Part shown: positions 1 through 64,000 of the stretch, piece after piece | Layout of the letters: every line of letters starts with the position of its first letter | Position numbering within the stretch: the first letter of the stretch is position 1 | Assembly: GCA_963836755.1 (NCBI GenBank) | Contig: CAWIKF010000002.1 | Span: 1,504,001-1,568,000 of the forward strand | Direction of reading: 5' to 3' | From: an uncultured Verrucomicrobiae bacterium | Lineage (GTDB): Bacteria > Verrucomicrobiota > Verrucomicrobiia > Chthoniobacterales > Chthoniobacteraceae | DNA: 64,000 nucleotides | Notes under the pieces: model-generated | Databases searched by the model: none | Told to the model about the DNA's origin: nothing | Seen by the model: the letters and a program-made list of their open reading frames with translations, nothing else | Program-made: the position numbers and the translations under genes

Positions 1-964
1 AGCGGCCGTCGAGATCAATTTCGCCCACCGTCTTTCCAAGCATGTTGCGATCGGTCACGACGACTCGGCGGGCGGTGACGCCGGTTTCAGCAAGGACGAG
101 ATCTTCGTCGCTGCGACCGCCGATAATGCGCTCGAACTCGTCGATACTGGCGCGCGTTCCAACGACAGAGAGGCGGTCGTCGCGATAGATCATCGTCGCA
201 TCAGTAGCCACACGCGTTTCGTCGCCATGGCGGATTCGGGAAATGGTCACCGGCGATTCAAGTCGGCCGGGGATGCCGTCAAGACGGACGCCTTCAAGAT
301 GTGCATGGGCAACGACGAGTGTGCGCCGCTCGAGCGCTTCCACCTTGCGATGATTCTTCGCTGCAAATTCCGCCGCTTCCTGCTGCGGATCTATTCGAAA
401 GATTTCCTTCAGAAGCAGCAGCGTGCCGATGATTCCGATGATGGCGGTGGGATACGTCACTGCGTAAGCCATTGCCGGCAGCTCCAGCCGGTCGGGCGTG
501 ATTCCCGGCATGGTGCCAAGCGTCTGTGTCCCGGCACCAAGCGAGGGTGTGTTCGTCGAGGCGCCGGAAAAAATCCCGAGCACTGCCGCCGAGTCGAAGC
601 CCGCGACCCAGCCGATGAGCGGAGCACCCACCGCCCCGAGCACGACGACCGCCGCGGCCAGGACGTTCATCTTCACCCCTTGGTGCCGCAGTGCCGCGAA
701 AAAGCCGGGGCCGAGCTGCAGCCCGATGGTGAAGACAAACAGGATCAGTCCGAATTCTTTGACGAAATGCAGCGTGTGCTCATCGACCTGCTCGCCAAAG
801 TGCCCCACGAGAATCCCCGCAAAGAGCACTCCTGCTGTGCCGAGCCCGATGCCGCGAAATTTGAAACTCCCCAGCGTCATCCCCAGCACGCAGACAAACG
901 AGAGCATGCCAACGGTGTGCGCGATTGGCTGAGTTGTGGAAAGTTCGGAAAGCCAGTGGAACAT
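1..964 (-). CDS. AAE-family (YidE/YbjL-like) putative transporter with TrkA-C domains, runs off left edge
   Basis: Manual translation from ATG at 964: MFHWLSEL...GIGLGTAGVLFAGILVGHFG...EFGLILFVFTIGLQLGPGFF...FSGASTNTPSLGA...AYAVTYP, hallmark YidE motifs; absent from ORF track because it has no stop in the window. Confidence 0.88.
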   Translation of the reverse strand, partial: MFHWLSELSTTQPIAHTVGMLSFVCVLGMTLGSFKFRGIGLGTAGVLFAGILVGHFGEQVDEHTLHFVKEFGLILFVFTIGLQLGPGFFAALRHQGVKMNVLAAAVVVLGAVGAPLIGWVAGFDSAAVLGIFSGASTNTPSLGAGTQTLGTMPGITPDRLELPAMAYAVTYPTAIIGIIGTLLLLKEIFRIDPQQEAAEFAAKNHRKVEALERRTLVVAHAHLEGVRLDGIPGRLESPVTISRIRHGDETRVATDATMIYRDDRLSVVGTRASIDEFERIIGGRSDEDLVLAETGVTARRVVVTDRNMLGKTVGEIDLDGR

Positions 965-978
965 AGGGCGCGAGTGAT

Positions 979-1988
979 TTAAAAGAGCCACTCGATTGGC
1001 AACCAGCTGATCACCGTGGACATAATTTTCTTCATCTCGCTCGCCTTTGGCTCGGAGGTATAACGCACTTCCCTCCCGTTTTCCTGCGTCACCCAGACGA
1101 GACAGTTGTGGTCGAGTTTCACGCGATATGCGTTGTGCGAGAGATCGGTTTCCGTCTGCTCGGGCAGACGCTTCGCCACCGCGGGGCAATCGAAGACGAC
1201 GCCCATCTCCGTGTTCAGCTTGCTTGAGCGCGGATCGAGATTGTAGAAGCCGATGAAGCCGATCTGGCGGTCAAAGGCGAACGTTTTTGCATGCAATCCT
1301 CCGATGCTCGATCCAGCGGGCTGGCGGAAGCGCCGCGTCGGTTGCGCGCCGGCGGTTGGTTGATCTCGTAGAGCTCGATCCCCGCCTCGACGAGCGGCTT
1401 GCGGTAAAGTTGGTATTTGGCGTGGACATGCGCCCCGTCGCTGGAAGCGAGTGAGTTGGTGATTACGACGACTCGCACGCCGCGCTGATGCACACCCGCC
1501 AGAAGCTCGACCCCCTCTTTACCCGGCACGAAGTAAGGCGAAATCAGGAACAGCTCGCGCTTCGTTTTATTCGCGAGCCCGCGCAAATACGGAGCGAGAT
1601 GCATCTCCGTCTGCCTGGCGGAGGTTACCACTTTGTCCGGATTGTCGGCTACAATCGTTGCCTTACCCCACAAAAACGGAACATCGCGGTTTCTGATCTG
1701 TCGGAAAAATTCACTGTCGCGCAGGCTTTCGGCGTAGGCAGAAGCTTGCATGGTTTCGTGGTGCGCGATGAGGGCCGCCCTCTGCGCGGCGAACTGCTCA
1801 GGCGTCGAGTTGTGTTTAGCCAGCGCGGTGATTGGTATCGCCGATTCGTTATTCCAATAAAGGTCGAATTCGTCCGATACTTCCTTCACCACCGGTCCAA
1901 TAACCGCCACGTCGAGGTCGGCGTAATTCATCTTCACGTTCGCGTCGGTGAGCAGAATGGCTGCGCACTGCAGGAAAGGCCAGTTCAT
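979..1988 (-). pseudogene. Phospholipase D / ClsC(YmdC)-like cardiolipin synthase, N-terminally truncated and frameshifted
   Basis: ORF 1215-1988 has DLDVAVIGPVV..FDLYWN, LISPYFVPG, TNSLAS, GIELYE; continues after a 1-nt shift near 1361 into LHAKTFAFD..NLDPRS..LNTEMG (one HKD motif); first HKD half missing. Confidence 0.8.
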
Positions 1989-2031
1989 GAAGTCAAAGTC
2001 GGACGATCACCGAATGGCGTAAGCGCAGACC

Positions 2032-2049
2032 ATTGGACTTTGGTCCCAT
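2032..2049. promoter_or_regulatory. 18-bp palindromic operator-like box ATTGGACTTTGGTCCCAT
   Basis: Intergenic, upstream of PLD gene; matches recurring motif. Confidence 0.7.
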
Positions 2050-2088
2050 CGACGCACGTGGCGATCGAGGACTTGGGCGCATCGAACA

Positions 2089-3711
2089 TCAGTGGGATGC
2101 GTGCGCTTTCAGAATTTGCAGCACGTCGGCGATCGCCTGCGGGTTCTGGTGCGCGCCGTGATTGGAGGGGACGATGTGCTCGCTCTTTGCACCGTCCATG
2201 TGCGAACTCCAATATGGGACGACGCCGTCGCTCGAGTTCGGCGAATCGCCACGGCCGCGGTCGCCAATGATGGTGTCGTAACGCACGCCGGGCGTGATCG
2301 GGAGCGTATTGACTGCTTTCACAAACCGGCTGTCGGGCGAAAGCGTATCCAGGCTGTTGGCGCGGCGTTTCGGCCTCAACTCTTTTTCGCGGACGCTCGT
2401 CAATTGCAGCATTTCTCGGCTCGCCTGCGATGCAACGCGCGCTGGCCGAATGATGCCGGCGACGAGGCGACCGAACCAGCCCCTCGCGAGATCCGCTCCT
2501 CGCAGCGGGGATGAGATGAAAATCACGCGACCGATTTCCGGCCGGTGGCGAAAATATAATTCGTCCTGAAAATATGCTCGTGTGTGCGGCGAGAGCGGAA
2601 CCTGATCGAGTGGCTTGCCGAAGATCTGCTTGCAAAGCTCATCGCCACTGTCGGTGATCAGAAGCCGGCTTATGCATCCGCCCATGCTGTGCCCGATGAC
2701 GACCATCGGCTTCGGCGCGGGGTAACGCTTTTCCACGGCGTCGAGTTCGTGGCGCAGGATGGCAGCGGAATACGGATAGGGATAGCCGCTCGGATAGCTG
2801 TAGAACCAAAACTGGTAATGCTTTCGGATCGCGGGATCGCCGCGGAGCTTGTTGATCATTGGCGTCCACGTGGCTTGCGAATCCATCAGCCCGTGAATCA
2901 CAAGCACGATAGTTTTGTCCGGATCGTAGGGTTGGAGCCGCTCGATGGCTGCAGTGTTCGCATATTTCTCCGGGTTTAAGACGCGCCAGATCTCGTATTT
3001 TTTCGGATCAGTTTGCTGGAGCATCACCGCCAGAGGCACAGTAAAATCTGCTGCGAGCGGGAAGGTGTGGCCTTTGAGCGTGACGGTTTCCTCGTCGAGC
3101 GGGTCGTGAAACGAGAGGACGCATCGACGACCCTCAAAGCGGGCGACCGCGGTCTCGCAGCGGAAGATGCGGGAGGGGATGAAGCTTTCTCGGCGGCCCT
3201 TGGTCATCGTATTGCGTTCCACCGCCACGAGCGGCGCGCCGACGCCGTCGCGCGTGGTGCGCTCGGTCACGTATTTGCCGTTGACGTCAAACTGATCGGC
3301 CGGCGTGAAATCAAAGAGCGCGGGGTTCCACTCCGGCCGCGGGTCGGGCAGATCCGAGAGCACATAATCGCCGTGATCGCTGGGGACCGTGAGCGGCTTC
3401 GTCCAGGCGTCGAGCTTTGATTTTTTAATGATCTCAAAGATCCGACCGAGAGCGAAATTATAGTCACGCTGGGCGGTGGCGCTTCCGAGATCGCGTGATG
3501 TAGTTTCGAGCGCCTCCACGCACTCGCCAAGCGCCGGAAGGGGATCGCTTCGTTCCCGCCGTGAAGCTTGAGTGATCTGCTTTTCCGCGGATGCAAGCGG
3601 TTCTGGGCCCGAAGGTCCTTGGAGCACCGGGCGCTTCGGCGTTACCTCCGCATACTGCGCACAACCGCCGAACACAATTGCCGCCGCCAGCGCACAAACA
3701 ATCGCGCGCAT
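2089..3711 (-). CDS. Alpha/beta-hydrolase (lipase/esterase-like) lipoprotein
   Basis: Lipobox-like FGGC, IHGLMDS oxyanion region, GHSMGG nucleophile elbow, SDGVVPYWSSH, C-terminal catalytic His; paralog of 22793-24454. Confidence 0.85.
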   Translation of the reverse strand: MRAIVCALAAAIVFGGCAQYAEVTPKRPVLQGPSGPEPLASAEKQITQASRRERSDPLPALGECVEALETTSRDLGSATAQRDYNFALGRIFEIIKKSKLDAWTKPLTVPSDHGDYVLSDLPDPRPEWNPALFDFTPADQFDVNGKYVTERTTRDGVGAPLVAVERNTMTKGRRESFIPSRIFRCETAVARFEGRRCVLSFHDPLDEETVTLKGHTFPLAADFTVPLAVMLQQTDPKKYEIWRVLNPEKYANTAAIERLQPYDPDKTIVLVIHGLMDSQATWTPMINKLRGDPAIRKHYQFWFYSYPSGYPYPYSAAILRHELDAVEKRYPAPKPMVVIGHSMGGCISRLLITDSGDELCKQIFGKPLDQVPLSPHTRAYFQDELYFRHRPEIGRVIFISSPLRGADLARGWFGRLVAGIIRPARVASQASREMLQLTSVREKELRPKRRANSLDTLSPDSRFVKAVNTLPITPGVRYDTIIGDRGRGDSPNSSDGVVPYWSSHMDGAKSEHIVPSNHGAHQNPQAIADVLQILKAHASH

Positions 3712-3719
3712 CCTGAGCT

Positions 3720-4718
3720 TTAGCTTTCCATCACCGGCACGTTGCGACGGCGCACCACCGGTTCATCAGTGATGATCACGGTCGTGCCGGGCGTGATGGC
3801 GTCGTAGACTTTTCCCGCGAATTCCGGGTTCACGTGCAGGCGCGAGGCAATGTCCTCGGGATCGGCGCGGCGGCCGCTGCTCGTCACGCTGAGCCAACGC
3901 CGCCCTTCGCGTCCCGGCGCGAGTGAGCTCCGGCGGCCTGTTGTGCCTTCGAGCAGCGAGAAAACCTGGTTGCCGAGCGCACCGTGCCCGCTGACTTCCA
4001 CCGCCGCGCGCCCAATTGGATTGCCGTTACGATAGACATAGATCGCTCTGTCTGCTGAGCTGACCACAATGGTGATCGGTCCGGTGGTGCTGCGCTCCGG
4101 ATTCCAGTCGTAGCCGTTCTTCGCGAGCGGACGCAGCATCTCGGGCTTGAAATCTTTTGGTGCAAGCACAAGACCGGGATTTGATGCGAAATGCGGGACC
4201 GGCACTTTGCCGTCACCGACGACTACCGTGCCGCCTTTCGCCGTCACGCCGAAGAGCAGCTTTGCAAAATCATAAGGCATCCGGATGCAACCGTGACTCG
4301 CCGGGTAGCCGGGCAAATTGCCCGAGTGCATCGCGATGCCGGTCCACGTGAGCCGCTGCATCATCGGCATTGGTGCATTATCGTATTTCTTCGAGCGGTG
4401 CGTCTGCTTTTTCTCAAGAATGGAAAATACACCACCCGGCGTGGCGTGACCCTTTGATCCTGTGCTCACCGTCGTGCGTCCGATGAGGATGCCATTGCGA
4501 TAGACGTGCATGACTTGCTCCGGCACGCTCACCAGCACTACGACCGGTCCATTCGGCGAGAGCTGCGGCTTCCACCAATATTCTCCGGGCCTGAGGCTGC
4601 CGGTGGGCTTGCCCGTAGGCGTGCCCTGTGTGTGGAACGACGGTTTTTCCATCGCCTGCGCGGTGGTGAACAACGTGAGCAAACTGATGTAAGTGGCGAA
4701 TGTGCGCAGGTGCTTCAT
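3720..4718 (-). CDS. L,D-transpeptidase (YkuD family)
   Basis: Signal peptide; VSTG, TPGGVFSILEK, HSGNLPGYPASHGCIRMP catalytic motif. Confidence 0.9.
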   Translation of the reverse strand: MKHLRTFATYISLLTLFTTAQAMEKPSFHTQGTPTGKPTGSLRPGEYWWKPQLSPNGPVVVLVSVPEQVMHVYRNGILIGRTTVSTGSKGHATPGGVFSILEKKQTHRSKKYDNAPMPMMQRLTWTGIAMHSGNLPGYPASHGCIRMPYDFAKLLFGVTAKGGTVVVGDGKVPVPHFASNPGLVLAPKDFKPEMLRPLAKNGYDWNPERSTTGPITIVVSSADRAIYVYRNGNPIGRAAVEVSGHGALGNQVFSLLEGTTGRRSSLAPGREGRRWLSVTSSGRRADPEDIASRLHVNPEFAGKVYDAITPGTTVIITDEPVVRRRNVPVMES

Positions 4719-4765
4719 AGTGGTTTTGGAATGCGTGAGGAAAGCTTGGCAGCGCGAGGGCGGGA

Positions 4766-4783
4766 ATAGGACGTTCGTCTCAT
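4766..4783. promoter_or_regulatory. 18-bp palindromic box ATAGGACGTTCGTCTCAT
   Basis: Intergenic, just upstream of L,D-transpeptidase start. Confidence 0.6.
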
Positions 4784-4814
4784 GCTGTGCTAATACGGCC
4801 GACGAATCTGACGC

Positions 4815-6095
4815 CTAATGCGTGCTCGAATCTCTCTTGCCCAGCGCGTCGGTGGTGACGGAGATGTGGCGAGCGGCCAACTCCTGAGCGAGGCGATCGG
4901 AAACTTTGCCATCAACCCAGAGAGCGAGTCCGTGAATGTCGGGATTACTATGCGCCAGCGCCGCAAAATCCTCGGCACGCCGTGCGGTGCGCTCTGCCCA
5001 AATCGCATAGTCGCATGAAAGCGGAACCACCAGCGCACCATCGCGATCCATCGCGCAGACGACTCCATTTTTGAGACTGATGGAACGCAGTGGCGTCGCG
5101 GTCTTGTTGTAGCGTGCCAGCAATTGTGCGAGGCGCTGGAAAAAGAACGCATCCTCGGAGGTGAGCGCACGGCAGGCTTGTGCGAGAAAAGTTGTCGGAT
5201 TGACGCCGATCGATGTAAGCGCTTCGGTGATGACCGTTTCGTTCACTGGAGAATACCACGGGTGCATGAGAAACGTGTCCGCATCGGGGCGCGAGACGCC
5301 AAGGGCGAAGAGCTTCTTGCGATTCATGATGCGAAGATCTTCGGGCGTGGAATTGATGAGCGTATCCTGCAGCGTCTGGTTCATGCCAATCACTGAGAGC
5401 GCGGCACCGGCGCCGCCGGTGGCTACTGAAGTCGCAGCGGAAACGATCAGCCCGCCGCCAGCCATGGCCTGCGCGGTGCTGGTGAGTTCGCGCTGCAATT
5501 CCTCATTGTTCGTGTAAGGGCTCACGCCGAGCTTCGCAGCGAGTTGCGCCTTCGCTTTGGTGGTGCCCGTAAAACCCTGCAACGCCCCGCCGCTCTCGGA
5601 TTTACTCGCGCCGCCCTTGAGTCCCTCTCCAATGCGGCCAAAAAAGCGAGACGCGCCTTTCGGAATGTTCTGGATTGTGCCGTAGGGGTCGCGCACTACC
5701 TCGGCGACGCTATCGACTTTTGCTCCCACGCTTTGCCCAAGCGCTTTTCGAAACTCGTCCGTTTTGCTCAGTCCGCGCAAATAATCGATCGCATAAATTT
5801 CGCGGATGCGCATCAGCAGCGAGGGCGTGCCGCTGACCTCCAAAACGCCGGAGGGCGAGTCGAGGAAATACGTGTTGTTGAAGCCGTCATTGACGGCGAG
5901 CGGACGAACCGTGTGCAGCGAGCCGTGCATCGAATCCTCCGGTGTAAAGTCTTTCGCCTGCACGTCTCCGCCGGTCTCGAAAGTTTTTTCAAATCTCCCG
6001 AGGAAATCCCGATCATCGGTCTGCGCGGAGGCGGGCGCCAGTGCTGCTGCGAGCAGCGCGAAGATTGATGTGGTGAGGAAGAGATGACGGTTCAT
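4815..6095 (-). CDS. Secreted hypothetical protein
   Basis: 426-aa ORF with signal peptide (ALAPASA/QT); no recognised catalytic motif. Confidence 0.75.
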   Translation of the reverse strand: MNRHLFLTTSIFALLAAALAPASAQTDDRDFLGRFEKTFETGGDVQAKDFTPEDSMHGSLHTVRPLAVNDGFNNTYFLDSPSGVLEVSGTPSLLMRIREIYAIDYLRGLSKTDEFRKALGQSVGAKVDSVAEVVRDPYGTIQNIPKGASRFFGRIGEGLKGGASKSESGGALQGFTGTTKAKAQLAAKLGVSPYTNNEELQRELTSTAQAMAGGGLIVSAATSVATGGAGAALSVIGMNQTLQDTLINSTPEDLRIMNRKKLFALGVSRPDADTFLMHPWYSPVNETVITEALTSIGVNPTTFLAQACRALTSEDAFFFQRLAQLLARYNKTATPLRSISLKNGVVCAMDRDGALVVPLSCDYAIWAERTARRAEDFAALAHSNPDIHGLALWVDGKVSDRLAQELAARHISVTTDALGKRDSSTH

Positions 6096-6164
6096 GGCAT
6101 TGAGAAAGACTGCGACTTTAGAGAGGTCGTGGTGCGACCCTAGGTGGCCCGCTTGAAGGACACT

Positions 6165-6182
6165 ATCGGACTTTGGTCCTAT
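6165..6182. promoter_or_regulatory. 18-bp palindromic box ATCGGACTTTGGTCCTAT
   Basis: Divergent promoter region between hypothetical gene and glgP. Confidence 0.75.
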
Positions 6183-6217
6183 CCACTGACGTCGCCGAAA
6201 TGAACCGCCCCAAATTC

Positions 6218-6235
6218 GTAGGACCTTCGTCCGAT
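6218..6235. promoter_or_regulatory. 18-bp palindromic box GTAGGACCTTCGTCCGAT
   Basis: Second copy in the same divergent region, shortly upstream of glgP ATG. Confidence 0.72.
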
Positions 6236-6272
6236 AGACCGGCGCATCGACTACACATCAGGGTGGAGGCGC

Positions 6273-8735
6273 ATGAACATTTCCAATTCTTCTGCCAGCT
6301 CTCTCCGGACCGGTGGAGCCGTGGCGGATCTCAAGCAGAGCTTCCTCGATAACCTTTTCTGCGCGCTCGGTCGTGCACCATTGGCCGCGACGCCGCACGA
6401 CGCTTACGTGGCGCTGGCGCTCACCGTGCGCGACCGCGTGCTAAACCGCGGCGTTCAAACGTTGGAAGCTTACGGAAAGCAGGACGCGAGAGCCGTGGCG
6501 TATCTTTCGGCAGAGTTCCTGCCCGGCCCTCACCTCGCCAACAATCTCCTCAGCCTCGGCATTACCGAACCGGCGCGACAGGCGATGAGCGAACTCGGGT
6601 TGGATCTCGACGAACTGATCGAACTGGAAGAAGAACCGGGCCTTGGCAATGGCGGACTGGGACGACTCGCGGCGTGCTACATGGACTCGCTTGCGTCGGT
6701 GGAGGTGCCGGCGGTCGGCTACGGAATTCGCTACGAGTTCGGGATTTTCGATCAAGTCATCCGCGATGGTTGGCAGGTCGAGATCACCGACAAATGGCTT
6801 CGGTCCGGCAATCCGTGGGAAGTCGCGAGGCCAGAGATCGCGTATGAAATCAAATTTGGCGGAGTCACGGAAACTGGGAACAACAAACGGGTGCGTTGGG
6901 TTCCGCAGACTGTCGTCAAGGGCATTGCCTACGACACGTCAATCCTTGGCTACCGCGTCGGCACATGCAATTGCTTGCGGCTTTGGAAAGCGGAGGCCGT
7001 CGAGTCGTTCGATTTCGCGGCGTTCAACCACGGCGACTATTACCGAGCCGTCGAAGACAAGGTGGCGTCCGAGAACATAACAAAGGTCCTTTACCCGAAC
7101 GATGAGGTCGAGCAGGGCAAGGCGCTGCGACTTCAACAGCAATTCTTTTTCGTCTCGTGTTCGCTCCAGGACATGATCCGCATCCATCTGCTGCTCGGGC
7201 GCTCGCTCGATTCTTTCCATGAAAAATGGGCGGTGCAGCTGAATGACACGCATCCTGCGCTGGCGGTGGCCGAGTTGATGCGGCTGCTGGTGGACGAGCA
7301 CGGCATGGGTTGGGACGCAGCCTGGGAAGTCACGCGTGCGACATGTGCCTACACGAATCACACCCTGCTGCCAGAGGCGCTCGAGAAATGGCCTGTGCCG
7401 CTTTTCTGCCGGCTCCTGCCGCGGCATCTCGAGATCGTCTATGAGATCAACCGGCGCTTCGTCGAAGAAGTGCGCGCCGCTTTTCCCGATGACGACGCCC
7501 GCCTCGAGCGGATGTCGCTCATTGACGAGAGCGGGCCTCGCTATGTCCGTATGGCGAATCTCGCCACTGCCGGCAGCCATCATGTGAATGGAGTCGCGCA
7601 GCTCCACTCCGACTTGCTGAAACGGACCGTTCTGCGCGATTTCGCCGATCTTTGGCCCGAGAAATTCTGCAACGTCACGAATGGCGTCACGCCGCGCCGA
7701 TTCATCGCGCTCAGCAATCCCGCGCTCACGCAGCTCATCACCAGCCACATCGGCGACGGATGGTTACAAAATCTCGATCTGTTGCGGAAACTGGAGCCGC
7801 TGGCCGACGACGCCGCCTTTCAGCAGCAATGGCGCGACGTGAAGCTCGGTGCGAAGCGCAGCCTCGCCGCGCTCATCAAGCAGCGCACGGGCATCGAGGT
7901 CAACCCGGAGTCGCTGTTCGATGTGCAGGTCAAGCGGCTGCACGAATACAAGCGCCAGCATTTGAACGTGCTGCACATCCTCACGCTGTTTCTGCGCCTG
8001 AAACGTGACCCGAACGCCGACGTTCCGGCGCGCACTTTCCTCTTTGGCGCGAAGGCCGCTCCCGGCTACTTCATGGCGAAGCTCATTATCAAGCTAATCA
8101 ATTCTGTCGCTGAGGTGCTCAACAATGACCCCGATGTGCGTGGTCGGCTGAAGGTTGTTTTCTTCCCCGACTACAACGTGAAAAACGCGCAGCACATTTT
8201 TCCCGCAGCGGATCTCTCGGAGCAAATTTCTACCGCTGGCAAGGAAGCATCCGGCACCGGCAACATGAAGCTGTCGATGAATGGGTCGCTGACCATCGGC
8301 ACACTCGATGGCGCCAATGTCGAGATTCGCGAGGAAGTCGGAGCAGAAAACTTTTTTCTCTTCGGACTTCCGGAGGATGAGGTTGTAAAGTTGAAAGCTC
8401 GCGGCTATCGACCGCGCGATTACTACGAAGAGAATGTCACACTGCGCGAGGTGATCGACTTCATCGCGAGTGGCAGTCTGAGCCGCAGCGACGCGGAGCT
8501 GTTTCGTCCGATCGTGGAAAATCTCCTCAATCACGACCCGTTCCTGCTGCTCGCAGATTATCAAAGTTACATCGACGCGCAGGAACGCGTGAGCACGATC
8601 TGGCGGGACTCCCGCGCTTGGACGCGGCAGTCAATTCTCAACTCAGCTCGCATGGGAAAATTCTCCAGCGACCGCTCTATCCGCGATTACTGCGACCGCG
8701 TCTGGAAAATCCAGCCGGCGCCGCTTTCGCAGTAG
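6273..8735 (+). CDS. glgP: Glycogen/starch phosphorylase
   Basis: GLGNGGLGRLAAC, QLNDTHP, KRLHEYKRQ, EASGTGNMK PLP-binding motif. Confidence 0.97.
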   Translation: MNISNSSASSLRTGGAVADLKQSFLDNLFCALGRAPLAATPHDAYVALALTVRDRVLNRGVQTLEAYGKQDARAVAYLSAEFLPGPHLANNLLSLGITEPARQAMSELGLDLDELIELEEEPGLGNGGLGRLAACYMDSLASVEVPAVGYGIRYEFGIFDQVIRDGWQVEITDKWLRSGNPWEVARPEIAYEIKFGGVTETGNNKRVRWVPQTVVKGIAYDTSILGYRVGTCNCLRLWKAEAVESFDFAAFNHGDYYRAVEDKVASENITKVLYPNDEVEQGKALRLQQQFFFVSCSLQDMIRIHLLLGRSLDSFHEKWAVQLNDTHPALAVAELMRLLVDEHGMGWDAAWEVTRATCAYTNHTLLPEALEKWPVPLFCRLLPRHLEIVYEINRRFVEEVRAAFPDDDARLERMSLIDESGPRYVRMANLATAGSHHVNGVAQLHSDLLKRTVLRDFADLWPEKFCNVTNGVTPRRFIALSNPALTQLITSHIGDGWLQNLDLLRKLEPLADDAAFQQQWRDVKLGAKRSLAALIKQRTGIEVNPESLFDVQVKRLHEYKRQHLNVLHILTLFLRLKRDPNADVPARTFLFGAKAAPGYFMAKLIIKLINSVAEVLNNDPDVRGRLKVVFFPDYNVKNAQHIFPAADLSEQISTAGKEASGTGNMKLSMNGSLTIGTLDGANVEIREEVGAENFFLFGLPEDEVVKLKARGYRPRDYYEENVTLREVIDFIASGSLSRSDAELFRPIVENLLNHDPFLLLADYQSYIDAQERVSTIWRDSRAWTRQSILNSARMGKFSSDRSIRDYCDRVWKIQPAPLSQ

Positions 8736-8762
8736 CGCGCCGGATGATGGCAAAATCAGCAA

Positions 8763-9197
8763 ATGGTTGCAAACCTCCTCATCGCCTGGTGCCTGCTCGC
8801 GCTGTGCGTCGCGATCCATGCGACGGGATTGACGGTGGGTTTCAACTGGCTCCGGCGTCGGACCCCGCCAGCCGAAGGGCAAATCTGGCCGGCGACGTGG
8901 CTGCTCATCCAGATCGCGGGCTGGACGCTGTTCATACATCTCATCGAAATCGCCGTGTGGGCGTTCGCCTATGTCGGGTTGCGCGCATTGCCGGACCTCA
9001 CGAGCGCACTTTACTTCAGCGCCGTGACCTATACCACCACGGGCTACGGCGATCTCGTGCTGCCGCAGGATTGGCGCCTCGTCGGCGCAATCGAGGCGCT
9101 CACTGGCATCCTGATGTGCGGCCTTTCGGCGGGAATGTTTTTTGCGGTTTTCTCGAAGGTCTTTCGACTGAACATAGTGAGTCCGGAAATTAAATGA
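8763..9197 (+). CDS. Potassium-channel-like small membrane protein (Ion_trans_2)
   Basis: YFSAVTYTTTGYGD selectivity-filter motif between TM helices. Confidence 0.88.
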   Translation: MVANLLIAWCLLALCVAIHATGLTVGFNWLRRRTPPAEGQIWPATWLLIQIAGWTLFIHLIEIAVWAFAYVGLRALPDLTSALYFSAVTYTTTGYGDLVLPQDWRLVGAIEALTGILMCGLSAGMFFAVFSKVFRLNIVSPEIK

Positions 9198-9200
9198 GTC

Positions 9201-10295
9201 ATGCAAGTGCTGCTCACAGAAATCCGCCGCAACCCACTTCTCTGGCTGCTTGCCTTTGTCCCGGTGGTGTTCGCCGCGGAACACTTTTGGCCGGAGGCGC
9301 ACACGTTGCTTTTCCTGCTGTCGGTGCTCGCTATCGTGCCGCTGGCGGCATTGCTCAGCCACGCCACGGAATCCGTCGCGAGCAAGACGGGCGACGCGGT
9401 CGGCGGCTTGCTCAATGCCACGCTAGGCAATCTCACGGAACTCGTCATCGCGCTGGCCGCCTTGCGTGCCGGTCAATACATGCTGGTGAAGGCTTCAGTC
9501 GCTGGCGCGATTGTCACCAATACGCTGTTCATGCTCGGAGCCTCGTTTCTCTTGGGCGGACTCAAACATCACACACAAGAGTTCAACCGCGTCTCCGCCC
9601 GGATGCAAGCGGGCCTGCTTTTTCTCGCGACGGTGGCACTGCTTGTTCCATCGGCTATTTCAAAAGTCGATTCAGCCAAGTTTGCCGGTGTGACCCAAAC
9701 CCTGAGCGTTGGCCTCGCCGTATTGCTGATCGCAGTTTATGGGCTTGGCATGCTTTTTTCCCTGAAGACACATCGCGAGCTCTTCACCAGTGCCGAGCAC
9801 GGCGAGGAAGGCGAAGAGCCGTGGCCCATCGGGCTGGCGCTTGTAGTGCTGGCGGTCGTCACCGTGCTTGTGGCTCTGGTGAGCGAAATTTTCGTCGAGT
9901 CCGTGCAGGAGGCGGCGAAGGTGTTTGGAATGACTCCCGCGTTCGTGGGCTTCATCGTCGTCGCGCTCGTTGGCGGCGCGGCAGAAATGGCCTCCGCTTT
10001 CTCCGGAGCGCGTAAAAATCGCTTGGATCTGAGCGTCGGCATCGCGCTGGGCAGTGCGTCGCAAATCGCGCTTTTTGTGGCGCCCGCGCTTGTGCTTCTC
10101 AGCTATGTGCTCGGTCCGACGCCGATGGACCTGCGGTTCTGGCCGGGTGCCGTGGTGATGATGCTTCTTGCCACGGTGACCGCCTCCTTCGTCAGCGGTA
10201 GCGGACGCTCGACGTGGTTTACCGGCGTGCTCGTGCTGACCGTTTACCTCATCTTCGCCATGACGCTTTACGTCCTGCCGCCCCAAGGACAATGA
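9201..10295 (+). CDS. cax: Ca2+/H+ antiporter (CaCA/CAX family)
   Basis: GGLLNATLGNLTEL and GAAE repeats, LSVGIALGSASQIALFV, many TM segments. Confidence 0.9.
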   Translation: MQVLLTEIRRNPLLWLLAFVPVVFAAEHFWPEAHTLLFLLSVLAIVPLAALLSHATESVASKTGDAVGGLLNATLGNLTELVIALAALRAGQYMLVKASVAGAIVTNTLFMLGASFLLGGLKHHTQEFNRVSARMQAGLLFLATVALLVPSAISKVDSAKFAGVTQTLSVGLAVLLIAVYGLGMLFSLKTHRELFTSAEHGEEGEEPWPIGLALVVLAVVTVLVALVSEIFVESVQEAAKVFGMTPAFVGFIVVALVGGAAEMASAFSGARKNRLDLSVGIALGSASQIALFVAPALVLLSYVLGPTPMDLRFWPGAVVMMLLATVTASFVSGSGRSTWFTGVLVLTVYLIFAMTLYVLPPQGQ

Positions 10296-10326
10296 CCGCA
10301 TTTTTAACCTCAAATCCTCACCACCC

Positions 10327-11332
10327 ATGCCTACCATATTGACCGTTGTTTTCGACACGAAACGCTTCGACCGCGAAGCTCTCGAAGGGGCGTCCACCGG
10401 CAGCGACGTCGAATGGCGTTTTATGGACTGCCGGCTCTCGGTGGAGACCGCGGCGGCCGCGACAGGTGCGCAGGCTGTCTGCACATTCGTGAATGACCGC
10501 GTGGACCGCGCCTGTGTCGAAGCGCTTGGAAAGCTCGGCGTGCGGCACGTCGCCCTGCGGTGCGCGGGATTCAACAGCGTCGACCTCGCCGCCACTAAAG
10601 ATCTCGGCATCACCGTCACGCGCGTGCCCGCATATTCGCCTCACGCGGTGGCCGAGCACGCCGTGGCGCTGCTGCTCGCGCTCAACCGCAAAATTCCCGC
10701 GCGCCAACAACCGTGTCCACGACCTGAACTTCTCGCTGAGCGGCCTCGTCGGTTTTGACTTGAACGGCAAGACCGCGGGCATTTTCGGCACGGGAAAAAT
10801 CGGCCGCATCGCTGCGCAAATCCTGCGCGGATTTGGCATGCGGGTGCTGGCATACGACCCGTATCCGTCGTCCGAGTGGGCGCAGCAGTTTGGAGTGGAA
10901 TATATCGAGCCGCAGACGCTCGCGCGCGAGAGCGATGTCATCTCGCTGCACACTCCGCTGACCCCCGAAACGCGGCATATCATCAACTCGCGAACCCTGA
11001 ACCTGATGAAGCCGGGCGCGGTGCTGATCAACGTGAGCCGCGGCGCGCTGATCGACACCAAGGCGCTGATCGAGGCGCTGAAATCTGGACGCCTCGGCGG
11101 CGTCGCACTCGATGTTTACGAGGAAGAGGAAGGTGTATTTTTCGAGGACCTCTCCGGCCAAATCCTCCACGACGATGAACTCGCCCGGCTGCTTACTTTC
11201 CCGAACGTCCTCATCACCGCCCACCAAGCGTTCCTCACCCACGAAGCCTTGAGCGAGATCGCCCGCGTGACAGTTGCAAATCTCACCGCCCTTGGAAAAG
11301 CCGAACCATTCCTCGAAGGCACCGCGCTGTAA
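10327..11332 (+). CDS. ldhA: D-lactate dehydrogenase (2-hydroxyacid dehydrogenase), +1 frameshift near 10697
   Basis: ALRCAGFNSVD, RVPAYSPHAVAEH in ORF 10327-10758; GTGKIG, INVSRG, LDVYEEE, ITAHQAF in ORF to 11332; extra C in AAAATTCCCGCGCGCC. Confidence 0.88.
11258..11332 (+). repeat. Copy 1 of ~75-bp degenerate direct repeat (ldhA 3' end)
   Basis: ATCGCCCGCGTGACAGTTGCAAATCTCACCGCCCTTGGAAAAGCCGAACCATTCCTCGAAGGCAC...TAA. Confidence 0.85.
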
Positions 11333-11829
11333 GTTCAACGCAACAATCTGCGCTTAAGTCAGCGTCCTACAATGCAGCTAGATAACTCGTTGATCGCGAT
11401 GGGGCATCGTAGGAATCCAGAGACGGTTATGCCCTTCCAGGCGGATCATCCGATAGTTATTGGCGACGGCAAAGCGGTCCAACTGATCCTCCCAGCGCTT
11501 CTCTGTGCCGAGAAGAACGCCTTCGGGATGATTAGCGGAAAGCATGGCGTCAGAGTGCCGGGCGTGGTGATTTTCAAGCGGGCGGCCTTTCGATCCTCAA
11601 GAAACGGGGCAGTGCGCCAGGCGAAGGGGCCGGTGGAACGACGGGTAGATGGAGACGTCCCCTTCCGGCGGATAGATGGGAGCGAGCGTCAGGATTCGCC
11701 CGCGCCTGTTCGTTGGCGAAGGGTTGCACCTTCGCGGTGAATTTTTATGGGCTCCCAACGTCAATAGCGGCAAGATTGTCCACGCGCTCGTAAGCGTGAA
11801 TACCCAGTCGGCGGAGATTTCCGGTTAGG

Positions 11830-12307
11830 GCGTGCCCATACTTTCTCGGTGTAAGTTTTGAAGAAAATGTTGAACAGCCGGCGCTCCGAATTGGTTCGAC
11901 ATTCACTCCTGAAAGTTGCGCGGGGGCCGAATGGGGAATATCCGCGCCCAGACGTAGGACAGGACGCACAGCAGCGATTCAAAGATTCGCAGCTTTCTCA
12001 GCGCTTCAAACGCCTTTAACGGAGACGAGAAAAAATTTTGGCGATATAGGATACGGGAAGATCGAGGCCGCACCAGCATGTCGTCTGGCAGAATCTCCGT
12101 CCAAAGATCTTCGACTTCCCGTGACTTGAAAAAAAACGATGCCCACCAATGTCGAAATGAAAGCCCTTGTATTCGACGGTTTTCGACATTCCTCCGCCAT
12201 ACTTCGCTTTCGAGAACGATCACCGGCCTTCCCTCCTTCGAGAGAAGATAAGCTGAGGTAAGTCCGGCAGGGCCGGCACCGACGACAAGGACCGGAAGAG
12301 GGGGCAT
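11830..12307 (-). pseudogene. Decayed FAD-dependent oxidoreductase (HemY/UDP-galactopyranose mutase-like), 5' part only
   Basis: GAGPAGLTSAYLL, then across frames KTVEYKGFHFDIGGHRFF, KSREVEDLWTEIL, RLFNIFFKTYTEKVW; several shifts, one in-frame stop, truncated. Confidence 0.8.
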
Positions 12308-12362
12308 TTAATCGCCGATCTTACCACAGGATGAACATCGAGCACTTTGAAATTCCAGCGGA

Positions 12363-12438
12363 ATCGCCCGCGTTTACGGTTGCGAATCTCACCGCCCTTG
12401 GAAAAGCCAAACCCTTCATCGAAGGCACGGTTTCGTAG
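12363..12438 (+). repeat. Copy 2 of ldhA 3'-end repeat
   Basis: ATCGCCCGCGTTTACGGTTGCGAATCTCACCGCCCTTGGAAAAGCCAAACCCTTCATCGAAGGCACGGTTTCGTAG. Confidence 0.85.
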
Positions 12439-12474
12439 CTGATTACCTTGAACCAGCCGCGTTCTGAACGCGGT

Positions 12475-12492
12475 GTAAGACCAAGGTCCGAT
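12475..12492. promoter_or_regulatory. 18-bp palindromic box GTAAGACCAAGGTCCGAT
   Basis: Upstream of hypothetical-glgX unit. Confidence 0.7.
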
Positions 12493-12601
12493 AGGCGTGA
12501 GGCAAGAGGATGGGGTTTCTTTTTTCGCGAGCGTGCGTCATCGCAACGCTCCGAGTAGCTCACCGCTTTCATACGTCAATAAGACCAAACTCGATCACAC
12601 G

Positions 12602-12934
12602 ATGCCTTCCGAAAATTTCAACATGGACGAGCTCACCGAGGAGCGCCGCAAAGCACTCGCGGCGAGTATTCGCACGATCAGTGTCGACGAATTGAATACC
12701 CTCGGAAGAGAGATCTTTCCAAATTTCGATCACCCGTGGCACACCGCCTTTTTCGACTTCCTCGCGGAGAACTCCGGCGCCACGTTCCATCACGCGACGG
12801 CAGAGGACGGCATCCACGTCATTTATTGCGGTGCTAAGGACAAAGGCATTTGGTTTATACCGGGACGCGGAAAGGGGCCGCTGCAAACGAAGGGGCTGGC
12901 GATCATGAAAGAACTCGCCGCGGGCGCGGCGTGA
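12602..12934 (+). CDS. Hypothetical protein (~110 aa)
   Basis: ATG 12602, MPSENFNMDELTEERRKAL...KGIWFIPG; fills space before glgX. Confidence 0.7.
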   Translation: MPSENFNMDELTEERRKALAASIRTISVDELNTLGREIFPNFDHPWHTAFFDFLAENSGATFHHATAEDGIHVIYCGAKDKGIWFIPGRGKGPLQTKGLAIMKELAAGAA

Positions 12935-12964
12935 CGCTGGCGCGATTGCGTCCAACGTCCGATC

Positions 12965-15073
12965 ATGACCGACTCGCGCGTCTGGCCAGGCCGACCGTCG
13001 CCGCTCGGCGCGACCGTCGATGCGAGCGGCGTTAACTTCGCGCTCTTCTCCGAGAACGCGACGAAGGTCGAGCTGTGCCTGTTCGATTCGCCTGATGCGC
13101 AGGCGGAATCGCAGCGCATCTCACTGCCGGAAAAGACCAATCAAGTCTGGCACGGCTTTTTGCCCGACGTGCAGCGGGGACAAATCTACGGCTATCGCGT
13201 GCATGGACCACACGACCCAGCTCGCGGCCATCGCTTTAATCCGCGAAAGGTTCTGCTTGATCCTTATGCCAAAGCCATCGCGCGCGATTTGCGCTGGCAC
13301 GATTCGGTGCTCGATCCCAAGCGCGACACTGCGCACTGTGCGCCGCTCGCCCGCGTTGTAGATTCGGCGTTTCACTGGAATGGCGACCAGCCGCTGCGCA
13401 CTCCGTGGCACGAGACGCTCGTTTATGAGATGCACGTCAAAGGCTTCACGAAGCAGCATCCCGAAGTGCCGGAGAAGCTGCGCGGAACTTACGCGGGCGT
13501 CGCGTCGCCTGCGGCGATCAAGCATCTGCGCGAGCTGGGCGCGACTGCCGTCGAGCTGCTCCCCGTCCATTACCACATCGATGAGAACTTCCTCGCGTCG
13601 AAAAGTCGCGTGAACTACTGGGGCTACAACACGCTCGGTTTTCTCGCACCCGATCCGCGCTTCTGCGCGAGCGGCCCGGAGGGCGCTGTGCGTGAGTTTC
13701 AGGAGATGGTGTTCGCGCTGCACGCGGCGGGAATCGAGGTCATTCTCGACGTCGTTTACAACCACACCGCCGAGGGCAACGAGCACGGTCCCACGCTTTC
13801 GCTCAAAGGCATCGACAACGCCGCCTACTACCGTCTCGCTGATGATCGCGCGCGCTACGTCGATTTCACCGGCTGTGGCAATTCGCTCAATGTCGCGCAT
13901 CCGCGCGCGCTCCAGCTCATCATGGACTCGCTGCGCCATTGGGTGATCGAGATGCACGCCGATGGTTTCCGCTTCGATCTCGCCAGCGCGCTCGCACGCG
14001 AACTGTGGGAAGTCGATAAGCTCGGCGCGTTTTTTGATATCATCCACCAGGACCCGGTGCTTTCGGAAGTAAAGCTCATCGCCGAGCCGTGGGACCTCGG
14101 CCCGAACGGCTACCAAGTCGGAAATTTTCCGGTGCTCTGGAGCGAGTGGAATGGCAAATATCGCGACTGCGTCCGGCGCTTTTGGAAAGGGCGCGGCGGC
14201 TCCGTGAGCGAGCTGGCGTCGCGGCTCGCGGGCAGCAGCGATCTTTACGCGCACAATGGCCGCCGCCCGAGCGCGAGCGTCAATTTCATCACTGCGCACG
14301 ATGGCTTCACGATGCGCGATCTCGTGAGCTACGATGGCAAACACAACGAGGCGAACGGCGAGGAAAACCGCGATGGTTGCAACGATAACGACAGTTGGAA
14401 TTGCGGCGCGGAGGGCGCGACAAACGACGCGGAGATCATCACGTTGCGCGCCCGGCAGCAGCGCAATCTCCTTGCGACGCTTCTCCTTTCGCAAGGCGTG
14501 CCGATGCTCCTCGCCGGCGACGAATTCGGCCAGACGCAGCACGGTAACAACAACGCCTACTGCCAGGATTCGCCGATCGCGTGGCTCGACTGGAACCTTT
14601 CCGACGAACAGCGCGCGCTGCTGGAGTTCACGCGTGAATTGATGCGGCTGCGGAAATCGGAGCCCGTCTTCCGGCGCCGCCATTTTTTCCAAGGCCGCAC
14701 AATCCATGGCGCCGAAATCAAAGACCTTTATTGGCTGAAGTTTGACGGCACCGAAATGACGGACGCCGACTGGAACGCCGGCCATGCGCGCTGTATCGGC
14801 ATGGGATTGCCCGGCGATCAGATCACGGAAATCGGCGAGCATGGCGAGCGCATCAGCGGCGACACTTTCGCGATCCTGCTCAACGCGCATCACGAGCCGC
14901 TTGATTTCCGTCTTGGCGCACGAAGCCGCGATGCGCGCTGGAGGTGTGTCTTCGACACCGCTGCACCCGACGCCGAATCGCGCACCTTCGAGCACATGAG
15001 CACCTTTCCGCTCCAAGCCCGCTCCCTCGCCGTCCTGCGCGCCGAATTTCCTCCGATTTCCGCCACGATTTGA
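12965..15073 (+). CDS. glgX: Glycogen debranching enzyme (isoamylase, GH13)
   Basis: [54 protein letters not shown]. Confidence 0.97.
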
Positions 15074-15125
15074 ACGTCGAACGTTCGCAAAAGCTCGCGG
15101 CTGAATTAACGAGTGGGAATAAGCA

Positions 15126-15443
15126 TGGATGATCGAATGCAGCGGCTCCAAACGCTGTCGGTTGTCGTATTTCTCGTGATCGCCGCGCCGCTCGCCCGCG
15201 CTGCTTTTTTTCCCTACGCTCTTCGTTCTCGGCTGGTGGTTTGGCGGCGCGCAGCGCAGGGAACTCGGCCTCGCCACCGCCGCGCGAAATTTCGGCGCGG
15301 CACTCGCCCCTGCGGCGAGCTTCTTCCCGGACCCGAACGTCAGCGTAATGATCGTCGTTGGCGCGATCGTTTGCCTCGTCGTCACGTTCGTAGCAGCCGG
15401 ATGGGTGCGCCGACGGAGTGAGCCGGTCTTAGAAGGCGAATAG
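15126..15443 (+). pseudogene. Internally deleted bile acid:sodium symporter (BASS)-like remnant
   Basis: Alternate frame reads LFVLGWWFGGAQRRELGLATAARNFGAALAPAASFFPDPNVSVMIVV...GE*, resembling BASS C-terminal RN..AL motif. Confidence 0.5.
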
Positions 15444-15475
15444 ACGGAGTCGCTGCCGGCGGAGCTCGCTCGTGC

Positions 15476-15493
15476 ATAAGACCAAGGTCCGAT
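15476..15493. promoter_or_regulatory. 18-bp palindromic box ATAAGACCAAGGTCCGAT
   Basis: Upstream of fbaA. Confidence 0.72.
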
Positions 15494-15548
15494 TGGCGCA
15501 GCGCGAGGACTCGGGAACTGTGGGTTCGCTTCAAACCAGCCGCCCGCC

Positions 15549-16574
15549 ATGCCTGTCGCCGACTACAAAACTTACTGCAAAATTCTCGACCGCGCCCGCG
15601 CCGGCCGCTTCGCGCTGCCCGCCGTCAACGTCACCTCACTCACCACCGCCAACGCCGTCTTGCGCGGCCTCGCCGAGAGCAAGAGCGACGGCATCATCCA
15701 AATTTCCACGGGCGGCGGCGCGTTTGCATCGGGCTCGGCGCTGAAGGACATGGCGCTCGGCGCGATTGCGATCGCGGAGCACGTGCATCGCGCGGCGGCG
15801 CGTTACAACATCTACGTCGCGCTGCACACCGACCATTGTTTGAAAGACAAGCTTGACAAATTTGTCCTGCCGCTCGTCGAGGAAACGGAGAAGCGCCGCG
15901 CGGCGGGCCGACCCAATCTTTTCAACTGCCACATGTTCGATGGGAGCAATCTCTCGTTGCAGGAGAACATCCAAATTTCCGCAAAGCTGCTCGAACGCTT
16001 TAAGAAAAACGATCTCATCCTCGAAATCGAAACGGGCGCGGTGGGCGGCGAGGAAGATGACGTCGTCGGTGAAAAGGGCGCAAAACTTTATACCACTCCC
16101 GAGGACACGCTCGAAGTCGCGCGGGAGCTGAATCCAATCAGCGGCCGCTACTTGCTCGCGGCGACTTTTGGCAACGTCCACGGCGTTTACAAACCGGGCC
16201 ACGTGAAGCTAAAGCCGAGCGTGCTGAAGGCGTGTGATGATGCCGTCGCAAAGGCGCATGGAGAGGATGCGCGCTTCGATTTTGTATTCCACGGCGGCTC
16301 GGGATCAACGCTGGCGGAGATTCACGAATCACTCGACTACGGCGTGGTGAAGATGAACGTCGATACCGACATGCAGTATTCATTCACGCGTGCAGTCGCG
16401 GGACACATGTTTAAAAACTACGACGGCGTTCTGAAGGTGGACGGCGAGGTCGGGAACAAGAAAGCCTATGATCCGCGCGCTTATCTCGCCCTCGCTGAGG
16501 CGTCGATGGCGGAACGGGTGAAGCAGGCGGTGAGCGATCTGCGCGGCACGGGGACGACGATGTTTGCGGCGTAA
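15549..16574 (+). CDS. fbaA: Class II fructose-bisphosphate aldolase
   Basis: ALHTDHC, HMFDGS, VGGEED, FGNVHGVYKPG, VFHGGSG, KMNVDTD. Confidence 0.96.
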   Translation: MPVADYKTYCKILDRARAGRFALPAVNVTSLTTANAVLRGLAESKSDGIIQISTGGGAFASGSALKDMALGAIAIAEHVHRAAARYNIYVALHTDHCLKDKLDKFVLPLVEETEKRRAAGRPNLFNCHMFDGSNLSLQENIQISAKLLERFKKNDLILEIETGAVGGEEDDVVGEKGAKLYTTPEDTLEVARELNPISGRYLLAATFGNVHGVYKPGHVKLKPSVLKACDDAVAKAHGEDARFDFVFHGGSGSTLAEIHESLDYGVVKMNVDTDMQYSFTRAVAGHMFKNYDGVLKVDGEVGNKKAYDPRAYLALAEASMAERVKQAVSDLRGTGTTMFAA

Positions 16575-16598
16575 GTTGACGCGAAACAGCAGCGTCCT

Positions 16599-16616
16599 AT
16601 CCGACCTTGGTCCCAT
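16599..16616. promoter_or_regulatory. 18-bp palindromic box ATCCGACCTTGGTCCCAT
   Basis: Upstream of eno-gap-pyk. Confidence 0.7.
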
Positions 16617-16671
16617 TCACTGCGACTCCCGAACTGCGGCAGGCTCCCCTAGTCCAACAGCTTTCTCGTAA

Positions 16672-19067
<2,396 letters not shown>

Positions 19068-19107
19068 CAGCGCGTCACTCTCGCCCAAACCTAGAGATCC
19101 AATCACC

Positions 19108-20544
19108 ATGAACGCGGCGCTTCCCGACCACAAAACGAAGATTGTCGCAACGATCGGACCGGCTTCGGAATCGCCGGAGATGCTCGAGCGCCTCATCCGA
19201 GCAGGGCTGAACGTCGCGCGGCTAAACTTTTCGCACGGCGAATTTTCCAAACACGCAGAGGTGGTCAAACGCATTCGCGCGGCGGCGCAGGCCACAGGCC
19301 GGCGCGTCGCGATCATGGCCGATCTGCCGGGGCCGAAAATGCGCGTTGGAAAGGTTTCGCCGGAGCCAATCTTGCTCGTGCCCGGGGAAATGTTTACGCT
19401 CACGAATGAAGAAATCGTCGGCGATGCGCAGCGCGTTTCGATGAGCTTTGAGCCTCTGCCGCGTGTGGTAAAGCCAGACGACCGGCTTTTTCTCAATGAC
19501 GGACTCCTCCAACTGATCGTCAAAAGCGTCGAGGGCAACGACGTTCATTGCGTGGTTGCGGTTGGCGGGGAGTTGAGGTCAAAAAAGGGACTCAATCTGC
19601 CGGGTATCGACCTCGGCATCAGCGCGTTCACAGAGCGCGATCGCGAATGTCTCGAATTTGCGCTCGACGCCGGCGTGGATGCGGTGAGTCAGTCTTTTGT
19701 CGAGCGCGCCCGCGACATCGAGGCAGTGCGCGAGGCGGCGACGAAGCTCGGGCGGGTGCCGTTCATTATCGCAAAAATCGAGCGATCGGATGCGCTCAAG
19801 TATTACGACGAAATCCTCGCGGTGGCCGATGGCATCATGGTTGCGCGCGGCGATCTCGGCGTGGAGGTGCCGATCGAGGCGATCGCGCAGACGCAGAAGC
19901 AGCTCATCGCGAAAGCAAACCTCGCGAGCAAGCCCGTCATCACGGCCACGCAAATGCTCGAATCAATGGTCAGCAGCCGCCTGCCCACGCGCGCCGAGGC
20001 AACCGACGTCGCCAATGCGATCCTCGACGGCACCGATTGCGTGATGCTCTCCGGCGAATCGGCGATGGGTAAATTTCCCGAGGAAGCAGTGACGATGCTG
20101 GCAAAGATTGCAGCTTACGCCGAGACGCATCGCGTGCGCGCCGCCCTCGCCGCGCGCCGCGCGTTTTTCGCACAAGACACGCCGCCGACGCCGGATAGCA
20201 GGATCGCATCGCTCGTGGAATACACCTTCGACACCGTGCCTTGCGACCTGGCGCTGGTGCCGACGCATAGCGGCAAAACCGCGCGCGTCATTTCCGGGCG
20301 CAAGCCGCCAGTGTGGATCCTCTCTCCCAGCAGGGACGCCGCTGTTTGCCAGGGGCTCGCGTTTTCCTACGGTGTTTATCCAGTCGATCTCGCGGATGAA
20401 CCGGACGATTGGCGGGAGTTCAACACACGCATGTGCTCTGAGCACGGCATTGATGCGAGCCGTGTCATTCTCGTCGCCGGCCCCTCCGCGCGAAATCCGC
20501 GGGCAAATCACCGCATCGAGCTCATGCAACTCTCCCCGCGGTAA
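19108..20544 (+). CDS. pyk: Pyruvate kinase
   Basis: KTKIVATIGPAS, ARLNFSHG, IIAKIE, MVARGDLGVE, ATQMLESM; likely start ATG 19108. Confidence 0.96.
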   Translation: MNAALPDHKTKIVATIGPASESPEMLERLIRAGLNVARLNFSHGEFSKHAEVVKRIRAAAQATGRRVAIMADLPGPKMRVGKVSPEPILLVPGEMFTLTNEEIVGDAQRVSMSFEPLPRVVKPDDRLFLNDGLLQLIVKSVEGNDVHCVVAVGGELRSKKGLNLPGIDLGISAFTERDRECLEFALDAGVDAVSQSFVERARDIEAVREAATKLGRVPFIIAKIERSDALKYYDEILAVADGIMVARGDLGVEVPIEAIAQTQKQLIAKANLASKPVITATQMLESMVSSRLPTRAEATDVANAILDGTDCVMLSGESAMGKFPEEAVTMLAKIAAYAETHRVRAALAARRAFFAQDTPPTPDSRIASLVEYTFDTVPCDLALVPTHSGKTARVISGRKPPVWILSPSRDAAVCQGLAFSYGVYPVDLADEPDDWREFNTRMCSEHGIDASRVILVAGPSARNPRANHRIELMQLSPR

Positions 20545-20749
20545 AAGCGCACGCCGCGCTTTCGGCTCTGTCCTTGGTCGACAAGCCTCTTACAAAAAGT
20601 TTGGGGCAACAACCGTGCGACGCTCCCCCTTTTCGCATGAATGGGACTGCAAATGCCCAGAAAAAGTTTTTCCGGCCCTGTTCCCGCGGTAAACCTTCCA
20701 GAGAGACAAACTGCGGTAAACCCGCCAGAAAAGGGTCGTCCGGCCTAGT

Positions 20750-20916
20750 TTTCCAGCAACCGCCTTCTTCACGACCGACATCGTCGCTCGTTTGGGCGCC
20801 TCAAAGCTGCTAGAGTTCTGTTTCGTGGCGAGCCGACCAACGTGGGTCCCATTACTGCGGTGATTTTCGATGACACCTGTGGAAACCTCATCAACTTAGT
20901 TCAACCTGCGGCCTAA
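20750..20916 (+). pseudogene. C-terminal fragment of VOC/glyoxalase gene (cassette remnant)
   Basis: FPATAFFTTDI...VLFRGEPTNVGPITAVIFDDTCGNLINLVQPAA*; its TAA lies in the first box of an attC. Confidence 0.7.
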
Positions 20917-20970
20917 CCATGCGCTGCAGCGAACCGGCTCCGCCTGTAGCTGATCTTGTTCTCGTTAGGC
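20911..20970 (+). mobile_element. Integron attC site (59-base element)
   Basis: GCCTAAC...GTTAGGC complementary RYYYAAC/GTTRRRY ends, 60 bp, internal GCTGCAG/CTGTAGC dyad. Confidence 0.8.
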
Positions 20971-21298
20971 GCTTTTCCACGCACGAGCCAAGCAACACGC
21001 ACCCAAAATGGAGCAAGCTTCCGAGACTGAACTATTTCGCCGGCGTATCGAGGTCGTCCTCGATTTCATTTCTGACGACATCTTCCCGCTTATGCTTCGC
21101 TGGCTGGTTATTGCTCTCCTCTTCATCGGCCTGGCCAGGCAGCGGATGGGTGAGCTTAAAACGTCTCGCCAGCTTCGATGAAGGTCGTCGATCTCGATCA
21201 CGCAGCCATCGGCTCGAACTCAGGAGCCTTTTCCCTCTTCGCGCGATGCACACCGGCTCGATTTTGTCGTGCGCTACGATCTCGTGCGCTGACGCGAA

Positions 21299-22345
21299 TT
21301 AAAATCCGGCCCGTCCTTCGCGGATGCGGTGGGAAAAATCAGGATCGGCGTCCGCGGATTTTGCCGCGTGATTGATGCGCGCTTGTTCTTTCAATTCGGG
21401 GAAACTCAACCCGCCGGGGGCGAGGGCGTGGCGTTCGAAAAGCAGCTCGTCCATTTTGCCATTGAGAAGGATTCGCCAATCCCATGGCGTCCGCTTCGCG
21501 GCGGCGCGCTGAGTGCGGATGCTCGTCGTGCAGTTACTCGTCGCCGCGTTATACCAGCACGGCTTGGCATGCATGGCGTTGAGCGCGCCAAGGTAATCCT
21601 CGAATCGTTCGCGCGCCTGTGCCGGAGCCATGTCGAGCCGGTAGAGGTAAACGTCCTCGCCCTTGCGGTAGTTGGTGCGCACGCGGATGACATCGCGTTC
21701 GTTGGCGACGATGTAAATCAACTCATATTGCCGGTAGAGACCGCCGACTGCCGAATAGCTCTCGCCGATTTCTTTGCGTGTCTCGATTGAAAAGCATACT
21801 GGCGGCGCGTCGGCAAACTGGAAGCTCGCGACGGGATGCGCGATGTAAGCCGAACCCCAATAATTGATCGCGAGGTCGAGGCCGGTGATCTGCGAAAGTC
21901 GCACCGTGCGCGTTTCCCAGCGCGGAGTGAAATCGGTTTCGGTGCGGTAATCGAAATTGCGGACATTGTGCAGCACGACAGTGTCGCCGCTGATTTCGGC
22001 CCAAGCTGTTCGATCCACGTCCGGCTGCCACCGGCGATCCTGGCTCGGCTGCAGCGTGAACCACCAGACGAGCACCAGCGCAAACAGGACGATGAGCGCG
22101 CCGAGCTTTCTGAATGGGCCGCGGACGAAAATACCAGCCGCGGCCACAGCGCACAAAAACGCCACGGCGACCGCGCTTTTCCAAAACGGAGAATCGTAAT
22201 ACAGCGCGCCCACCGCCCAGGCATCGCAACCAAGCGCTATCGGCCAGGCGAGCCAGAGCGCGATGGTGCGAAAGGCGCGGCGCGGCCCGTAGCAGCGGTG
22301 CTTATCGCGGCCACCAGCGCTGTCATCCGCTGCCGTGCTCTCCAT
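21299..22345 (-). CDS. DUF4105 (Lnb N-terminal periplasmic domain-like) membrane protein
   Basis: N-terminal TMs; NVRNFDYRTETDF, IAHPVASF, SIETRKE, YELIYI..ERDVI, WYNAATSNCTT. Confidence 0.85.
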   Translation of the reverse strand: MESTAADDSAGGRDKHRCYGPRRAFRTIALWLAWPIALGCDAWAVGALYYDSPFWKSAVAVAFLCAVAAAGIFVRGPFRKLGALIVLFALVLVWWFTLQPSQDRRWQPDVDRTAWAEISGDTVVLHNVRNFDYRTETDFTPRWETRTVRLSQITGLDLAINYWGSAYIAHPVASFQFADAPPVCFSIETRKEIGESYSAVGGLYRQYELIYIVANERDVIRVRTNYRKGEDVYLYRLDMAPAQARERFEDYLGALNAMHAKPCWYNAATSNCTTSIRTQRAAAKRTPWDWRILLNGKMDELLFERHALAPGGLSFPELKEQARINHAAKSADADPDFSHRIREGRAGF

Positions 22346-22770
22346 TACTCGGGATCGAGAAGCGCCAGCGGGACTTCCAGCCATTCCGCTGCCGCGGCCC
22401 GCTCTCGGAATGTGCGCACTTGGATCGACGCGTCTTCCATGAGCGCCTCATACATCCGCGCGATACCGAATCCCGCCACCGTGCTGGAGAAAAAGGCCGA
22501 TTTCGCCGGCTGAACGACGTCCCGCCGACGGTCGGCGATTTTGAAGACATGTCCGATCGTCAGCCGGATTCTGGTGAGCTCGCTGAAATCTGCATAGCGG
22601 TGAAACGGACGTTCATTAAAAAGTTCCTCCGTCTCGATGACGGCGACGATCGCGTCTGCAACGGCGTCGGTAAGTTCTCCGCGCGGATGCCATGTAAAGA
22701 GCCGGGCTCCCGGGTGAAAGCGCGTGTGGTCAAAGAGCCGTAGGATATCAGCAACTGGAATCTCGTTCAT
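22345..22770 (-). CDS. Hypothetical protein (STAS/SpoIIAA-like fold possible)
   Basis: 141-aa ORF, FGIARMYE..VRTF..AAEWL ending; translationally coupled to DUF4105 gene. Confidence 0.65.
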   Translation of the reverse strand: MNEIPVADILRLFDHTRFHPGARLFTWHPRGELTDAVADAIVAVIETEELFNERPFHRYADFSELTRIRLTIGHVFKIADRRRDVVQPAKSAFFSSTVAGFGIARMYEALMEDASIQVRTFRERAAAAEWLEVPLALLDPE

Positions 22771-22792
22771 TTCTTGCGTGACGGCTGAAACG

Positions 22793-24454
22793 CTACCGCG
22801 CAGCGTGGAGCGTGAGGATGCGCTCTACCTCGGCGATTGCCTCGAGGTTTTGATGCGCGCTGTGACCGGACGGGACAATCAACTCGGATTTCGCCCCCGG
22901 CATGTGACTGCTCCAGTAGGGGACGACGCCGTCGGACATTGTCGGGTTCGTCTGGTCTTTGTTCCCGTCCTTTCCTCGATCGCCGCAGATGACGTGATAC
23001 GGAATCCCCGGTGTGATCGGGATGGTATTGATCGCTTTCACAAAGCGATTGTTCGGCGCAAGCGTGTCGACGCTGTTCGGGATGCGTTTGAGCTTCAGGT
23101 CGTCAGCTCCAAACGCCGCCGCGTCGATCGCTTCGGCACCCACTTTGAGCAAAGTCGTCGGCGAGCGCACGAGCATTGAGCCGATCCGGCCGAGCCAGTT
23201 GCTCGCGAGATTGCTGCCTCGCAGCGGCGAGGAGATGAAAATCACGCGTCCCACTTCCGGCCTGTGCTGAAAGATCAGCGCGTCGGTCAGAAGCTTCCGG
23301 TTTTCGGGCGAAAGTTTTGTTTGCTCCGGAGTTTTTTTGAAAATCGCCGTCCAAAGTTTGTCCCCGGTGTCGGTGATGAGCAGCCGGCTGATACAGCCGC
23401 CCATGCTGTGCCCGATGACAACAATTTTACGCCGCAGCGGGAAACGTTTTTCGATCGCATCCAACTGGTGACGCAGGATGAGAGCGGAGTAAGGATAAGG
23501 ATAGCCGCTCGGGTAGCTGTAAAACCAGAATTGGTAATTGCGGCGAATTCGCTCATCGCCGCGCAGATGATTGAGCATCGGCGCCCAAGTCGCGGGCGAG
23601 TCCATCAACCCATGGATGACAAGGACGACGGTCTTATCGGGATCGTAGGGCTGAAGCCGCGCGATGCGTGCGGTCTCGGCATATTTCTCCGGACGCAGCA
23701 GGCGCGAGAGTTCCTGCTTTTTCGGGTTCATGGACTTCAGCATCACAGCCAGCGGCACGGTGAAATCCGCCGCGAGCGCATAAGACCTATTGCCCAGGCG
23801 GACGGTCTCGACATCCAGCGGATCCTCGAAATCAATCACGGCGCGGCGTCCCTCAAAACGAATGATCGCTGTGACACCGTAGAAGATTCGCTTGGTGGTA
23901 AAGTCCCGGTCAGCTCCTGCGTAATCGGCGCGCGCAACGGCAACCAACGGTGCGCCGATCCCTTCCCTTCGAACTCTCTCTTTCACATAGGTGCCGCGCA
24001 CGTCAAATTGATCAGCAGGGGTGAAATCGTAAAGCGCCGGGTTTCGCTGCGGGCGCGGGTCGGGCTTGTGCGCCAGCACGAATTCCCCACCGGCGGATGG
24101 CACGCGCAGCGGTTGCGACCACGGCTCGAGCTTCGCGCTTTTGAGCACGGTGAAAACGCGAGCAACAGCAAAGTTGTAGCGCTCACGCGCGGCTATGTCC
24201 GCGGGATTTGTCTTAAGCTGTCGCGCCGCCGAATCGGCGGCTGCCAGAAATTCACCGAGCGCTGCCCGCGGCTCACGGCGCTCCTCGCGCATGGCGATTT
24301 CGAAGCCCTGGGTTTCCTTCTGCGCAGTCGCCGCATCGACCAAGCCGCGGACGGGGCGAAAGGTCGGTTTCTTTTCGGAGATCGTTGCATATTGCGCGCA
24401 GCCGGCGAGAAGCAGAGCTGCTGCGGCTACGAGACCGAGCTTGGAGAGGTTCAT
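22793..24454 (-). CDS. Alpha/beta-hydrolase (lipase-like) lipoprotein, paralog of 2089-3711
   Basis: LLAGC lipobox, IHGLMDS, GHSMGG, SDGVVPYWSSH; shares YSYPSGYPYPYS with paralog. Confidence 0.87.
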   Translation of the reverse strand: MNLSKLGLVAAAALLLAGCAQYATISEKKPTFRPVRGLVDAATAQKETQGFEIAMREERREPRAALGEFLAAADSAARQLKTNPADIAARERYNFAVARVFTVLKSAKLEPWSQPLRVPSAGGEFVLAHKPDPRPQRNPALYDFTPADQFDVRGTYVKERVRREGIGAPLVAVARADYAGADRDFTTKRIFYGVTAIIRFEGRRAVIDFEDPLDVETVRLGNRSYALAADFTVPLAVMLKSMNPKKQELSRLLRPEKYAETARIARLQPYDPDKTVVLVIHGLMDSPATWAPMLNHLRGDERIRRNYQFWFYSYPSGYPYPYSALILRHQLDAIEKRFPLRRKIVVIGHSMGGCISRLLITDTGDKLWTAIFKKTPEQTKLSPENRKLLTDALIFQHRPEVGRVIFISSPLRGSNLASNWLGRIGSMLVRSPTTLLKVGAEAIDAAAFGADDLKLKRIPNSVDTLAPNNRFVKAINTIPITPGIPYHVICGDRGKDGNKDQTNPTMSDGVVPYWSSHMPGAKSELIVPSGHSAHQNLEAIAEVERILTLHAAR

Positions 24455-24529
24455 GAAATCCAGGTTTGGGCGCTTGAGTGACGCGACGCCAGTTGAATTG
24501 GATATTGGACGACTCAGACGGGCGTGCAC

Positions 24530-24547
24530 ATAGGACCTTTGTCCTAT
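24530..24547. promoter_or_regulatory. 18-bp palindromic box ATAGGACCTTTGTCCTAT
   Basis: Perfect 7-bp arms ATAGGAC/GTCCTAT; upstream of hydrolase operon. Confidence 0.78.
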
Positions 24548-24592
24548 AGCAAACCGCCGTCGCCGGATTCGCGGAGTCAGCTTGATCGCGGA

Positions 24593-24610
24593 ATAGGATC
24601 AAGGTCCGAT
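24593..24610. promoter_or_regulatory. 18-bp palindromic box ATAGGATCAAGGTCCGAT
   Basis: Second copy 63 bp from the previous one. Confidence 0.68.
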
Positions 24611-24775
24611 ACTCGTTTCCAGCCGGGAATCCGGAATTCGTAGATATCCCCGCGCGTGGCACCTTGCTCATTTTTGGCCTTTCTCCTTCGTTTTGAGGCG
24701 TTTTTGGGTGAAAAGCGGGTGCTTTTCGTGAAAATTGGCCTCCGGGAGCGCCTTTCGAGGATCGACTTTGAGCCG

Positions 24776-25006
24776 GGAGCGAACAAACCGCTCCCGGGAG
24801 CGGATGAACCGCTCCTCGGAGCGGACGGTCCGCGCTTCGGAGCGGATGAGCCGCTCCTCGGGGTGGACAAGCCGCGCTTCGGAGCGGATGAGCCGCTCCT
24901 CGGGGTGGACAAGCCGCGCTTCGGGGTGGACGAGCCGCGCTTCGGGGTGGACGAACCGCGTTTCGGGGTGGACGAACCGCGCCTCGGGGTGGACGGGCGC
25001 GCTCGC
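24776..25006 (+). repeat. Tandem array of 11 x 21-bp hairpin-like units (GGAGCGGATGAACCGCTCCTC family)
   Basis: Units read directly at 21-bp spacing; ends 26 bp from tmRNA 3' end. Confidence 0.92.
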
Positions 25007-25032
25007 GCAGCTGTAAATTTTCTAAAATGAAG

Positions 25033-25388
25033 TGGAGGCGAGGGGAGTCGAACCCCTGTCCTTGCCATTATCTACGCAAGTTTCTACATGTTTAGCCCGC
25101 CTTGAATTGTCGGGCCGCGGCTGCTGGCTGGCGCGCTGCTTTGGCCTTAGCGACCACGAAATCGATTCACTCGCCGGCGCGGTCACTCCGCTGGCGAGCC
25201 AGCCTGCTGTCGTCGCTCCCTCGCCGTAGCAGGCGTCCGGCGGGAAACGTCACGGTCAATTAAGCCGCGAGAGCGAGATCTTCGTAATCTGCGTTTATGT
25301 TTTTGACTCGAGAGTTTTACGAGGCCAACGAGTCATCCTCGACATGCCGCCTGCGCTTCAAACAACGAGTCGAAACCAGTGCGCCCCC
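25033..25388 (-). ncRNA. ssrA: tmRNA
   Basis: 5' GGGGGCGCACTGGTTTCGAC, 3' T-arm GGGGTTCGACTCCCC + CGCCTCCA; tag frame ADYEDLALAA*. Confidence 0.95.
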
Positions 25389-25492
25389 TTTTTTTGAGGA
25401 GGCGGAAAAGCTACACGCATGGCGATCGATTGCAACCCGCAATGGCGCTTGCCGCTGGTCTTGGCGGCATCGCGAGCATAAAGTGCGAGGGA

Positions 25493-25663
25493 ATGAAAAA
25501 GCTCCATGCCAGTCTTCTCTGCGTTTTGGTTTGTTTAACGGGCTGTGCGCATGGACACCGTCAGCCGCGCTCCTCCGCAGAAATCATCATGGAGGGAGAT
25601 CGGAATCCAAACATCCGCGACGATGTGCAGCACGCCGGCGAGACAGTGCGGGAAGCTCGCTGA
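25493..25663 (+). CDS. Small putative lipoprotein
   Basis: MKKLHASLLCVLVCLTGC lipobox-like signal. Confidence 0.55.
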   Translation: MKKLHASLLCVLVCLTGCAHGHRQPRSSAEIIMEGDRNPNIRDDVQHAGETVREAR

Positions 25664-25697
25664 TTTGGCGGTTGTTTAAAAAGCGCGGTGACTGCGA

Positions 25698-26465
25698 TCA
25701 AACTCGGCCCGTTCCCCAGCGGCGGTGCAAAAAGCGCTCCCACGGCGAAAACAGAATTTTGTCCGCGAGCAATCCGATGATCACGATGACGAACATTATC
25801 CCGATCACCTGATCCATCGCATTGAGTTCGCGACCGTTGTGCAGCAAATTTCCGAGGCCAAAGCCGGTCAGGATCGTCACAAAAATTTCCGCAGCCATCA
25901 GCGAGCGCCACGCGAAGGCCCAGCCTTGTTTCATGCCGCTGACCACGAACGGCAGCGAAGCGGGCAAAATCACGCGGAGCCAGGTGTGAAGCTGCTTTGA
26001 GCCCATCGTCTTCGCCGCGCGCGCGAAGATCGGCGGCACATTGCGCACGCCATTTTCGGTGGCGATGATCACCGACCAGAGCGTTCCCATGATGACGATG
26101 AACAGCATCGCCGCCTCCGTCTGCCCGAACCATAAAAGCGCGAGCGGCACCCAGCAAACGCTAGGCAACGTTTGTAAACCAAGCGCAAGCACTCCGAGCG
26201 TGTCCTCGAGAAACTTCCAGCGCGCCGTCAACAACCCGAGCGGCAGCCCCACGACGAGCCCGATGAAATAACCGAGCAGCAGCCGCTTCATCGTGACAAA
26301 AATTGCCTGCCACAAAGTCCCATCCTGCGAAGCCGACCACAAATATTCGCCGACACTTTTCGGATCCGGCAGCAGCACGGGCGACCAAATTTTCGCGAGC
26401 ACCAGTTCATGCCAGAGCAGCAACAGCCCGCCAAAAAAGAGCAGCGACCAAATAACGCGTCTCAT
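25698..26465 (-). CDS. ABC transporter permease, nitrate/sulfonate type (SsuC-like)
   Basis: LQTLPSVCWVPLA, AAKTMG, AWRSLMAAE. Confidence 0.92.
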   Translation of the reverse strand: MRRVIWSLLFFGGLLLLWHELVLAKIWSPVLLPDPKSVGEYLWSASQDGTLWQAIFVTMKRLLLGYFIGLVVGLPLGLLTARWKFLEDTLGVLALGLQTLPSVCWVPLALLWFGQTEAAMLFIVIMGTLWSVIIATENGVRNVPPIFARAAKTMGSKQLHTWLRVILPASLPFVVSGMKQGWAFAWRSLMAAEIFVTILTGFGLGNLLHNGRELNAMDQVIGIMFVIVIIGLLADKILFSPWERFLHRRWGTGRV

Positions 26466-27269
26466 TCCTCGATCTCGGTTTTCACGTAGCCTTTGAGCGC
26501 GCGCATGATCTCCGTGGAGTAGCCCGCAAGCTCGATGCTGTTGATGTCTCGCGGCCGTTCGAGCTCAATGGAAAATTGCTCGCGAATTCTGCCGGGATGC
26601 GGCGAAAAAAGGATAACCCGGTCGCCGAGACATGCGGCTTCGCGGACATTGTGCGTCACAAAGACGATGGTCTTTTTACGCGCCGCCCAAATTTTCTGAA
26701 TGTCGCCGTAAAGCTGCTCGCGCGTGAGCGCATCGAGCGCCGCGAAGGGCTCGTCCATCAAGAGCACGCGCGGGTTCGGCGCGAGCGCGCGGGCCAGCGC
26801 GACACGCTGCTTCATTCCGCCGGAAAGCTCATGGATATTGGCATTCGCGAAGTTTTTCAGGCCGACGAGATTGAGGTAAAATTTTGCGACCTCGCGCCGT
26901 TCGCTGTTGTTTAAATTTCGGTTTCAGCTTCAGCCCGAACATCACGTTCCCCATCACATCGAGCCACGGAAAAAGCGCCGATTCCTGGAACATCACCATG
27001 CGGTCGCGTCCGGGCGCGCCTACCAGTTTGCCATCCGCCAGCACCTGTCCTTGATCGGGTTTTTCCAAGCCAGCGATGATGTTGAGCAGCGTAGATTTTC
27101 CGCAGCCACTCGGGCCCACGAGGCAGACGAACTCGCCTTCGTTCACATTGAGCGAGACGTTGTCGAGTGCCTGAACTTTCTGCCCTCGCTCCGTGCGAAA
27201 TTCCTTTGAAACCCGCTCTACAGCAAGTTTCGAGGGCTCAATGACCTGGAGCTCATCCGTGACTGGCAT
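26462..27269 (-). CDS. ABC transporter ATPase (SsuB/TauB-like), frameshift near 26917
   Basis: GPSGCGKST in 26829-27269; [26 protein letters not shown] in the other frame. Confidence 0.88.
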
Positions 27270-27290
27270 CGGAGAAAAGTTACAATCTGT

Positions 27291-28253
27291 TTACGGAGCG
27301 ACGATCAACCGTCCGAGATCCGGCGAGCTGCGAAGGAAGCCCGCCGCCTTCGCGTTTGCGACAAATTTTTCCAGCGAAGCGCGTGAAAGTTCGTTGGTCA
27401 AAATGATGCGCGGCCATGCGTGCGCGATGAGTTCCGCCGACATTTGTTTTTTCATTTCCTCGCTCAATTCCTCGCGCGCGAGCTTCTGCGCCTCCGCCGG
27501 GTTTTTTAAAATCCAATCGGTCAAATTGCGATGCGCCTGGGCGAACTTTTTCGCGAGATCGGGTTTTTCTTTTAAAAATTTCACGCTCGAAACGAGCACC
27601 GTGGTCGTCGTTTCGTTTTCCTCCACCAGCGCCTTTGCCCCCGCTTCCATCTCGAGCCGCGAGACCCACGGCTCAACGGTCCACGCGGCATCGATTTTCT
27701 TCGTTTGGAAAAGCCCGAGCTGATCGGGATTTTGCGTCGGCAGAATCTGCGCGTCGCCGCCAAGCTGGTTGATTTTCAAGCCACCGGCCGCGAGCCACGC
27801 GCGGCACGAGATGTCCTGCGTGTTCCCGAGCTGTGGCGTGGCGATGCGTTTGCCGCGAAAATCGGCGGCTGTTTTTAAATTTTCGTCAGGCTGCACGACC
27901 AGCGCCGCGCCGCCATTGGCCGCATTTGCGAGCATGCGGATTTCTTCGCCACCCGATTTCGAATATGCATTCAGCGCCGGGCTCGGGCCGACGTAGGTAA
28001 GGTCCACCGAGTTTGCAAAAATCGCCTCCATCGCGCTCGGGCCGGCATTATAAACAAACCACTGCAGCTCCACATCCGGGCCGAGCCGCTGCTCAAACCA
28101 GCCTTTGCCTTGGCGCGAGAGGGCGTGCGCGACGAGGCCCTGCACGTGCGTGATATTGGGAAAATGCCCGACACGGATCGTCGTTTTTTCCGCGCTGAAA
28201 GCCTGCGCGATGGTGGCAGAGAAAATGATGAAAGATTTGATGAAGATGTTCAT
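27291..28253 (-). CDS. ABC transporter substrate-binding protein (SsuA-like)
   Basis: Signal peptide from ATG 28253; GHFPNITH, NAGPSAMEA, TPQLGNTQD, EPW. Confidence 0.9.
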   Translation of the reverse strand: MNIFIKSFIIFSATIAQAFSAEKTTIRVGHFPNITHVQGLVAHALSRQGKGWFEQRLGPDVELQWFVYNAGPSAMEAIFANSVDLTYVGPSPALNAYSKSGGEEIRMLANAANGGAALVVQPDENLKTAADFRGKRIATPQLGNTQDISCRAWLAAGGLKINQLGGDAQILPTQNPDQLGLFQTKKIDAAWTVEPWVSRLEMEAGAKALVEENETTTTVLVSSVKFLKEKPDLAKKFAQAHRNLTDWILKNPAEAQKLAREELSEEMKKQMSAELIAHAWPRIILTNELSRASLEKFVANAKAAGFLRSSPDLGRLIVAP

Positions 28254-28342
28254 GGTTTCGTTGGCTTGTTGCGAACGGAGTTTTGGCACGCGCCTTAAAA
28301 ACCATTTGCCGGTGAAGGCCAATCTTTTTCCGTTTCGCTTTA

Positions 28343-29518
28343 TTATAAAGCGGCCCGCAAAACTTCCGCGACTCGTGAAAGTTCCTCGCGCGTGTTGTAA
28401 AAATGCGGCGAGAGGCGCAGATATGCCAGACCCGCGCGATCGTAACGAAGCGATGCGATGATGCGATTTTGCTCGAGCGCGCGGAAGAGCGCGGCCATGT
28501 CCGCGTGTGGATGGCGGAACGTGGTGATGCCGGAAATGTTCGGGCCGCTCGTCGGCGCGATGAACTCGAAACCGAGCGGTTCGAGATCGGAAACGATCTG
28601 TGATTTCAACTCCAGAATGCGCCGCTCCACTTTGTCTAAACCGACGTTGAGCAACATCTCGATCGCGGCGCGCATCCCATAAACTCCCGCGACGTTGAGC
28701 ACGCCAGGTTCGTAGCGCTGCGCGGTGTCGTGAAAGTTGATTTCGTCCTGGGTGATGAAGTTCGGCGAGCACACATTCCAGGCGCCGAGCAATGTGGGCC
28801 GTAGTAGCGGGAAGTGTTCTTTTTTTACAAAAACAATCCCGATGGCCATTGGCCCGAGCATCCATTTATGCGCATCGGCGCTCAGGAAATCGACGTGCGC
28901 GACCGAGAGCGGCGCGGCGCCAAGCGTCTGGATCGCATCGAGTGAAAAAAGCACACCGCGGTCGTGCAGAAGCCGGCCGATTGCGTCCACGTCGATGCGA
29001 TAACCTGTTAAAAAGTTGCAGGAGGCGAGGGCGGCGAGGCGCGTGCGGGGCGTGAGCGCCGCCGCGATGAGATCGGGCGTGATTTCGCCGGCGCGTTCCG
29101 GCTTGAGATAGCGAATGACGACGCCGCGGCGCGCAAGGTCGAGCCACGGATAAACGTTCGCCGGATAATCATCGGCGTAGCACAAAATCTCGTCGCCCTC
29201 GCTCCACGGCAGGCCATTCGCGAACAAACTCAGCCCGAGCGATGTCGGCCCGAGCAGCGCGATTTCGTCCGCTTGCGCTCCGATGAATTTTGCGGCGATG
29301 GCGCGCGTTTCCTGAATCACGCGCAGCACTTCCCCGAACTCCTGGTGATTCTCGCACGAGCGTTTTGTGTATTGGATCACCGCGTCCGCGACGCACTGCG
29401 GCAGCGCGGTGACGCCTGCGTGCGCGAGAAAAGTTTGATTCCGACAGACAGGAAATGCCGCGGCCCGCGCCGCTTCATCGAGCTGTGAGAAATCGGCTGG
29501 GAATCCTGCTCCCATCAC
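28343..29518 (-). CDS. Class V PLP-dependent aminotransferase (cysteine desulfurase-like)
   Basis: LDAIQTLG, ADAHKWMLGP PLP lysine, RLSPHFYN. Confidence 0.9.
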   Translation of the reverse strand: MMGAGFPADFSQLDEAARAAAFPVCRNQTFLAHAGVTALPQCVADAVIQYTKRSCENHQEFGEVLRVIQETRAIAAKFIGAQADEIALLGPTSLGLSLFANGLPWSEGDEILCYADDYPANVYPWLDLARRGVVIRYLKPERAGEITPDLIAAALTPRTRLAALASCNFLTGYRIDVDAIGRLLHDRGVLFSLDAIQTLGAAPLSVAHVDFLSADAHKWMLGPMAIGIVFVKKEHFPLLRPTLLGAWNVCSPNFITQDEINFHDTAQRYEPGVLNVAGVYGMRAAIEMLLNVGLDKVERRILELKSQIVSDLEPLGFEFIAPTSGPNISGITTFRHPHADMAALFRALEQNRIIASLRYDRAGLAYLRLSPHFYNTREELSRVAEVLRAAL

Positions 29519-29877
29519 GGTTTGCGGGCGTTTTCGCCTTCCTGGATCAGCTTCCAGAATTCCTTCGCCTGCCCGAGCTGGTCGTCCTCAGCCATCGGAA
29601 GTTTCGTGCGAAAAAGAAAATCGCGAATCGTGTTTTTGTGCAGCACGCGGTGGATCGTGATCCCCTCAGCGCTCTTCGCGAAATAAATGCGATAGTCTTT
29701 CGCGCGGTAACGAAAAAGTCTGCGGCCCTCGCGTTCGATGAGACCAAACTTTTCCGAATCGAGATTGTCGAGATCGGTCGGGAGCACTTGAAATTCCGCG
29801 AGCAAATCGAGCTGAAGTTCCTTTGGCAGGCGCGACATTTCTGCGGCGCTAATTTTGTTAAAAACAATTTGGAACAT
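29515..29877 (-). CDS. RelE/ParE-like protein
   Basis: MFQIVFNKISAAEM...LFRYRAKDYRIYF...HRVLHK. Confidence 0.7.
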   Translation of the reverse strand: MFQIVFNKISAAEMSRLPKELQLDLLAEFQVLPTDLDNLDSEKFGLIEREGRRLFRYRAKDYRIYFAKSAEGITIHRVLHKNTIRDFLFRTKLPMAEDDQLGQAKEFWKLIQEGENARKP

Positions 29878-29927
29878 CGGCTGGTAGTCGCGAAAGCCGC
29901 GCAGCATTGCATTCGCACGCGGAGATT

Positions 29928-31034
29928 TCAAACATAGACCCGCTCCACGCGGCTGCTGATGCCGGTGAAAATTTCCCACGCGATCGTCCCGGCGCGGCGC
30001 GCGAGGTCGGCGGCAAAAATTTCATCGCGTCCCTGCGCGCCGATGAGCGCGACTTCGTCGCCGCATTCGACCTCGGGCGAATGCGTCACGTCCGCCATGA
30101 TCTGATCCATCGTCACGCGGCCAAGAACCGGACAGCGCCGCCCGCGGATGAGCACCTCGGCGCCGGTGTTTGACAGGCGTCGCGGGTAACCGTCTGCGTA
30201 GCCGATGGCGAGCGTGGCGATGCGCATCGCATGCGGTGTGATGAACGTGCGGCCGTAGCTCACGCCGCGTCCGGCGCCGAAATCGCGCACCAGTGTGACG
30301 CGGCTTTTCAAGGTCATCACCGCTCGCAATTCGCTCTGAAATTCCGGCAAAGGCGAGCTGCCATAAAGCATCAGCCCGGCGCGCACGAGCGTCTGCGCGT
30401 GCGTGGAAAAACAGAGCACTCCGGCGCTGTTCAGCGTGTGGACGATGGGCGCCCGAATGCCCATTTCGCAAAGATCGGCGACGAGTTTCTCAAAATGGGC
30501 CAGCTGCTCGCGCGTAAAAGTTTCGTCCTCGTCGGCGACAGGCAAATGCGTCGCAATGCCCGCCAGCTCTACGTTCGCGAGCTGCGTGATTTCGCGTGCC
30601 AGCTCTCGCGCCTCATCCTGCCAAACGCCGATGCGGCCCATGCCAGTGTCGATCACGAGGTGAATCCGCACACGCGTGCCGCGAGCGAGCGCGCCATAAG
30701 CGGCCGCCTCCTCCAGTGTCGAAACCGCAGGCACAAAACCGCTTTCGGCGATTTCTTCGCGCTCATCGGGAAGCGCCGGTCCGAGCAAAAATATCTCTGG
30801 CTCGGACGTGCCGAGAGCTTCGCGCAGCGCTCGCGCTTCCGCTACATTCGCGACGCCAAACATGCGGACTTCATTGCGAATCGCATTCGCAATTTCCCGC
30901 ATCCCATGGCCATAGGCATTCGCTTTCACGATCGCCATCACCTCGGAATTTGCGCCGATTTTTTTACGGGCCACGCCGAGATTATGGCGCACCGCACCGA
31001 GATCAATTTCCGCCCAGCAGCGGCGGGTTTTCAC
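29928..31034 (-). CDS. alr: Alanine racemase
   Basis: IVKANAYGHG, IDTGMGRIG, GYADG, GRVTMDQ. Confidence 0.96.
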   Translation of the reverse strand: MKTRRCWAEIDLGAVRHNLGVARKKIGANSEVMAIVKANAYGHGMREIANAIRNEVRMFGVANVAEARALREALGTSEPEIFLLGPALPDEREEIAESGFVPAVSTLEEAAAYGALARGTRVRIHLVIDTGMGRIGVWQDEARELAREITQLANVELAGIATHLPVADEDETFTREQLAHFEKLVADLCEMGIRAPIVHTLNSAGVLCFSTHAQTLVRAGLMLYGSSPLPEFQSELRAVMTLKSRVTLVRDFGAGRGVSYGRTFITPHAMRIATLAIGYADGYPRRLSNTGAEVLIRGRRCPVLGRVTMDQIMADVTHSPEVECGDEVALIGAQGRDEIFAADLARRAGTIAWEIFTGISSRVERVYV

Positions 31035-31567
31035 GCGACGAATTGCGGTGCGGGCGCGTTCTCCACCAGCTCGCGCAAATGCGTAAGACTCCGCTCAAAA
31101 TAGCGGCCGATCATCCAGACGAAAACCAGATCGATGTAGCGCGTATATGGGTTCGCCAAAGCGACCCAGCTGCAGACCCAGGTGACGCGCGTGTTCGCGC
31201 CGATCGGCTCCAGCGACAAGACTCCCTCGAAATGATATTTGCCATCGGTGAGATCGAGATCGTAGGCCACGCGCTCGTCGGGCACGCTCTGCGTGATGTG
31301 CAGCGCCCCATCCATTTTGCGGCTGCTCCAGCGCTGAGTCGCGCCGACGCCGGCTGGTGCGCCGTCGTAGGAAAAGCGCATCTCCTCGCACCGCGCCCAA
31401 TCCGTCCAAAGCGGCCAATTGCGCAGATCATTGAGCAGCGGAAAAATGTCCGCCGGATTCCCTCGCATGACGGCGCGGCGGACCACGCGCGGGCGGCGGC
31501 TGAGAAACCACGGCAGCGCGAGGAAAAATGAAACGAGCGCGATGAGGCGAAGGTGGATTCTATTCAT
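31031..31567 (-). CDS. SRPBCC/START-like family protein
   Basis: N-terminal TM, IFPLLNDLRNWPLW, G..GVGA..W, TRVTW. Confidence 0.8.
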   Translation of the reverse strand: MNRIHLRLIALVSFFLALPWFLSRRPRVVRRAVMRGNPADIFPLLNDLRNWPLWTDWARCEEMRFSYDGAPAGVGATQRWSSRKMDGALHITQSVPDERVAYDLDLTDGKYHFEGVLSLEPIGANTRVTWVCSWVALANPYTRYIDLVFVWMIGRYFERSLTHLRELVENAPAPQFVA

Positions 31568-31677
31568 GATGCAATTTGGTTGCGTTTACGGTCGGACGGA
31601 AAACGGCGGACGAAAGTGTGTTTGATATCGACAGAAAAAAACGCAAATCACAAGCTGACAAAACCCGAACTTTGCCA

Positions 31678-32439
31678 ATGAAAAAAATCCCGCTTTTCCT
31701 TTTTGCCGCCGTTTTCGCATTTGCTCCGGCGATCTCACAAGCGGCGGTCGAATCGAAAAAATCCGACTCCGTGGAAGCTGCCGCTTCGCCCACTCCGGCG
31801 ACGCAAAGACGAGTTCACCATCGCTACGCGGAGACACCATCGCCGTCGCCCACGCCTGCGCCCGTCGAGAAAAAACGTTCGTGGTTTTATTGGCTCTTTC
31901 ATCACAAGCCGCAGGCTGCCGCCGTTTCTCCGACGCCTTCGCCAACGCCGGCCACGGTGAAAAAACATCGTCCAAAAGCGAAGCCGACGCCGGCCGAGGA
32001 GACGTCCGCGCCAACTCCGAATGAACATGTGAAAAAAGTTCCGGCGCCGGTTAAAAAAGAAGCAACTGCGCCGACTCCCGCTCCGAGTCCGAAAAAAACA
32101 AAGCCAAAAACAACGGAGGAATCTGAACAGGCCAACGGACTCAACGAACCTGTCCCGTTCGTCCCAAATACCCCATCCACGGAGTCAAAAACTTCCGTCA
32201 AGCCGCTGCCGAATTCCGCGCAGGAAATGGCGCGCTTTCGCGAGGTCAAGGCAAAGGCGCTCGCCGATCCGCATGTGAAGGAATTGCAGGAAAAGTCCGA
32301 CGGTGCCGCGGAAGGCGACGATCAGCAAAGTGCTTCGAAAGAATATTACCGCGCGTTGTTTAACAAGATGCGGAAGCTGGATCCGTCGCTGAAGGAGCGG
32401 ATTGATCGCACCGAGGCGGCGACGCTGCGACGCTTGTAG
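31678..32439 (+). CDS. Secreted Pro/Thr/Lys-rich hypothetical protein
   Basis: Signal peptide, SPTP repeats, helical C-terminal domain. Confidence 0.7.
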   Translation: MKKIPLFLFAAVFAFAPAISQAAVESKKSDSVEAAASPTPATQRRVHHRYAETPSPSPTPAPVEKKRSWFYWLFHHKPQAAAVSPTPSPTPATVKKHRPKAKPTPAEETSAPTPNEHVKKVPAPVKKEATAPTPAPSPKKTKPKTTEESEQANGLNEPVPFVPNTPSTESKTSVKPLPNSAQEMARFREVKAKALADPHVKELQEKSDGAAEGDDQQSASKEYYRALFNKMRKLDPSLKERIDRTEAATLRRL

Positions 32440-32441
32440 AA

Positions 32442-33068
32442 CTACTGCAGTGCGCCCGCGGCGGTGCCGTAACGCTGCTCAATAATCGCGTCGGCGAGAT
32501 GTTGCGCGATCGCCTCGTGGTATTGCGGCGTCGAGCATTGCGCGGCCTCACGCGGATTGCTCAGGAAGCCGCATTCCACCAGCACCGCGGGGAAATTGTT
32601 CAGACGAAGCACGCGGAAATTTGCGTGCTCGATTCCGCGGTTTGGCGCAAGCGACGTGAGTTTTTTTTCAATGCAACGCGCAAATGATTCCGCGTAGGCC
32701 GAATTGTAATACGTCTCGATTCCGCGGATGCGGCGGCGCGGCGAATCATTGAAATGAATGCTGATGAAAATCGCATCGTGCTGCGCATTGGAAATCTCGG
32801 CGCGCTTGTTCAGCTCCACAAAATAATCGCCGTCGCGCGTGAGCACTGTGTTGAAGCCGGCCGCGCGCAGTTTCGGCGCGAGGCGCAGCGCGACATCGAG
32901 CGTCTGCGTTTTTTCCATGCTGCCGCGTCGCGAGGTCGTGCCGCTGTCGCGCCCGCCGTGTCCGGGATCGATGACGACGGTGTGAAAACTGTGGCTCGTG
33001 TTCTTTACCGACGTCGCGCAACCGGCGAGCAACAAAACGAACGGCAGGAGAGCGCGAATGGTCTTCAT
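32442..33068 (-). CDS. N-acetylmuramoyl-L-alanine amidase (Amidase_3), lipoprotein
   Basis: LAGC, IDPGHGGRD, FISIHFN, PAVLVECGFLSN. Confidence 0.93.
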   Translation of the reverse strand: MKTIRALLPFVLLLAGCATSVKNTSHSFHTVVIDPGHGGRDSGTTSRRGSMEKTQTLDVALRLAPKLRAAGFNTVLTRDGDYFVELNKRAEISNAQHDAIFISIHFNDSPRRRIRGIETYYNSAYAESFARCIEKKLTSLAPNRGIEHANFRVLRLNNFPAVLVECGFLSNPREAAQCSTPQYHEAIAQHLADAIIEQRYGTAAGALQ

Positions 33069-33136
33069 CGTGTGCAAAAGCCAGCCACTCTTGACGCCCC
33101 GCCGGTTCGCGTCAATGAACGTGTTCGATTCGCGCG

Positions 33137-35314
33137 ATGAAATTTCTTGTGTCGCTTTTATTCGGCAGTGTCACGGCGTTCTGCCAAATTCCTGTCGTGA
33201 AATACGTGCACGCAAACCGCCTCGTTCATGAAAAATCGCCCTACCTTTTGCAGCACGCGCACAACCCGGTGGACTGGTATCCGTGGGGCGAGGAGGCGTT
33301 CGCGAGGGCGCGGAAGGAGAACAAGCCGATCTTTCTCTCCGTCGGATATTCGACCTGCCATTGGTGCCATGTCATGGAGCGCGAATCGTTTGAAAACGAC
33401 GCCATCGCGAAAATTCTCAACGCCGATTTCGTCTCGATCAAAGTCGATCGCGAGGAGCGGCCGGACGTCGATCGTGTTTACATGACGTTCGTGCAGGCGA
33501 CCACCGGCGGAGGCGGCTGGCCGATGAGCGTGTGGCTCACGCCCGACCTGAAGCCGTTTGTCGGAGGCACATATTTTCCGCCGACCGATCGTTACGGGCA
33601 GCCGGGATTTGCGACGGTGCTGAAAAAAATCGCGGACGCGTGGCAAAACGATCGGCAACGCGTTGTTGAACAAGGAAATCAGATCATGGCGGCGCTGCAG
33701 GAGCATACTTCCTTCGCGTCGCGCGACACGCCGCTCGATCCCAAAATCTTCGACGGCGCATACGAGCAGCTCGCGCAAAACTTTGACGCCGAACAAGGCG
33801 GCTTCGGCAGCGCGCCAAAGTTTCCCCGGCCAGTCGCGCTGAACTTCCTTCTGCGAGTTTATGCGCGCGAACCGCAGTCGCCACGAGGCCGGCACGCGCT
33901 GGAAATGGTCACTTTCACTCTCCGCAAGATGGCCGCCGGCGGCATCCACGATCAGCTTGGCGGCGGCTTCCATCGCTACTCCGTCGACCGCTTTTGGCAT
34001 ATCCCGCATTTCGAAAAAATGCTCTACGATCAGGCGCAGCTGGCGAGTGCTTATTTAGACGCATTCCAAATAAAGCACGATCCACTTTTTGCACAAACCG
34101 CGCGCGACACTCTTGATTACGTCCGGCGCGAAATGACCGATGGACAGGGCGGATTTTATTCGGCCGAAGACGCCGACAGTCTCGCGCCGGATGGGCATGA
34201 AAAAAAAGAGGGCGCCTTTTATATTTGGACGAAAAAGGAACTGGATGAGCAGCTCGGTCAGGACGCAGAAATTTTTGACCGCGTCTATGGAGTCGAGCCG
34301 CACGGGAACGCGCCCGCAGGCAGTGATCCGCAAGGCGAGTTTGAAAACCAGAACACGCTTATCCGCCGTCTCACCGACGATGATGCGGTGGCGATTTTCA
34401 AAAAGTCAGCGCCGGAAATTCGCGACAGACTCAAAAAGGACCGCGACAAACTTTTAGAAATTCGCGCGAAACGTCCGCGGCCGCATCGGGACGACAAAAT
34501 TATCGCGGCGTGGAATGGCATGATGATCTCGGCTTTCGCGCGAGGCGCGCAGGTGCTTGACGATCCGGCGTATCTCGAGGCGGCGACGCACGCGGCAAAA
34601 TTTCTCCAGACGCAGCTTTATCGCGATGGCCAGCTCGTGCGGAGCTATCGCGATGGCGCGAGCGACGTGAGCGGCTTTGCAGATGATTACGCTTCTCTGA
34701 TTCAAGGTTTGCTCGACCTTTACGAGACCGGTTTTGACATCCATTGGCTCCGCTGGGCAGCTGATCTCCAGCAAAAGCAGGACGAACTTTTTGCCGACAC
34801 GTCCGGCGGTTATTTCAGCTCCGCCGCGAACGACCCGCACATCCTGCTGCGCATGAAGGAAGATTACGATGGCGCGGAACCGTCGCCCAATTCCACGGCA
34901 GCGCTGAACCTCCTGCGGCTTGGACAAATGACGGGCAATTGGTCGATGCGCGAGCGTGCAGAAAAGACGATCAAAACTTTCGCGCAGCAACTTTCGCGGC
35001 AACCAACGGCGATGCCGCAAATGCTCGTCGCGGCCGATTTTCTGGAATCAAAACCGAAGCAAATCGTGATTGCTGGAAAGGCCGGCGCACCTGATGTGAA
35101 GGCGCTTCTGCGCGAACTGCGCACGCATTTTCTTCCCAACAAAATCGTGCTGCTCGCGGACGGCGATGCCGATCACAGCTTGCTTGCGGGTAAACTTGAC
35201 TTCATGAAAACGATGGCGCCGATCGATGGCAGAGCTGCGGCGTTCGTGTGCGAGAATTACGTGTGCAAGCTGCCCGTGACGGGCCCGGCGGCGTTGCGTG
35301 AGGTTCTCAAATAG
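33137..35314 (+). CDS. Thioredoxin-domain protein YyaL/DUF255 family
   Basis: [39 protein letters not shown]. Confidence 0.94.
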
Positions 35315-36116
35315 CGACTCCGCCCGACCGCGAAATTGCGAGTGAATAGCGGCCGCGCGTGGCGTGAACTTTGATCTCAGCGCCATATGCCTCGGTCAGG
35401 AACTTCGATTTCAGGACTGCCTTTTTTGGTCCAGACGCGAGCTCGCGGCCGTTTAGCAAAAGAAAAACATGTGAAAACACGGGAGTGATCTCCTCCACAT
35501 GATGCGTGACGAGGATGAGCGCCGGTGCGTTCGTCTCTCGGCCGAGTTTTTCGACGAATCGTAAAAAGTTTTCGCGCGCTACCGGATCAAGACCGGCGCA
35601 TGGCTCGTCGAGAATCAGCACGCGCGGCCGCGCCATCAGCGCTCGACCGATCAAAATCCGCTGCCGCTCGCCTTGTGAAAGCACGCGCCAAGGGCGTTCG
35701 ATGAGATGGGTGCATTCAATTTGTCGCAATATTTTCACTGCTCTCTCGCGATCCTTTTTTTCCACGCGTCCCCAGAAATCGATCATCGCATATTTGCCGC
35801 TGATGATGGTTTTCAGCGCCGGCTCGTCGTCGGCCATCATCTGCCGGACCGATGAACTGACGATGCCGATATTCTTTCGCAGTTCGCGCCAATCGCTTTC
35901 GCCATAACGTTTCCCGAGCACTTCGATTGAACCTCCGGTCGGTGCCATGTAAGCGGCAAGCGCGCTGAGCAGCGAAGTTTTGCCCGAGCCGTTCGCGCCG
36001 AGAATCGCCCAATGCTCGCCGCGACGCACGCACCACGAAATTCCATCGAGGATGAGAACGCCGCCCCGCTCGATGCTCAAGTCGCGCACAGCGAGAACGG
36101 GATTTTCCTTTCGCAT
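35307..36116 (-). CDS. ABC transporter ATP-binding protein (ModF/YlmA-like)
   Basis: [26 protein letters not shown]. Confidence 0.9.
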
Positions 36117-36142
36117 GCGTCGGCGAAGTTTATTTTTGCGCG

Positions 36143-36748
36143 ATGGAGAAGCCAGCCGAAACAAAATATCCGATCCACGAATTGCTCGCCCGTCGCTGGA
36201 GCCCGCGCATCTTTGCAGAGCGCGCGGTCGAGGTGGAAAAGCTGCGCAGTCTGTTCGAAGCCGCACGCTGGGCGCCGTCGTCTTTCAACGCACAACCGTG
36301 GAGTTTCATCGTCGCGACACGTGACGATCCCGTGGAATTCGAGCGGCTGCTGCATTGCCTCGTGGAGTTCAATCAAGGCTGGGCGAAGTCTGCGTCGCTG
36401 CTGATGATTTCAGTCACGCATCTAGTTTTTGATCACAACGGAAAAGAGAATCGCCACGCGTTCCACGATGTCGGGCTGGCCACGGAAAATCTCGTGATTC
36501 AGGCGATGGCGCTTGGACTTTTCGCACACGGAATGGCCGGATTCGATGTGGAAAAAACTCGTGCGACTTATGCGATTCCAGATGCGTTCATGCCCGTCGC
36601 GGCGTGGGCAATCGGCTATCCCGGCGATCCGGCAAAACTTGATCCGCAGCTTCGTGAGCGCGAGCTCGAACCGCGTGTGCGCAAGCCAACGGACGCGTTT
36701 GTTTTCACTGGCGGCTGGCAAAAAACTGCGTCAGCAGTGCGCGGTTGA
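36143..36748 (+). CDS. Nitroreductase family protein
   Basis: RRWSPRIF, ARWAPSSFNAQPW, HGMAGFD. Confidence 0.92.
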   Translation: MEKPAETKYPIHELLARRWSPRIFAERAVEVEKLRSLFEAARWAPSSFNAQPWSFIVATRDDPVEFERLLHCLVEFNQGWAKSASLLMISVTHLVFDHNGKENRHAFHDVGLATENLVIQAMALGLFAHGMAGFDVEKTRATYAIPDAFMPVAAWAIGYPGDPAKLDPQLRERELEPRVRKPTDAFVFTGGWQKTASAVRG

Positions 36749-36752
36749 ACTT

Positions 36753-38474
36753 TTAAACCACGCCTCTTCGCGCGAGCGCTTCGTCCATCGCGCGCTCCAC
36801 TAGCAAGGCCGCGAGTGGCTCCGTGCCTTGATCCAGCGCCGCATTCGCTTTTTTCAACCGCGGCACTTCATCGCTCGCGATAGCTTCTTCGACCTCGCGC
36901 ATCAGATGGGCGACACGCGACTTTTCTTCATCGCTGATTGCATCGCCGATCTGCGCCAGCGCGGCGCGCACTGCCGGCAGCATTTCATTCGCTTTCAATT
37001 TTGCCTCGGTCAGCATGCGCTCGCTCATGTCGTCGAATGCGTGCTCGACAGATTCCGCGATCATTTTTTCCACGGCTTCATCGGAAACATCCACGGCGCT
37101 TTTGATTTCGACAATGCGCTCGATGCCGGTTTTCACATCGCGCGCCAGCACGTGCAAAATGCCGTTCGCGTCGATGTCGAATTGCACGCCGACGCGCGCC
37201 TGGCCTTTCGTCACGGGTTCGAACGCGAGCTCGAATTGCCCGAGCGCCCAGTTGTCGCGCGCTATTTCGCGCTCGCCTTGCAGCACTTTGATTAACATCG
37301 ATCGCTGCCCCGCGAGCGCGTTCGTGAACATCTCGCCGGCCTTGAGCGGGATCGTCGAATTGCGCGGAATGAGGACGTTCATCAAGCCGCCAAACGTCTC
37401 GATCCCGAGTGACAGCGGTGTGACATCCAGCAGCACCATGTTTGAAACTGCGCCGCTCAAGATTCCGGCTTGGATTGTCGCGCCGAGCGCGACTGCTTCG
37501 TCAGGATTCTGTGAAATGTTTGGCTCGCGACCGAAGAATTCGCGGGCGAACTTTTGCACGAGTGGCATTCGCGTGACGCCGCCGACCAGAATGATTTCGT
37601 CGAGGTCGGATGCCGAAAGGTTTGCGTCGGCCAGCACGCGCTGACAATGGGCGCGCGTCCGCTCAACGATCGGCAGCGCCAACCGCTCAAGTTCGGCGCG
37701 AGTGAGTGGAAGTTTTACATGCGTCGCGCCGTCCGCGAAGGGCAGCGCGATTTCGACTTCCGTCTCCTTTGAAAGGCGATGCTTCGCCTCGATCGCGAGT
37801 TCGCGCAGACGCGGGTCTGTCCGTGGCAACTTTGACGCGAGGGCGTCGAGGAGGGCGTTGTCGATATCATCGCCGCCAAGCCGCGTGTTGCCATTGGTCG
37901 CGATGACGCGGAACACGCCGCTGTCGAATTCGAGAATGGAGATGTCAAACGTTCCGCCGCCGAGATCGTAAACGGCAAACTTCGATTTCTCGCGCAGCTT
38001 ATCCAGGCCGTAAGCAAGCGCAGCGGCGGTCGGTTCGTTCACGATCCGCTCGACCGTGAAACCCGCGAGCTCGCCAGCGGCTTTCGTCGCGTTGCGTTGC
38101 GTGTCGTTAAAATAAGCGGGCACGGTGATTACCGCTCGCGTCAAAGTTCGCTCCAGCGCGCGCTCCGCATCCGATTTCAACTTTTGCAAAATGAGCGATG
38201 AAATTTCCTCGGGCGAAAAGTTTCTGGAATGCATTGAGATCGATTCCGCCGCGCCCATTTTCCGTTTGATCGACGAAATTGTGTGCTCGGAATCGAGCGC
38301 GCGCATTCGCTGCGCTGCGCGACCGACGAGCGGTTCGCCGTCGGCTCGAAAGTGAACGACCGATGGCGTAAGCCGCTCCCCGTCTTGATCCGCGAGCAGG
38401 AGTGGAAAGCCGGCTTCCATCACGCCGATCAGGGAATTCGTGGTGCCTAGATCGATGCCGACGATGTCTGACAT
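36753..38474 (-). CDS. hscA: Hsp70 chaperone, HscA-like
   Basis: GIDLGTTNS, TVPAYFND, DLGGGTFD; adjacent to hscB/iscA. Confidence 0.85.
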   Translation of the reverse strand: MSDIVGIDLGTTNSLIGVMEAGFPLLLADQDGERLTPSVVHFRADGEPLVGRAAQRMRALDSEHTISSIKRKMGAAESISMHSRNFSPEEISSLILQKLKSDAERALERTLTRAVITVPAYFNDTQRNATKAAGELAGFTVERIVNEPTAAALAYGLDKLREKSKFAVYDLGGGTFDISILEFDSGVFRVIATNGNTRLGGDDIDNALLDALASKLPRTDPRLRELAIEAKHRLSKETEVEIALPFADGATHVKLPLTRAELERLALPIVERTRAHCQRVLADANLSASDLDEIILVGGVTRMPLVQKFAREFFGREPNISQNPDEAVALGATIQAGILSGAVSNMVLLDVTPLSLGIETFGGLMNVLIPRNSTIPLKAGEMFTNALAGQRSMLIKVLQGEREIARDNWALGQFELAFEPVTKGQARVGVQFDIDANGILHVLARDVKTGIERIVEIKSAVDVSDEAVEKMIAESVEHAFDDMSERMLTEAKLKANEMLPAVRAALAQIGDAISDEEKSRVAHLMREVEEAIASDEVPRLKKANAALDQGTEPLAALLVERAMDEALARRGVV

Positions 38475-38475
38475 A

Positions 38476-39033
38476 TCAAAAATTCAGCTGCACCACTCCT
38501 TCGCGCAACTGCGCGATCCATTTGTCGAGATACGCGAGGCGCTGCGACAAGGCCTCAAGTTGTTCGGCCATTACGTCCGGCCACGCTTCATCCGCGGCGC
38601 GCAAATCCGCGAGAGCGCGCTGGTTCAGTTCGTCGAGAAGAGCGAGCGATTTTTCGATCTCATCGAGCAGAGAAAAACTTTCACCCGCGAGCAATGCACG
38701 GCCGAGGGGACTCGCCGCGGAGCTTCGTCGCTCGAGGAAACGATCGAGCTTTGCACGAACCGCAGCGATTTTCATGAACGCGTCGCCGAGATCGGAAGGA
38801 ACGGCACGATCAGGCTTTCCGACGTGATTTGAGAGTTCCAACAGGTGCTTCAATCGAGATTGCGGCTCACGTAATGTGTTAAAGGCCTGGTTAATGTTTG
38901 CAAACGTTCCATCTTCCGCGCCTGCCACGTCTGGATGATATTTCGCGCTCAATTCGAAAAACTTCTGCTTTAGCGAATCCCCATCAAGCCACGGCCGGCG
39001 CGGTTCGCCGAGCAGCGCAAAATAATCGATCAC
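38476..39033 (-). CDS. hscB: Fe-S co-chaperone HscB-like J-domain protein
   Basis: DYFALLG, YHPD, INQAFNTL. Confidence 0.85.
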   Translation of the reverse strand: MIDYFALLGEPRRPWLDGDSLKQKFFELSAKYHPDVAGAEDGTFANINQAFNTLREPQSRLKHLLELSNHVGKPDRAVPSDLGDAFMKIAAVRAKLDRFLERRSSAASPLGRALLAGESFSLLDEIEKSLALLDELNQRALADLRAADEAWPDVMAEQLEALSQRLAYLDKWIAQLREGVVQLNF

Positions 39034-39392
39034 GCCGCAAAACTTTCACCGCAGGAACAATGTGCGACGGCGTTCGGATTGGTCACCTTGAAGCCGCCTT
39101 TTTGGAGGTCATCGCTGAAATCGAGCAGCGATCCGCTGACGAAAAGGGCGCTTTTTGGATCGATCACCACACGCACATTTTTTGATTCAACGACGATGTC
39201 GCGATTGGCGGGACCATCGACGAGATCCATTTTGTATTGCAGTCCGGAGCAGCCGCCGCCGATGACGGCGACGCGGAGCGCGCCTTGCGGACGGCCTTGT
39301 TTCGCGAGCAGCGAGGAAAGTTTTGCGCCGGCGTTGTCGGTCAGCTTCACCAATTTTTCGTTGCCGATCTTGTATTTTATTTCGTCCGGCAT
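39030..39392 (-). CDS. Fe-S cluster assembly accessory protein (IscA/ErpA/HesB)
   Basis: GGCSGLQY, CSCGESF. Confidence 0.95.
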   Translation of the reverse strand: MPDEIKYKIGNEKLVKLTDNAGAKLSSLLAKQGRPQGALRVAVIGGGCSGLQYKMDLVDGPANRDIVVESKNVRVVIDPKSALFVSGSLLDFSDDLQKGGFKVTNPNAVAHCSCGESFAA

Positions 39393-39398
39393 GGGCGG

Positions 39399-40400
39399 TC
39401 AGGCGTCGAGCCGCATTAACGGTCGTTGCTCATGCTGCAAATGCGCTGCAGCGATGTCCTCAAGTTCCGCGAGTGTGGAAACGTGCGCAATTTTGTTCCG
39501 CAGATTTCGGGCGTCAGGCATGCCGCGCGAGTAGGCCATGAGCCGCGCGCGAAGCGAATGCATTGTCGGAATCTCTGCGCCGCGGCGCGGGTGCGCGACG
39601 GCGAGTCGGCAGTGGCGCAGAATAAAATCCCATTGGCGGACGAGCGAAGGCGGCGGTGGAATTTCGCCGGTTGAGAGAAAAGTTTTGATCTCATGAAAAA
39701 TCCATGGCGCCGACATCGCGCCTCTTCCAATCATGATCCCAGCGACGCCGCTCTGCGCGCGCCGAAGTTTTACATCCGTGGCACATGTGATGTCGCCATT
39801 TCCGATCACGGGAATCGAGACGGCTTGTGCGACAGCAGCGATCACGTCCCAATCAGCCTCGCCGCTGTAGCCCTGCTCTTTGGTGCGGCCATGGACGGCG
39901 ATCGCCTGAACGCCTGCATTTTCCAGGATGCGCGCGGTGGTCGTGGCATTGATCGAGGCGCGGTCCCAGCCAATGCGGATCTTGGCGGTAACGGGCACAG
40001 GCGCGGCAGCGGTCACCACGGCGCGCGCTACTTTTTCCAAAAGCGGGCAATCGCGAAGCAGCGATGATCCGCCGTTTTTGCTGACGACTTTGTTGACCGG
40101 GCAGCCGAAATTCAGGTCGATGAAATCGGGCTGCTTCCAATCGATGACCATGCGCGCGGCCTCGCCGAGATGCGCGGGCTCCGCGCCGAAAAGCTGCACG
40201 CCAAGCGGGCGCTCGAGCTCGTCGAACTCGAGATAATCCATCGTGCGATGGTTGCGGCGAAAGATGCCCTCGGCGGAAACAAATTCCGTGACCACGACGT
40301 CCGCGCCTTGCTCCTTGCAGAGCTGGCGGAAAATCGTGTCCGTCACGCCGGCCATCGGCGCGAGATAGAGCGGAAACTTTTCCTGGAACCAAGTCAGCAT
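39399..40400 (-). CDS. dusB: tRNA dihydrouridine synthase B
   Basis: LAPMAGVTD, DLNFGCP, VHGRT, IGNGDI. Confidence 0.93.
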   Translation of the reverse strand: MLTWFQEKFPLYLAPMAGVTDTIFRQLCKEQGADVVVTEFVSAEGIFRRNHRTMDYLEFDELERPLGVQLFGAEPAHLGEAARMVIDWKQPDFIDLNFGCPVNKVVSKNGGSSLLRDCPLLEKVARAVVTAAAPVPVTAKIRIGWDRASINATTTARILENAGVQAIAVHGRTKEQGYSGEADWDVIAAVAQAVSIPVIGNGDITCATDVKLRRAQSGVAGIMIGRGAMSAPWIFHEIKTFLSTGEIPPPPSLVRQWDFILRHCRLAVAHPRRGAEIPTMHSLRARLMAYSRGMPDARNLRNKIAHVSTLAELEDIAAAHLQHEQRPLMRLDA

Positions 40401-40445
40401 GCGGCGCGGAACCTACTCCAGCCGCGTGCGGCATTCCAGCGGCGA

Positions 40446-41690
40446 TTACGGCGCCCACCAATCGCCCGAGACGACGAGCAGCGAGAGCAGCTTGAGCGTG
40501 CTGCCGAAATAATCGGCGGAATCGTCGTCAATCGGCGTGGCCAGGATTTGCGTCCAAAGTTTGTCGAGCCATTCCTGATTTCTCGCATCGATCATCGCGC
40601 TCACGGCGAGCGGCGCGGAGAAGGCGAGCGAATGTTCGTCGTCGTGAATGGCTCGGCCGCTCTTGATATAATAGCCGGCGCGGAGTTTGGCGGGATCGCC
40701 GCCGGTGGTTTGCTGGAGAAAATCATTCAACTTTTCGAGCACGAGCTTCGCGCGCGGATCGCCAGCGAGCAGGTAATCGACGCCGATGCGGAAGGGAAAG
40801 CGGCACGAGTTATAGGAATATTCACCGTCAAACTTTGACTCCAGAAAATCGGCGCGAGCGGGTTCCGGCGCAGGCGTGTTTAATTTGCGAGCAAAGTCCG
40901 GAACAAGTCCTGTGGCCGGCGCGGATGTGTTTTGCAAGTCACTTGCAGCGGAATAGCAGCGGCCGATCAGCGCGGGCCAAAGTTTGTCGCCAGTCGCACG
41001 ATAAAAGGCGCGAAAGTGATTCGTCAAAAAATCTGAGAGGCGCGTGTCGTTTGCATTCTTGCTCTTCCGGTCGACCCAGTCGCCGAGTTTGATCGACGGA
41101 TTTTTGACATTGATGTCGCCGCTTTTGATGCCGGCAATGACGCGCAGCGCCTCGACGCGGTAATGCACTTTGCCGGCGCTGCCCCATTGCGCATCGGCGA
41201 GCAGCAGCGCGTAGGCGATATCGAGATCGCCGTCGGTTGCGGAGTCGTCGTCTCCTTTGGGACTTTGGCAGCCGGCGACTTGCATCCACGCCATCAGCTC
41301 CGGCGTGAAGCTGCTCGGATGCGCGCGAAAGTAGGCGTAGAGCTCATCGAACTCCGTTTGCGCGGCGGGATCGTGGCCAGCCATGAGCGCTGTGATCAGC
41401 ATTCCGTAGCCGTGCGCTTCGGAGACAGTGATCGCCTCCGAATTTTCGAGACTGCTTTCGCGATTGGCGAAAATATAGAGCTGGCCGGCGACGCAGCCGG
41501 CGTGGAGATAGCGCGCTTTCCAGGCATCGTAAAAGTTTGCGACAGCGGCGTCGCGCTGCGATTGCGTGGCGACGGACGGGAGGATCGTTCCCGCAGTGTA
41601 AACAGTATGTTGTGGGAAGGGGTGGGCTGGATTTTGAGCGAACGCGGCAGCAGCGGCGAGCAACCAAAAAAGTGCGCCGGCGCGCATCAA
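40446..41690 (-). CDS. Secreted glycoside hydrolase family 8
   Basis: TVSEAHGYGM, SATDGDLDIAYALLLA, YSYNSCR. Confidence 0.9.
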   Translation of the reverse strand: MMRAGALFWLLAAAAAFAQNPAHPFPQHTVYTAGTILPSVATQSQRDAAVANFYDAWKARYLHAGCVAGQLYIFANRESSLENSEAITVSEAHGYGMLITALMAGHDPAAQTEFDELYAYFRAHPSSFTPELMAWMQVAGCQSPKGDDDSATDGDLDIAYALLLADAQWGSAGKVHYRVEALRVIAGIKSGDINVKNPSIKLGDWVDRKSKNANDTRLSDFLTNHFRAFYRATGDKLWPALIGRCYSAASDLQNTSAPATGLVPDFARKLNTPAPEPARADFLESKFDGEYSYNSCRFPFRIGVDYLLAGDPRAKLVLEKLNDFLQQTTGGDPAKLRAGYYIKSGRAIHDDEHSLAFSAPLAVSAMIDARNQEWLDKLWTQILATPIDDDSADYFGSTLKLLSLLVVSGDWWAP

Positions 41691-42178
41691 ATCAACTGCG
41701 CGGCGACTTCGTCCTGCACAGAGCCGAGCTGGTCGAGACGAAGTTGCGGATCGGGAATCACGAAAACTTCACCGCTTTTTGCGTGCTCATAAATTAGCAC
41801 GCGGCCTTCGTCGGTGAACTTTGTTTCCACTTGTTTCAGCGTCCGTTTGCGCTCGAGCATCAGCGCGAGGATGTAGCGGGCGTTTGCGTGGCGCGCGTCA
41901 TTTTCCTGCATGTAGCGCCGCAGTAAATCTTCGGCGGTTTCTTTTGCGAGCGCCTCGGGCGGCGCGGGCGGCGGGAGCTCGAAGCGGCTGCGCCAGAATG
42001 AAAACGGCGCAATGTTGTCGTTGCGCTGCAGCCACGCTTCCTCGCTCAAATCTTCGCGGCGGAATCCGTCGCGGCCATGAAAAAGCAGCGTGTAAAAGTA
42101 TTCGCCCTCGGCGAATTCGCGGCCGGTCGCGGAGCACTTTTCCGCGCGCCCCTGGATTGTCCATTCGTTCTGCATCAT
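41687..42178 (-). CDS. Conserved hypothetical protein
   Basis: EWTIQGRAEKCSATG...YILALMLERKR; overlaps neighbours by 4 nt. Confidence 0.75.
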   Translation of the reverse strand: MMQNEWTIQGRAEKCSATGREFAEGEYFYTLLFHGRDGFRREDLSEEAWLQRNDNIAPFSFWRSRFELPPPAPPEALAKETAEDLLRRYMQENDARHANARYILALMLERKRTLKQVETKFTDEGRVLIYEHAKSGEVFVIPDPQLRLDQLGSVQDEVAAQLI

Positions 42179-43311
42179 TTGTGTGCGCGCTTGGAACCGA
42201 GCTTCGGCAATTCGCGATTCGTCGAGCGCAGATAGAGGAGCAAAAATCCGATCGTGCCGAACAAAAGGTTGGGTGCCCACGCGGCGACAGCGGGCGGAAT
42301 GCGCGCGCCTTTGCCGAGCGCGAGAAAAAGATTGGTAAGAAAAATCATGGAAAAGAAAATGAAGAGCGAGCTCGCAACGCCGGCGAGCACGCCGCGGCGC
42401 GAGTAGACAATGCCGAGCGGCGCTGCGATGAACACGACGACGAAGCAGGACCACGGCAGCGCCCAGCGGTATTGCAGATGCGTGCGATACGGCGCGAGCA
42501 TTGCCTCGGGAAAATCGGAATTGTATTTCAAATAATCGCGAAGCTCCGGCACGGAGAGGCTCGCGGGCTCGAGGTTCGTGCTGGCGATGCGCCACGGCGT
42601 TTCCGACCAGTCGCTGACTCTGCGCGCGCCGGCGAGCCAGAGATCTTCGGTGGTGATGTTGCCGTCTTTGTCAAAGTGCACGGTCTTGCCGCGCTCGAAG
42701 CTCCACGTCTTTGTATCCGGGTCGAACAACGCGCGGCGAGCATACCATTTCGTCGTGATGTTCCCCTCCGGGTCCTGCTGGATGATGTGAATGCCGTGCA
42801 AATCATCGGCGCCTTTTTTCATCTCCTGTACATACCACATGCGATTGTCGGCGCGGTTGCGGAAGAGCTGCGCCTCGATGCCGGAGTTCTTGTCTTTGCC
42901 GTTGATTTGGTCGAGCACCGCTTTTTTCGTCTGGTCGGAGTGCGGCGCGAGTTTGTAGTTGAGCGCGAGGCTGGCGAGGCTGATGACGACGCCCATGCCC
43001 ATGAGCGGAAATAAAATGCGGACGACGCTGCGGCCCGCGGTGAGCATCGAGATGATTTCATTCGAGCGCGACATGCGGCTGAGCGAATAAAGCAACGCGA
43101 GCAAAAGACCGACCGGCAGACTGATCACCGCGATCTGCGGCAATTGCGTGGCGTAAAAGTAGGCGATGCGCAGCGGCGAAACTTTTGCCTGGATGAAATC
43201 GGGGCCGTTGTCGCTCAAGTCGAACACGAGCCAGATCGCGAGAAAGCCGAGAAAGCAGAGCAGAAACGGCACGAGAAAATTTTTCAGGACGTATCGGTCG
43301 AGGATTCTCAC
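42175..43311 (-). CDS. LptF/LptG family LPS export permease
   Basis: MRILDRY, SNEIISMLTAG, AAWAPN; 3+3 TM layout. Confidence 0.92.
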   Translation of the reverse strand: MRILDRYVLKNFLVPFLLCFLGFLAIWLVFDLSDNGPDFIQAKVSPLRIAYFYATQLPQIAVISLPVGLLLALLYSLSRMSRSNEIISMLTAGRSVVRILFPLMGMGVVISLASLALNYKLAPHSDQTKKAVLDQINGKDKNSGIEAQLFRNRADNRMWYVQEMKKGADDLHGIHIIQQDPEGNITTKWYARRALFDPDTKTWSFERGKTVHFDKDGNITTEDLWLAGARRVSDWSETPWRIASTNLEPASLSVPELRDYLKYNSDFPEAMLAPYRTHLQYRWALPWSCFVVVFIAAPLGIVYSRRGVLAGVASSLFIFFSMIFLTNLFLALGKGARIPPAVAAWAPNLLFGTIGFLLLYLRSTNRELPKLGSKRAHK

Positions 43312-43407
43312 GGGCGAGGGAAGTTACTGAACTCGCGGCGCGATACCCAAGCAAATTTCATCGCGAACGGCATGGCGTCCGCGCCAGCTTTCCGTAAGCT
43401 GTCGCGG

Positions 43408-44043
43408 ATGAAAAACTCCGGCGCGTTCCTTTCGTTTTGCATCGCGGCATTGCTGCGGATGCTCGCGTGGACGTGGCGTCTGCGGATGGACGATCAGTGC
43501 GGACTCAGTGGCAGCGAGACTTTGCCGCCGACGATCTGGGTGCTCTGGCACAACCGGCTGCTCATCGTGCCGATTCTTTACACGCGATTTTTTCGGCATC
43601 GCAAAGGCGCGGCGCTCATCAGCCGCAGCAAGGATGGGGACTTGCTCGCGAGCTGCATCGAGCGCTTCGGCGGCGTGGCCGTGCGCGGCTCGAGCTCGCG
43701 CGGCGGCGCTTATGCGCTGGCGGATTTGAAGCAAAAAATGCGCGATGGCTTTGATGTTTACATCACGCCCGATGGCCCGCGCGGCCCGCGCTACAGCGTC
43801 GCCTCGGGTGCGGTCTGGCTCGCGCAGACGACGGGCGCGCCGCTCTTGCCGATGAGCATGGAATGCTCGAACTGCTGGCGGCTCGGGCGCTGGGACGGCT
43901 TCATCATTCCGAAGCCGTTTGCGTCGATCACCGTGACGCTGCACCCATTTTACTATGTGCGACAAACTGTGGGCGAGGCCGCGCTCACGCAGGAACGCGA
44001 GCGGCTGCGCATGACGATGATGACGCTCACGCGAATCCTCTAG
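43408..44043 (+). CDS. DUF374 / lysophospholipid acyltransferase family protein
   Basis: WHNR, ISRSKDGD, VRGSSSRGG, TPDGPRGP. Confidence 0.9.
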   Translation: MKNSGAFLSFCIAALLRMLAWTWRLRMDDQCGLSGSETLPPTIWVLWHNRLLIVPILYTRFFRHRKGAALISRSKDGDLLASCIERFGGVAVRGSSSRGGAYALADLKQKMRDGFDVYITPDGPRGPRYSVASGAVWLAQTTGAPLLPMSMECSNCWRLGRWDGFIIPKPFASITVTLHPFYYVRQTVGEAALTQERERLRMTMMTLTRIL

Positions 44044-44079
44044 CGCCGCGCATCTTCCCGGAGCAAATTGCTCAGCGGC

Positions 44080-45126
44080 ATGAAAATCTGCTTCGTCGAA
44101 ACCGAACCGCTCGAGCAGGAATTTTTCTCCGCGCATCTCGACGGCGAAATCATCTTCGCGGACTGCACCGAGGAGATTCCCGCCGACGTGGAGATTCTTT
44201 CCACTTTCATCTACACGAAAATCGACAGCGAGTTTCTCGATGCGCATCCGCAATTGCAGCTCGTCACCACGCGCTCGAGCGGCACCGATCACGTCGATCT
44301 CGCCGAATGCCGGCGGCGTGGCGTCAAAGTCAGCTACGTGTCGAGCTACGGCGAAAACACTGTGGCCGAGCATACCTTCGCGCTCATCCTCGCCCTCTCG
44401 CGCCGCCTGCGCCCCGCGCTCGAGATGCAAAAGCAGGCGCACTTTTCCTTCGAGTCGATCCGCGCCTTTGACCTGCAAGGGAAGACCCTCGGCGTCATCG
44501 GCTCGGGCCGCGTCGGGCTGCGCGTCATCCGCACCGCCAGAACTTTCGAGATGGAAGTCATCGCGAACGACCCGCAGCCGCGCCCCGGGATGGCGGAGAA
44601 ATTCGGCTTCCGCTACGCGCCCCTGGACGAACTCCTCCGCGCCTCGCACATCATCACCCTCCATTGCCCGCTCTCACCCGCCACGCATCACCTGCTCGAC
44701 CGCGAAGCATTCTCAAAATGCAGGCCGGGCGTGCTCATCATCAACACCTCGCGCGGCGCAGTCATCGACACCGCAGCCTTCAATGAGGCGCTCGACAATG
44801 GCATCATCGGCGCCGCCGGGCTCGACGTGCTCGAAGACGAGCGCGTCCTCCAGCAGGAGCATTCAAAAATCATCGGCCAGCAGATCTTCGACAACCTGCA
44901 AAGCCGCAGCCCGCACGAGGCGCACCGGCGGAATCCAGAGCGCGTCCGGGAACTCCAAGTCTTGATGGAAAACAGCCGCCTCCTCGCGCGGCCAAACGTG
45001 GTTTTCACCCCGCACGCCGCCTTCAACAGCATCGAAGCCGTCGAGTGCATCAACCGGATCACATTAGAAAACATCACCAGTTTCCTCGCCGGCAAACCTG
45101 AGAACCTCGTGCCCGGGAGGGAGTAG
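44080..45126 (+). CDS. D-isomer 2-hydroxyacid dehydrogenase (D-LDH-like)
   Basis: TRSSGTDHVD, YGENTVAEH, GSGRVG, INTSRG, TPHAAFN. Confidence 0.9.
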   Translation: MKICFVETEPLEQEFFSAHLDGEIIFADCTEEIPADVEILSTFIYTKIDSEFLDAHPQLQLVTTRSSGTDHVDLAECRRRGVKVSYVSSYGENTVAEHTFALILALSRRLRPALEMQKQAHFSFESIRAFDLQGKTLGVIGSGRVGLRVIRTARTFEMEVIANDPQPRPGMAEKFGFRYAPLDELLRASHIITLHCPLSPATHHLLDREAFSKCRPGVLIINTSRGAVIDTAAFNEALDNGIIGAAGLDVLEDERVLQQEHSKIIGQQIFDNLQSRSPHEAHRRNPERVRELQVLMENSRLLARPNVVFTPHAAFNSIEAVECINRITLENITSFLAGKPENLVPGRE

Positions 45127-45294
45127 GGGCGAAAGGCGGTGGCGCGGGATGAAAACCGTGACTGGATAGAATCGCCTCGATGGAGAGAAAGTGGGCTCCG
45201 ATGGAGACAAAGTTGGCCGTTGGAAGGGCAAAACTGCCCTCAAACCCTGCCAGAAGGCGACTTTTCCCTGTTTTAGCCGGGCAAAGCTCGCTCG

Positions 45295-45588
45295 GGAGCG
45301 AACAAACCGCTCCCGGGAGCGGATTAACCGCTCCTCGGAGCGAACAAACCGCTCTCGGGAGCGGACGAACCGCTCCTCGGAGCGGACGAACCGCGCTTCG
45401 GAGCGAACAAACCGCTCTCGGGAGCGGATGAACCGCGCTTCGGAGTGGATGAGCCGCGCTTCGGAGTGGATGAGCCGGGCTTCGGAGTGGATGAGCCGCG
45501 CTTCGGAGTGGATGAACCGCGCTTCGGAGTGGATGAACCGCGCTTGAGAGTGGGCGAGCCGCGCTCGGGGGCGGATGAACCGCGCTTA
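45295..45588 (+). repeat. Tandem array of 14 x 21-bp units, same family as 24776-25006
   Basis: First unit GGAGCGAACAAACCGCTCCCG identical to first unit of the other array. Confidence 0.92.
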
Positions 45589-45768
45589 CCGTGATGGAGA
45601 GGTTAGTTTCTCGAAAACTCCCAATAGCGCGACGCAAAGCTGGCCGACGGCAGCATTATCCCTTGCCGCGCACAAGAAAGCTTGCATACTGACACCCGCT
45701 GCTTAAGAAAAAAGTGGCAGTGGATGAAAAAGCTGTGTGGATCCTTTCGAGGAGCGGCTTTTGGCGAC

Positions 45769-45841
45769 GGCTGGGTAGCTCAGTTGGCAGAGCAGAGGAC
45801 TGAAAATCCTCGTGTCGGGAGTTCGATTCTCCCCCCAGCCA
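45769..45841 (+). tRNA. tRNA-Phe(GAA)
   Basis: GGCTGGG/CCCAGCC acceptor stem, GAGGA-CTGAAAA-TCCTC anticodon arm, TTCGATT T-loop. Confidence 0.96.
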
Positions 45842-45937
45842 CCTGTTGTTCGAGATGACTCCGCCGGCAGCTGATATTGCTGGCATTTGACGGTGTTTAA
45901 ATGCGCTGCATAGTGCTCCACTTCGTATTTCTTCTGG

Positions 45938-47530
45938 ATGCCCCCCGAGCTTGAAACTTTAACGGACGATACCGCTTATCCCACGCCCGATTTGCTGCTG
46001 TCCGCGATTGTGGATTCGTCGGACGACGCGATCATCAGCAAGAATCTAAACGGGATCGTCACGAGCTGGAACCGGAGCGCGCAGCGCGTCTTTGGCTACA
46101 CCGCGGAGGAGATGGTGGGGCAGCCGATCCTGCGGCTTTTGCCGCCGGAGAATCAAGAGGAGGAAACGCGAATCCTTGCCCGGCTTCGGCGGGGAGAGCG
46201 GGTCGATCATTACGAGACGGTGCGCGTTTGCAAAGATGGCCGCCGCATCGATGTCTCGCTGACGATTTCGCCGATAAGGAACGCCTCGGGTAAAATCATC
46301 GGCGCATCCAAGATCGCGCGCGACATCACCGAGCAGAAGCGCGCAGTCGCCAGGCTGGCGATCGCCAACGAGGAACTCGCCCGCGCGAACCGGTTGAAGG
46401 GGGAATTCATCTCGACGCTTTCCCACGAGCTGCGGACGCCGCTCAATGCGATCCTCGGCTGGATCCAACTTTTAAAAGAAAAACCATCCCCGGACGACGT
46501 GGAACAGGGGCTGATCGTCATCGAGCGCAACGTCCGCGCGCAATCGCAGCTCATCGAGGATCTGCTGGACATGAGCCGCATCGAATCGGGCAAGCTCGCG
46601 CTCGATGTCCAAAGGCTCGACCTGCCCGCAGTGGTGCATGCCGCAATTGAATCGGTGGAGCCGGCCGCACTCGCGAAGTGCATTCGCCTTTCATCCACGT
46701 TCGGCAGCCTCGATGGCAGTGTGATGGCGGACAAGAATCGCCTTCAGCAAATCGTCTGGAACCTGTTGATCAACGCGATCAAATTTACGCCGAAAGGTGG
46801 AAGCGTCCGGGTCACGATTGAACGCGTGCACTCACACGTCGAGATCGCCGTGGCAGACACGGGCGCCGGCATCGCGCCGGAGTTTATCCACCAGATTTTT
46901 GACCGCTTCAGCCAGGGCGATTCTTCGACCACGCGGCGGCACGGCGGGCTCGGTCTGGGGCTTTCGATTGTAAAACATCTCGTCGAGCTGCATGGCGGAA
47001 CCGTGCGTGCCAGCAGTCCCGGTCTTGATCAAGGCGCGACATTTGTCGTTTCGCTGCCGGTGCTGACAGTGGCGGAGTCTGCCGATCGCGGCACGATGCA
47101 GATGCGGAATCAGGCCGCCGATGAACCGGCGTGGAAACGGGAGTTGAACGGCGTCGATTTGCTGTTGGTGGATGATGATGTCGATTCGGCGGCCGTTCTC
47201 CGGCGCATCCTCGAGCGCCGCGGCGCGAAAGTGCGCACCGCCGCTTCCATGGAGGAGGCGCTCGCGTGTTTCAAGGAAGCGATGCCGGACGTGCTCGTCA
47301 GCGACATCGGCATGCCTGAGCACGACGGCTATGAATTGATCGAGCGGATTCGCGCGCTTCCGGATGGCCAGACCGTGCCTGCCGTCGCGCTGACTGCACT
47401 CGCTCGCAGCGAGGACAGGACGCGGGCCGTTCGCGCTGGTTTCCAAATGCACGTCGCGAAGCCGGTCGATGCGTTTGAGCTGATCGCGATCGTTGGGAAC
47501 TTGGCCAGCCTTCGCCCCACGTCGCGCTAG
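45938..47530 (+). CDS. PAS-domain hybrid sensor histidine kinase with receiver
   Basis: AIVDSSDDAII PAS, SHELRTPL, NAIKFT, GGLGLGL, SDIGMP. Confidence 0.94.
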   Translation: MPPELETLTDDTAYPTPDLLLSAIVDSSDDAIISKNLNGIVTSWNRSAQRVFGYTAEEMVGQPILRLLPPENQEEETRILARLRRGERVDHYETVRVCKDGRRIDVSLTISPIRNASGKIIGASKIARDITEQKRAVARLAIANEELARANRLKGEFISTLSHELRTPLNAILGWIQLLKEKPSPDDVEQGLIVIERNVRAQSQLIEDLLDMSRIESGKLALDVQRLDLPAVVHAAIESVEPAALAKCIRLSSTFGSLDGSVMADKNRLQQIVWNLLINAIKFTPKGGSVRVTIERVHSHVEIAVADTGAGIAPEFIHQIFDRFSQGDSSTTRRHGGLGLGLSIVKHLVELHGGTVRASSPGLDQGATFVVSLPVLTVAESADRGTMQMRNQAADEPAWKRELNGVDLLLVDDDVDSAAVLRRILERRGAKVRTAASMEEALACFKEAMPDVLVSDIGMPEHDGYELIERIRALPDGQTVPAVALTALARSEDRTRAVRAGFQMHVAKPVDAFELIAIVGNLASLRPTSR

Positions 47531-47679
47531 CGGTGGATGTTGGCGCGAGGCACTCATCGCGCAACGCTCTTCGCAAAGGTTGAATCAAAACTCGCGAGCA
47601 AGCGAGTTCCGCTGTCTTAATCTCTAACTTTTAAGTTTTAACTTTTAACGTCCACCTCCTAACGTTCCCACGTCTTCCC

Positions 47680-50600
47680 ATGAATCATCGTCAAACTCCG
47701 TCCCGCCGTTTTCCCTTCGTTCTCCTTTGCCTTATATCAATGGCTGCGTCCGCGATTGGCGCGCCCGCGGTTTCAACGCTCTCCTCGGGATGGAAATTGC
47801 AAGATGCGGCAAAAGTTACCGCGACCGCGGAACAAATCTCGCAAGCGACCTTCCAGCCGACCGACTGGCATCCGGCCACCGTTCCGGGCACAATCCTCAC
47901 GTCACTGGTTGACGACAAAGTCTATCCGGAACCGCTTTACGGCGAGAACAACCGGCCCGACAAAATCCCGGAGAGCCTTTGCCGGACTTCGTATTGGTAT
48001 CGCACGACTTTCAACGTGCCAGCGGATTACAAGGGGCGATCGACGTGGCTGAACTTTGCCGGGATCAACTACGCGGCCGAGGTCTGGGTGAATGGCACCA
48101 GCGTCGGCGCGATCAAGGGGGCGTTCGCGCGCGGGATGTTTGACATTACGGCACTCGTGAAGCCGGGCACCGAGGCGACGCTCGCGGTGCTCGTCCATCC
48201 GCAGCCGCATCCGGGCATCCCGATCGAGCACACCATCGCCAACGGGATGGGCAAAAACGGCGGCGCCACGGCGATCGACGGCCCGACGTTTCTCTGCACG
48301 CTCGGCTGGGATTGGATTCCCGGCATTCGCGACCGCGACACGGGCATCTGGCAGAAAGTTTTTCTTTCATCGACGGGGCCGGTGCGGATCGAGGAGCCGC
48401 GCGTGACTTCGGACATCCCATTGCCGCGCCTCGACACGGCGGATCTCACGGTGCAGGTGACTTTGAAGAACACGAGCGATCAGCCGCAGAAGGGAACTTT
48501 CAAGGGGACCATCGGCGAGAAAAGTTCGTCGCGCGATTCTCTTTCGTTTCAAGAGCAGGTCGAAATCCCGCCGCACGGCTCGAAGGTTGTGGTGCTCGAT
48601 CCTTCCACGACTCCGGCGTTGCGCATGAAAGACCCGAAGCTCTGGTGGCCGAATGGCTACGGGCCGCAGAATCTTTACCACGTGCGTCTGTCCTTCGAGA
48701 CCGGCGGCAGCGAATCGGATGAGGCGGCTTTGAAAATCGGCATCCGCAAGATCACTTACGTCGCGAAGGGGAGCGATGATTTGTGTCTCTCGGTGAATGG
48801 CGTGCGCGTCGTGGCGAAGGGCGGCGACTGGGGGCTCGACGAGGCGATGAAGCGCATCCCGCGCGAGCGGCTCGAGGCGCAGATTCGGTATCATCAGCAG
48901 GCGAATTACACGATCATCCGCAATTGGGTCGGCCAGAGCACGGGCGAGGACTTTTACGATCTTTGCGATGAATACGGCATCATGCTGTGGGATGAATTTT
49001 TTCAACCAAACCCCAGCGATGGCCCGAATCCGACCGACCTCGAGACCTATATGGCCAATGCGCGCGAAAAGATCGTCCGCTTTCGCAATCATCCCTCCAT
49101 CGCGATCTGGTGCGGTCGCAACGAGGGCCGTCCGCCGAAGGATATCAACGATGCCTTGACGAAATTGACGGCCGAGCTGGACCCGAACCGGCTGTATCAG
49201 CCGAGTTCGACCGACGGGCACGGCGTGCATTCCGGCGGGCCTTATCATTGGAGAGAGCCGGTGGAGTTTTACCACGTGGATGCGCCGTTCAAGACGGAGA
49301 TCGGCAGCGTGTCGGTGCCGACTTTGGAAGCGGTGCAGGCGATGATGCCGAAAGAAGATTGGGAAACCATCAACGACGATTGGGTCGAGCACGATTTCGG
49401 TAAGGGCGCGCAAAGCGGCGATGTCTATCCGGGCGAACTCAGCCGGCGCTACGGCAAAACCGCGAACCTCGCGGACTTTGTGCGCAAGGCGCAACTGGCA
49501 AATTACGAGGCGTTCCGCGCGATGTATGAAGGGCGCTTCGTGAAACTTTTCACGCCAGTCACAGGAGTCATCACCTGGATGAGCAACCCCGCGCAGCCGA
49601 GCTTTGTCTGGCAGCTTTACAGTTGGGACCTCGAGCCGAACTCGGCGCTGTTCGCGACTCGGAAAGCGTGCGAGCCGGTTCACGTGATGCTCAACGAAAG
49701 CAGCGGACATTTGGCCGTCATCAATAACGAGCCGCAGCCTTTCGACGGCACGGCGTTGGTCGCCCTATATAATATGGATGGCAAAGTGGCTTCGCAGCAC
49801 GACGTGAAAGTCCACGCGGACGGAAGCGCCGCGACCGATCTCGGCCCTGCGGAACCGGATGGCCTCGCGCAGCTGCATTTTGTAAAACTCGAGCTGCACG
49901 ACGCCGCGGGCAAAACTTTGTCGGATAACTTTTACTGGCGCGCCGGCACCGGCCCGGAGGAAAGTCTCGCGGCGCTGCAAAAACTTCCCGTCGTGAAGTT
50001 GGACGTTTCCATGAAACGCCACGACGCGGGCGGAAAAACTTTTCTCGAAGTCGCGCTCCACAATCCCACCGACTCGATCGCGCTGATGGCGCACCTGCAA
50101 TTGCGGCGTCAGGACGGCGAGCGGGTGCTGCCGGTTTATTACTCGGAGAATTACATCTCGATGGTGCCGAAGGAGTCAAAGTCGCTGACCATCGAGGCCG
50201 CGACCGCCGATCTCCGCGGTAAAAGTCCGCTGCTCGTCCTCGACGGCTGGAACATCGACGTCGCGCCGGTCGCATCCGGCGATGAGAATGTCGAGCAAAA
50301 CAAAAACGCGCTCGTCGCGAGCTGGCCCGTGACGGGGCTGCCGATCAAGTGGTTCGCCGGCCCGCTCGATCAGGTCAAAGTTTGCTGCGGCGTTCGCTCG
50401 CAGAGGCCCATGCACACTGGTTTTTCGCAGGATGCTGGCTACGATCTCGGCTCATCCTTGCGCGGGAGTGGCACCGTCACTGACGCAACTGGCGCGCCCG
50501 CGACTCCCCAGGATCTTTACCAGTCCGCTCGCGTCGGCGAATGCACCTACACGTTTCCGATGAAGCCCGCCGCTGCCGGCTACACCGTGCGTCTCGCTTT

Positions 50601-50913
50601 TGCCGAAATCAGCTTTGCTCCAAAGGCCGCCGCGAAGCCATCGTCCTCGCCTTCCGCTGCCGCCTCGCCGACTCCGAAACCGCCGGAACCCGACCTCACC
50701 GGAAAACGCGTCTTCAATGTGGACATCAACGGCCAGCGCGTCCTCACGAATTTCGACATCTTTGCCGCCGCCGGAGGCCGCAACAAAGCCGCGGTGAAAG
50801 AATTCAAGGGAATCCAGCCCGACAAGAACGGAAAGATCGCGATCGAATTTAAAAACGGCGCGAAAGATCAGCCGCTCATCAACGGCATCGAAATCCTGCC
50901 AGCGGGAGAATAG
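47680..50913 (+). CDS. Secreted GH2 glycoside hydrolase (exo-beta-glucosaminidase/beta-mannosidase-like) with C-terminal malectin domain
   Basis: [63 protein letters not shown] malectin signature. Confidence 0.9.
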
Positions 50914-51022
50914 CAAAAGCTCCGGCGACGTTTCCAACGTGCTGCGTCGTTTGCGCGCGAATGCGCAAAATGGCGAAAAACAAGTTTGCGAAAGATGGGC
51001 ATCTTCCGCATCAATGGACGGC

Positions 51023-51325
51023 ATGCACCTCACGCCGCGCGAGCAGGAAAAGTTGCTGGTCGTCGTGGCGGCCGACCTCGCGCGACGCCGGCAGGCGCGC
51101 GGGCTGAAGCTGAATTATCCCGAGGCCGTCGCGATCATCACGTTTGAAATTTTCGAAGGCGCGCGCGACGGAAAATCGGTGGCCGAGCTGATGAGCTTCG
51201 GCACGACTATTTTGAAAAAAGGCGACGTGATGGAAGGCGTCGCGGAGATGATTCACGAAGTCCAGGCCGAGGCGACTTTCCCCGACGGCACGAAACTCGT
51301 GACCGTTCACAATCCCATCCGATGA
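51023..51325 (+). CDS. ureA: Urease subunit gamma
   Basis: [29 protein letters not shown]. Confidence 0.97.
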
Positions 51326-51630
51326 TCCCCGGCGAAATCATTGTCGCGAGCGCGCCCGATCTCGAAGCGAATGCGGGATTGGAAACAAAGTCGCTCGTAG
51401 TTGCGAACACCGGCGACAGGCCGATTCAAATCGGCAGCCACTTTCATTTTCACGAAGTCAACACGGCGTTAAACTTTGATCGCAGCGCCGCGCGCGGCTT
51501 TCGGCTCAACATCCCCGCTGGCACAGCGGTGCGCTTCGAGCCCGGAGACACGAAGGAAGTCGAGCTCGTCGCGCTCGCGGGTGCGCGGGAAGTTTACGGA
51601 CTCAACAACAAAGTGGACGGCAAATTATGA
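51322..51630 (+). CDS. ureB: Urease subunit beta
   Basis: [29 protein letters not shown]. Confidence 0.97.
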
Positions 51631-53348
51631 AAATGACGCGTCGCCAGTATGCGGAGATGTTCGGCCCGACTGTCGGCGACCGCGTGCGGCTCGCAGACAC
51701 GGAACTTTTCATCGAGGTCGAGCGCGACTTGATCGCGGAAAATGGGGGCTACGGAAACGAAGTAAAATTCGGCGGCGGCAAAGTGATCCGCGATGGAATG
51801 GGTCAGTCGCCGCTCGCGACCGATGCCGAATCGCTCGACCTCGTCATCACGAACGCGCTGATTTTGGACGCAGTGCAAGGTGTTATCAAAGCGGATCTCG
51901 GTGTAAAACACGGGCGCATCGTCGGCATCGGCCATGCTGGAAATCCGCTGATCCAGAGCGGTATAACAATGACGATCGGAGCGGCAACGGAAGTCATCGC
52001 GGGCGAAGGTTGCATCGTCACTGCCGGCGGCATTGATTCGCACATCCATTTCATCTGCCCGCAACAAATCGAGCACGCGCTCGCGAGTGGCGTCACGACG
52101 ATGATTGGCGGCGGCACCGGCCCCGCGCACGGAACCTACGCCACGACTTGCACGCCCGGCATCTGGAACATGCACCGGATGCTCGAAGCCGCGGACGAGT
52201 ATCCGATGAACCTCGGATTTTTAGGCAAAGGAAACTGCTCGACGCACGAGCCTTTGCGCGAGCAGGTGCTCGCCGGGGCTGTTGGGCTCAAGCTTCACGA
52301 GGATTGGGGCACGACGCCTGCGGCGATTTCCACCTGTCTCGATGTCGCCGATGAACTCGACGTGCAGGTCGCGATTCACACCGACACTTTGAATGAAAGC
52401 GGCTTCGTCGAGGACACGATCCGCGCATTCAAAGGCCGCACGATTCACACGTATCACAGCGAAGGCGCGGGCGGCGGGCATGCGCCGGACATCATCAAAG
52501 TCTGCGGCGAGGCGAACGTGCTGCCGTCGTCCACGAACCCGACGCGACCTTTCACAGTGAACACAATTGATGAACATCTGGATATGCTCATGGTGTGCCA
52601 TCATCTCGACTCGAAAATTCCCGAGGATGTCGCCTTCGCGGAGTCGCGCATCCGCCCGGAAACCATCGCAGCGGAGGATTTGCTGCACGATCTCGGCGCG
52701 TTCTCGATGATGTCCAGCGACTCGCAGGCGATGGGCCGCATCGGCGAAGTCATCACGCGCACATGGCAGACCGCGCACAAGATGAAAACGCAGTTCGGCA
52801 CGCTGGAATCGAGTGTTCATGCGGCTTCCGACAACTTTCGCGCGCTGCGTTACATCGCGAAATACACGATCAATCCCGCGATCACGCACGGCATCGCGCA
52901 CGAAGTCGGCTCGCTGGAAGTGGGAAAGCTTGCCGATCTCGTCGTCTGGAAACCGGCGTTCTTCGGCGTGAAACCCGAAGTCATTTTGAAAGGCGGACTC
53001 ATCGCAATGGCGAACATGGGCGATCCAAACGCCAGCATCCCGACGCCGCAGCCGACATTCTACCGGCCGCAATTCGCGGCACACGGCCGCGCAAAGTTTT
53101 CCACATCCGTGACGTTCGTAAGCGCCGCATCGCTGCAACACGGATTGCTAAACAAAGTTCAATTTTCGAAACGCGCCGTCGCCGTGAAGAACACGCGCAA
53201 AATCTCGAAGCGCGATCTCCTCTGGAACGACGCGATGCCGCGCATCGACGTCGATCCCGAGACCTACACCGTGAAGGCGGACGGCCGAATCCTCACCTGC
53301 GAACCCGCGACCACGCTGCCGCTCGCGCAGCGTTACTTCCTTTTTTAA
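51627..53348 (+). CDS. ureC: Urease subunit alpha
   Basis: [29 protein letters not shown]. Confidence 0.98.
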
Positions 53349-53351
53349 AAC

Positions 53352-53777
53352 GTGGAAATCATTCGCAAGGAATTGCACAAGCTCCGGCCCGGCTTCGGCG
53401 AAATCCGACTGCGCGCCGACCGGCAAACGCTCGCGAAGCGGCGCTGGCGCGGCGTCGCCGACGATGGGCGCGAGTTCGGGTTCGACCTCGACGAGGCGCT
53501 CGCGGACGGCGCAACTTTTTTCGAGACCGAGGAACATCGCTATCGGATCGCGCAAAATCCGGAGCCGGTGCTCGAGATCAAATTGCACGACCTCGCACAA
53601 GCCGCGCGCACCGGCTGGGCCGTCGGCAATCTCCACTTCGCCGTCGAAGTCGCGGGCGACAGGCTGCGCGTCGCCGACGACACCGCGCTGCGCCAGCTTT
53701 TCGCGCGGGAGGGGCTTGCGTTCGCCGAGACGACGCAGGTTTTTCACCCAACCGGCGCGCCGCCGCATGTTCATTGA
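53352..53777 (+). CDS. ureE: Urease accessory protein E
   Basis: KRRWRG, VGNLHF, terminal HVH; position after ureC. Confidence 0.85.
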   Translation: MEIIRKELHKLRPGFGEIRLRADRQTLAKRRWRGVADDGREFGFDLDEALADGATFFETEEHRYRIAQNPEPVLEIKLHDLAQAARTGWAVGNLHFAVEVAGDRLRVADDTALRQLFAREGLAFAETTQVFHPTGAPPHVH

Positions 53778-54447
53778 CTGGCTGCCGTTTGTTTTACAAA
53801 CGAGCGACCCGCTCTTCCCGACCGGTGCGTATGCGCATTCGCTCGGCCTCGAGGAAATCGTCCGCCTCGGCATCGTGCGCGACGAAGCCACGCTCGCGGC
53901 TTTTTTAAAAAAACAGATCCTTCCCGCGCTCGCGCACCACGAACTCCCGTATCTCCGCTTCGCGCGGCATGCGGCGTCGGAAAGCATCGACGAACTTTGC
54001 GCGATCGACCGCGAAATCAGCGCGTGGAAGATCGCGCGCGAGCTCCGCGACGCCAGTGCGGCCCTCGGCGCGCGCCGATTGAAGATGCTCCTGCAAATCT
54101 CGCCGACAGACGCGATGCGCGCATTTGAAAAACGCCTCATCGCCGGCGAAGCGCGCGGCCATCACCTCGCAGTCTGCGGCCTGCAATTCGCCGCCGTCCC
54201 GCTCGAGGCCGCGCTCGCCGCCTATCTTTACCAAACGCTCGCCGCGCACGGCAGCGCCGCGCTCAAGCTCATCCGAATCGGCCAGGAAGCATGCCAGCGC
54301 GTGTTGAGCGATTGTTTGACAAACGCCAGCGACACCATCGCCCGCTCACTGCGCGTCGAGCGCGACGACGCCGGCTGGTTCAACCCGCTCCTCGACATCG
54401 CCGCCATGCGCCACGAGCGCGCCGGCGAGCGCCTTTTCATCTCCTGA
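53767..54447 (+). CDS. ureF: Urease accessory protein F
   Basis: DPLFPTGAYAHSLGLE, HE...RLFIS. Confidence 0.93.
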   Translation: MFIDWLPFVLQTSDPLFPTGAYAHSLGLEEIVRLGIVRDEATLAAFLKKQILPALAHHELPYLRFARHAASESIDELCAIDREISAWKIARELRDASAALGARRLKMLLQISPTDAMRAFEKRLIAGEARGHHLAVCGLQFAAVPLEAALAAYLYQTLAAHGSAALKLIRIGQEACQRVLSDCLTNASDTIARSLRVERDDAGWFNPLLDIAAMRHERAGERLFIS

Positions 54448-54470
54448 AATCAAAAACCCCGCCGCGCGCG

Positions 54471-54866
54471 TCAGCTTTTCGGCGACTCGTGCAGCCCGAT
54501 GATCGCCCCCTGCGGATCGGCGATGATCGCGATGCGCCCCACCTGCGGAATCTCCTTCGGCGGCAGGCAAACCGTCGCTCCGAGCCGCGTCGCGTGCGCC
54601 ACAGTCGCCTCCACATTTTCCACCACCACGTAATTCGTCCACATCGTCGGCGCGCCCGGCTGCGGCGTCTTCATCACCCCGCCAAACGCGCTCCCGCCGT
54701 GCTTGAACATCGTGTAATCATGCTCCGGCATCGGGAACTTCTCCGTCTCCCAGCCGAAAAGCTCCGTATAAAAAGCGATCGCGCCCGCCGGGTCGCCCGT
54801 CACCAATTCATTCCAGCCGATCTCGCCCGGCTGCATGCAATTCCCGCTGCTCGATTCATTGCTCAT
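54471..54866 (-). CDS. VOC/glyoxalase family protein
   Basis: WNELVT..FYTELFGW, GRIAIIADPQGA. Confidence 0.9.
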   Translation of the reverse strand: MSNESSSGNCMQPGEIGWNELVTGDPAGAIAFYTELFGWETEKFPMPEHDYTMFKHGGSAFGGVMKTPQPGAPTMWTNYVVVENVEATVAHATRLGATVCLPPKEIPQVGRIAIIADPQGAIIGLHESPKS

Positions 54867-55041
54867 AAAAGCGAAATGCCACAGGCCGGCGCGCGCGTCC
54901 AGCCCGTTCTCGGTGCGAAAAAATCGCGCCGCGCGAGATTGCCCATTGACGTGCAGCATGTGAAACAATAGACCACACGCCGTGATGTGGCATGGCGAGG
55001 TCGGCAGCATGATTTCCCGCATGGCGATTCAAACCCGCCCG

Positions 55042-55335
55042 CTCGCCGGCAAAACTTTTTCCATCGGAGCCGTCGCGGATGACGTTGCGCCCATCATTTT
55101 CAAAGTTGCCGCGCGAATGGGCTGCGTTGCCATCGAAACGGACGACGTTGCGGTCAAAACTTTTCACGTTGCCGCCATCATTTTCAAAGTTGCAGTCCTC
55201 ATGCGCAGCGTTGCCACCATGATGCGCAACGTTGCCGCCGTAACCGATGAAATTGCCGCCGAAATTGCCGCCATTGGAGCCGTAATTTTTGACATTGGAA
55301 CGCTAATTTTTGAAGTTGTGACTTTTTATCCAGTC
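55042..55335 (+). repeat. Degenerate 21-bp-period array anchored on (G/A)TTG(C/G)
   Basis: GTTGC at 55084,55105,55126,55147,55168,55189,55210,55231; ATTGC/ATTGG/GTTGT at 55252,55273,55294,55315. Confidence 0.85.
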
Positions 55336-55401
55336 AATAAATCGCTAATCGGTAGTGGTTTACATTAAATCCGCGCCAAAAGCGCAAAAAACACCAAAAA
55401 T

Positions 55402-56091
55402 ATGCCAGATCCAACACCCACACCCGCCCCGAAATCGAAACCCGCCGCCCGCTCCATCGCCAACCGCGCCTTTCTAAACGAAATCGCCGACGCCCGCACC
55501 GTCGCCACCGCCGCGCTCGACCCTGCCAATACCGCCGCCCTCGCCGAGGCCGAGCTCGACCCGGCCATTCCCGGCCAGATCAACGCCCTCGCCACCAGCA
55601 TCGAGACCGCGATCAACGAAATCACCGGCGCGCGCGGAAACACCAGCATGACCGTCGCCCAGCAAGCCACCGCGCGCGAAGCCATCCTCACCGCGCTCTC
55701 GCCGATCCAGACCGCGGCGAAGCGGAAATTCACCGGCGACCAGGAAAGCCAGCGCACCGCCTACGGCATCGCCGAGCCGCTCGCCAGCATGGAGTTCGAC
55801 CTCTTCCTCACCCTCGCCACCGGCGCGCTCGAGCGCCTCACGCCGGACACCAGCACCACCCCGCCCACGCCGCCGGTGGATGTCCTCCCCGGCATCAACG
55901 CCGTCAAAATCACCGCCCTCAGCGACGCGATCGACCTCTGCGGCGGCAAGAAACAGGAGCGGACGAAAAACCAGGAAATCGCCGAGCAAAAACTCGAGAA
56001 AGTCAAAACCGACATCGCGCACCTGGCCGCCTTGCGCCGCGAAGTCAGCTCGCACGCCGAACAAGCCACCCCTGGCGCACCCCCGGCGTAG
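55402..56091 (+). CDS. Alpha-helical hypothetical protein; C-terminus probably frameshifted
   Basis: Strong C-ending codon bias; an alternate frame continues PWRTPGVAITRKSFLLPEDRPLPD. Confidence 0.7.
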   Translation: MPDPTPTPAPKSKPAARSIANRAFLNEIADARTVATAALDPANTAALAEAELDPAIPGQINALATSIETAINEITGARGNTSMTVAQQATAREAILTALSPIQTAAKRKFTGDQESQRTAYGIAEPLASMEFDLFLTLATGALERLTPDTSTTPPTPPVDVLPGINAVKITALSDAIDLCGGKKQERTKNQEIAEQKLEKVKTDIAHLAALRREVSSHAEQATPGAPPA

Positions 56092-56299
56092 CCATCACCC
56101 GCAAAAGCTTCCTCCTCCCCGAAGACAGGCCGCTCCCGGACTGCTCACAAGTCCGGATCGTGTTTCGGAGACGCATTGAGACGACCTCTTACCTGTCTTT
56201 GATGATCTAAGCGTGACATCCTCGCATTTGCTGAAAGCTTCTTCTAGTTCTGGGCAGTCCTCGATTCTACGAGCGCCTGTTCCCTCCTGAGGACGTCGC

Positions 56300-56717
56300 G
56301 ATGAGTTTCGGCCAGCGTATACAGCCGTTGACTTCTCCCGCTTCCACTGCGTTCGGTTCTGCCGATGCTTCGTTCAGACTTCGGATTGTGAGTGCCGGCG
56401 AAGACTTTCCTCGCCTTTACCAAGCGACTGGCTTTGTGGCTCAACCCAATTAACTATTTCGATCATCGCCTGCTACAGTCCCACATTCATTTGCTCGATA
56501 CCGTGGCACTCGTCAGCGACCTGCCTGAATTAAATCTACATTGCCGGTGAGGTTGGCGCTGTTGATCGAGGTTCTTTCCGACGACGCTTTCGACGGTCGA
56601 GTTTGTGGATCGAATCCGGCCACACATACGGTATTGCATAACGCTCCGGGCTAATCAGCATCATCGCGCTGCACATCAAGGGACACACGCTCAGAACGAT
56701 CGCTCAAAGTCGCCTAA
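56300..56717 (+). pseudogene. Decayed DUF6883-like + DUF4926-like gene pair
   Basis: Across frames: FGQR..VDF..IVSAGEDFPR, then HLLDTVALVSDLPELNL..GEVGAV.EVLSDDAF.VEFVD.SGHTYG; many indels. Confidence 0.55.
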
Positions 56718-56772
56718 TCATTGCGACGCAACTGACTGGCTCCGTTCGTAGCTGAGCTTGTTCTCGTTAGGC
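56712..56772 (+). mobile_element. Integron attC site
   Basis: GCCTAAT...GTAGCTGAGCTTGTTCTCGTTAGGC; right half nearly identical to attC at 20911. Confidence 0.75.
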
Positions 56773-56794
56773 GTCATTCGTGTATTCTGAAACT

Positions 56795-57172
56795 ATGAAA
56801 TGCTTTTACCATCAAGACCGTGATGCCATTGGCACCTGCAAATCGTGCCAGAAGGGACTTTGCCCGGAATGCGCCGTGGATTTGTCGCAGGGGCTTGCTT
56901 GCAAGTCGCGGTGCGAGGAAGACGTGCAGACGCTCATTCGCCTGATCCAGAACAATATCAAGTTATCGCCCACGAGTTCCCGCATCATCAGGGCCAGCCG
57001 GAGAGGTGGCATGATAACAGCGGGTTTTTACATGGTGCTTGGAGCCATGTTCATCGGATGGGGGCTGCACGATAGGATGTCGTTTATCGTAGCCATGGGA
57101 GCATGTTTCATCGTGTTCGGAGGCATTGCTTTGATCCGTGTGTTACGCATCACGTCACCTTCTGAAAGTTAA
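56795..57172 (+). CDS. B-box-like zinc-finger membrane protein (gene cassette)
   Basis: MKCFYH..AIGTCKSCQKGLCPEC..C + two C-terminal TMs; begins 22 bp after attC. Confidence 0.8.
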   Translation: MKCFYHQDRDAIGTCKSCQKGLCPECAVDLSQGLACKSRCEEDVQTLIRLIQNNIKLSPTSSRIIRASRRGGMITAGFYMVLGAMFIGWGLHDRMSFIVAMGACFIVFGGIALIRVLRITSPSES

Positions 57173-57599
57173 GGTTCTGCGGAGCCTTGGATTTGCGAGT
57201 TTGCCGTTGCTCGCTTTTTCCGGCTGCGCATCATTGCCCTACACGGCTCCCGGTATTCAGTCTCAGGAGGCTGCGGTTCTCACAAAGTCGTATTACTGGA
57301 GGCGCGGAGTCGATCCCGAGCGCTTCTCAGACGAGCAGATTCTAGCTTTGTTTGCGGAAGCGCCGAAAGCGGGATTCTATGATGGCGAGAACGCAGAGTT
57401 ATATGACTCTCACCTGATCTGGGCCCTCGCCGCTGCGGGAGATAGTCACTTTGCGGAGTTACTTTCGCATCAGCCGCGCGCCATTCAGCTTCGGGTTCTC
57501 CAGCACATGCAGACGCTGTGGATCGATGATAAGCTGCACTACCCACTTACCGAAGCTCTAGTCAATGAACAATCCCGCACGCCATACCATGAAAAATAA
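57138..57599 (+). CDS. Hypothetical lipoprotein (start uncertain)
   Basis: LLAFSGC lipobox-like sequence. Confidence 0.55.
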   Translation: MCYASRHLLKVKVLRSLGFASLPLLAFSGCASLPYTAPGIQSQEAAVLTKSYYWRRGVDPERFSDEQILALFAEAPKAGFYDGENAELYDSHLIWALAAAGDSHFAELLSHQPRAIQLRVLQHMQTLWIDDKLHYPLTEALVNEQSRTPYHEK

Positions 57600-57795
57600 G
57601 AACACGTTATTGACAACCGGTTTGATCGGACTTGCGATCAGCCTTGTTGTAAACCTACTCGGCATCTTCGCATTCCATAGAGCTTCAGCGATTTTCTTTT
57701 CTGAGCCGTGGTGGACGACCTGGTTCCCAGCATGGGTTGTCTGGATCATCTTTACCATTTTAGGACTGGGAACTCGTTCCAAGCCTGCTGGCTGA
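57589..57795 (+). CDS. Small two-TM membrane protein
   Basis: MKNKNTLL..., FFSEPWWTTWFP. Confidence 0.6.
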   Translation: MKNKNTLLTTGLIGLAISLVVNLLGIFAFHRASAIFFSEPWWTTWFPAWVVWIIFTILGLGTRSKPAG

Positions 57796-57810
57796 AACAA
57801 GCGGTATCCC

Positions 57811-58239
57811 ATGAAACAGTTTTTTCTCATTGCGAGTCTCCTTTTTCATTTGCTGGCTAATACTGTTACAGCAGGGGAATCCGAGGTTCCGACTTTGTCG
57901 CCGACTCAGCGTGCAGCGATGGTCAAGGAAGCCAATCAAGCAATCAACCGGTATCTGCACTCAGACCCGGCGAAACGCGATGGCGACAACATCTCAAGAG
58001 CAATTTTGGGGAGCTACCATGCTCGCTCTTAAACCGTTGAAGGTGTTGTTCGACCGCGTCAACCTCAAGATGGTCTTCGTTGATACCAAGGACAGGAGGC
58101 CGGGTTATATGTCAGCATTCCCATTTCATCTTTCGCGCCTTCCGCTGGAGAGTTTGCCGAATTTGTGAAGTTAACGGAGCCTGAGGATAAGAGCTTCGGA
58201 GTGCTTTATCGGTATCGTATCCTCAAGAAGGCGCACTAG
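57811..58239 (+). pseudogene. Secreted hypothetical protein, apparently frameshifted
   Basis: Signal peptide ORF 57811-58032; plausible continuation in other frames to TAG at 58239. Confidence 0.4.
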
Positions 58240-58263
58240 AACATCGAACTAGGACAAGCTTCC

Positions 58264-58515
58264 ATGACATCCAAGCGCGCTATTTTGCTTCTGCTCATTC
58301 CGATCAGCGCCTTTGCGCAAACGCCAGATTACGATGCTGCGATTCGCGATGCGACGGAGCGTTATCGCGGCGACGTCCCGACGAAGCGGGATCTTTCTTC
58401 TAAGCCGCTTGTTGTTCCGACAGTCGAATTCGATAGCACCAATACTGAAGTTTTTGGCGCAAGGCAGTTTTCTTTGGAAAACACGGTTCCAGATCATCCA
58501 ATTCCCAGCCGATGA
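58264..58515 (+). CDS. Small secreted hypothetical protein
   Basis: Signal peptide MTSKRAILLLLIPISAFA. Confidence 0.45.
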   Translation: MTSKRAILLLLIPISAFAQTPDYDAAIRDATERYRGDVPTKRDLSSKPLVVPTVEFDSTNTEVFGARQFSLENTVPDHPIPSR

Positions 58516-58531
58516 GCTTTCTCGCTGCATT

Positions 58532-58598
58532 GCCTGACCATGCGATGCAGCTAATCGGTTCTTCGTAACAAAGTTGGCTGAGTTTCTTCTCGTGAGGA
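58532..58598 (+). mobile_element. Degenerate attC site
   Basis: GCCTGACCATGCGATGCAGCTAATCGG...GCTGAGTTTCTTCTCGTGAGGA; aligns to both ends of the other attCs, core boxes mutated. Confidence 0.55.
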
Positions 58599-58657
58599 AA
58601 CTTTTCGCGCGCTTGCCAATGCGAGGTTTTGCAAAGCATCCTTCGCCAATGACTGCG

Positions 58658-59263
<606 letters not shown>

Positions 59264-59290
59264 CCCAACTTTGACGCTGAGGATTGGGCG

Positions 59291-60089
59291 ATGACGGGAC
59301 ATCTTTCGCTCGATTTGCGCGGCGGATGAAAACGGAAAGAGCTTCCTGCGCGAGCAATCGTTCAACGCGCCGATGCATATCAGCAAGCCGTTTATCGAAA
59401 GCGGGACGCTGGTGGTCAATGCGGTGAACCCGACGGCCGGATTCTTCGCCGGCGATGAGGTGACGTGGAATGTGCGGGTGGAAAGGGGCGGCCGGCTTTT
59501 GCTCACGAGCCCCAGCGCGCAACGCGTGCACAGGATGGAGAGTGGAATTGCAAGGCTGCGGCAGGATTTTCGCGTATCGGCGGGTGGATTTCTCGAGGTG
59601 CTGCCTGAGATTTTCATCCCGCAAGGCGGCGCGAGCTATGCGCAGAAGACAATGATCGAGGTAGAGGAGGGGGCAGAGATGATTTTTTTTGAAATGTTCG
59701 CCCCGGGACGTGTGGCGATGGGGGAACGGTTCGCGTTTACGAGGCTGGAGTTCGCGACGGACGTGATCTGGAACCAAATGCCGGCTCTGCGCGAGCGGTA
59801 TCTGCTTTCGCCGCATGATGGGAGCCTCGATGCGCTCCAAACGCGCGGCTATTACGCGAGCTGCTTCGCCTTTGGGAAAAACTTTGACGCCAACGCGGAT
59901 TGCTGGCGCGAGATTTCGGAGTTGCACAGCGAGGAAGCATTCGTGGGATGCAGCGCGGCGGCTGCGGGCGGCTGCGTCGTGAAGATTTTGGCGAAGGACA
60001 GCATCGCGCTGCGAAGGACGGTGATTGCGATTCGCGGCGCGCTGCACGCGGAGCTCGGGCGCGAACCTGCGGCGTTGCGGCGGATGTAG
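59291..60089 (+). CDS. ureD: Urease accessory protein D, +1 frameshift near 59312
   Basis: MTGHLSL / ICAADENGKSFLREQSFNAPMHISKP, NPTAGFFAGD, LTSPSAQRV, PGRVAMGE. Confidence 0.88.
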
Positions 60090-60137
60090 CAAAGCTTTTC
60101 CCTTTCGCACGCGGCGACCACCGTTCATCTTCCCAGC

Positions 60138-60938
60138 ATGCAAGGGCCATTCATGAACCAGCGGACTTTTACCCAGCGGGTGAGGCAAATGCTCGCGCCG
60201 GTGTTCGTAGCGATCATGGCAGGCTTCAAATGGATCCTGCCGGCGCTGAAGTTCGGTCTGCCGTTCCTAAAGACGTTCGGAACGATGGCGATTTCGATCT
60301 TTTTCTACGCCCGCATATGGGGCTGGCAGTTCGGCGTGGGTTTTGTGCTGCTGATTTTTGTCCACGAGTGCGGGCATTTGATCGCGGCGCGCGTGATGGG
60401 ATTAAAAGTGGGCTGGCCGGTGTTCATTCCGTTCATGGGCGCGTTGATCGCGCTCAAGGAAGCGCCGCGAAATGCGTGGATCGAGGCCGTAGTGGGCGCC
60501 GGCGGACCGCTGCTGGGCGGCATTGGCGCGCTGGCGGTCGGCGGATTGTATTTTATGACCGGGAATCAACTTTTCCTGGTGCTCGGCTACACGGGATTGT
60601 TCCTGAATGTGTTTAATTTGGTGCCAATCGTGCCGCTGGATGGCGGCCGCATTGTCTCGGCGATCTCCCCGTGGCTCTGGCTGATCGGGCTGGTGATCAT
60701 CGTGCCGTTCCTGCTGTGGCAAATGAGCGGCAGCGGGATTTTGATTTTGATCATCGTGGCCATGAGCCTGCCGCGCGTAATCCGACTTTTTCGCGGAAAA
60801 ACGCCGGAGACTGCCCGCTATTATGAATGCACCGCCCGCCAGCGCTGGACGATGGCGCTTTTATACTTTGGCCTGCTCGCGGGACTCGGCGGATCGATGG
60901 GTTTTCTTCACAAAATACTTGTTACATTCATGGAATGA
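60138..60938 (+). CDS. Site-2 protease (M50)
   Basis: HECGH and NLVPIVPLDGG motifs. Confidence 0.93.
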   Translation: MQGPFMNQRTFTQRVRQMLAPVFVAIMAGFKWILPALKFGLPFLKTFGTMAISIFFYARIWGWQFGVGFVLLIFVHECGHLIAARVMGLKVGWPVFIPFMGALIALKEAPRNAWIEAVVGAGGPLLGGIGALAVGGLYFMTGNQLFLVLGYTGLFLNVFNLVPIVPLDGGRIVSAISPWLWLIGLVIIVPFLLWQMSGSGILILIIVAMSLPRVIRLFRGKTPETARYYECTARQRWTMALLYFGLLAGLGGSMGFLHKILVTFME

Positions 60939-61019
60939 GACGCTGGCGTGGCATGTGCCCTGCTTTGAAAGGAATCCGTAACCGCAACCAAACACGAACT
61001 AAAAACCGAATCAAAAACT

Positions 61020-61397
61020 ATGAACTTCCTCGTCGTTGATGACAACCGCCTCCTGAACCGCTTCCTCGTCACCTATTTGCGCAGCAAAGGCCACGCCTGC
61101 TCGTCGCTGACCGATGGCTCGAAAGCCGAATCCTGGCTCGACCTTAACAAATGCGACGCGGTCATCCTCGACATTGGCATGCCGAAAATCGACGGACTGA
61201 CTTTGATCTCAATCATTCGCGCGCATTACCACGATTTGCCGATCATCATTTTCACCGGCCTCGGCTACGACGAGGAGATGATGCAGGCCGCGCGCTACGC
61301 TGGCGCAAATGGCTACGTGAGCAAAGGCCTCGGGCCGAGCGAAATTTATTCCGCGCTGATGCGGGTGCTAAACACACCGGCGCCCACAGCGAATTAA
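61020..61397 (+). CDS. Stand-alone response regulator receiver
   Basis: VVDD, LDIGMPKIDG, FTG, YVSK; no output domain. Confidence 0.9.
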   Translation: MNFLVVDDNRLLNRFLVTYLRSKGHACSSLTDGSKAESWLDLNKCDAVILDIGMPKIDGLTLISIIRAHYHDLPIIIFTGLGYDEEMMQAARYAGANGYVSKGLGPSEIYSALMRVLNTPAPTAN

Positions 61398-62137
61398 CGG
61401 CTCTTTTTTTGTAGGTTGGGGGTTAATGCGATCGCGGAAGCTTCCACTTCCGCGATTTGCATTTTCAGCGACTGCGCGGGCCACTGTCCGCTCGCGTTCG
61501 CGGCGTCCAGAAAGCCGTAGTTCAACACCGAGCCGCAGGTCGCGGCGAGCAGTCGCGACATTTTTCCGAAAGGTCCCATCCCCATGACGCTCAACGGAAG
61601 AGGCGACTTCCCGATGAGAAACTCGAGCAGCGTTGCGAGATCCTTCGGCGTGTTCGCGCCGGCGGCGACTTTGAAAACATCCGCGCGAAGATGCGCCGCG
61701 CGTGCCGCTAGTTCGCGCATCTTTTTCACCGACGGCATGGCGTCAAAGTCGTGGTGCGATAAAATCAGCTGCGTGTGCGTCTCGCGCGCAAGAGTCAGCA
61801 CGTCAGCCAACTCGCGCGTGGAAGATAATTCCACGTCGATTGCCGCGGCGAGCGGCAGAAAGCGCTCGAAAAGTTTGCGGCGTTCACCCGCCGAAAGCTT
61901 CACGGCACCGCCTTCCTTTGCGCTGCGGACCGTCAGAATAAAAGGAATCTTCAGCTTTGCCGCAGCGTCCCGCAGTTCATCGACCGAGGATGAAAAAGCA
62001 TCAACGCGGAGCTCGAGCAAATCGATTTCGCGCGGCTTCAGGTGGAGTGCGGCCGCGAGACTTTGCCGCGAGTGGACAGTGCCTACGACGCGCCGGCCGA
62101 CGGAGAGAGCGACGCGATTTTTTTTAGTTTTTATCAT
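61394..62137 (-). CDS. aroD: Type I 3-dehydroquinate dehydratase
   Basis: ELRVD, TVRSAKEGG, IDVEL, SHHDF, MGMG..SR, GQ. Confidence 0.9.
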   Translation of the reverse strand: MIKTKKNRVALSVGRRVVGTVHSRQSLAAALHLKPREIDLLELRVDAFSSSVDELRDAAAKLKIPFILTVRSAKEGGAVKLSAGERRKLFERFLPLAAAIDVELSSTRELADVLTLARETHTQLILSHHDFDAMPSVKKMRELAARAAHLRADVFKVAAGANTPKDLATLLEFLIGKSPLPLSVMGMGPFGKMSRLLAATCGSVLNYGFLDAANASGQWPAQSLKMQIAEVEASAIALTPNLQKKSR

Positions 62138-62179
62138 GTCAGCAAGTCGTTCGGTGCGCTAGGTTGCCGCGCCCTCAGC

Positions 62180-63568
62180 ATGCTCGGTCGCAAACAAGAA
62201 CTCAATTTGCAATTCCACCAGATCGTGGACGGCGCGATCTTGGTGCTGGCGTTTTGGGCGGCGCATGTCGTGCGCTCTCTCGGCATCGAATGGTTCGGCT
62301 GGGAGCACATTGCGTCGTTCAACGAGTTCCGCTGGGTGCTTTTCCTCCTGATGCCGTTCGGCCCGATCATTTTGGAGATGCAGGATTTCTACACGCACGT
62401 CTTGCAGAAACAATTGTGGAAATCGCTCGCGCAGCTCGCGCGCGCCGCGATCGTGCTCGGGGCGTTGCTTTCGGTCTGCTGGTTTTTCTTCCGTCTTGAT
62501 GTGCCGAGTCGCGCCGTGATGGCGCTTTTCGTGATCATCTCCGCGATTCTGCTGCTGGTGCGCGAGCAGGTGACGATTTTATATTTGCGGAGAAAAGCGG
62601 CGAGCGGCCGCTTTCGCGAAAATGTTCTGCTCGCGGGATTGCACGGCGACACGGCGGAGCTCGAGAAAACTTTTTCGCACGAGCAACTGATGGAGATGAA
62701 CATCATCGACCACATCGACATCGAGGCGCAGCCGATCTCTGCGCTAGTCGAAGCGCTGCACGAGCACTCGATCAGCCGCGTGATTTTCGCCGGCGGTCAC
62801 GGCCAGCTGAATCGATTGCAGGAAGCGATCGCGGCGTGCGAGATCGAAGGAGTCGAGGCGTGGCTCGTCGCCGACTTCATCAAAACCGCAATCGCGCGGC
62901 CGGACTTTGACGTGTTTGGAAATCGCGCGATGCTCGTATTTCGAACGACGCCCGAGATTTCGTGGGCGCTGCTCATCAAAGGCGCCATCGACCGCGTCGG
63001 GGCATTCCTTCTGCTCATTCCCGTGTCGATCATCATGATCATCACCGCGCTCGCGATCAGGTTCACGTCGCCCGGGCCGATCATTTTTCGACAGACGCGG
63101 GCCGGTCGGCACGGGAAGCCATTCACGATGTATAAATTCCGCACGATGGTCACCGACGCCGAGATGCGGCGTGATGAATTGCTCGCGTTCAACCAGATGA
63201 GCGGACCGGTTTTCAAAGTCGAACGCGATCCCCGCGTGACGCCCGTTGGCAAGTTGCTGCGCAAGCTGAGCATCGACGAGACGCCGCAGCTCCTCAACGT
63301 TTTGCAAGGTCACATGAGTCTCGTCGGGCCGCGCCCGCTGCCGATTTACGAAGTGGAGAAATTTGAAAACGCGGCGCAGCGGCGACGACTGAGTGTTAAA
63401 CCGGGGTTAACGTGTCTTTGGCAGGTGAAAGGGCGCAACAAAGTCAGCGATTTCCGCGAATGGGTGAAACTCGACCTGGAATATATCGACAACTGGTCGA
63501 TCTGGCTCGACCTCGAAATTTTGCTGAAGACTGTGCCCGTCGTGCTGTTCGGCTGGGGCGCAAAATAG
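62180..63568 (+). CDS. Undecaprenyl-phosphate sugar phosphotransferase (WcaJ/EpsL-like)
   Basis: YKFRTM, DPRVT, SIDETPQ, MSLVGPRP, KPGLTCLWQV, DLEYIDNWS. Confidence 0.93.
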   Translation: MLGRKQELNLQFHQIVDGAILVLAFWAAHVVRSLGIEWFGWEHIASFNEFRWVLFLLMPFGPIILEMQDFYTHVLQKQLWKSLAQLARAAIVLGALLSVCWFFFRLDVPSRAVMALFVIISAILLLVREQVTILYLRRKAASGRFRENVLLAGLHGDTAELEKTFSHEQLMEMNIIDHIDIEAQPISALVEALHEHSISRVIFAGGHGQLNRLQEAIAACEIEGVEAWLVADFIKTAIARPDFDVFGNRAMLVFRTTPEISWALLIKGAIDRVGAFLLLIPVSIIMIITALAIRFTSPGPIIFRQTRAGRHGKPFTMYKFRTMVTDAEMRRDELLAFNQMSGPVFKVERDPRVTPVGKLLRKLSIDETPQLLNVLQGHMSLVGPRPLPIYEVEKFENAAQRRRLSVKPGLTCLWQVKGRNKVSDFREWVKLDLEYIDNWSIWLDLEILLKTVPVVLFGWGAK

Positions 63569-63642
63569 CTTCAGAGTCTGCCATTTCGACGTCGCGAGAA
63601 GTTCTCGCCAAAACGAATTCGAGCCACTAGAAGACTCGCCGC

Positions 63643-64000
63643 ATGTCTTCCAAACGCACAGCAGTTGTCACCGGCGGCGCAGGCTTTCTCGGCTCGCATT
63701 TAACCGATCGACTTTTGGCCGAGGGGTTTCGCGTCATCGGCATCGACAATTTCATCACGGGAAATCCGCAGAACGTCGCGCACCTCGCCAGCAACGAGGA
63801 CTATCGCTTTATTAAACAAAATGTAACGGAATACATTTTGATCGATGAGGAAGTGGACAACGTTTTTCACTTCGCGTCGCCGGCGAGCCCGATCGATTAT
63901 CTCGAGCATCCGATTCCGACTTTGAAAGTCGGCGCGCACGGCACGCACAATTCACTCGGCCTCGCGAAGGCGAAGAAAGCAACTTTTTTACTCGCATCCA
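63643..64000 (+). CDS. UDP-glucuronate decarboxylase-like NAD-dependent epimerase, runs off right edge
   Basis: [38 protein letters not shown]. Confidence 0.9.

Follow-up and report, generated by a model that had tools for sequence, protein, structure and literature searches.

The locus described here raises the question of which protein reads a palindrome that recurs in front of neighbouring operons of an uncultured Verrucomicrobiae bacterium, and which state of the cell the genes so marked may serve. In the window, the whole 64-kb stretch of DNA analysed, the nine palindromes listed by the initial annotation were all recovered at their positions (Table 1). A search for ATNGGACNNNNGTCCNAT with at most two mismatches gave exactly nine matches there, with a mean of 1.83 per window expected by chance and none of 100 shuffles reaching nine, and the reported absence of matches to the right of ssrA held in the same search. 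The perfect bare core GGAC-N4-GTCC has four copies in the window (0.74 by chance; 1 of 100 shuffles). All nine sites are intergenic, with centre-to-start distances of 46–147 bases, close to the 40–140 bp upstream first estimated, and the adjoining genes bear out the names first given to them with one correction: the "PLD gene" does belong to the PLD family but encodes just the C-terminal half of a two-domain PLD, which in a relative is intact at 500 aa.

Table 1. Palindromic sites, genes and boundaries of the block (window positions; C2, contig coordinates outside the window).
Feature	Position	Strand	Remarks
Site	2032..2049	-	aims at PLD (cardiolipin-synthase-like) remnant; -10-like GATCGT at 2008-2003
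Site	4766..4783	-	precedes L,D-transpeptidase and alpha/beta hydrolase operon
Site	6165..6182	-	precedes 426-aa secreted hypothetical; -10-like TAGGGT at 6142-6137
Site	6218..6235	+	precedes glgP operon; -10-like CAGGGT at 6259-6264; ATG at 6273
Site	12475..12492	+	precedes 103-aa hypothetical (site-bearing in 4 genomes) and glgX
Site	15476..15493	+	precedes class II fructose-bisphosphate aldolase; -35-like TTGGCG begins at site's last base; -10-like AACTGT at 15516-15521
Site	16599..16616	+	precedes eno-gap-pyk; -10-like CAGGCT at 16640-16645
Site	24530..24547	-	precedes hydrolase-hypothetical-Lnb_N(DUF4105) operon; -10-like CAATAT at 24507-24502
Site	24593..24610	-	second site, 63 bases upstream of 24530; at its own spacing a -10-like hexamer is absent
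AspT/YidE-type antiporter, 5' part	1..964	-	557 aa, gene continues past window's left end
PLD-family gene, C-terminal half	1215..1988	-	frame change near its end
Alpha/beta hydrolase	2089-3711	-	
L,D-transpeptidase	3720-4718	-	
426-aa hypothetical	4815..6095	-	N-terminus signal-peptide-like
glgP, K+ channel pore, Ca2+/H+ exchanger, frameshifted D-lactate dehydrogenase (10327-11332)	6273..11332	+	
103-aa hypothetical and glgX	12623..15073	+	glgX is a second copy, 58% to C2:60616
fbaA, eno, gap, pyk	15549..20544	+	
Alpha/beta hydrolase, 141-aa hypothetical, Lnb_N/DUF4105 protein	21299..24454	-	
ssrA (tmRNA)	25032..25388	-	3' end is block's right boundary
tRNA-Val	C2:1484250-1484321		block's left end
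FixJ/StyR-type response regulator	C2:1493382-1494032	-	10 kb left of window
Lone receiver	C2:1497913-1498290	-	same block
Sensor kinase	C2:1498309-1500657	-	same block

The confinement of the palindromes to 23 kb, claimed at first, did not survive a scan of the genome with a matrix built from the nine window sites alone. This matrix brought up eight further sites, spread over C2:1484875-1502086, and a ninth at C1:131900; each of the nine scores at least 21 bits, and the next best genome match 17.8 bits. Eight of these nine held-out top sites fall within 19 kb to the left of the window, and the total comes to 17 sites in an island of about 44.7 kb reaching from tRNA-Val to ssrA, plus one remote site. 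At a loose threshold of at least 14 bits the genome holds 22 matches, a count also reached by 3 of 30 column-shuffled matrices (mean 10.7), so that what carries the signal is the clustering and the top-scoring tier, not the loose count. Two weak matches, C1:686976 (14.1 bits) and C1:470578 (11.2 bits), were inspected and dropped. The consensus is better given as RTNRGACYWWRGTCYNAY, which is asymmetric; across 82 sites, position -8 is T in all and position -7 is G in 10%. Sites are kept upstream of orthologues in other genomes, namely those of pfk and the 103-aa hypothetical (four genomes each) and of ppk2, YkuD and the DUF3302 operon (three each).

Nearly every transcription unit of the block is preceded by a palindrome. 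Left of the window it holds eight sites together with pfk, ppk2, sulP, DUF3302-HlyD-OEP and the genes for a regulator, a lone receiver and a sensor kinase. The site-bearing targets are duplicate glycolytic genes together with those for glycogen breakdown, PPK2, antiporters and enzymes of the envelope. Other copies of eno (76%), gap (85%) and pyk (36%) lie elsewhere in the genome, and the housekeeping paralogues of the target genes have no site; within the block, the hydrolase of the 21299..24454 operon matches that at 2089-3711 at 57%. No sequencing run was listed for window positions 15400-20600, a result that speaks neither for nor against the block. Several island genes are broken here (the PLD half, a dcuA fragment and an ldh frameshifted in this assembly), and part of the output may therefore be dead in this genome. 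The block abuts the 3' end of ssrA and was not found in two same-genus genomes (91% complete); in G002 its two flanks sit on different contigs, so that an empty site could not be demonstrated. A tmRNA-integrated or classical integrative island was considered and rejected, the block having no PF00589 integrase match and its left edge no ssrA repeat.

A NarL-type regulator encoded outside the window had been postulated. A member of the NarL/FixJ superfamily does lie there, in the block itself, but its subfamily is FixJ/StyR. The protein consists of a receiver and a GerE/LuxR HTH, is closest to StyR/FixJ/TtrR and is paired with a HisKA kinase. It matched the structures of StyR (1yio) at E 2e-45, FixJ (5xso) at 1e-35 and DevR at 4e-13, and its best NCBIfam family was FixJ (1e-53; NarL 1e-20) with a score of 181.6, below the FixJ cut-off of 255. 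In a quick tree of 89 rows, thinned of near-duplicate Acidobacteria loci, keeping eight distant rows and holding no DosR, it fell among FixJ-type proteins and apart from actinobacterial NarL-type ones. Judged by its sequence, it is a member of the broad FixJ/StyR subfamily of REC-LuxR regulators. No other FixJ-type protein was found in the genome (the next match with an HTH is at 5e-17), and a palindrome lies 144 bases upstream of the regulator's own gene. We consider RTNRGACYWWRGTCYNAY most likely to be the binding site of this regulator. Once phosphorylated, its dimer would act from there as an activator of sigma70-type promoters, and it would likely turn on a spare programme of fermentation and ion balance. 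Phosphorylation-dependent binding to the inverted repeat is suggested by the co-occurrence of protein and motif in other genomes and by the recognition helix.

The arrangement of the sites is consistent with activation. Sites are aimed at their own genes in 37 cases against 6. When 78 sites were oriented without gene information, 37 had a -10-like hexamer at +31/+32 from the site (background 2.7); in this genome the same held for 12 of 18 pairs of site and gene (background 1.4). Distances from site to start codon have a floor at 41–47 bases, with one exception at 28. From this geometry we infer a class II activator position, in which the site centre would lie about 43.5 bases before the transcription start and the site would end on the base that opens the -35 element. 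The site could instead be the operator of a repressor, or be read by another protein such as a NarL-type regulator, with the FixJ-type gene merely a target. The genome does encode at least six distant NarL/LuxR-type regulators, and some sites lie just 43–56 bases from the start codon; against such a reading, which we regard as improbable, the sites stop at the -35 position and leave -10 and +1 uncovered.

The distribution of the motif also bears on this alternative. Among relatives, 4 of 40 genomes had at least two exact sites, and a FixJ-type regulator was present in all four. In an independent sample of Verrucomicrobiota the motif occurred in 6 of 12 genomes with this regulator type against 14 of 238 without it (Fisher p 8e-5, which overstates significance because kin are not independent), with a site at most 2.3 kb from the regulator in five of those six. 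A matrix score of at least 17 within 3 kb was found for 19 of 31 regulators with Lys175 in the recognition helix against 1 of 67 others. Lys175 is nevertheless insufficient, since for the other 12 of the 31, among them proteins of Sinorhizobium (weaker variants only) and Alloyangia and FixJ-like proteins, no site reached 17 bits within 3 kb; of four additional Lys175 proteins from a proteobacterial sample, three showed none within 1.5 kb. The association reaches Betaproteobacteria: the Paraburkholderia phenoliruptrix plasmid NC_018696 carries five sites within 22 kb, in a block that also has ldh, glgP, glgX and AspT-like and cation:proton antiporters and adjoins an EKT-helix regulator. In a proteobacterial order sample, only one of 120 genomes had two sites, beside its EKT-helix regulator, and five single matches equalled the control level. 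Target genes lacking the regulator, the C. metallidurans DUF3300 cluster and P. caribensis glgP-glgX, had no site. Exceptions are one site beside a Gly175 regulator (L027) whose genome encodes Lys175 paralogues as well, two sites where only Gln175 regulators were found (G020), one 22-bit match inside an ntrC coding region (L093) and one site in G002, where no FixJ-type protein was found. The last of these fits a different reader; that the motif accompanies the FixJ-type protein in two phyla, and changes along with the residue in its helix, argues instead for the block's own regulator.

The core GGAC-N4-GTCC had suggested a DosR-type regulon, and the likeness is real as far as it goes: DosRST/DevRS of Mycobacterium tuberculosis is likewise an autoregulated, palindrome-driven regulon, and two of the three base-contacting residues of DosR, Lys179, Lys182 and Asn183 (PMC4082495, excerpt), have equivalents here. 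The DosR-like helix residues first predicted were thus found in the two lysines (Lys175 and Lys178), but Val179 replaces Asn183. The mycobacterial system differs in its NarL-subfamily regulator, heme GAF kinases, USP targets and 20-bp box with other outer bases, TTSGGGACTWWAGTCCCSAA, which has S at -8 and G at -7 (PMC2275270, excerpt), whereas T is invariant at -8 here. The island has a FixJ-type regulator and a HisKA kinase with a periplasmic solute-binding sensor and no GAF. Sites had also been expected near usp and cydAB genes; in the 2 kb around the six USP matches no score exceeded 6.0, and no cydA was found in this 96%-complete genome. Acquisition of a true DosR/DevR regulon by the lineage is accordingly scarcely credible.

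The shared core is instead probably explained by the shared helix lysines, which extend to EL222, the LOV-HTH activator of Erythrobacter litoralis: EKTVK is common to the helices of the island regulator, EL222 (EKTVKxHR) and DosR. The measured 12-bp EL222 consensus is RGNCYWWRGNCY (PMC10521638, excerpt), and 9 of the 17 island cores fit it exactly. EL222 is a one-component light sensor, whereas the island pairs a receiver-domain protein with a membrane kinase, and the island site has 18 bp with invariant outer RT...AY. Regulators with Lys175 have G at -5 in 72 of 72 half-sites, those with Gln175 in 1 of 20. Together with the co-occurrence, the match to the EL222 and DosR helices suggests that the regulator reads the site with Lys175 taking G at -5. 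A wider proposal, which we offer tentatively, is that of a patchy, cross-phylum fermentation and pH-survival regulon whose kinase would read an extracellular amino-acid-like ligand, with no oxygen sensor. Its regulators would share the 18-bp scaffold RTnnnAC-YWWR-GTnnnAY, in which the base at -5 would depend on one helix residue: G with Lys, A/T/C with Gln and, in a single case, C with Glu. Such a code would let orphan FixJ-type regulators be matched with their boxes and regulons, and would tie them to EL222 and DosR.

StyR/TodT and FixJ are the closest solved relatives and share with the island a HisKA kinase with PAS and the triplet of kinase, regulator and lone receiver. Residue 175 is Val in StyR and Lys in the island regulator; the published FixJ site, TAAGTAATTTCCCTTA, is unlike the island palindrome (PMC4999443, excerpt). 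The island kinase has no heme-PAS, and neither fixK/nifA nor aromatic catabolism is among the targets. Identity with FixLJ was rejected on the sub-threshold FixJ score and on the absence of a FixL-like His-PAS pattern from the kinase and from the six frames of the genome. FixJ-like proteins with an SPRTVEV helix form a separate branch without sites.

As for the trigger, low oxygen is plausible from target content. The kinase has one PAS_3, HisKA and HATPase_c. Its periplasmic part (residues 28-345) is predicted to adopt a solute-binding (amino-acid-binding-protein) fold in an alignment-based model (pLDDT 92.5), which was used in place of a poor single-sequence prediction (pLDDT 48). The model best matches 3lft, 3lkv and 6hni (E 8e-14 to 2e-12, 14–16% identity), a predicted Trp/Tyr/Phe-binding-protein fold with PF04392 look-alikes. 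Acid or amino-acid availability, read as protons or ligand by this fold, would account for the genes of decarboxylase/antiporter systems, ammonia release, cation/proton exchange and cardiolipin, the ATP coming from glycolysis. Sites in relatives precede AspT, Orn/Lys/Arg decarboxylase, AspA, Na+/H+ and CPA2 antiporters, K+ channels and cardiolipin synthase, and the output there would further include AckA, PckA and AspA-DcuA. Such a trigger is possible but doubtful: identity to liganded structures is too low for naming the ligand, regulators with different boxes (L033, L035, L064) are served by the same periplasmic domain too, and a full spare glycolysis with glycogen breakdown fits energy failure better than acid alone.

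It is quite conceivable that the same regulator and geometry answer to low oxygen or redox, the block being an anoxia-survival regulon of the FixLJ or lxa kind. Substrate-level ATP and anaerobic C4-dicarboxylate genes are among the targets. Ten of 120 kinases with the same periplasmic domain carry an extra PAS with a His at the FixL-like position, as does the kinase beside the G030 site cluster (FixL tandem-PAS match 8js5). No FNR/CRP was found in the genome (PF13545), its single HTH_Crp_2 match being DtxR-type, which leaves room for another oxygen switch. The lxa locus of Burkholderia cenocepacia is similarly one block of about 50 genes, including energy-metabolism genes, with 17 intergenic motif copies, although its motif is FNR/Anr-like TGA-N6-TCA (PMC3721108, excerpt) and the block is USP-rich. 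Identity with FNR/lxa was rejected because of the different motif, and a loose FNR-like pattern had no match within the block. The lack of a second PAS and of GAF in this genome's kinase, and of USP or cyd targets, speaks against oxygen. The sensor type varies among relatives (periplasmic fold, membrane-only, PAS-GAF, FixL-like PAS), and a single signal may therefore not apply throughout the family.

The initial interpretation is partly supported. In the mechanism we favour, the kinase would be triggered by a small ligand or pH at its periplasmic fold and not by a heme of its own, a predicted step and the weakest one. Gene content suggests an output of substrate-level ATP, through glycogen breakdown, the second glycolysis set, lactate dehydrogenase and PPK2, and of proton/cation exchange and envelope remodelling, suiting failed respiration or an acidified medium; the programme switched on is probably one of fermentation or acid survival. 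A literature search, judged by titles and the openings of abstracts, found no account of such a regulon within a scope that excluded most subscription journals and would miss motifs shown only as a logo or supplementary table (e.g. RegPrecise-type studies). Papers matching the motif itself were unrelated, judging from their titles, and PMC5748707 (excerpt) contained nothing relevant. The control logic, a two-component activator with an autoregulated block, is already familiar. If true, the helix-residue rule would explain why unrelated regulators (DosR, EL222, the island regulator) converge on GGAC-N4-GTCC, warn against labelling such boxes DosR-like and predict boxes for many orphan FixJ-type regulators. 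For the Verrucomicrobiota, a common yet little-studied group of soil and freshwater, the finding would provide the regulator, box, promoter geometry and gene set of an undescribed survival programme, and the same module would be testable in a cultured Verrucomicrobium (sp. BvORR034) and on the rhizobial symbiosis plasmid of a cultured Paraburkholderia (P. phenoliruptrix BR3459a).

The pattern ATNGGACNNNNGTCCNAT, allowing up to two mismatches, matched the window exactly nine times, at the nine palindromes reported in the initial annotation (chance mean 1.83; nine reached in 0 of 100 shuffles), and never right of ssrA, where that annotation had likewise seen none; its names for the neighbouring genes agree with the genes found. 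A matrix trained on the nine window sites alone and scanned over the 3.18-Mb genome gave 18 places at 21 bits or more: these nine, eight within C2:1484875-1502086 and a single one at C1:131900; below them the best score was 17.8. The proposed clustering thus holds, but its extent of 23 kb does not, since eight more sites lie left of the window and the block measures 44.7 kb from tRNA-Val to the 3' end of ssrA. At a looser cut-off of 14 bits or more the genome gives 22 matches, a number that 3 of 30 column-shuffled matrices also reached; what carries the case is therefore the highest-scoring group of sites and the way they cluster. The sole strong site off the block (C1:131900; L003:7901) faces a type I polyketide synthase gene, here in two frames, with an asparagine-synthase-like gene as divergent neighbour.

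Features of the block and its surroundings (plain coordinates count from the start of the window, which spans C2:1504001-1568000; C2 is a contig, L001 and L002 are fetched loci, L002 lying left of the window)
Feature	Location	Strand	Remark
tRNA-Val	C2:1484250-1484321		left block edge
P0001, receiver-LuxR protein	C2:1493382-1494032		left of window
Kinase	L002:12309-14657		periplasmic domain, residues 28-345
ssrA (tmRNA)	25032-25388	minus	3' end is right block edge
D-lactate dehydrogenase	10327-11332		damaged
FAD oxidoreductase fragment	11340-12330		damaged
Symporter-like fragment	15073-15470		damaged
ABC ATPase	26462-27269		damaged
dcuA fragment	L002:2585-2869		damaged
PAS/SpoIIE fragment	L002:16255-17271		damaged
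About ten degenerate 21-bp repeats	24770-24995		just downstream of ssrA
Similar arrays	45293-45580; C2:1422520-1422760
Short intergenic elements	L001:2156-2290, 6964-7095, 8233-8300, 9844-9940; 20900-20985		many copies in same-genus G001, G002

The DNA flanking both sides of the block is conserved in two same-genus genomes (91% complete, fragmented), in which the block itself was not found; neither a tyrosine integrase nor an ssrA repeat marks it. The ldh gene carries a frameshift in this assembly, where PLD and dcuA are present only in part; among the damaged genes, single-base frameshifts may be assembly errors and truncations look like decay. One array similar to the ssrA-downstream repeats precedes tRNA-Phe.

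Left of the window the island encodes P0001, a lone receiver and a 782-residue kinase (PAS_3, HisKA, HATPase_c), besides pfk, ppk2, sulP, DUF3302-HlyD-OEP, an AspT-type antiporter and the dcuA fragment. A NarL-type regulator had been predicted outside the window; the location was right and the type was not, P0001 being nearest to StyR (E 2e-45), with FixJ at 1e-35 and DevR at only 4e-13. On sequence comparison it is a FixJ/StyR-subfamily regulator, the only protein of this type found in the genome, and its gene start has its own site 144 bases upstream. Its closest relatives are in Verrucomicrobiota (one kinase homologue is named Chthoniobacteraceae), and a quick tree groups it with eight other proteins in one clade (support 97); of these nine, eight have a site within 3 kb.

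Among 40 relatives, 12 had a P0001 match at E ≤1e-30 and six the exact pattern RTNRGACYWWNGTCYNAY; all four with two or more such sites have the regulator, and single-site G002 gave no regulator match at that cut-off. An independent sample of 250 genomes of the phylum (regulator cut-off E 1e-34, 12 candidates scored per genome) held the pattern in 20 and the regulator in 12, the pattern occurring in 6 of 12 genomes with the regulator against 14 of 238 without (Fisher p 8e-5, overstated because of kinship among genomes); a site lay within 2.3 kb of the regulator gene in five of the six having both. In the fetched loci, less 10 skipped for overlap, 19 of 31 regulators with Lys at recognition-helix residue 175 had a 17-bit site within 3 kb, as opposed to 1 of 67 others. 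The link between motif and regulator crosses phyla. Plasmid NC_018696 of Paraburkholderia phenoliruptrix carries five sites in 22 kb adjoining a regulator with an EKT (Lys175-type) helix, in a block with ldh, a DASS symporter, glgP, glgX, DUF3300/DUF2950, an AspT-like antiporter and a cation:proton antiporter, and Eleftheria, Paraburkholderia PREW-6R and locus L071 have one or two sites each; target-type gene stretches without the regulator had no site. Counting against the link are Sinorhizobium EKT regulators with weaker variant boxes only, Alloyangia and several other Lys175 proteins with no site nearby, G020, with two sites yet only Gln175 regulators found, and one 22-bit match inside an ntrC gene (L093). 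Of 120 genomes in a proteobacterial order sample, a single one had two sites, which lie 1.9 and 2.4 kb away from the EKT regulator of that genome.

The EKT-helix regulators of Sinorhizobium plasmids (L134, L141, L144) share their sensor type with the island kinase; the variant boxes there precede kinase and DUF3300 genes, also sit between regulator and lone receiver, and have aspT-aspD or arylsulfatase genes near their loci. A second large block, of about 65 kb with at least 14 sites at 16 bits or more, is present in G043:C16 (L164-L166, L037) with glgP, pckA, two whole PLD genes, and YkuD, AspT-like, Na+/H+ exchanger, allantoin-degradation and urea-transport genes.

Lys175, Lys178 and Val179 of P0001 align with DosR 179, 182 and 183, and the base-contacting residues of DosR are Lys179, Lys182 and Asn183 in the accessible part of PMC4082495. 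The helix EKTVKxHR is common to P0001 and EL222, whose measured consensus, RGNCYWWRGNCY in the portion available of PMC10521638, fits 9 of 17 island cores exactly. In a scaffold search (RT...ACYWWRGT...AY, up to one mismatch, positions -7 to -5 from the centre left free) all 72 half-sites next to Lys175 regulators had G at -5, versus 1 of 20 next to Gln175; the single Glu175 case had C, and near Ile, Ser, Arg and Val types there was almost nothing (3 of 45 regulators). Variants of the box built on this scaffold (such as ATTATACCAAGGTATAAT, ATAGTACCTAAGTACTAT, GTTGAACCAAGGTTCAAT and ATACCACCAAAGTGGGAT) adjoin FixJ-type paralogues with Gln175 or Glu175 in L029, L033, L035, L055, L154 and L043; at L029 and L055 the variants number four to six per 20 kb, the expectation being 0. 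The DosR box, TTSGGGACTWWAGTCCCSAA in the accessible text of PMC2275270, has its core in common with the island box but differs in the outer bases; all 82 island-type sites have T at -8, and 10% have G at -7. DosR membership was rejected on these outer bases together with the regulator subfamily, a kinase free of GAF and the lack of USP targets; shared chemistry of the recognition helix is the best reading of the resemblance.

Placement was assessed for 80 sites in 17 genomes or records with a simple gene caller made for this analysis. Seventy-five lie outside called genes, and distances to the start codon have a floor of 41-47 bases, with one exception. Where a gene lies on one side only (n = 51), the central bases read AA toward the gene in 37, TT in 6 and TA in 8. 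With orientation by this central asymmetry alone, 37 of 78 sites have YAnnnT at +31 or +32 relative to the centre; other offsets gave 2.7 (at most 6) and the far side 11 of 78, as divergent promoters would give. In this genome nAnnnT stands at 31 or 32 bases in 12 of 18 site-gene pairs (background 1.4). Given a 17-base spacer, the final base of the site would be the first of the -35 element (TAGACC, TTGGCG, TTCACT) and the site centre would fall near -43.5, the class II activator position of NarL-family proteins, from which the regulator would act; with the start so placed, the shortest site-gene distances would imply leaderless or short-leader transcripts.

The genome has eno, gap, pyk and glgX elsewhere too, the island genes being second copies (76, 85, 36 and 58%, respectively, against those), and further family members exist for pfk, fba, ppk2 and the antiporter; the housekeeping copies tested had no score above 6.3 within 2 kb. 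Site-bearing orthologues occur in four genomes for pfk and a 103-residue hypothetical protein, in three for ppk2, the sulP operon, YkuD and DUF3302-HlyD-OEP, and in two for glgP, glgX and pyk. In relatives the set extends to acetate kinase, PEP carboxykinase, aspartase with DcuA and DcaP, AspT with Orn/Lys/Arg decarboxylase, cardiolipin synthase, Na+/H+ and K+ transport, and a PTS with LamB porin.

The hypoxia reading had foreseen sites near usp and cydAB; none lies near the six USP matches in the genome, in which neither cydA nor FNR/CRP was found. Low oxygen as the trigger has slightly less than an even chance. The kinase is without a GAF domain and without the extra FixL-like His-PAS seen, by its histidine pattern, in 10 of 120 kinase homologues and in the kinase at the G030 cluster. 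Its periplasmic part has a predicted fold (pLDDT 92.5) that resembles Trp/Tyr/Phe-binding ABC proteins (3lft, 3lkv, 6hni; 14-16% identity; PF04392), and sensors vary among relatives. Acid or a ligand is a somewhat less probable trigger, and the two need not exclude each other. No Pfam family matches the periplasmic domain; its 1118 homologues (E ≤1e-20) are attached to HisKA kinases, HisKA_3 kinases and further output types.

FixLJ membership, for which the published FixJ site is cited from the accessible part of PMC4999443, was rejected on the FixJ model score of P0001 (181.6 bits, under the cut-off of 255) and a kinase with no FixL-like His-PAS; lxa membership was rejected on its motif, TGA-N6-TCA in the available text of PMC3721108. 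P0001 belongs to the broad FixJ/StyR subfamily. No published description of the box or regulon was found in a search at the level of titles and abstract openings, with few subscription journals covered. The palindrome is a well-supported, real candidate operator of an undescribed FixJ-type regulon. In our assessment its logic is familiar and the box, gene set and residue-base rule are new, the targets being those of substrate-level ATP, proton and cation handling, and envelope repair.
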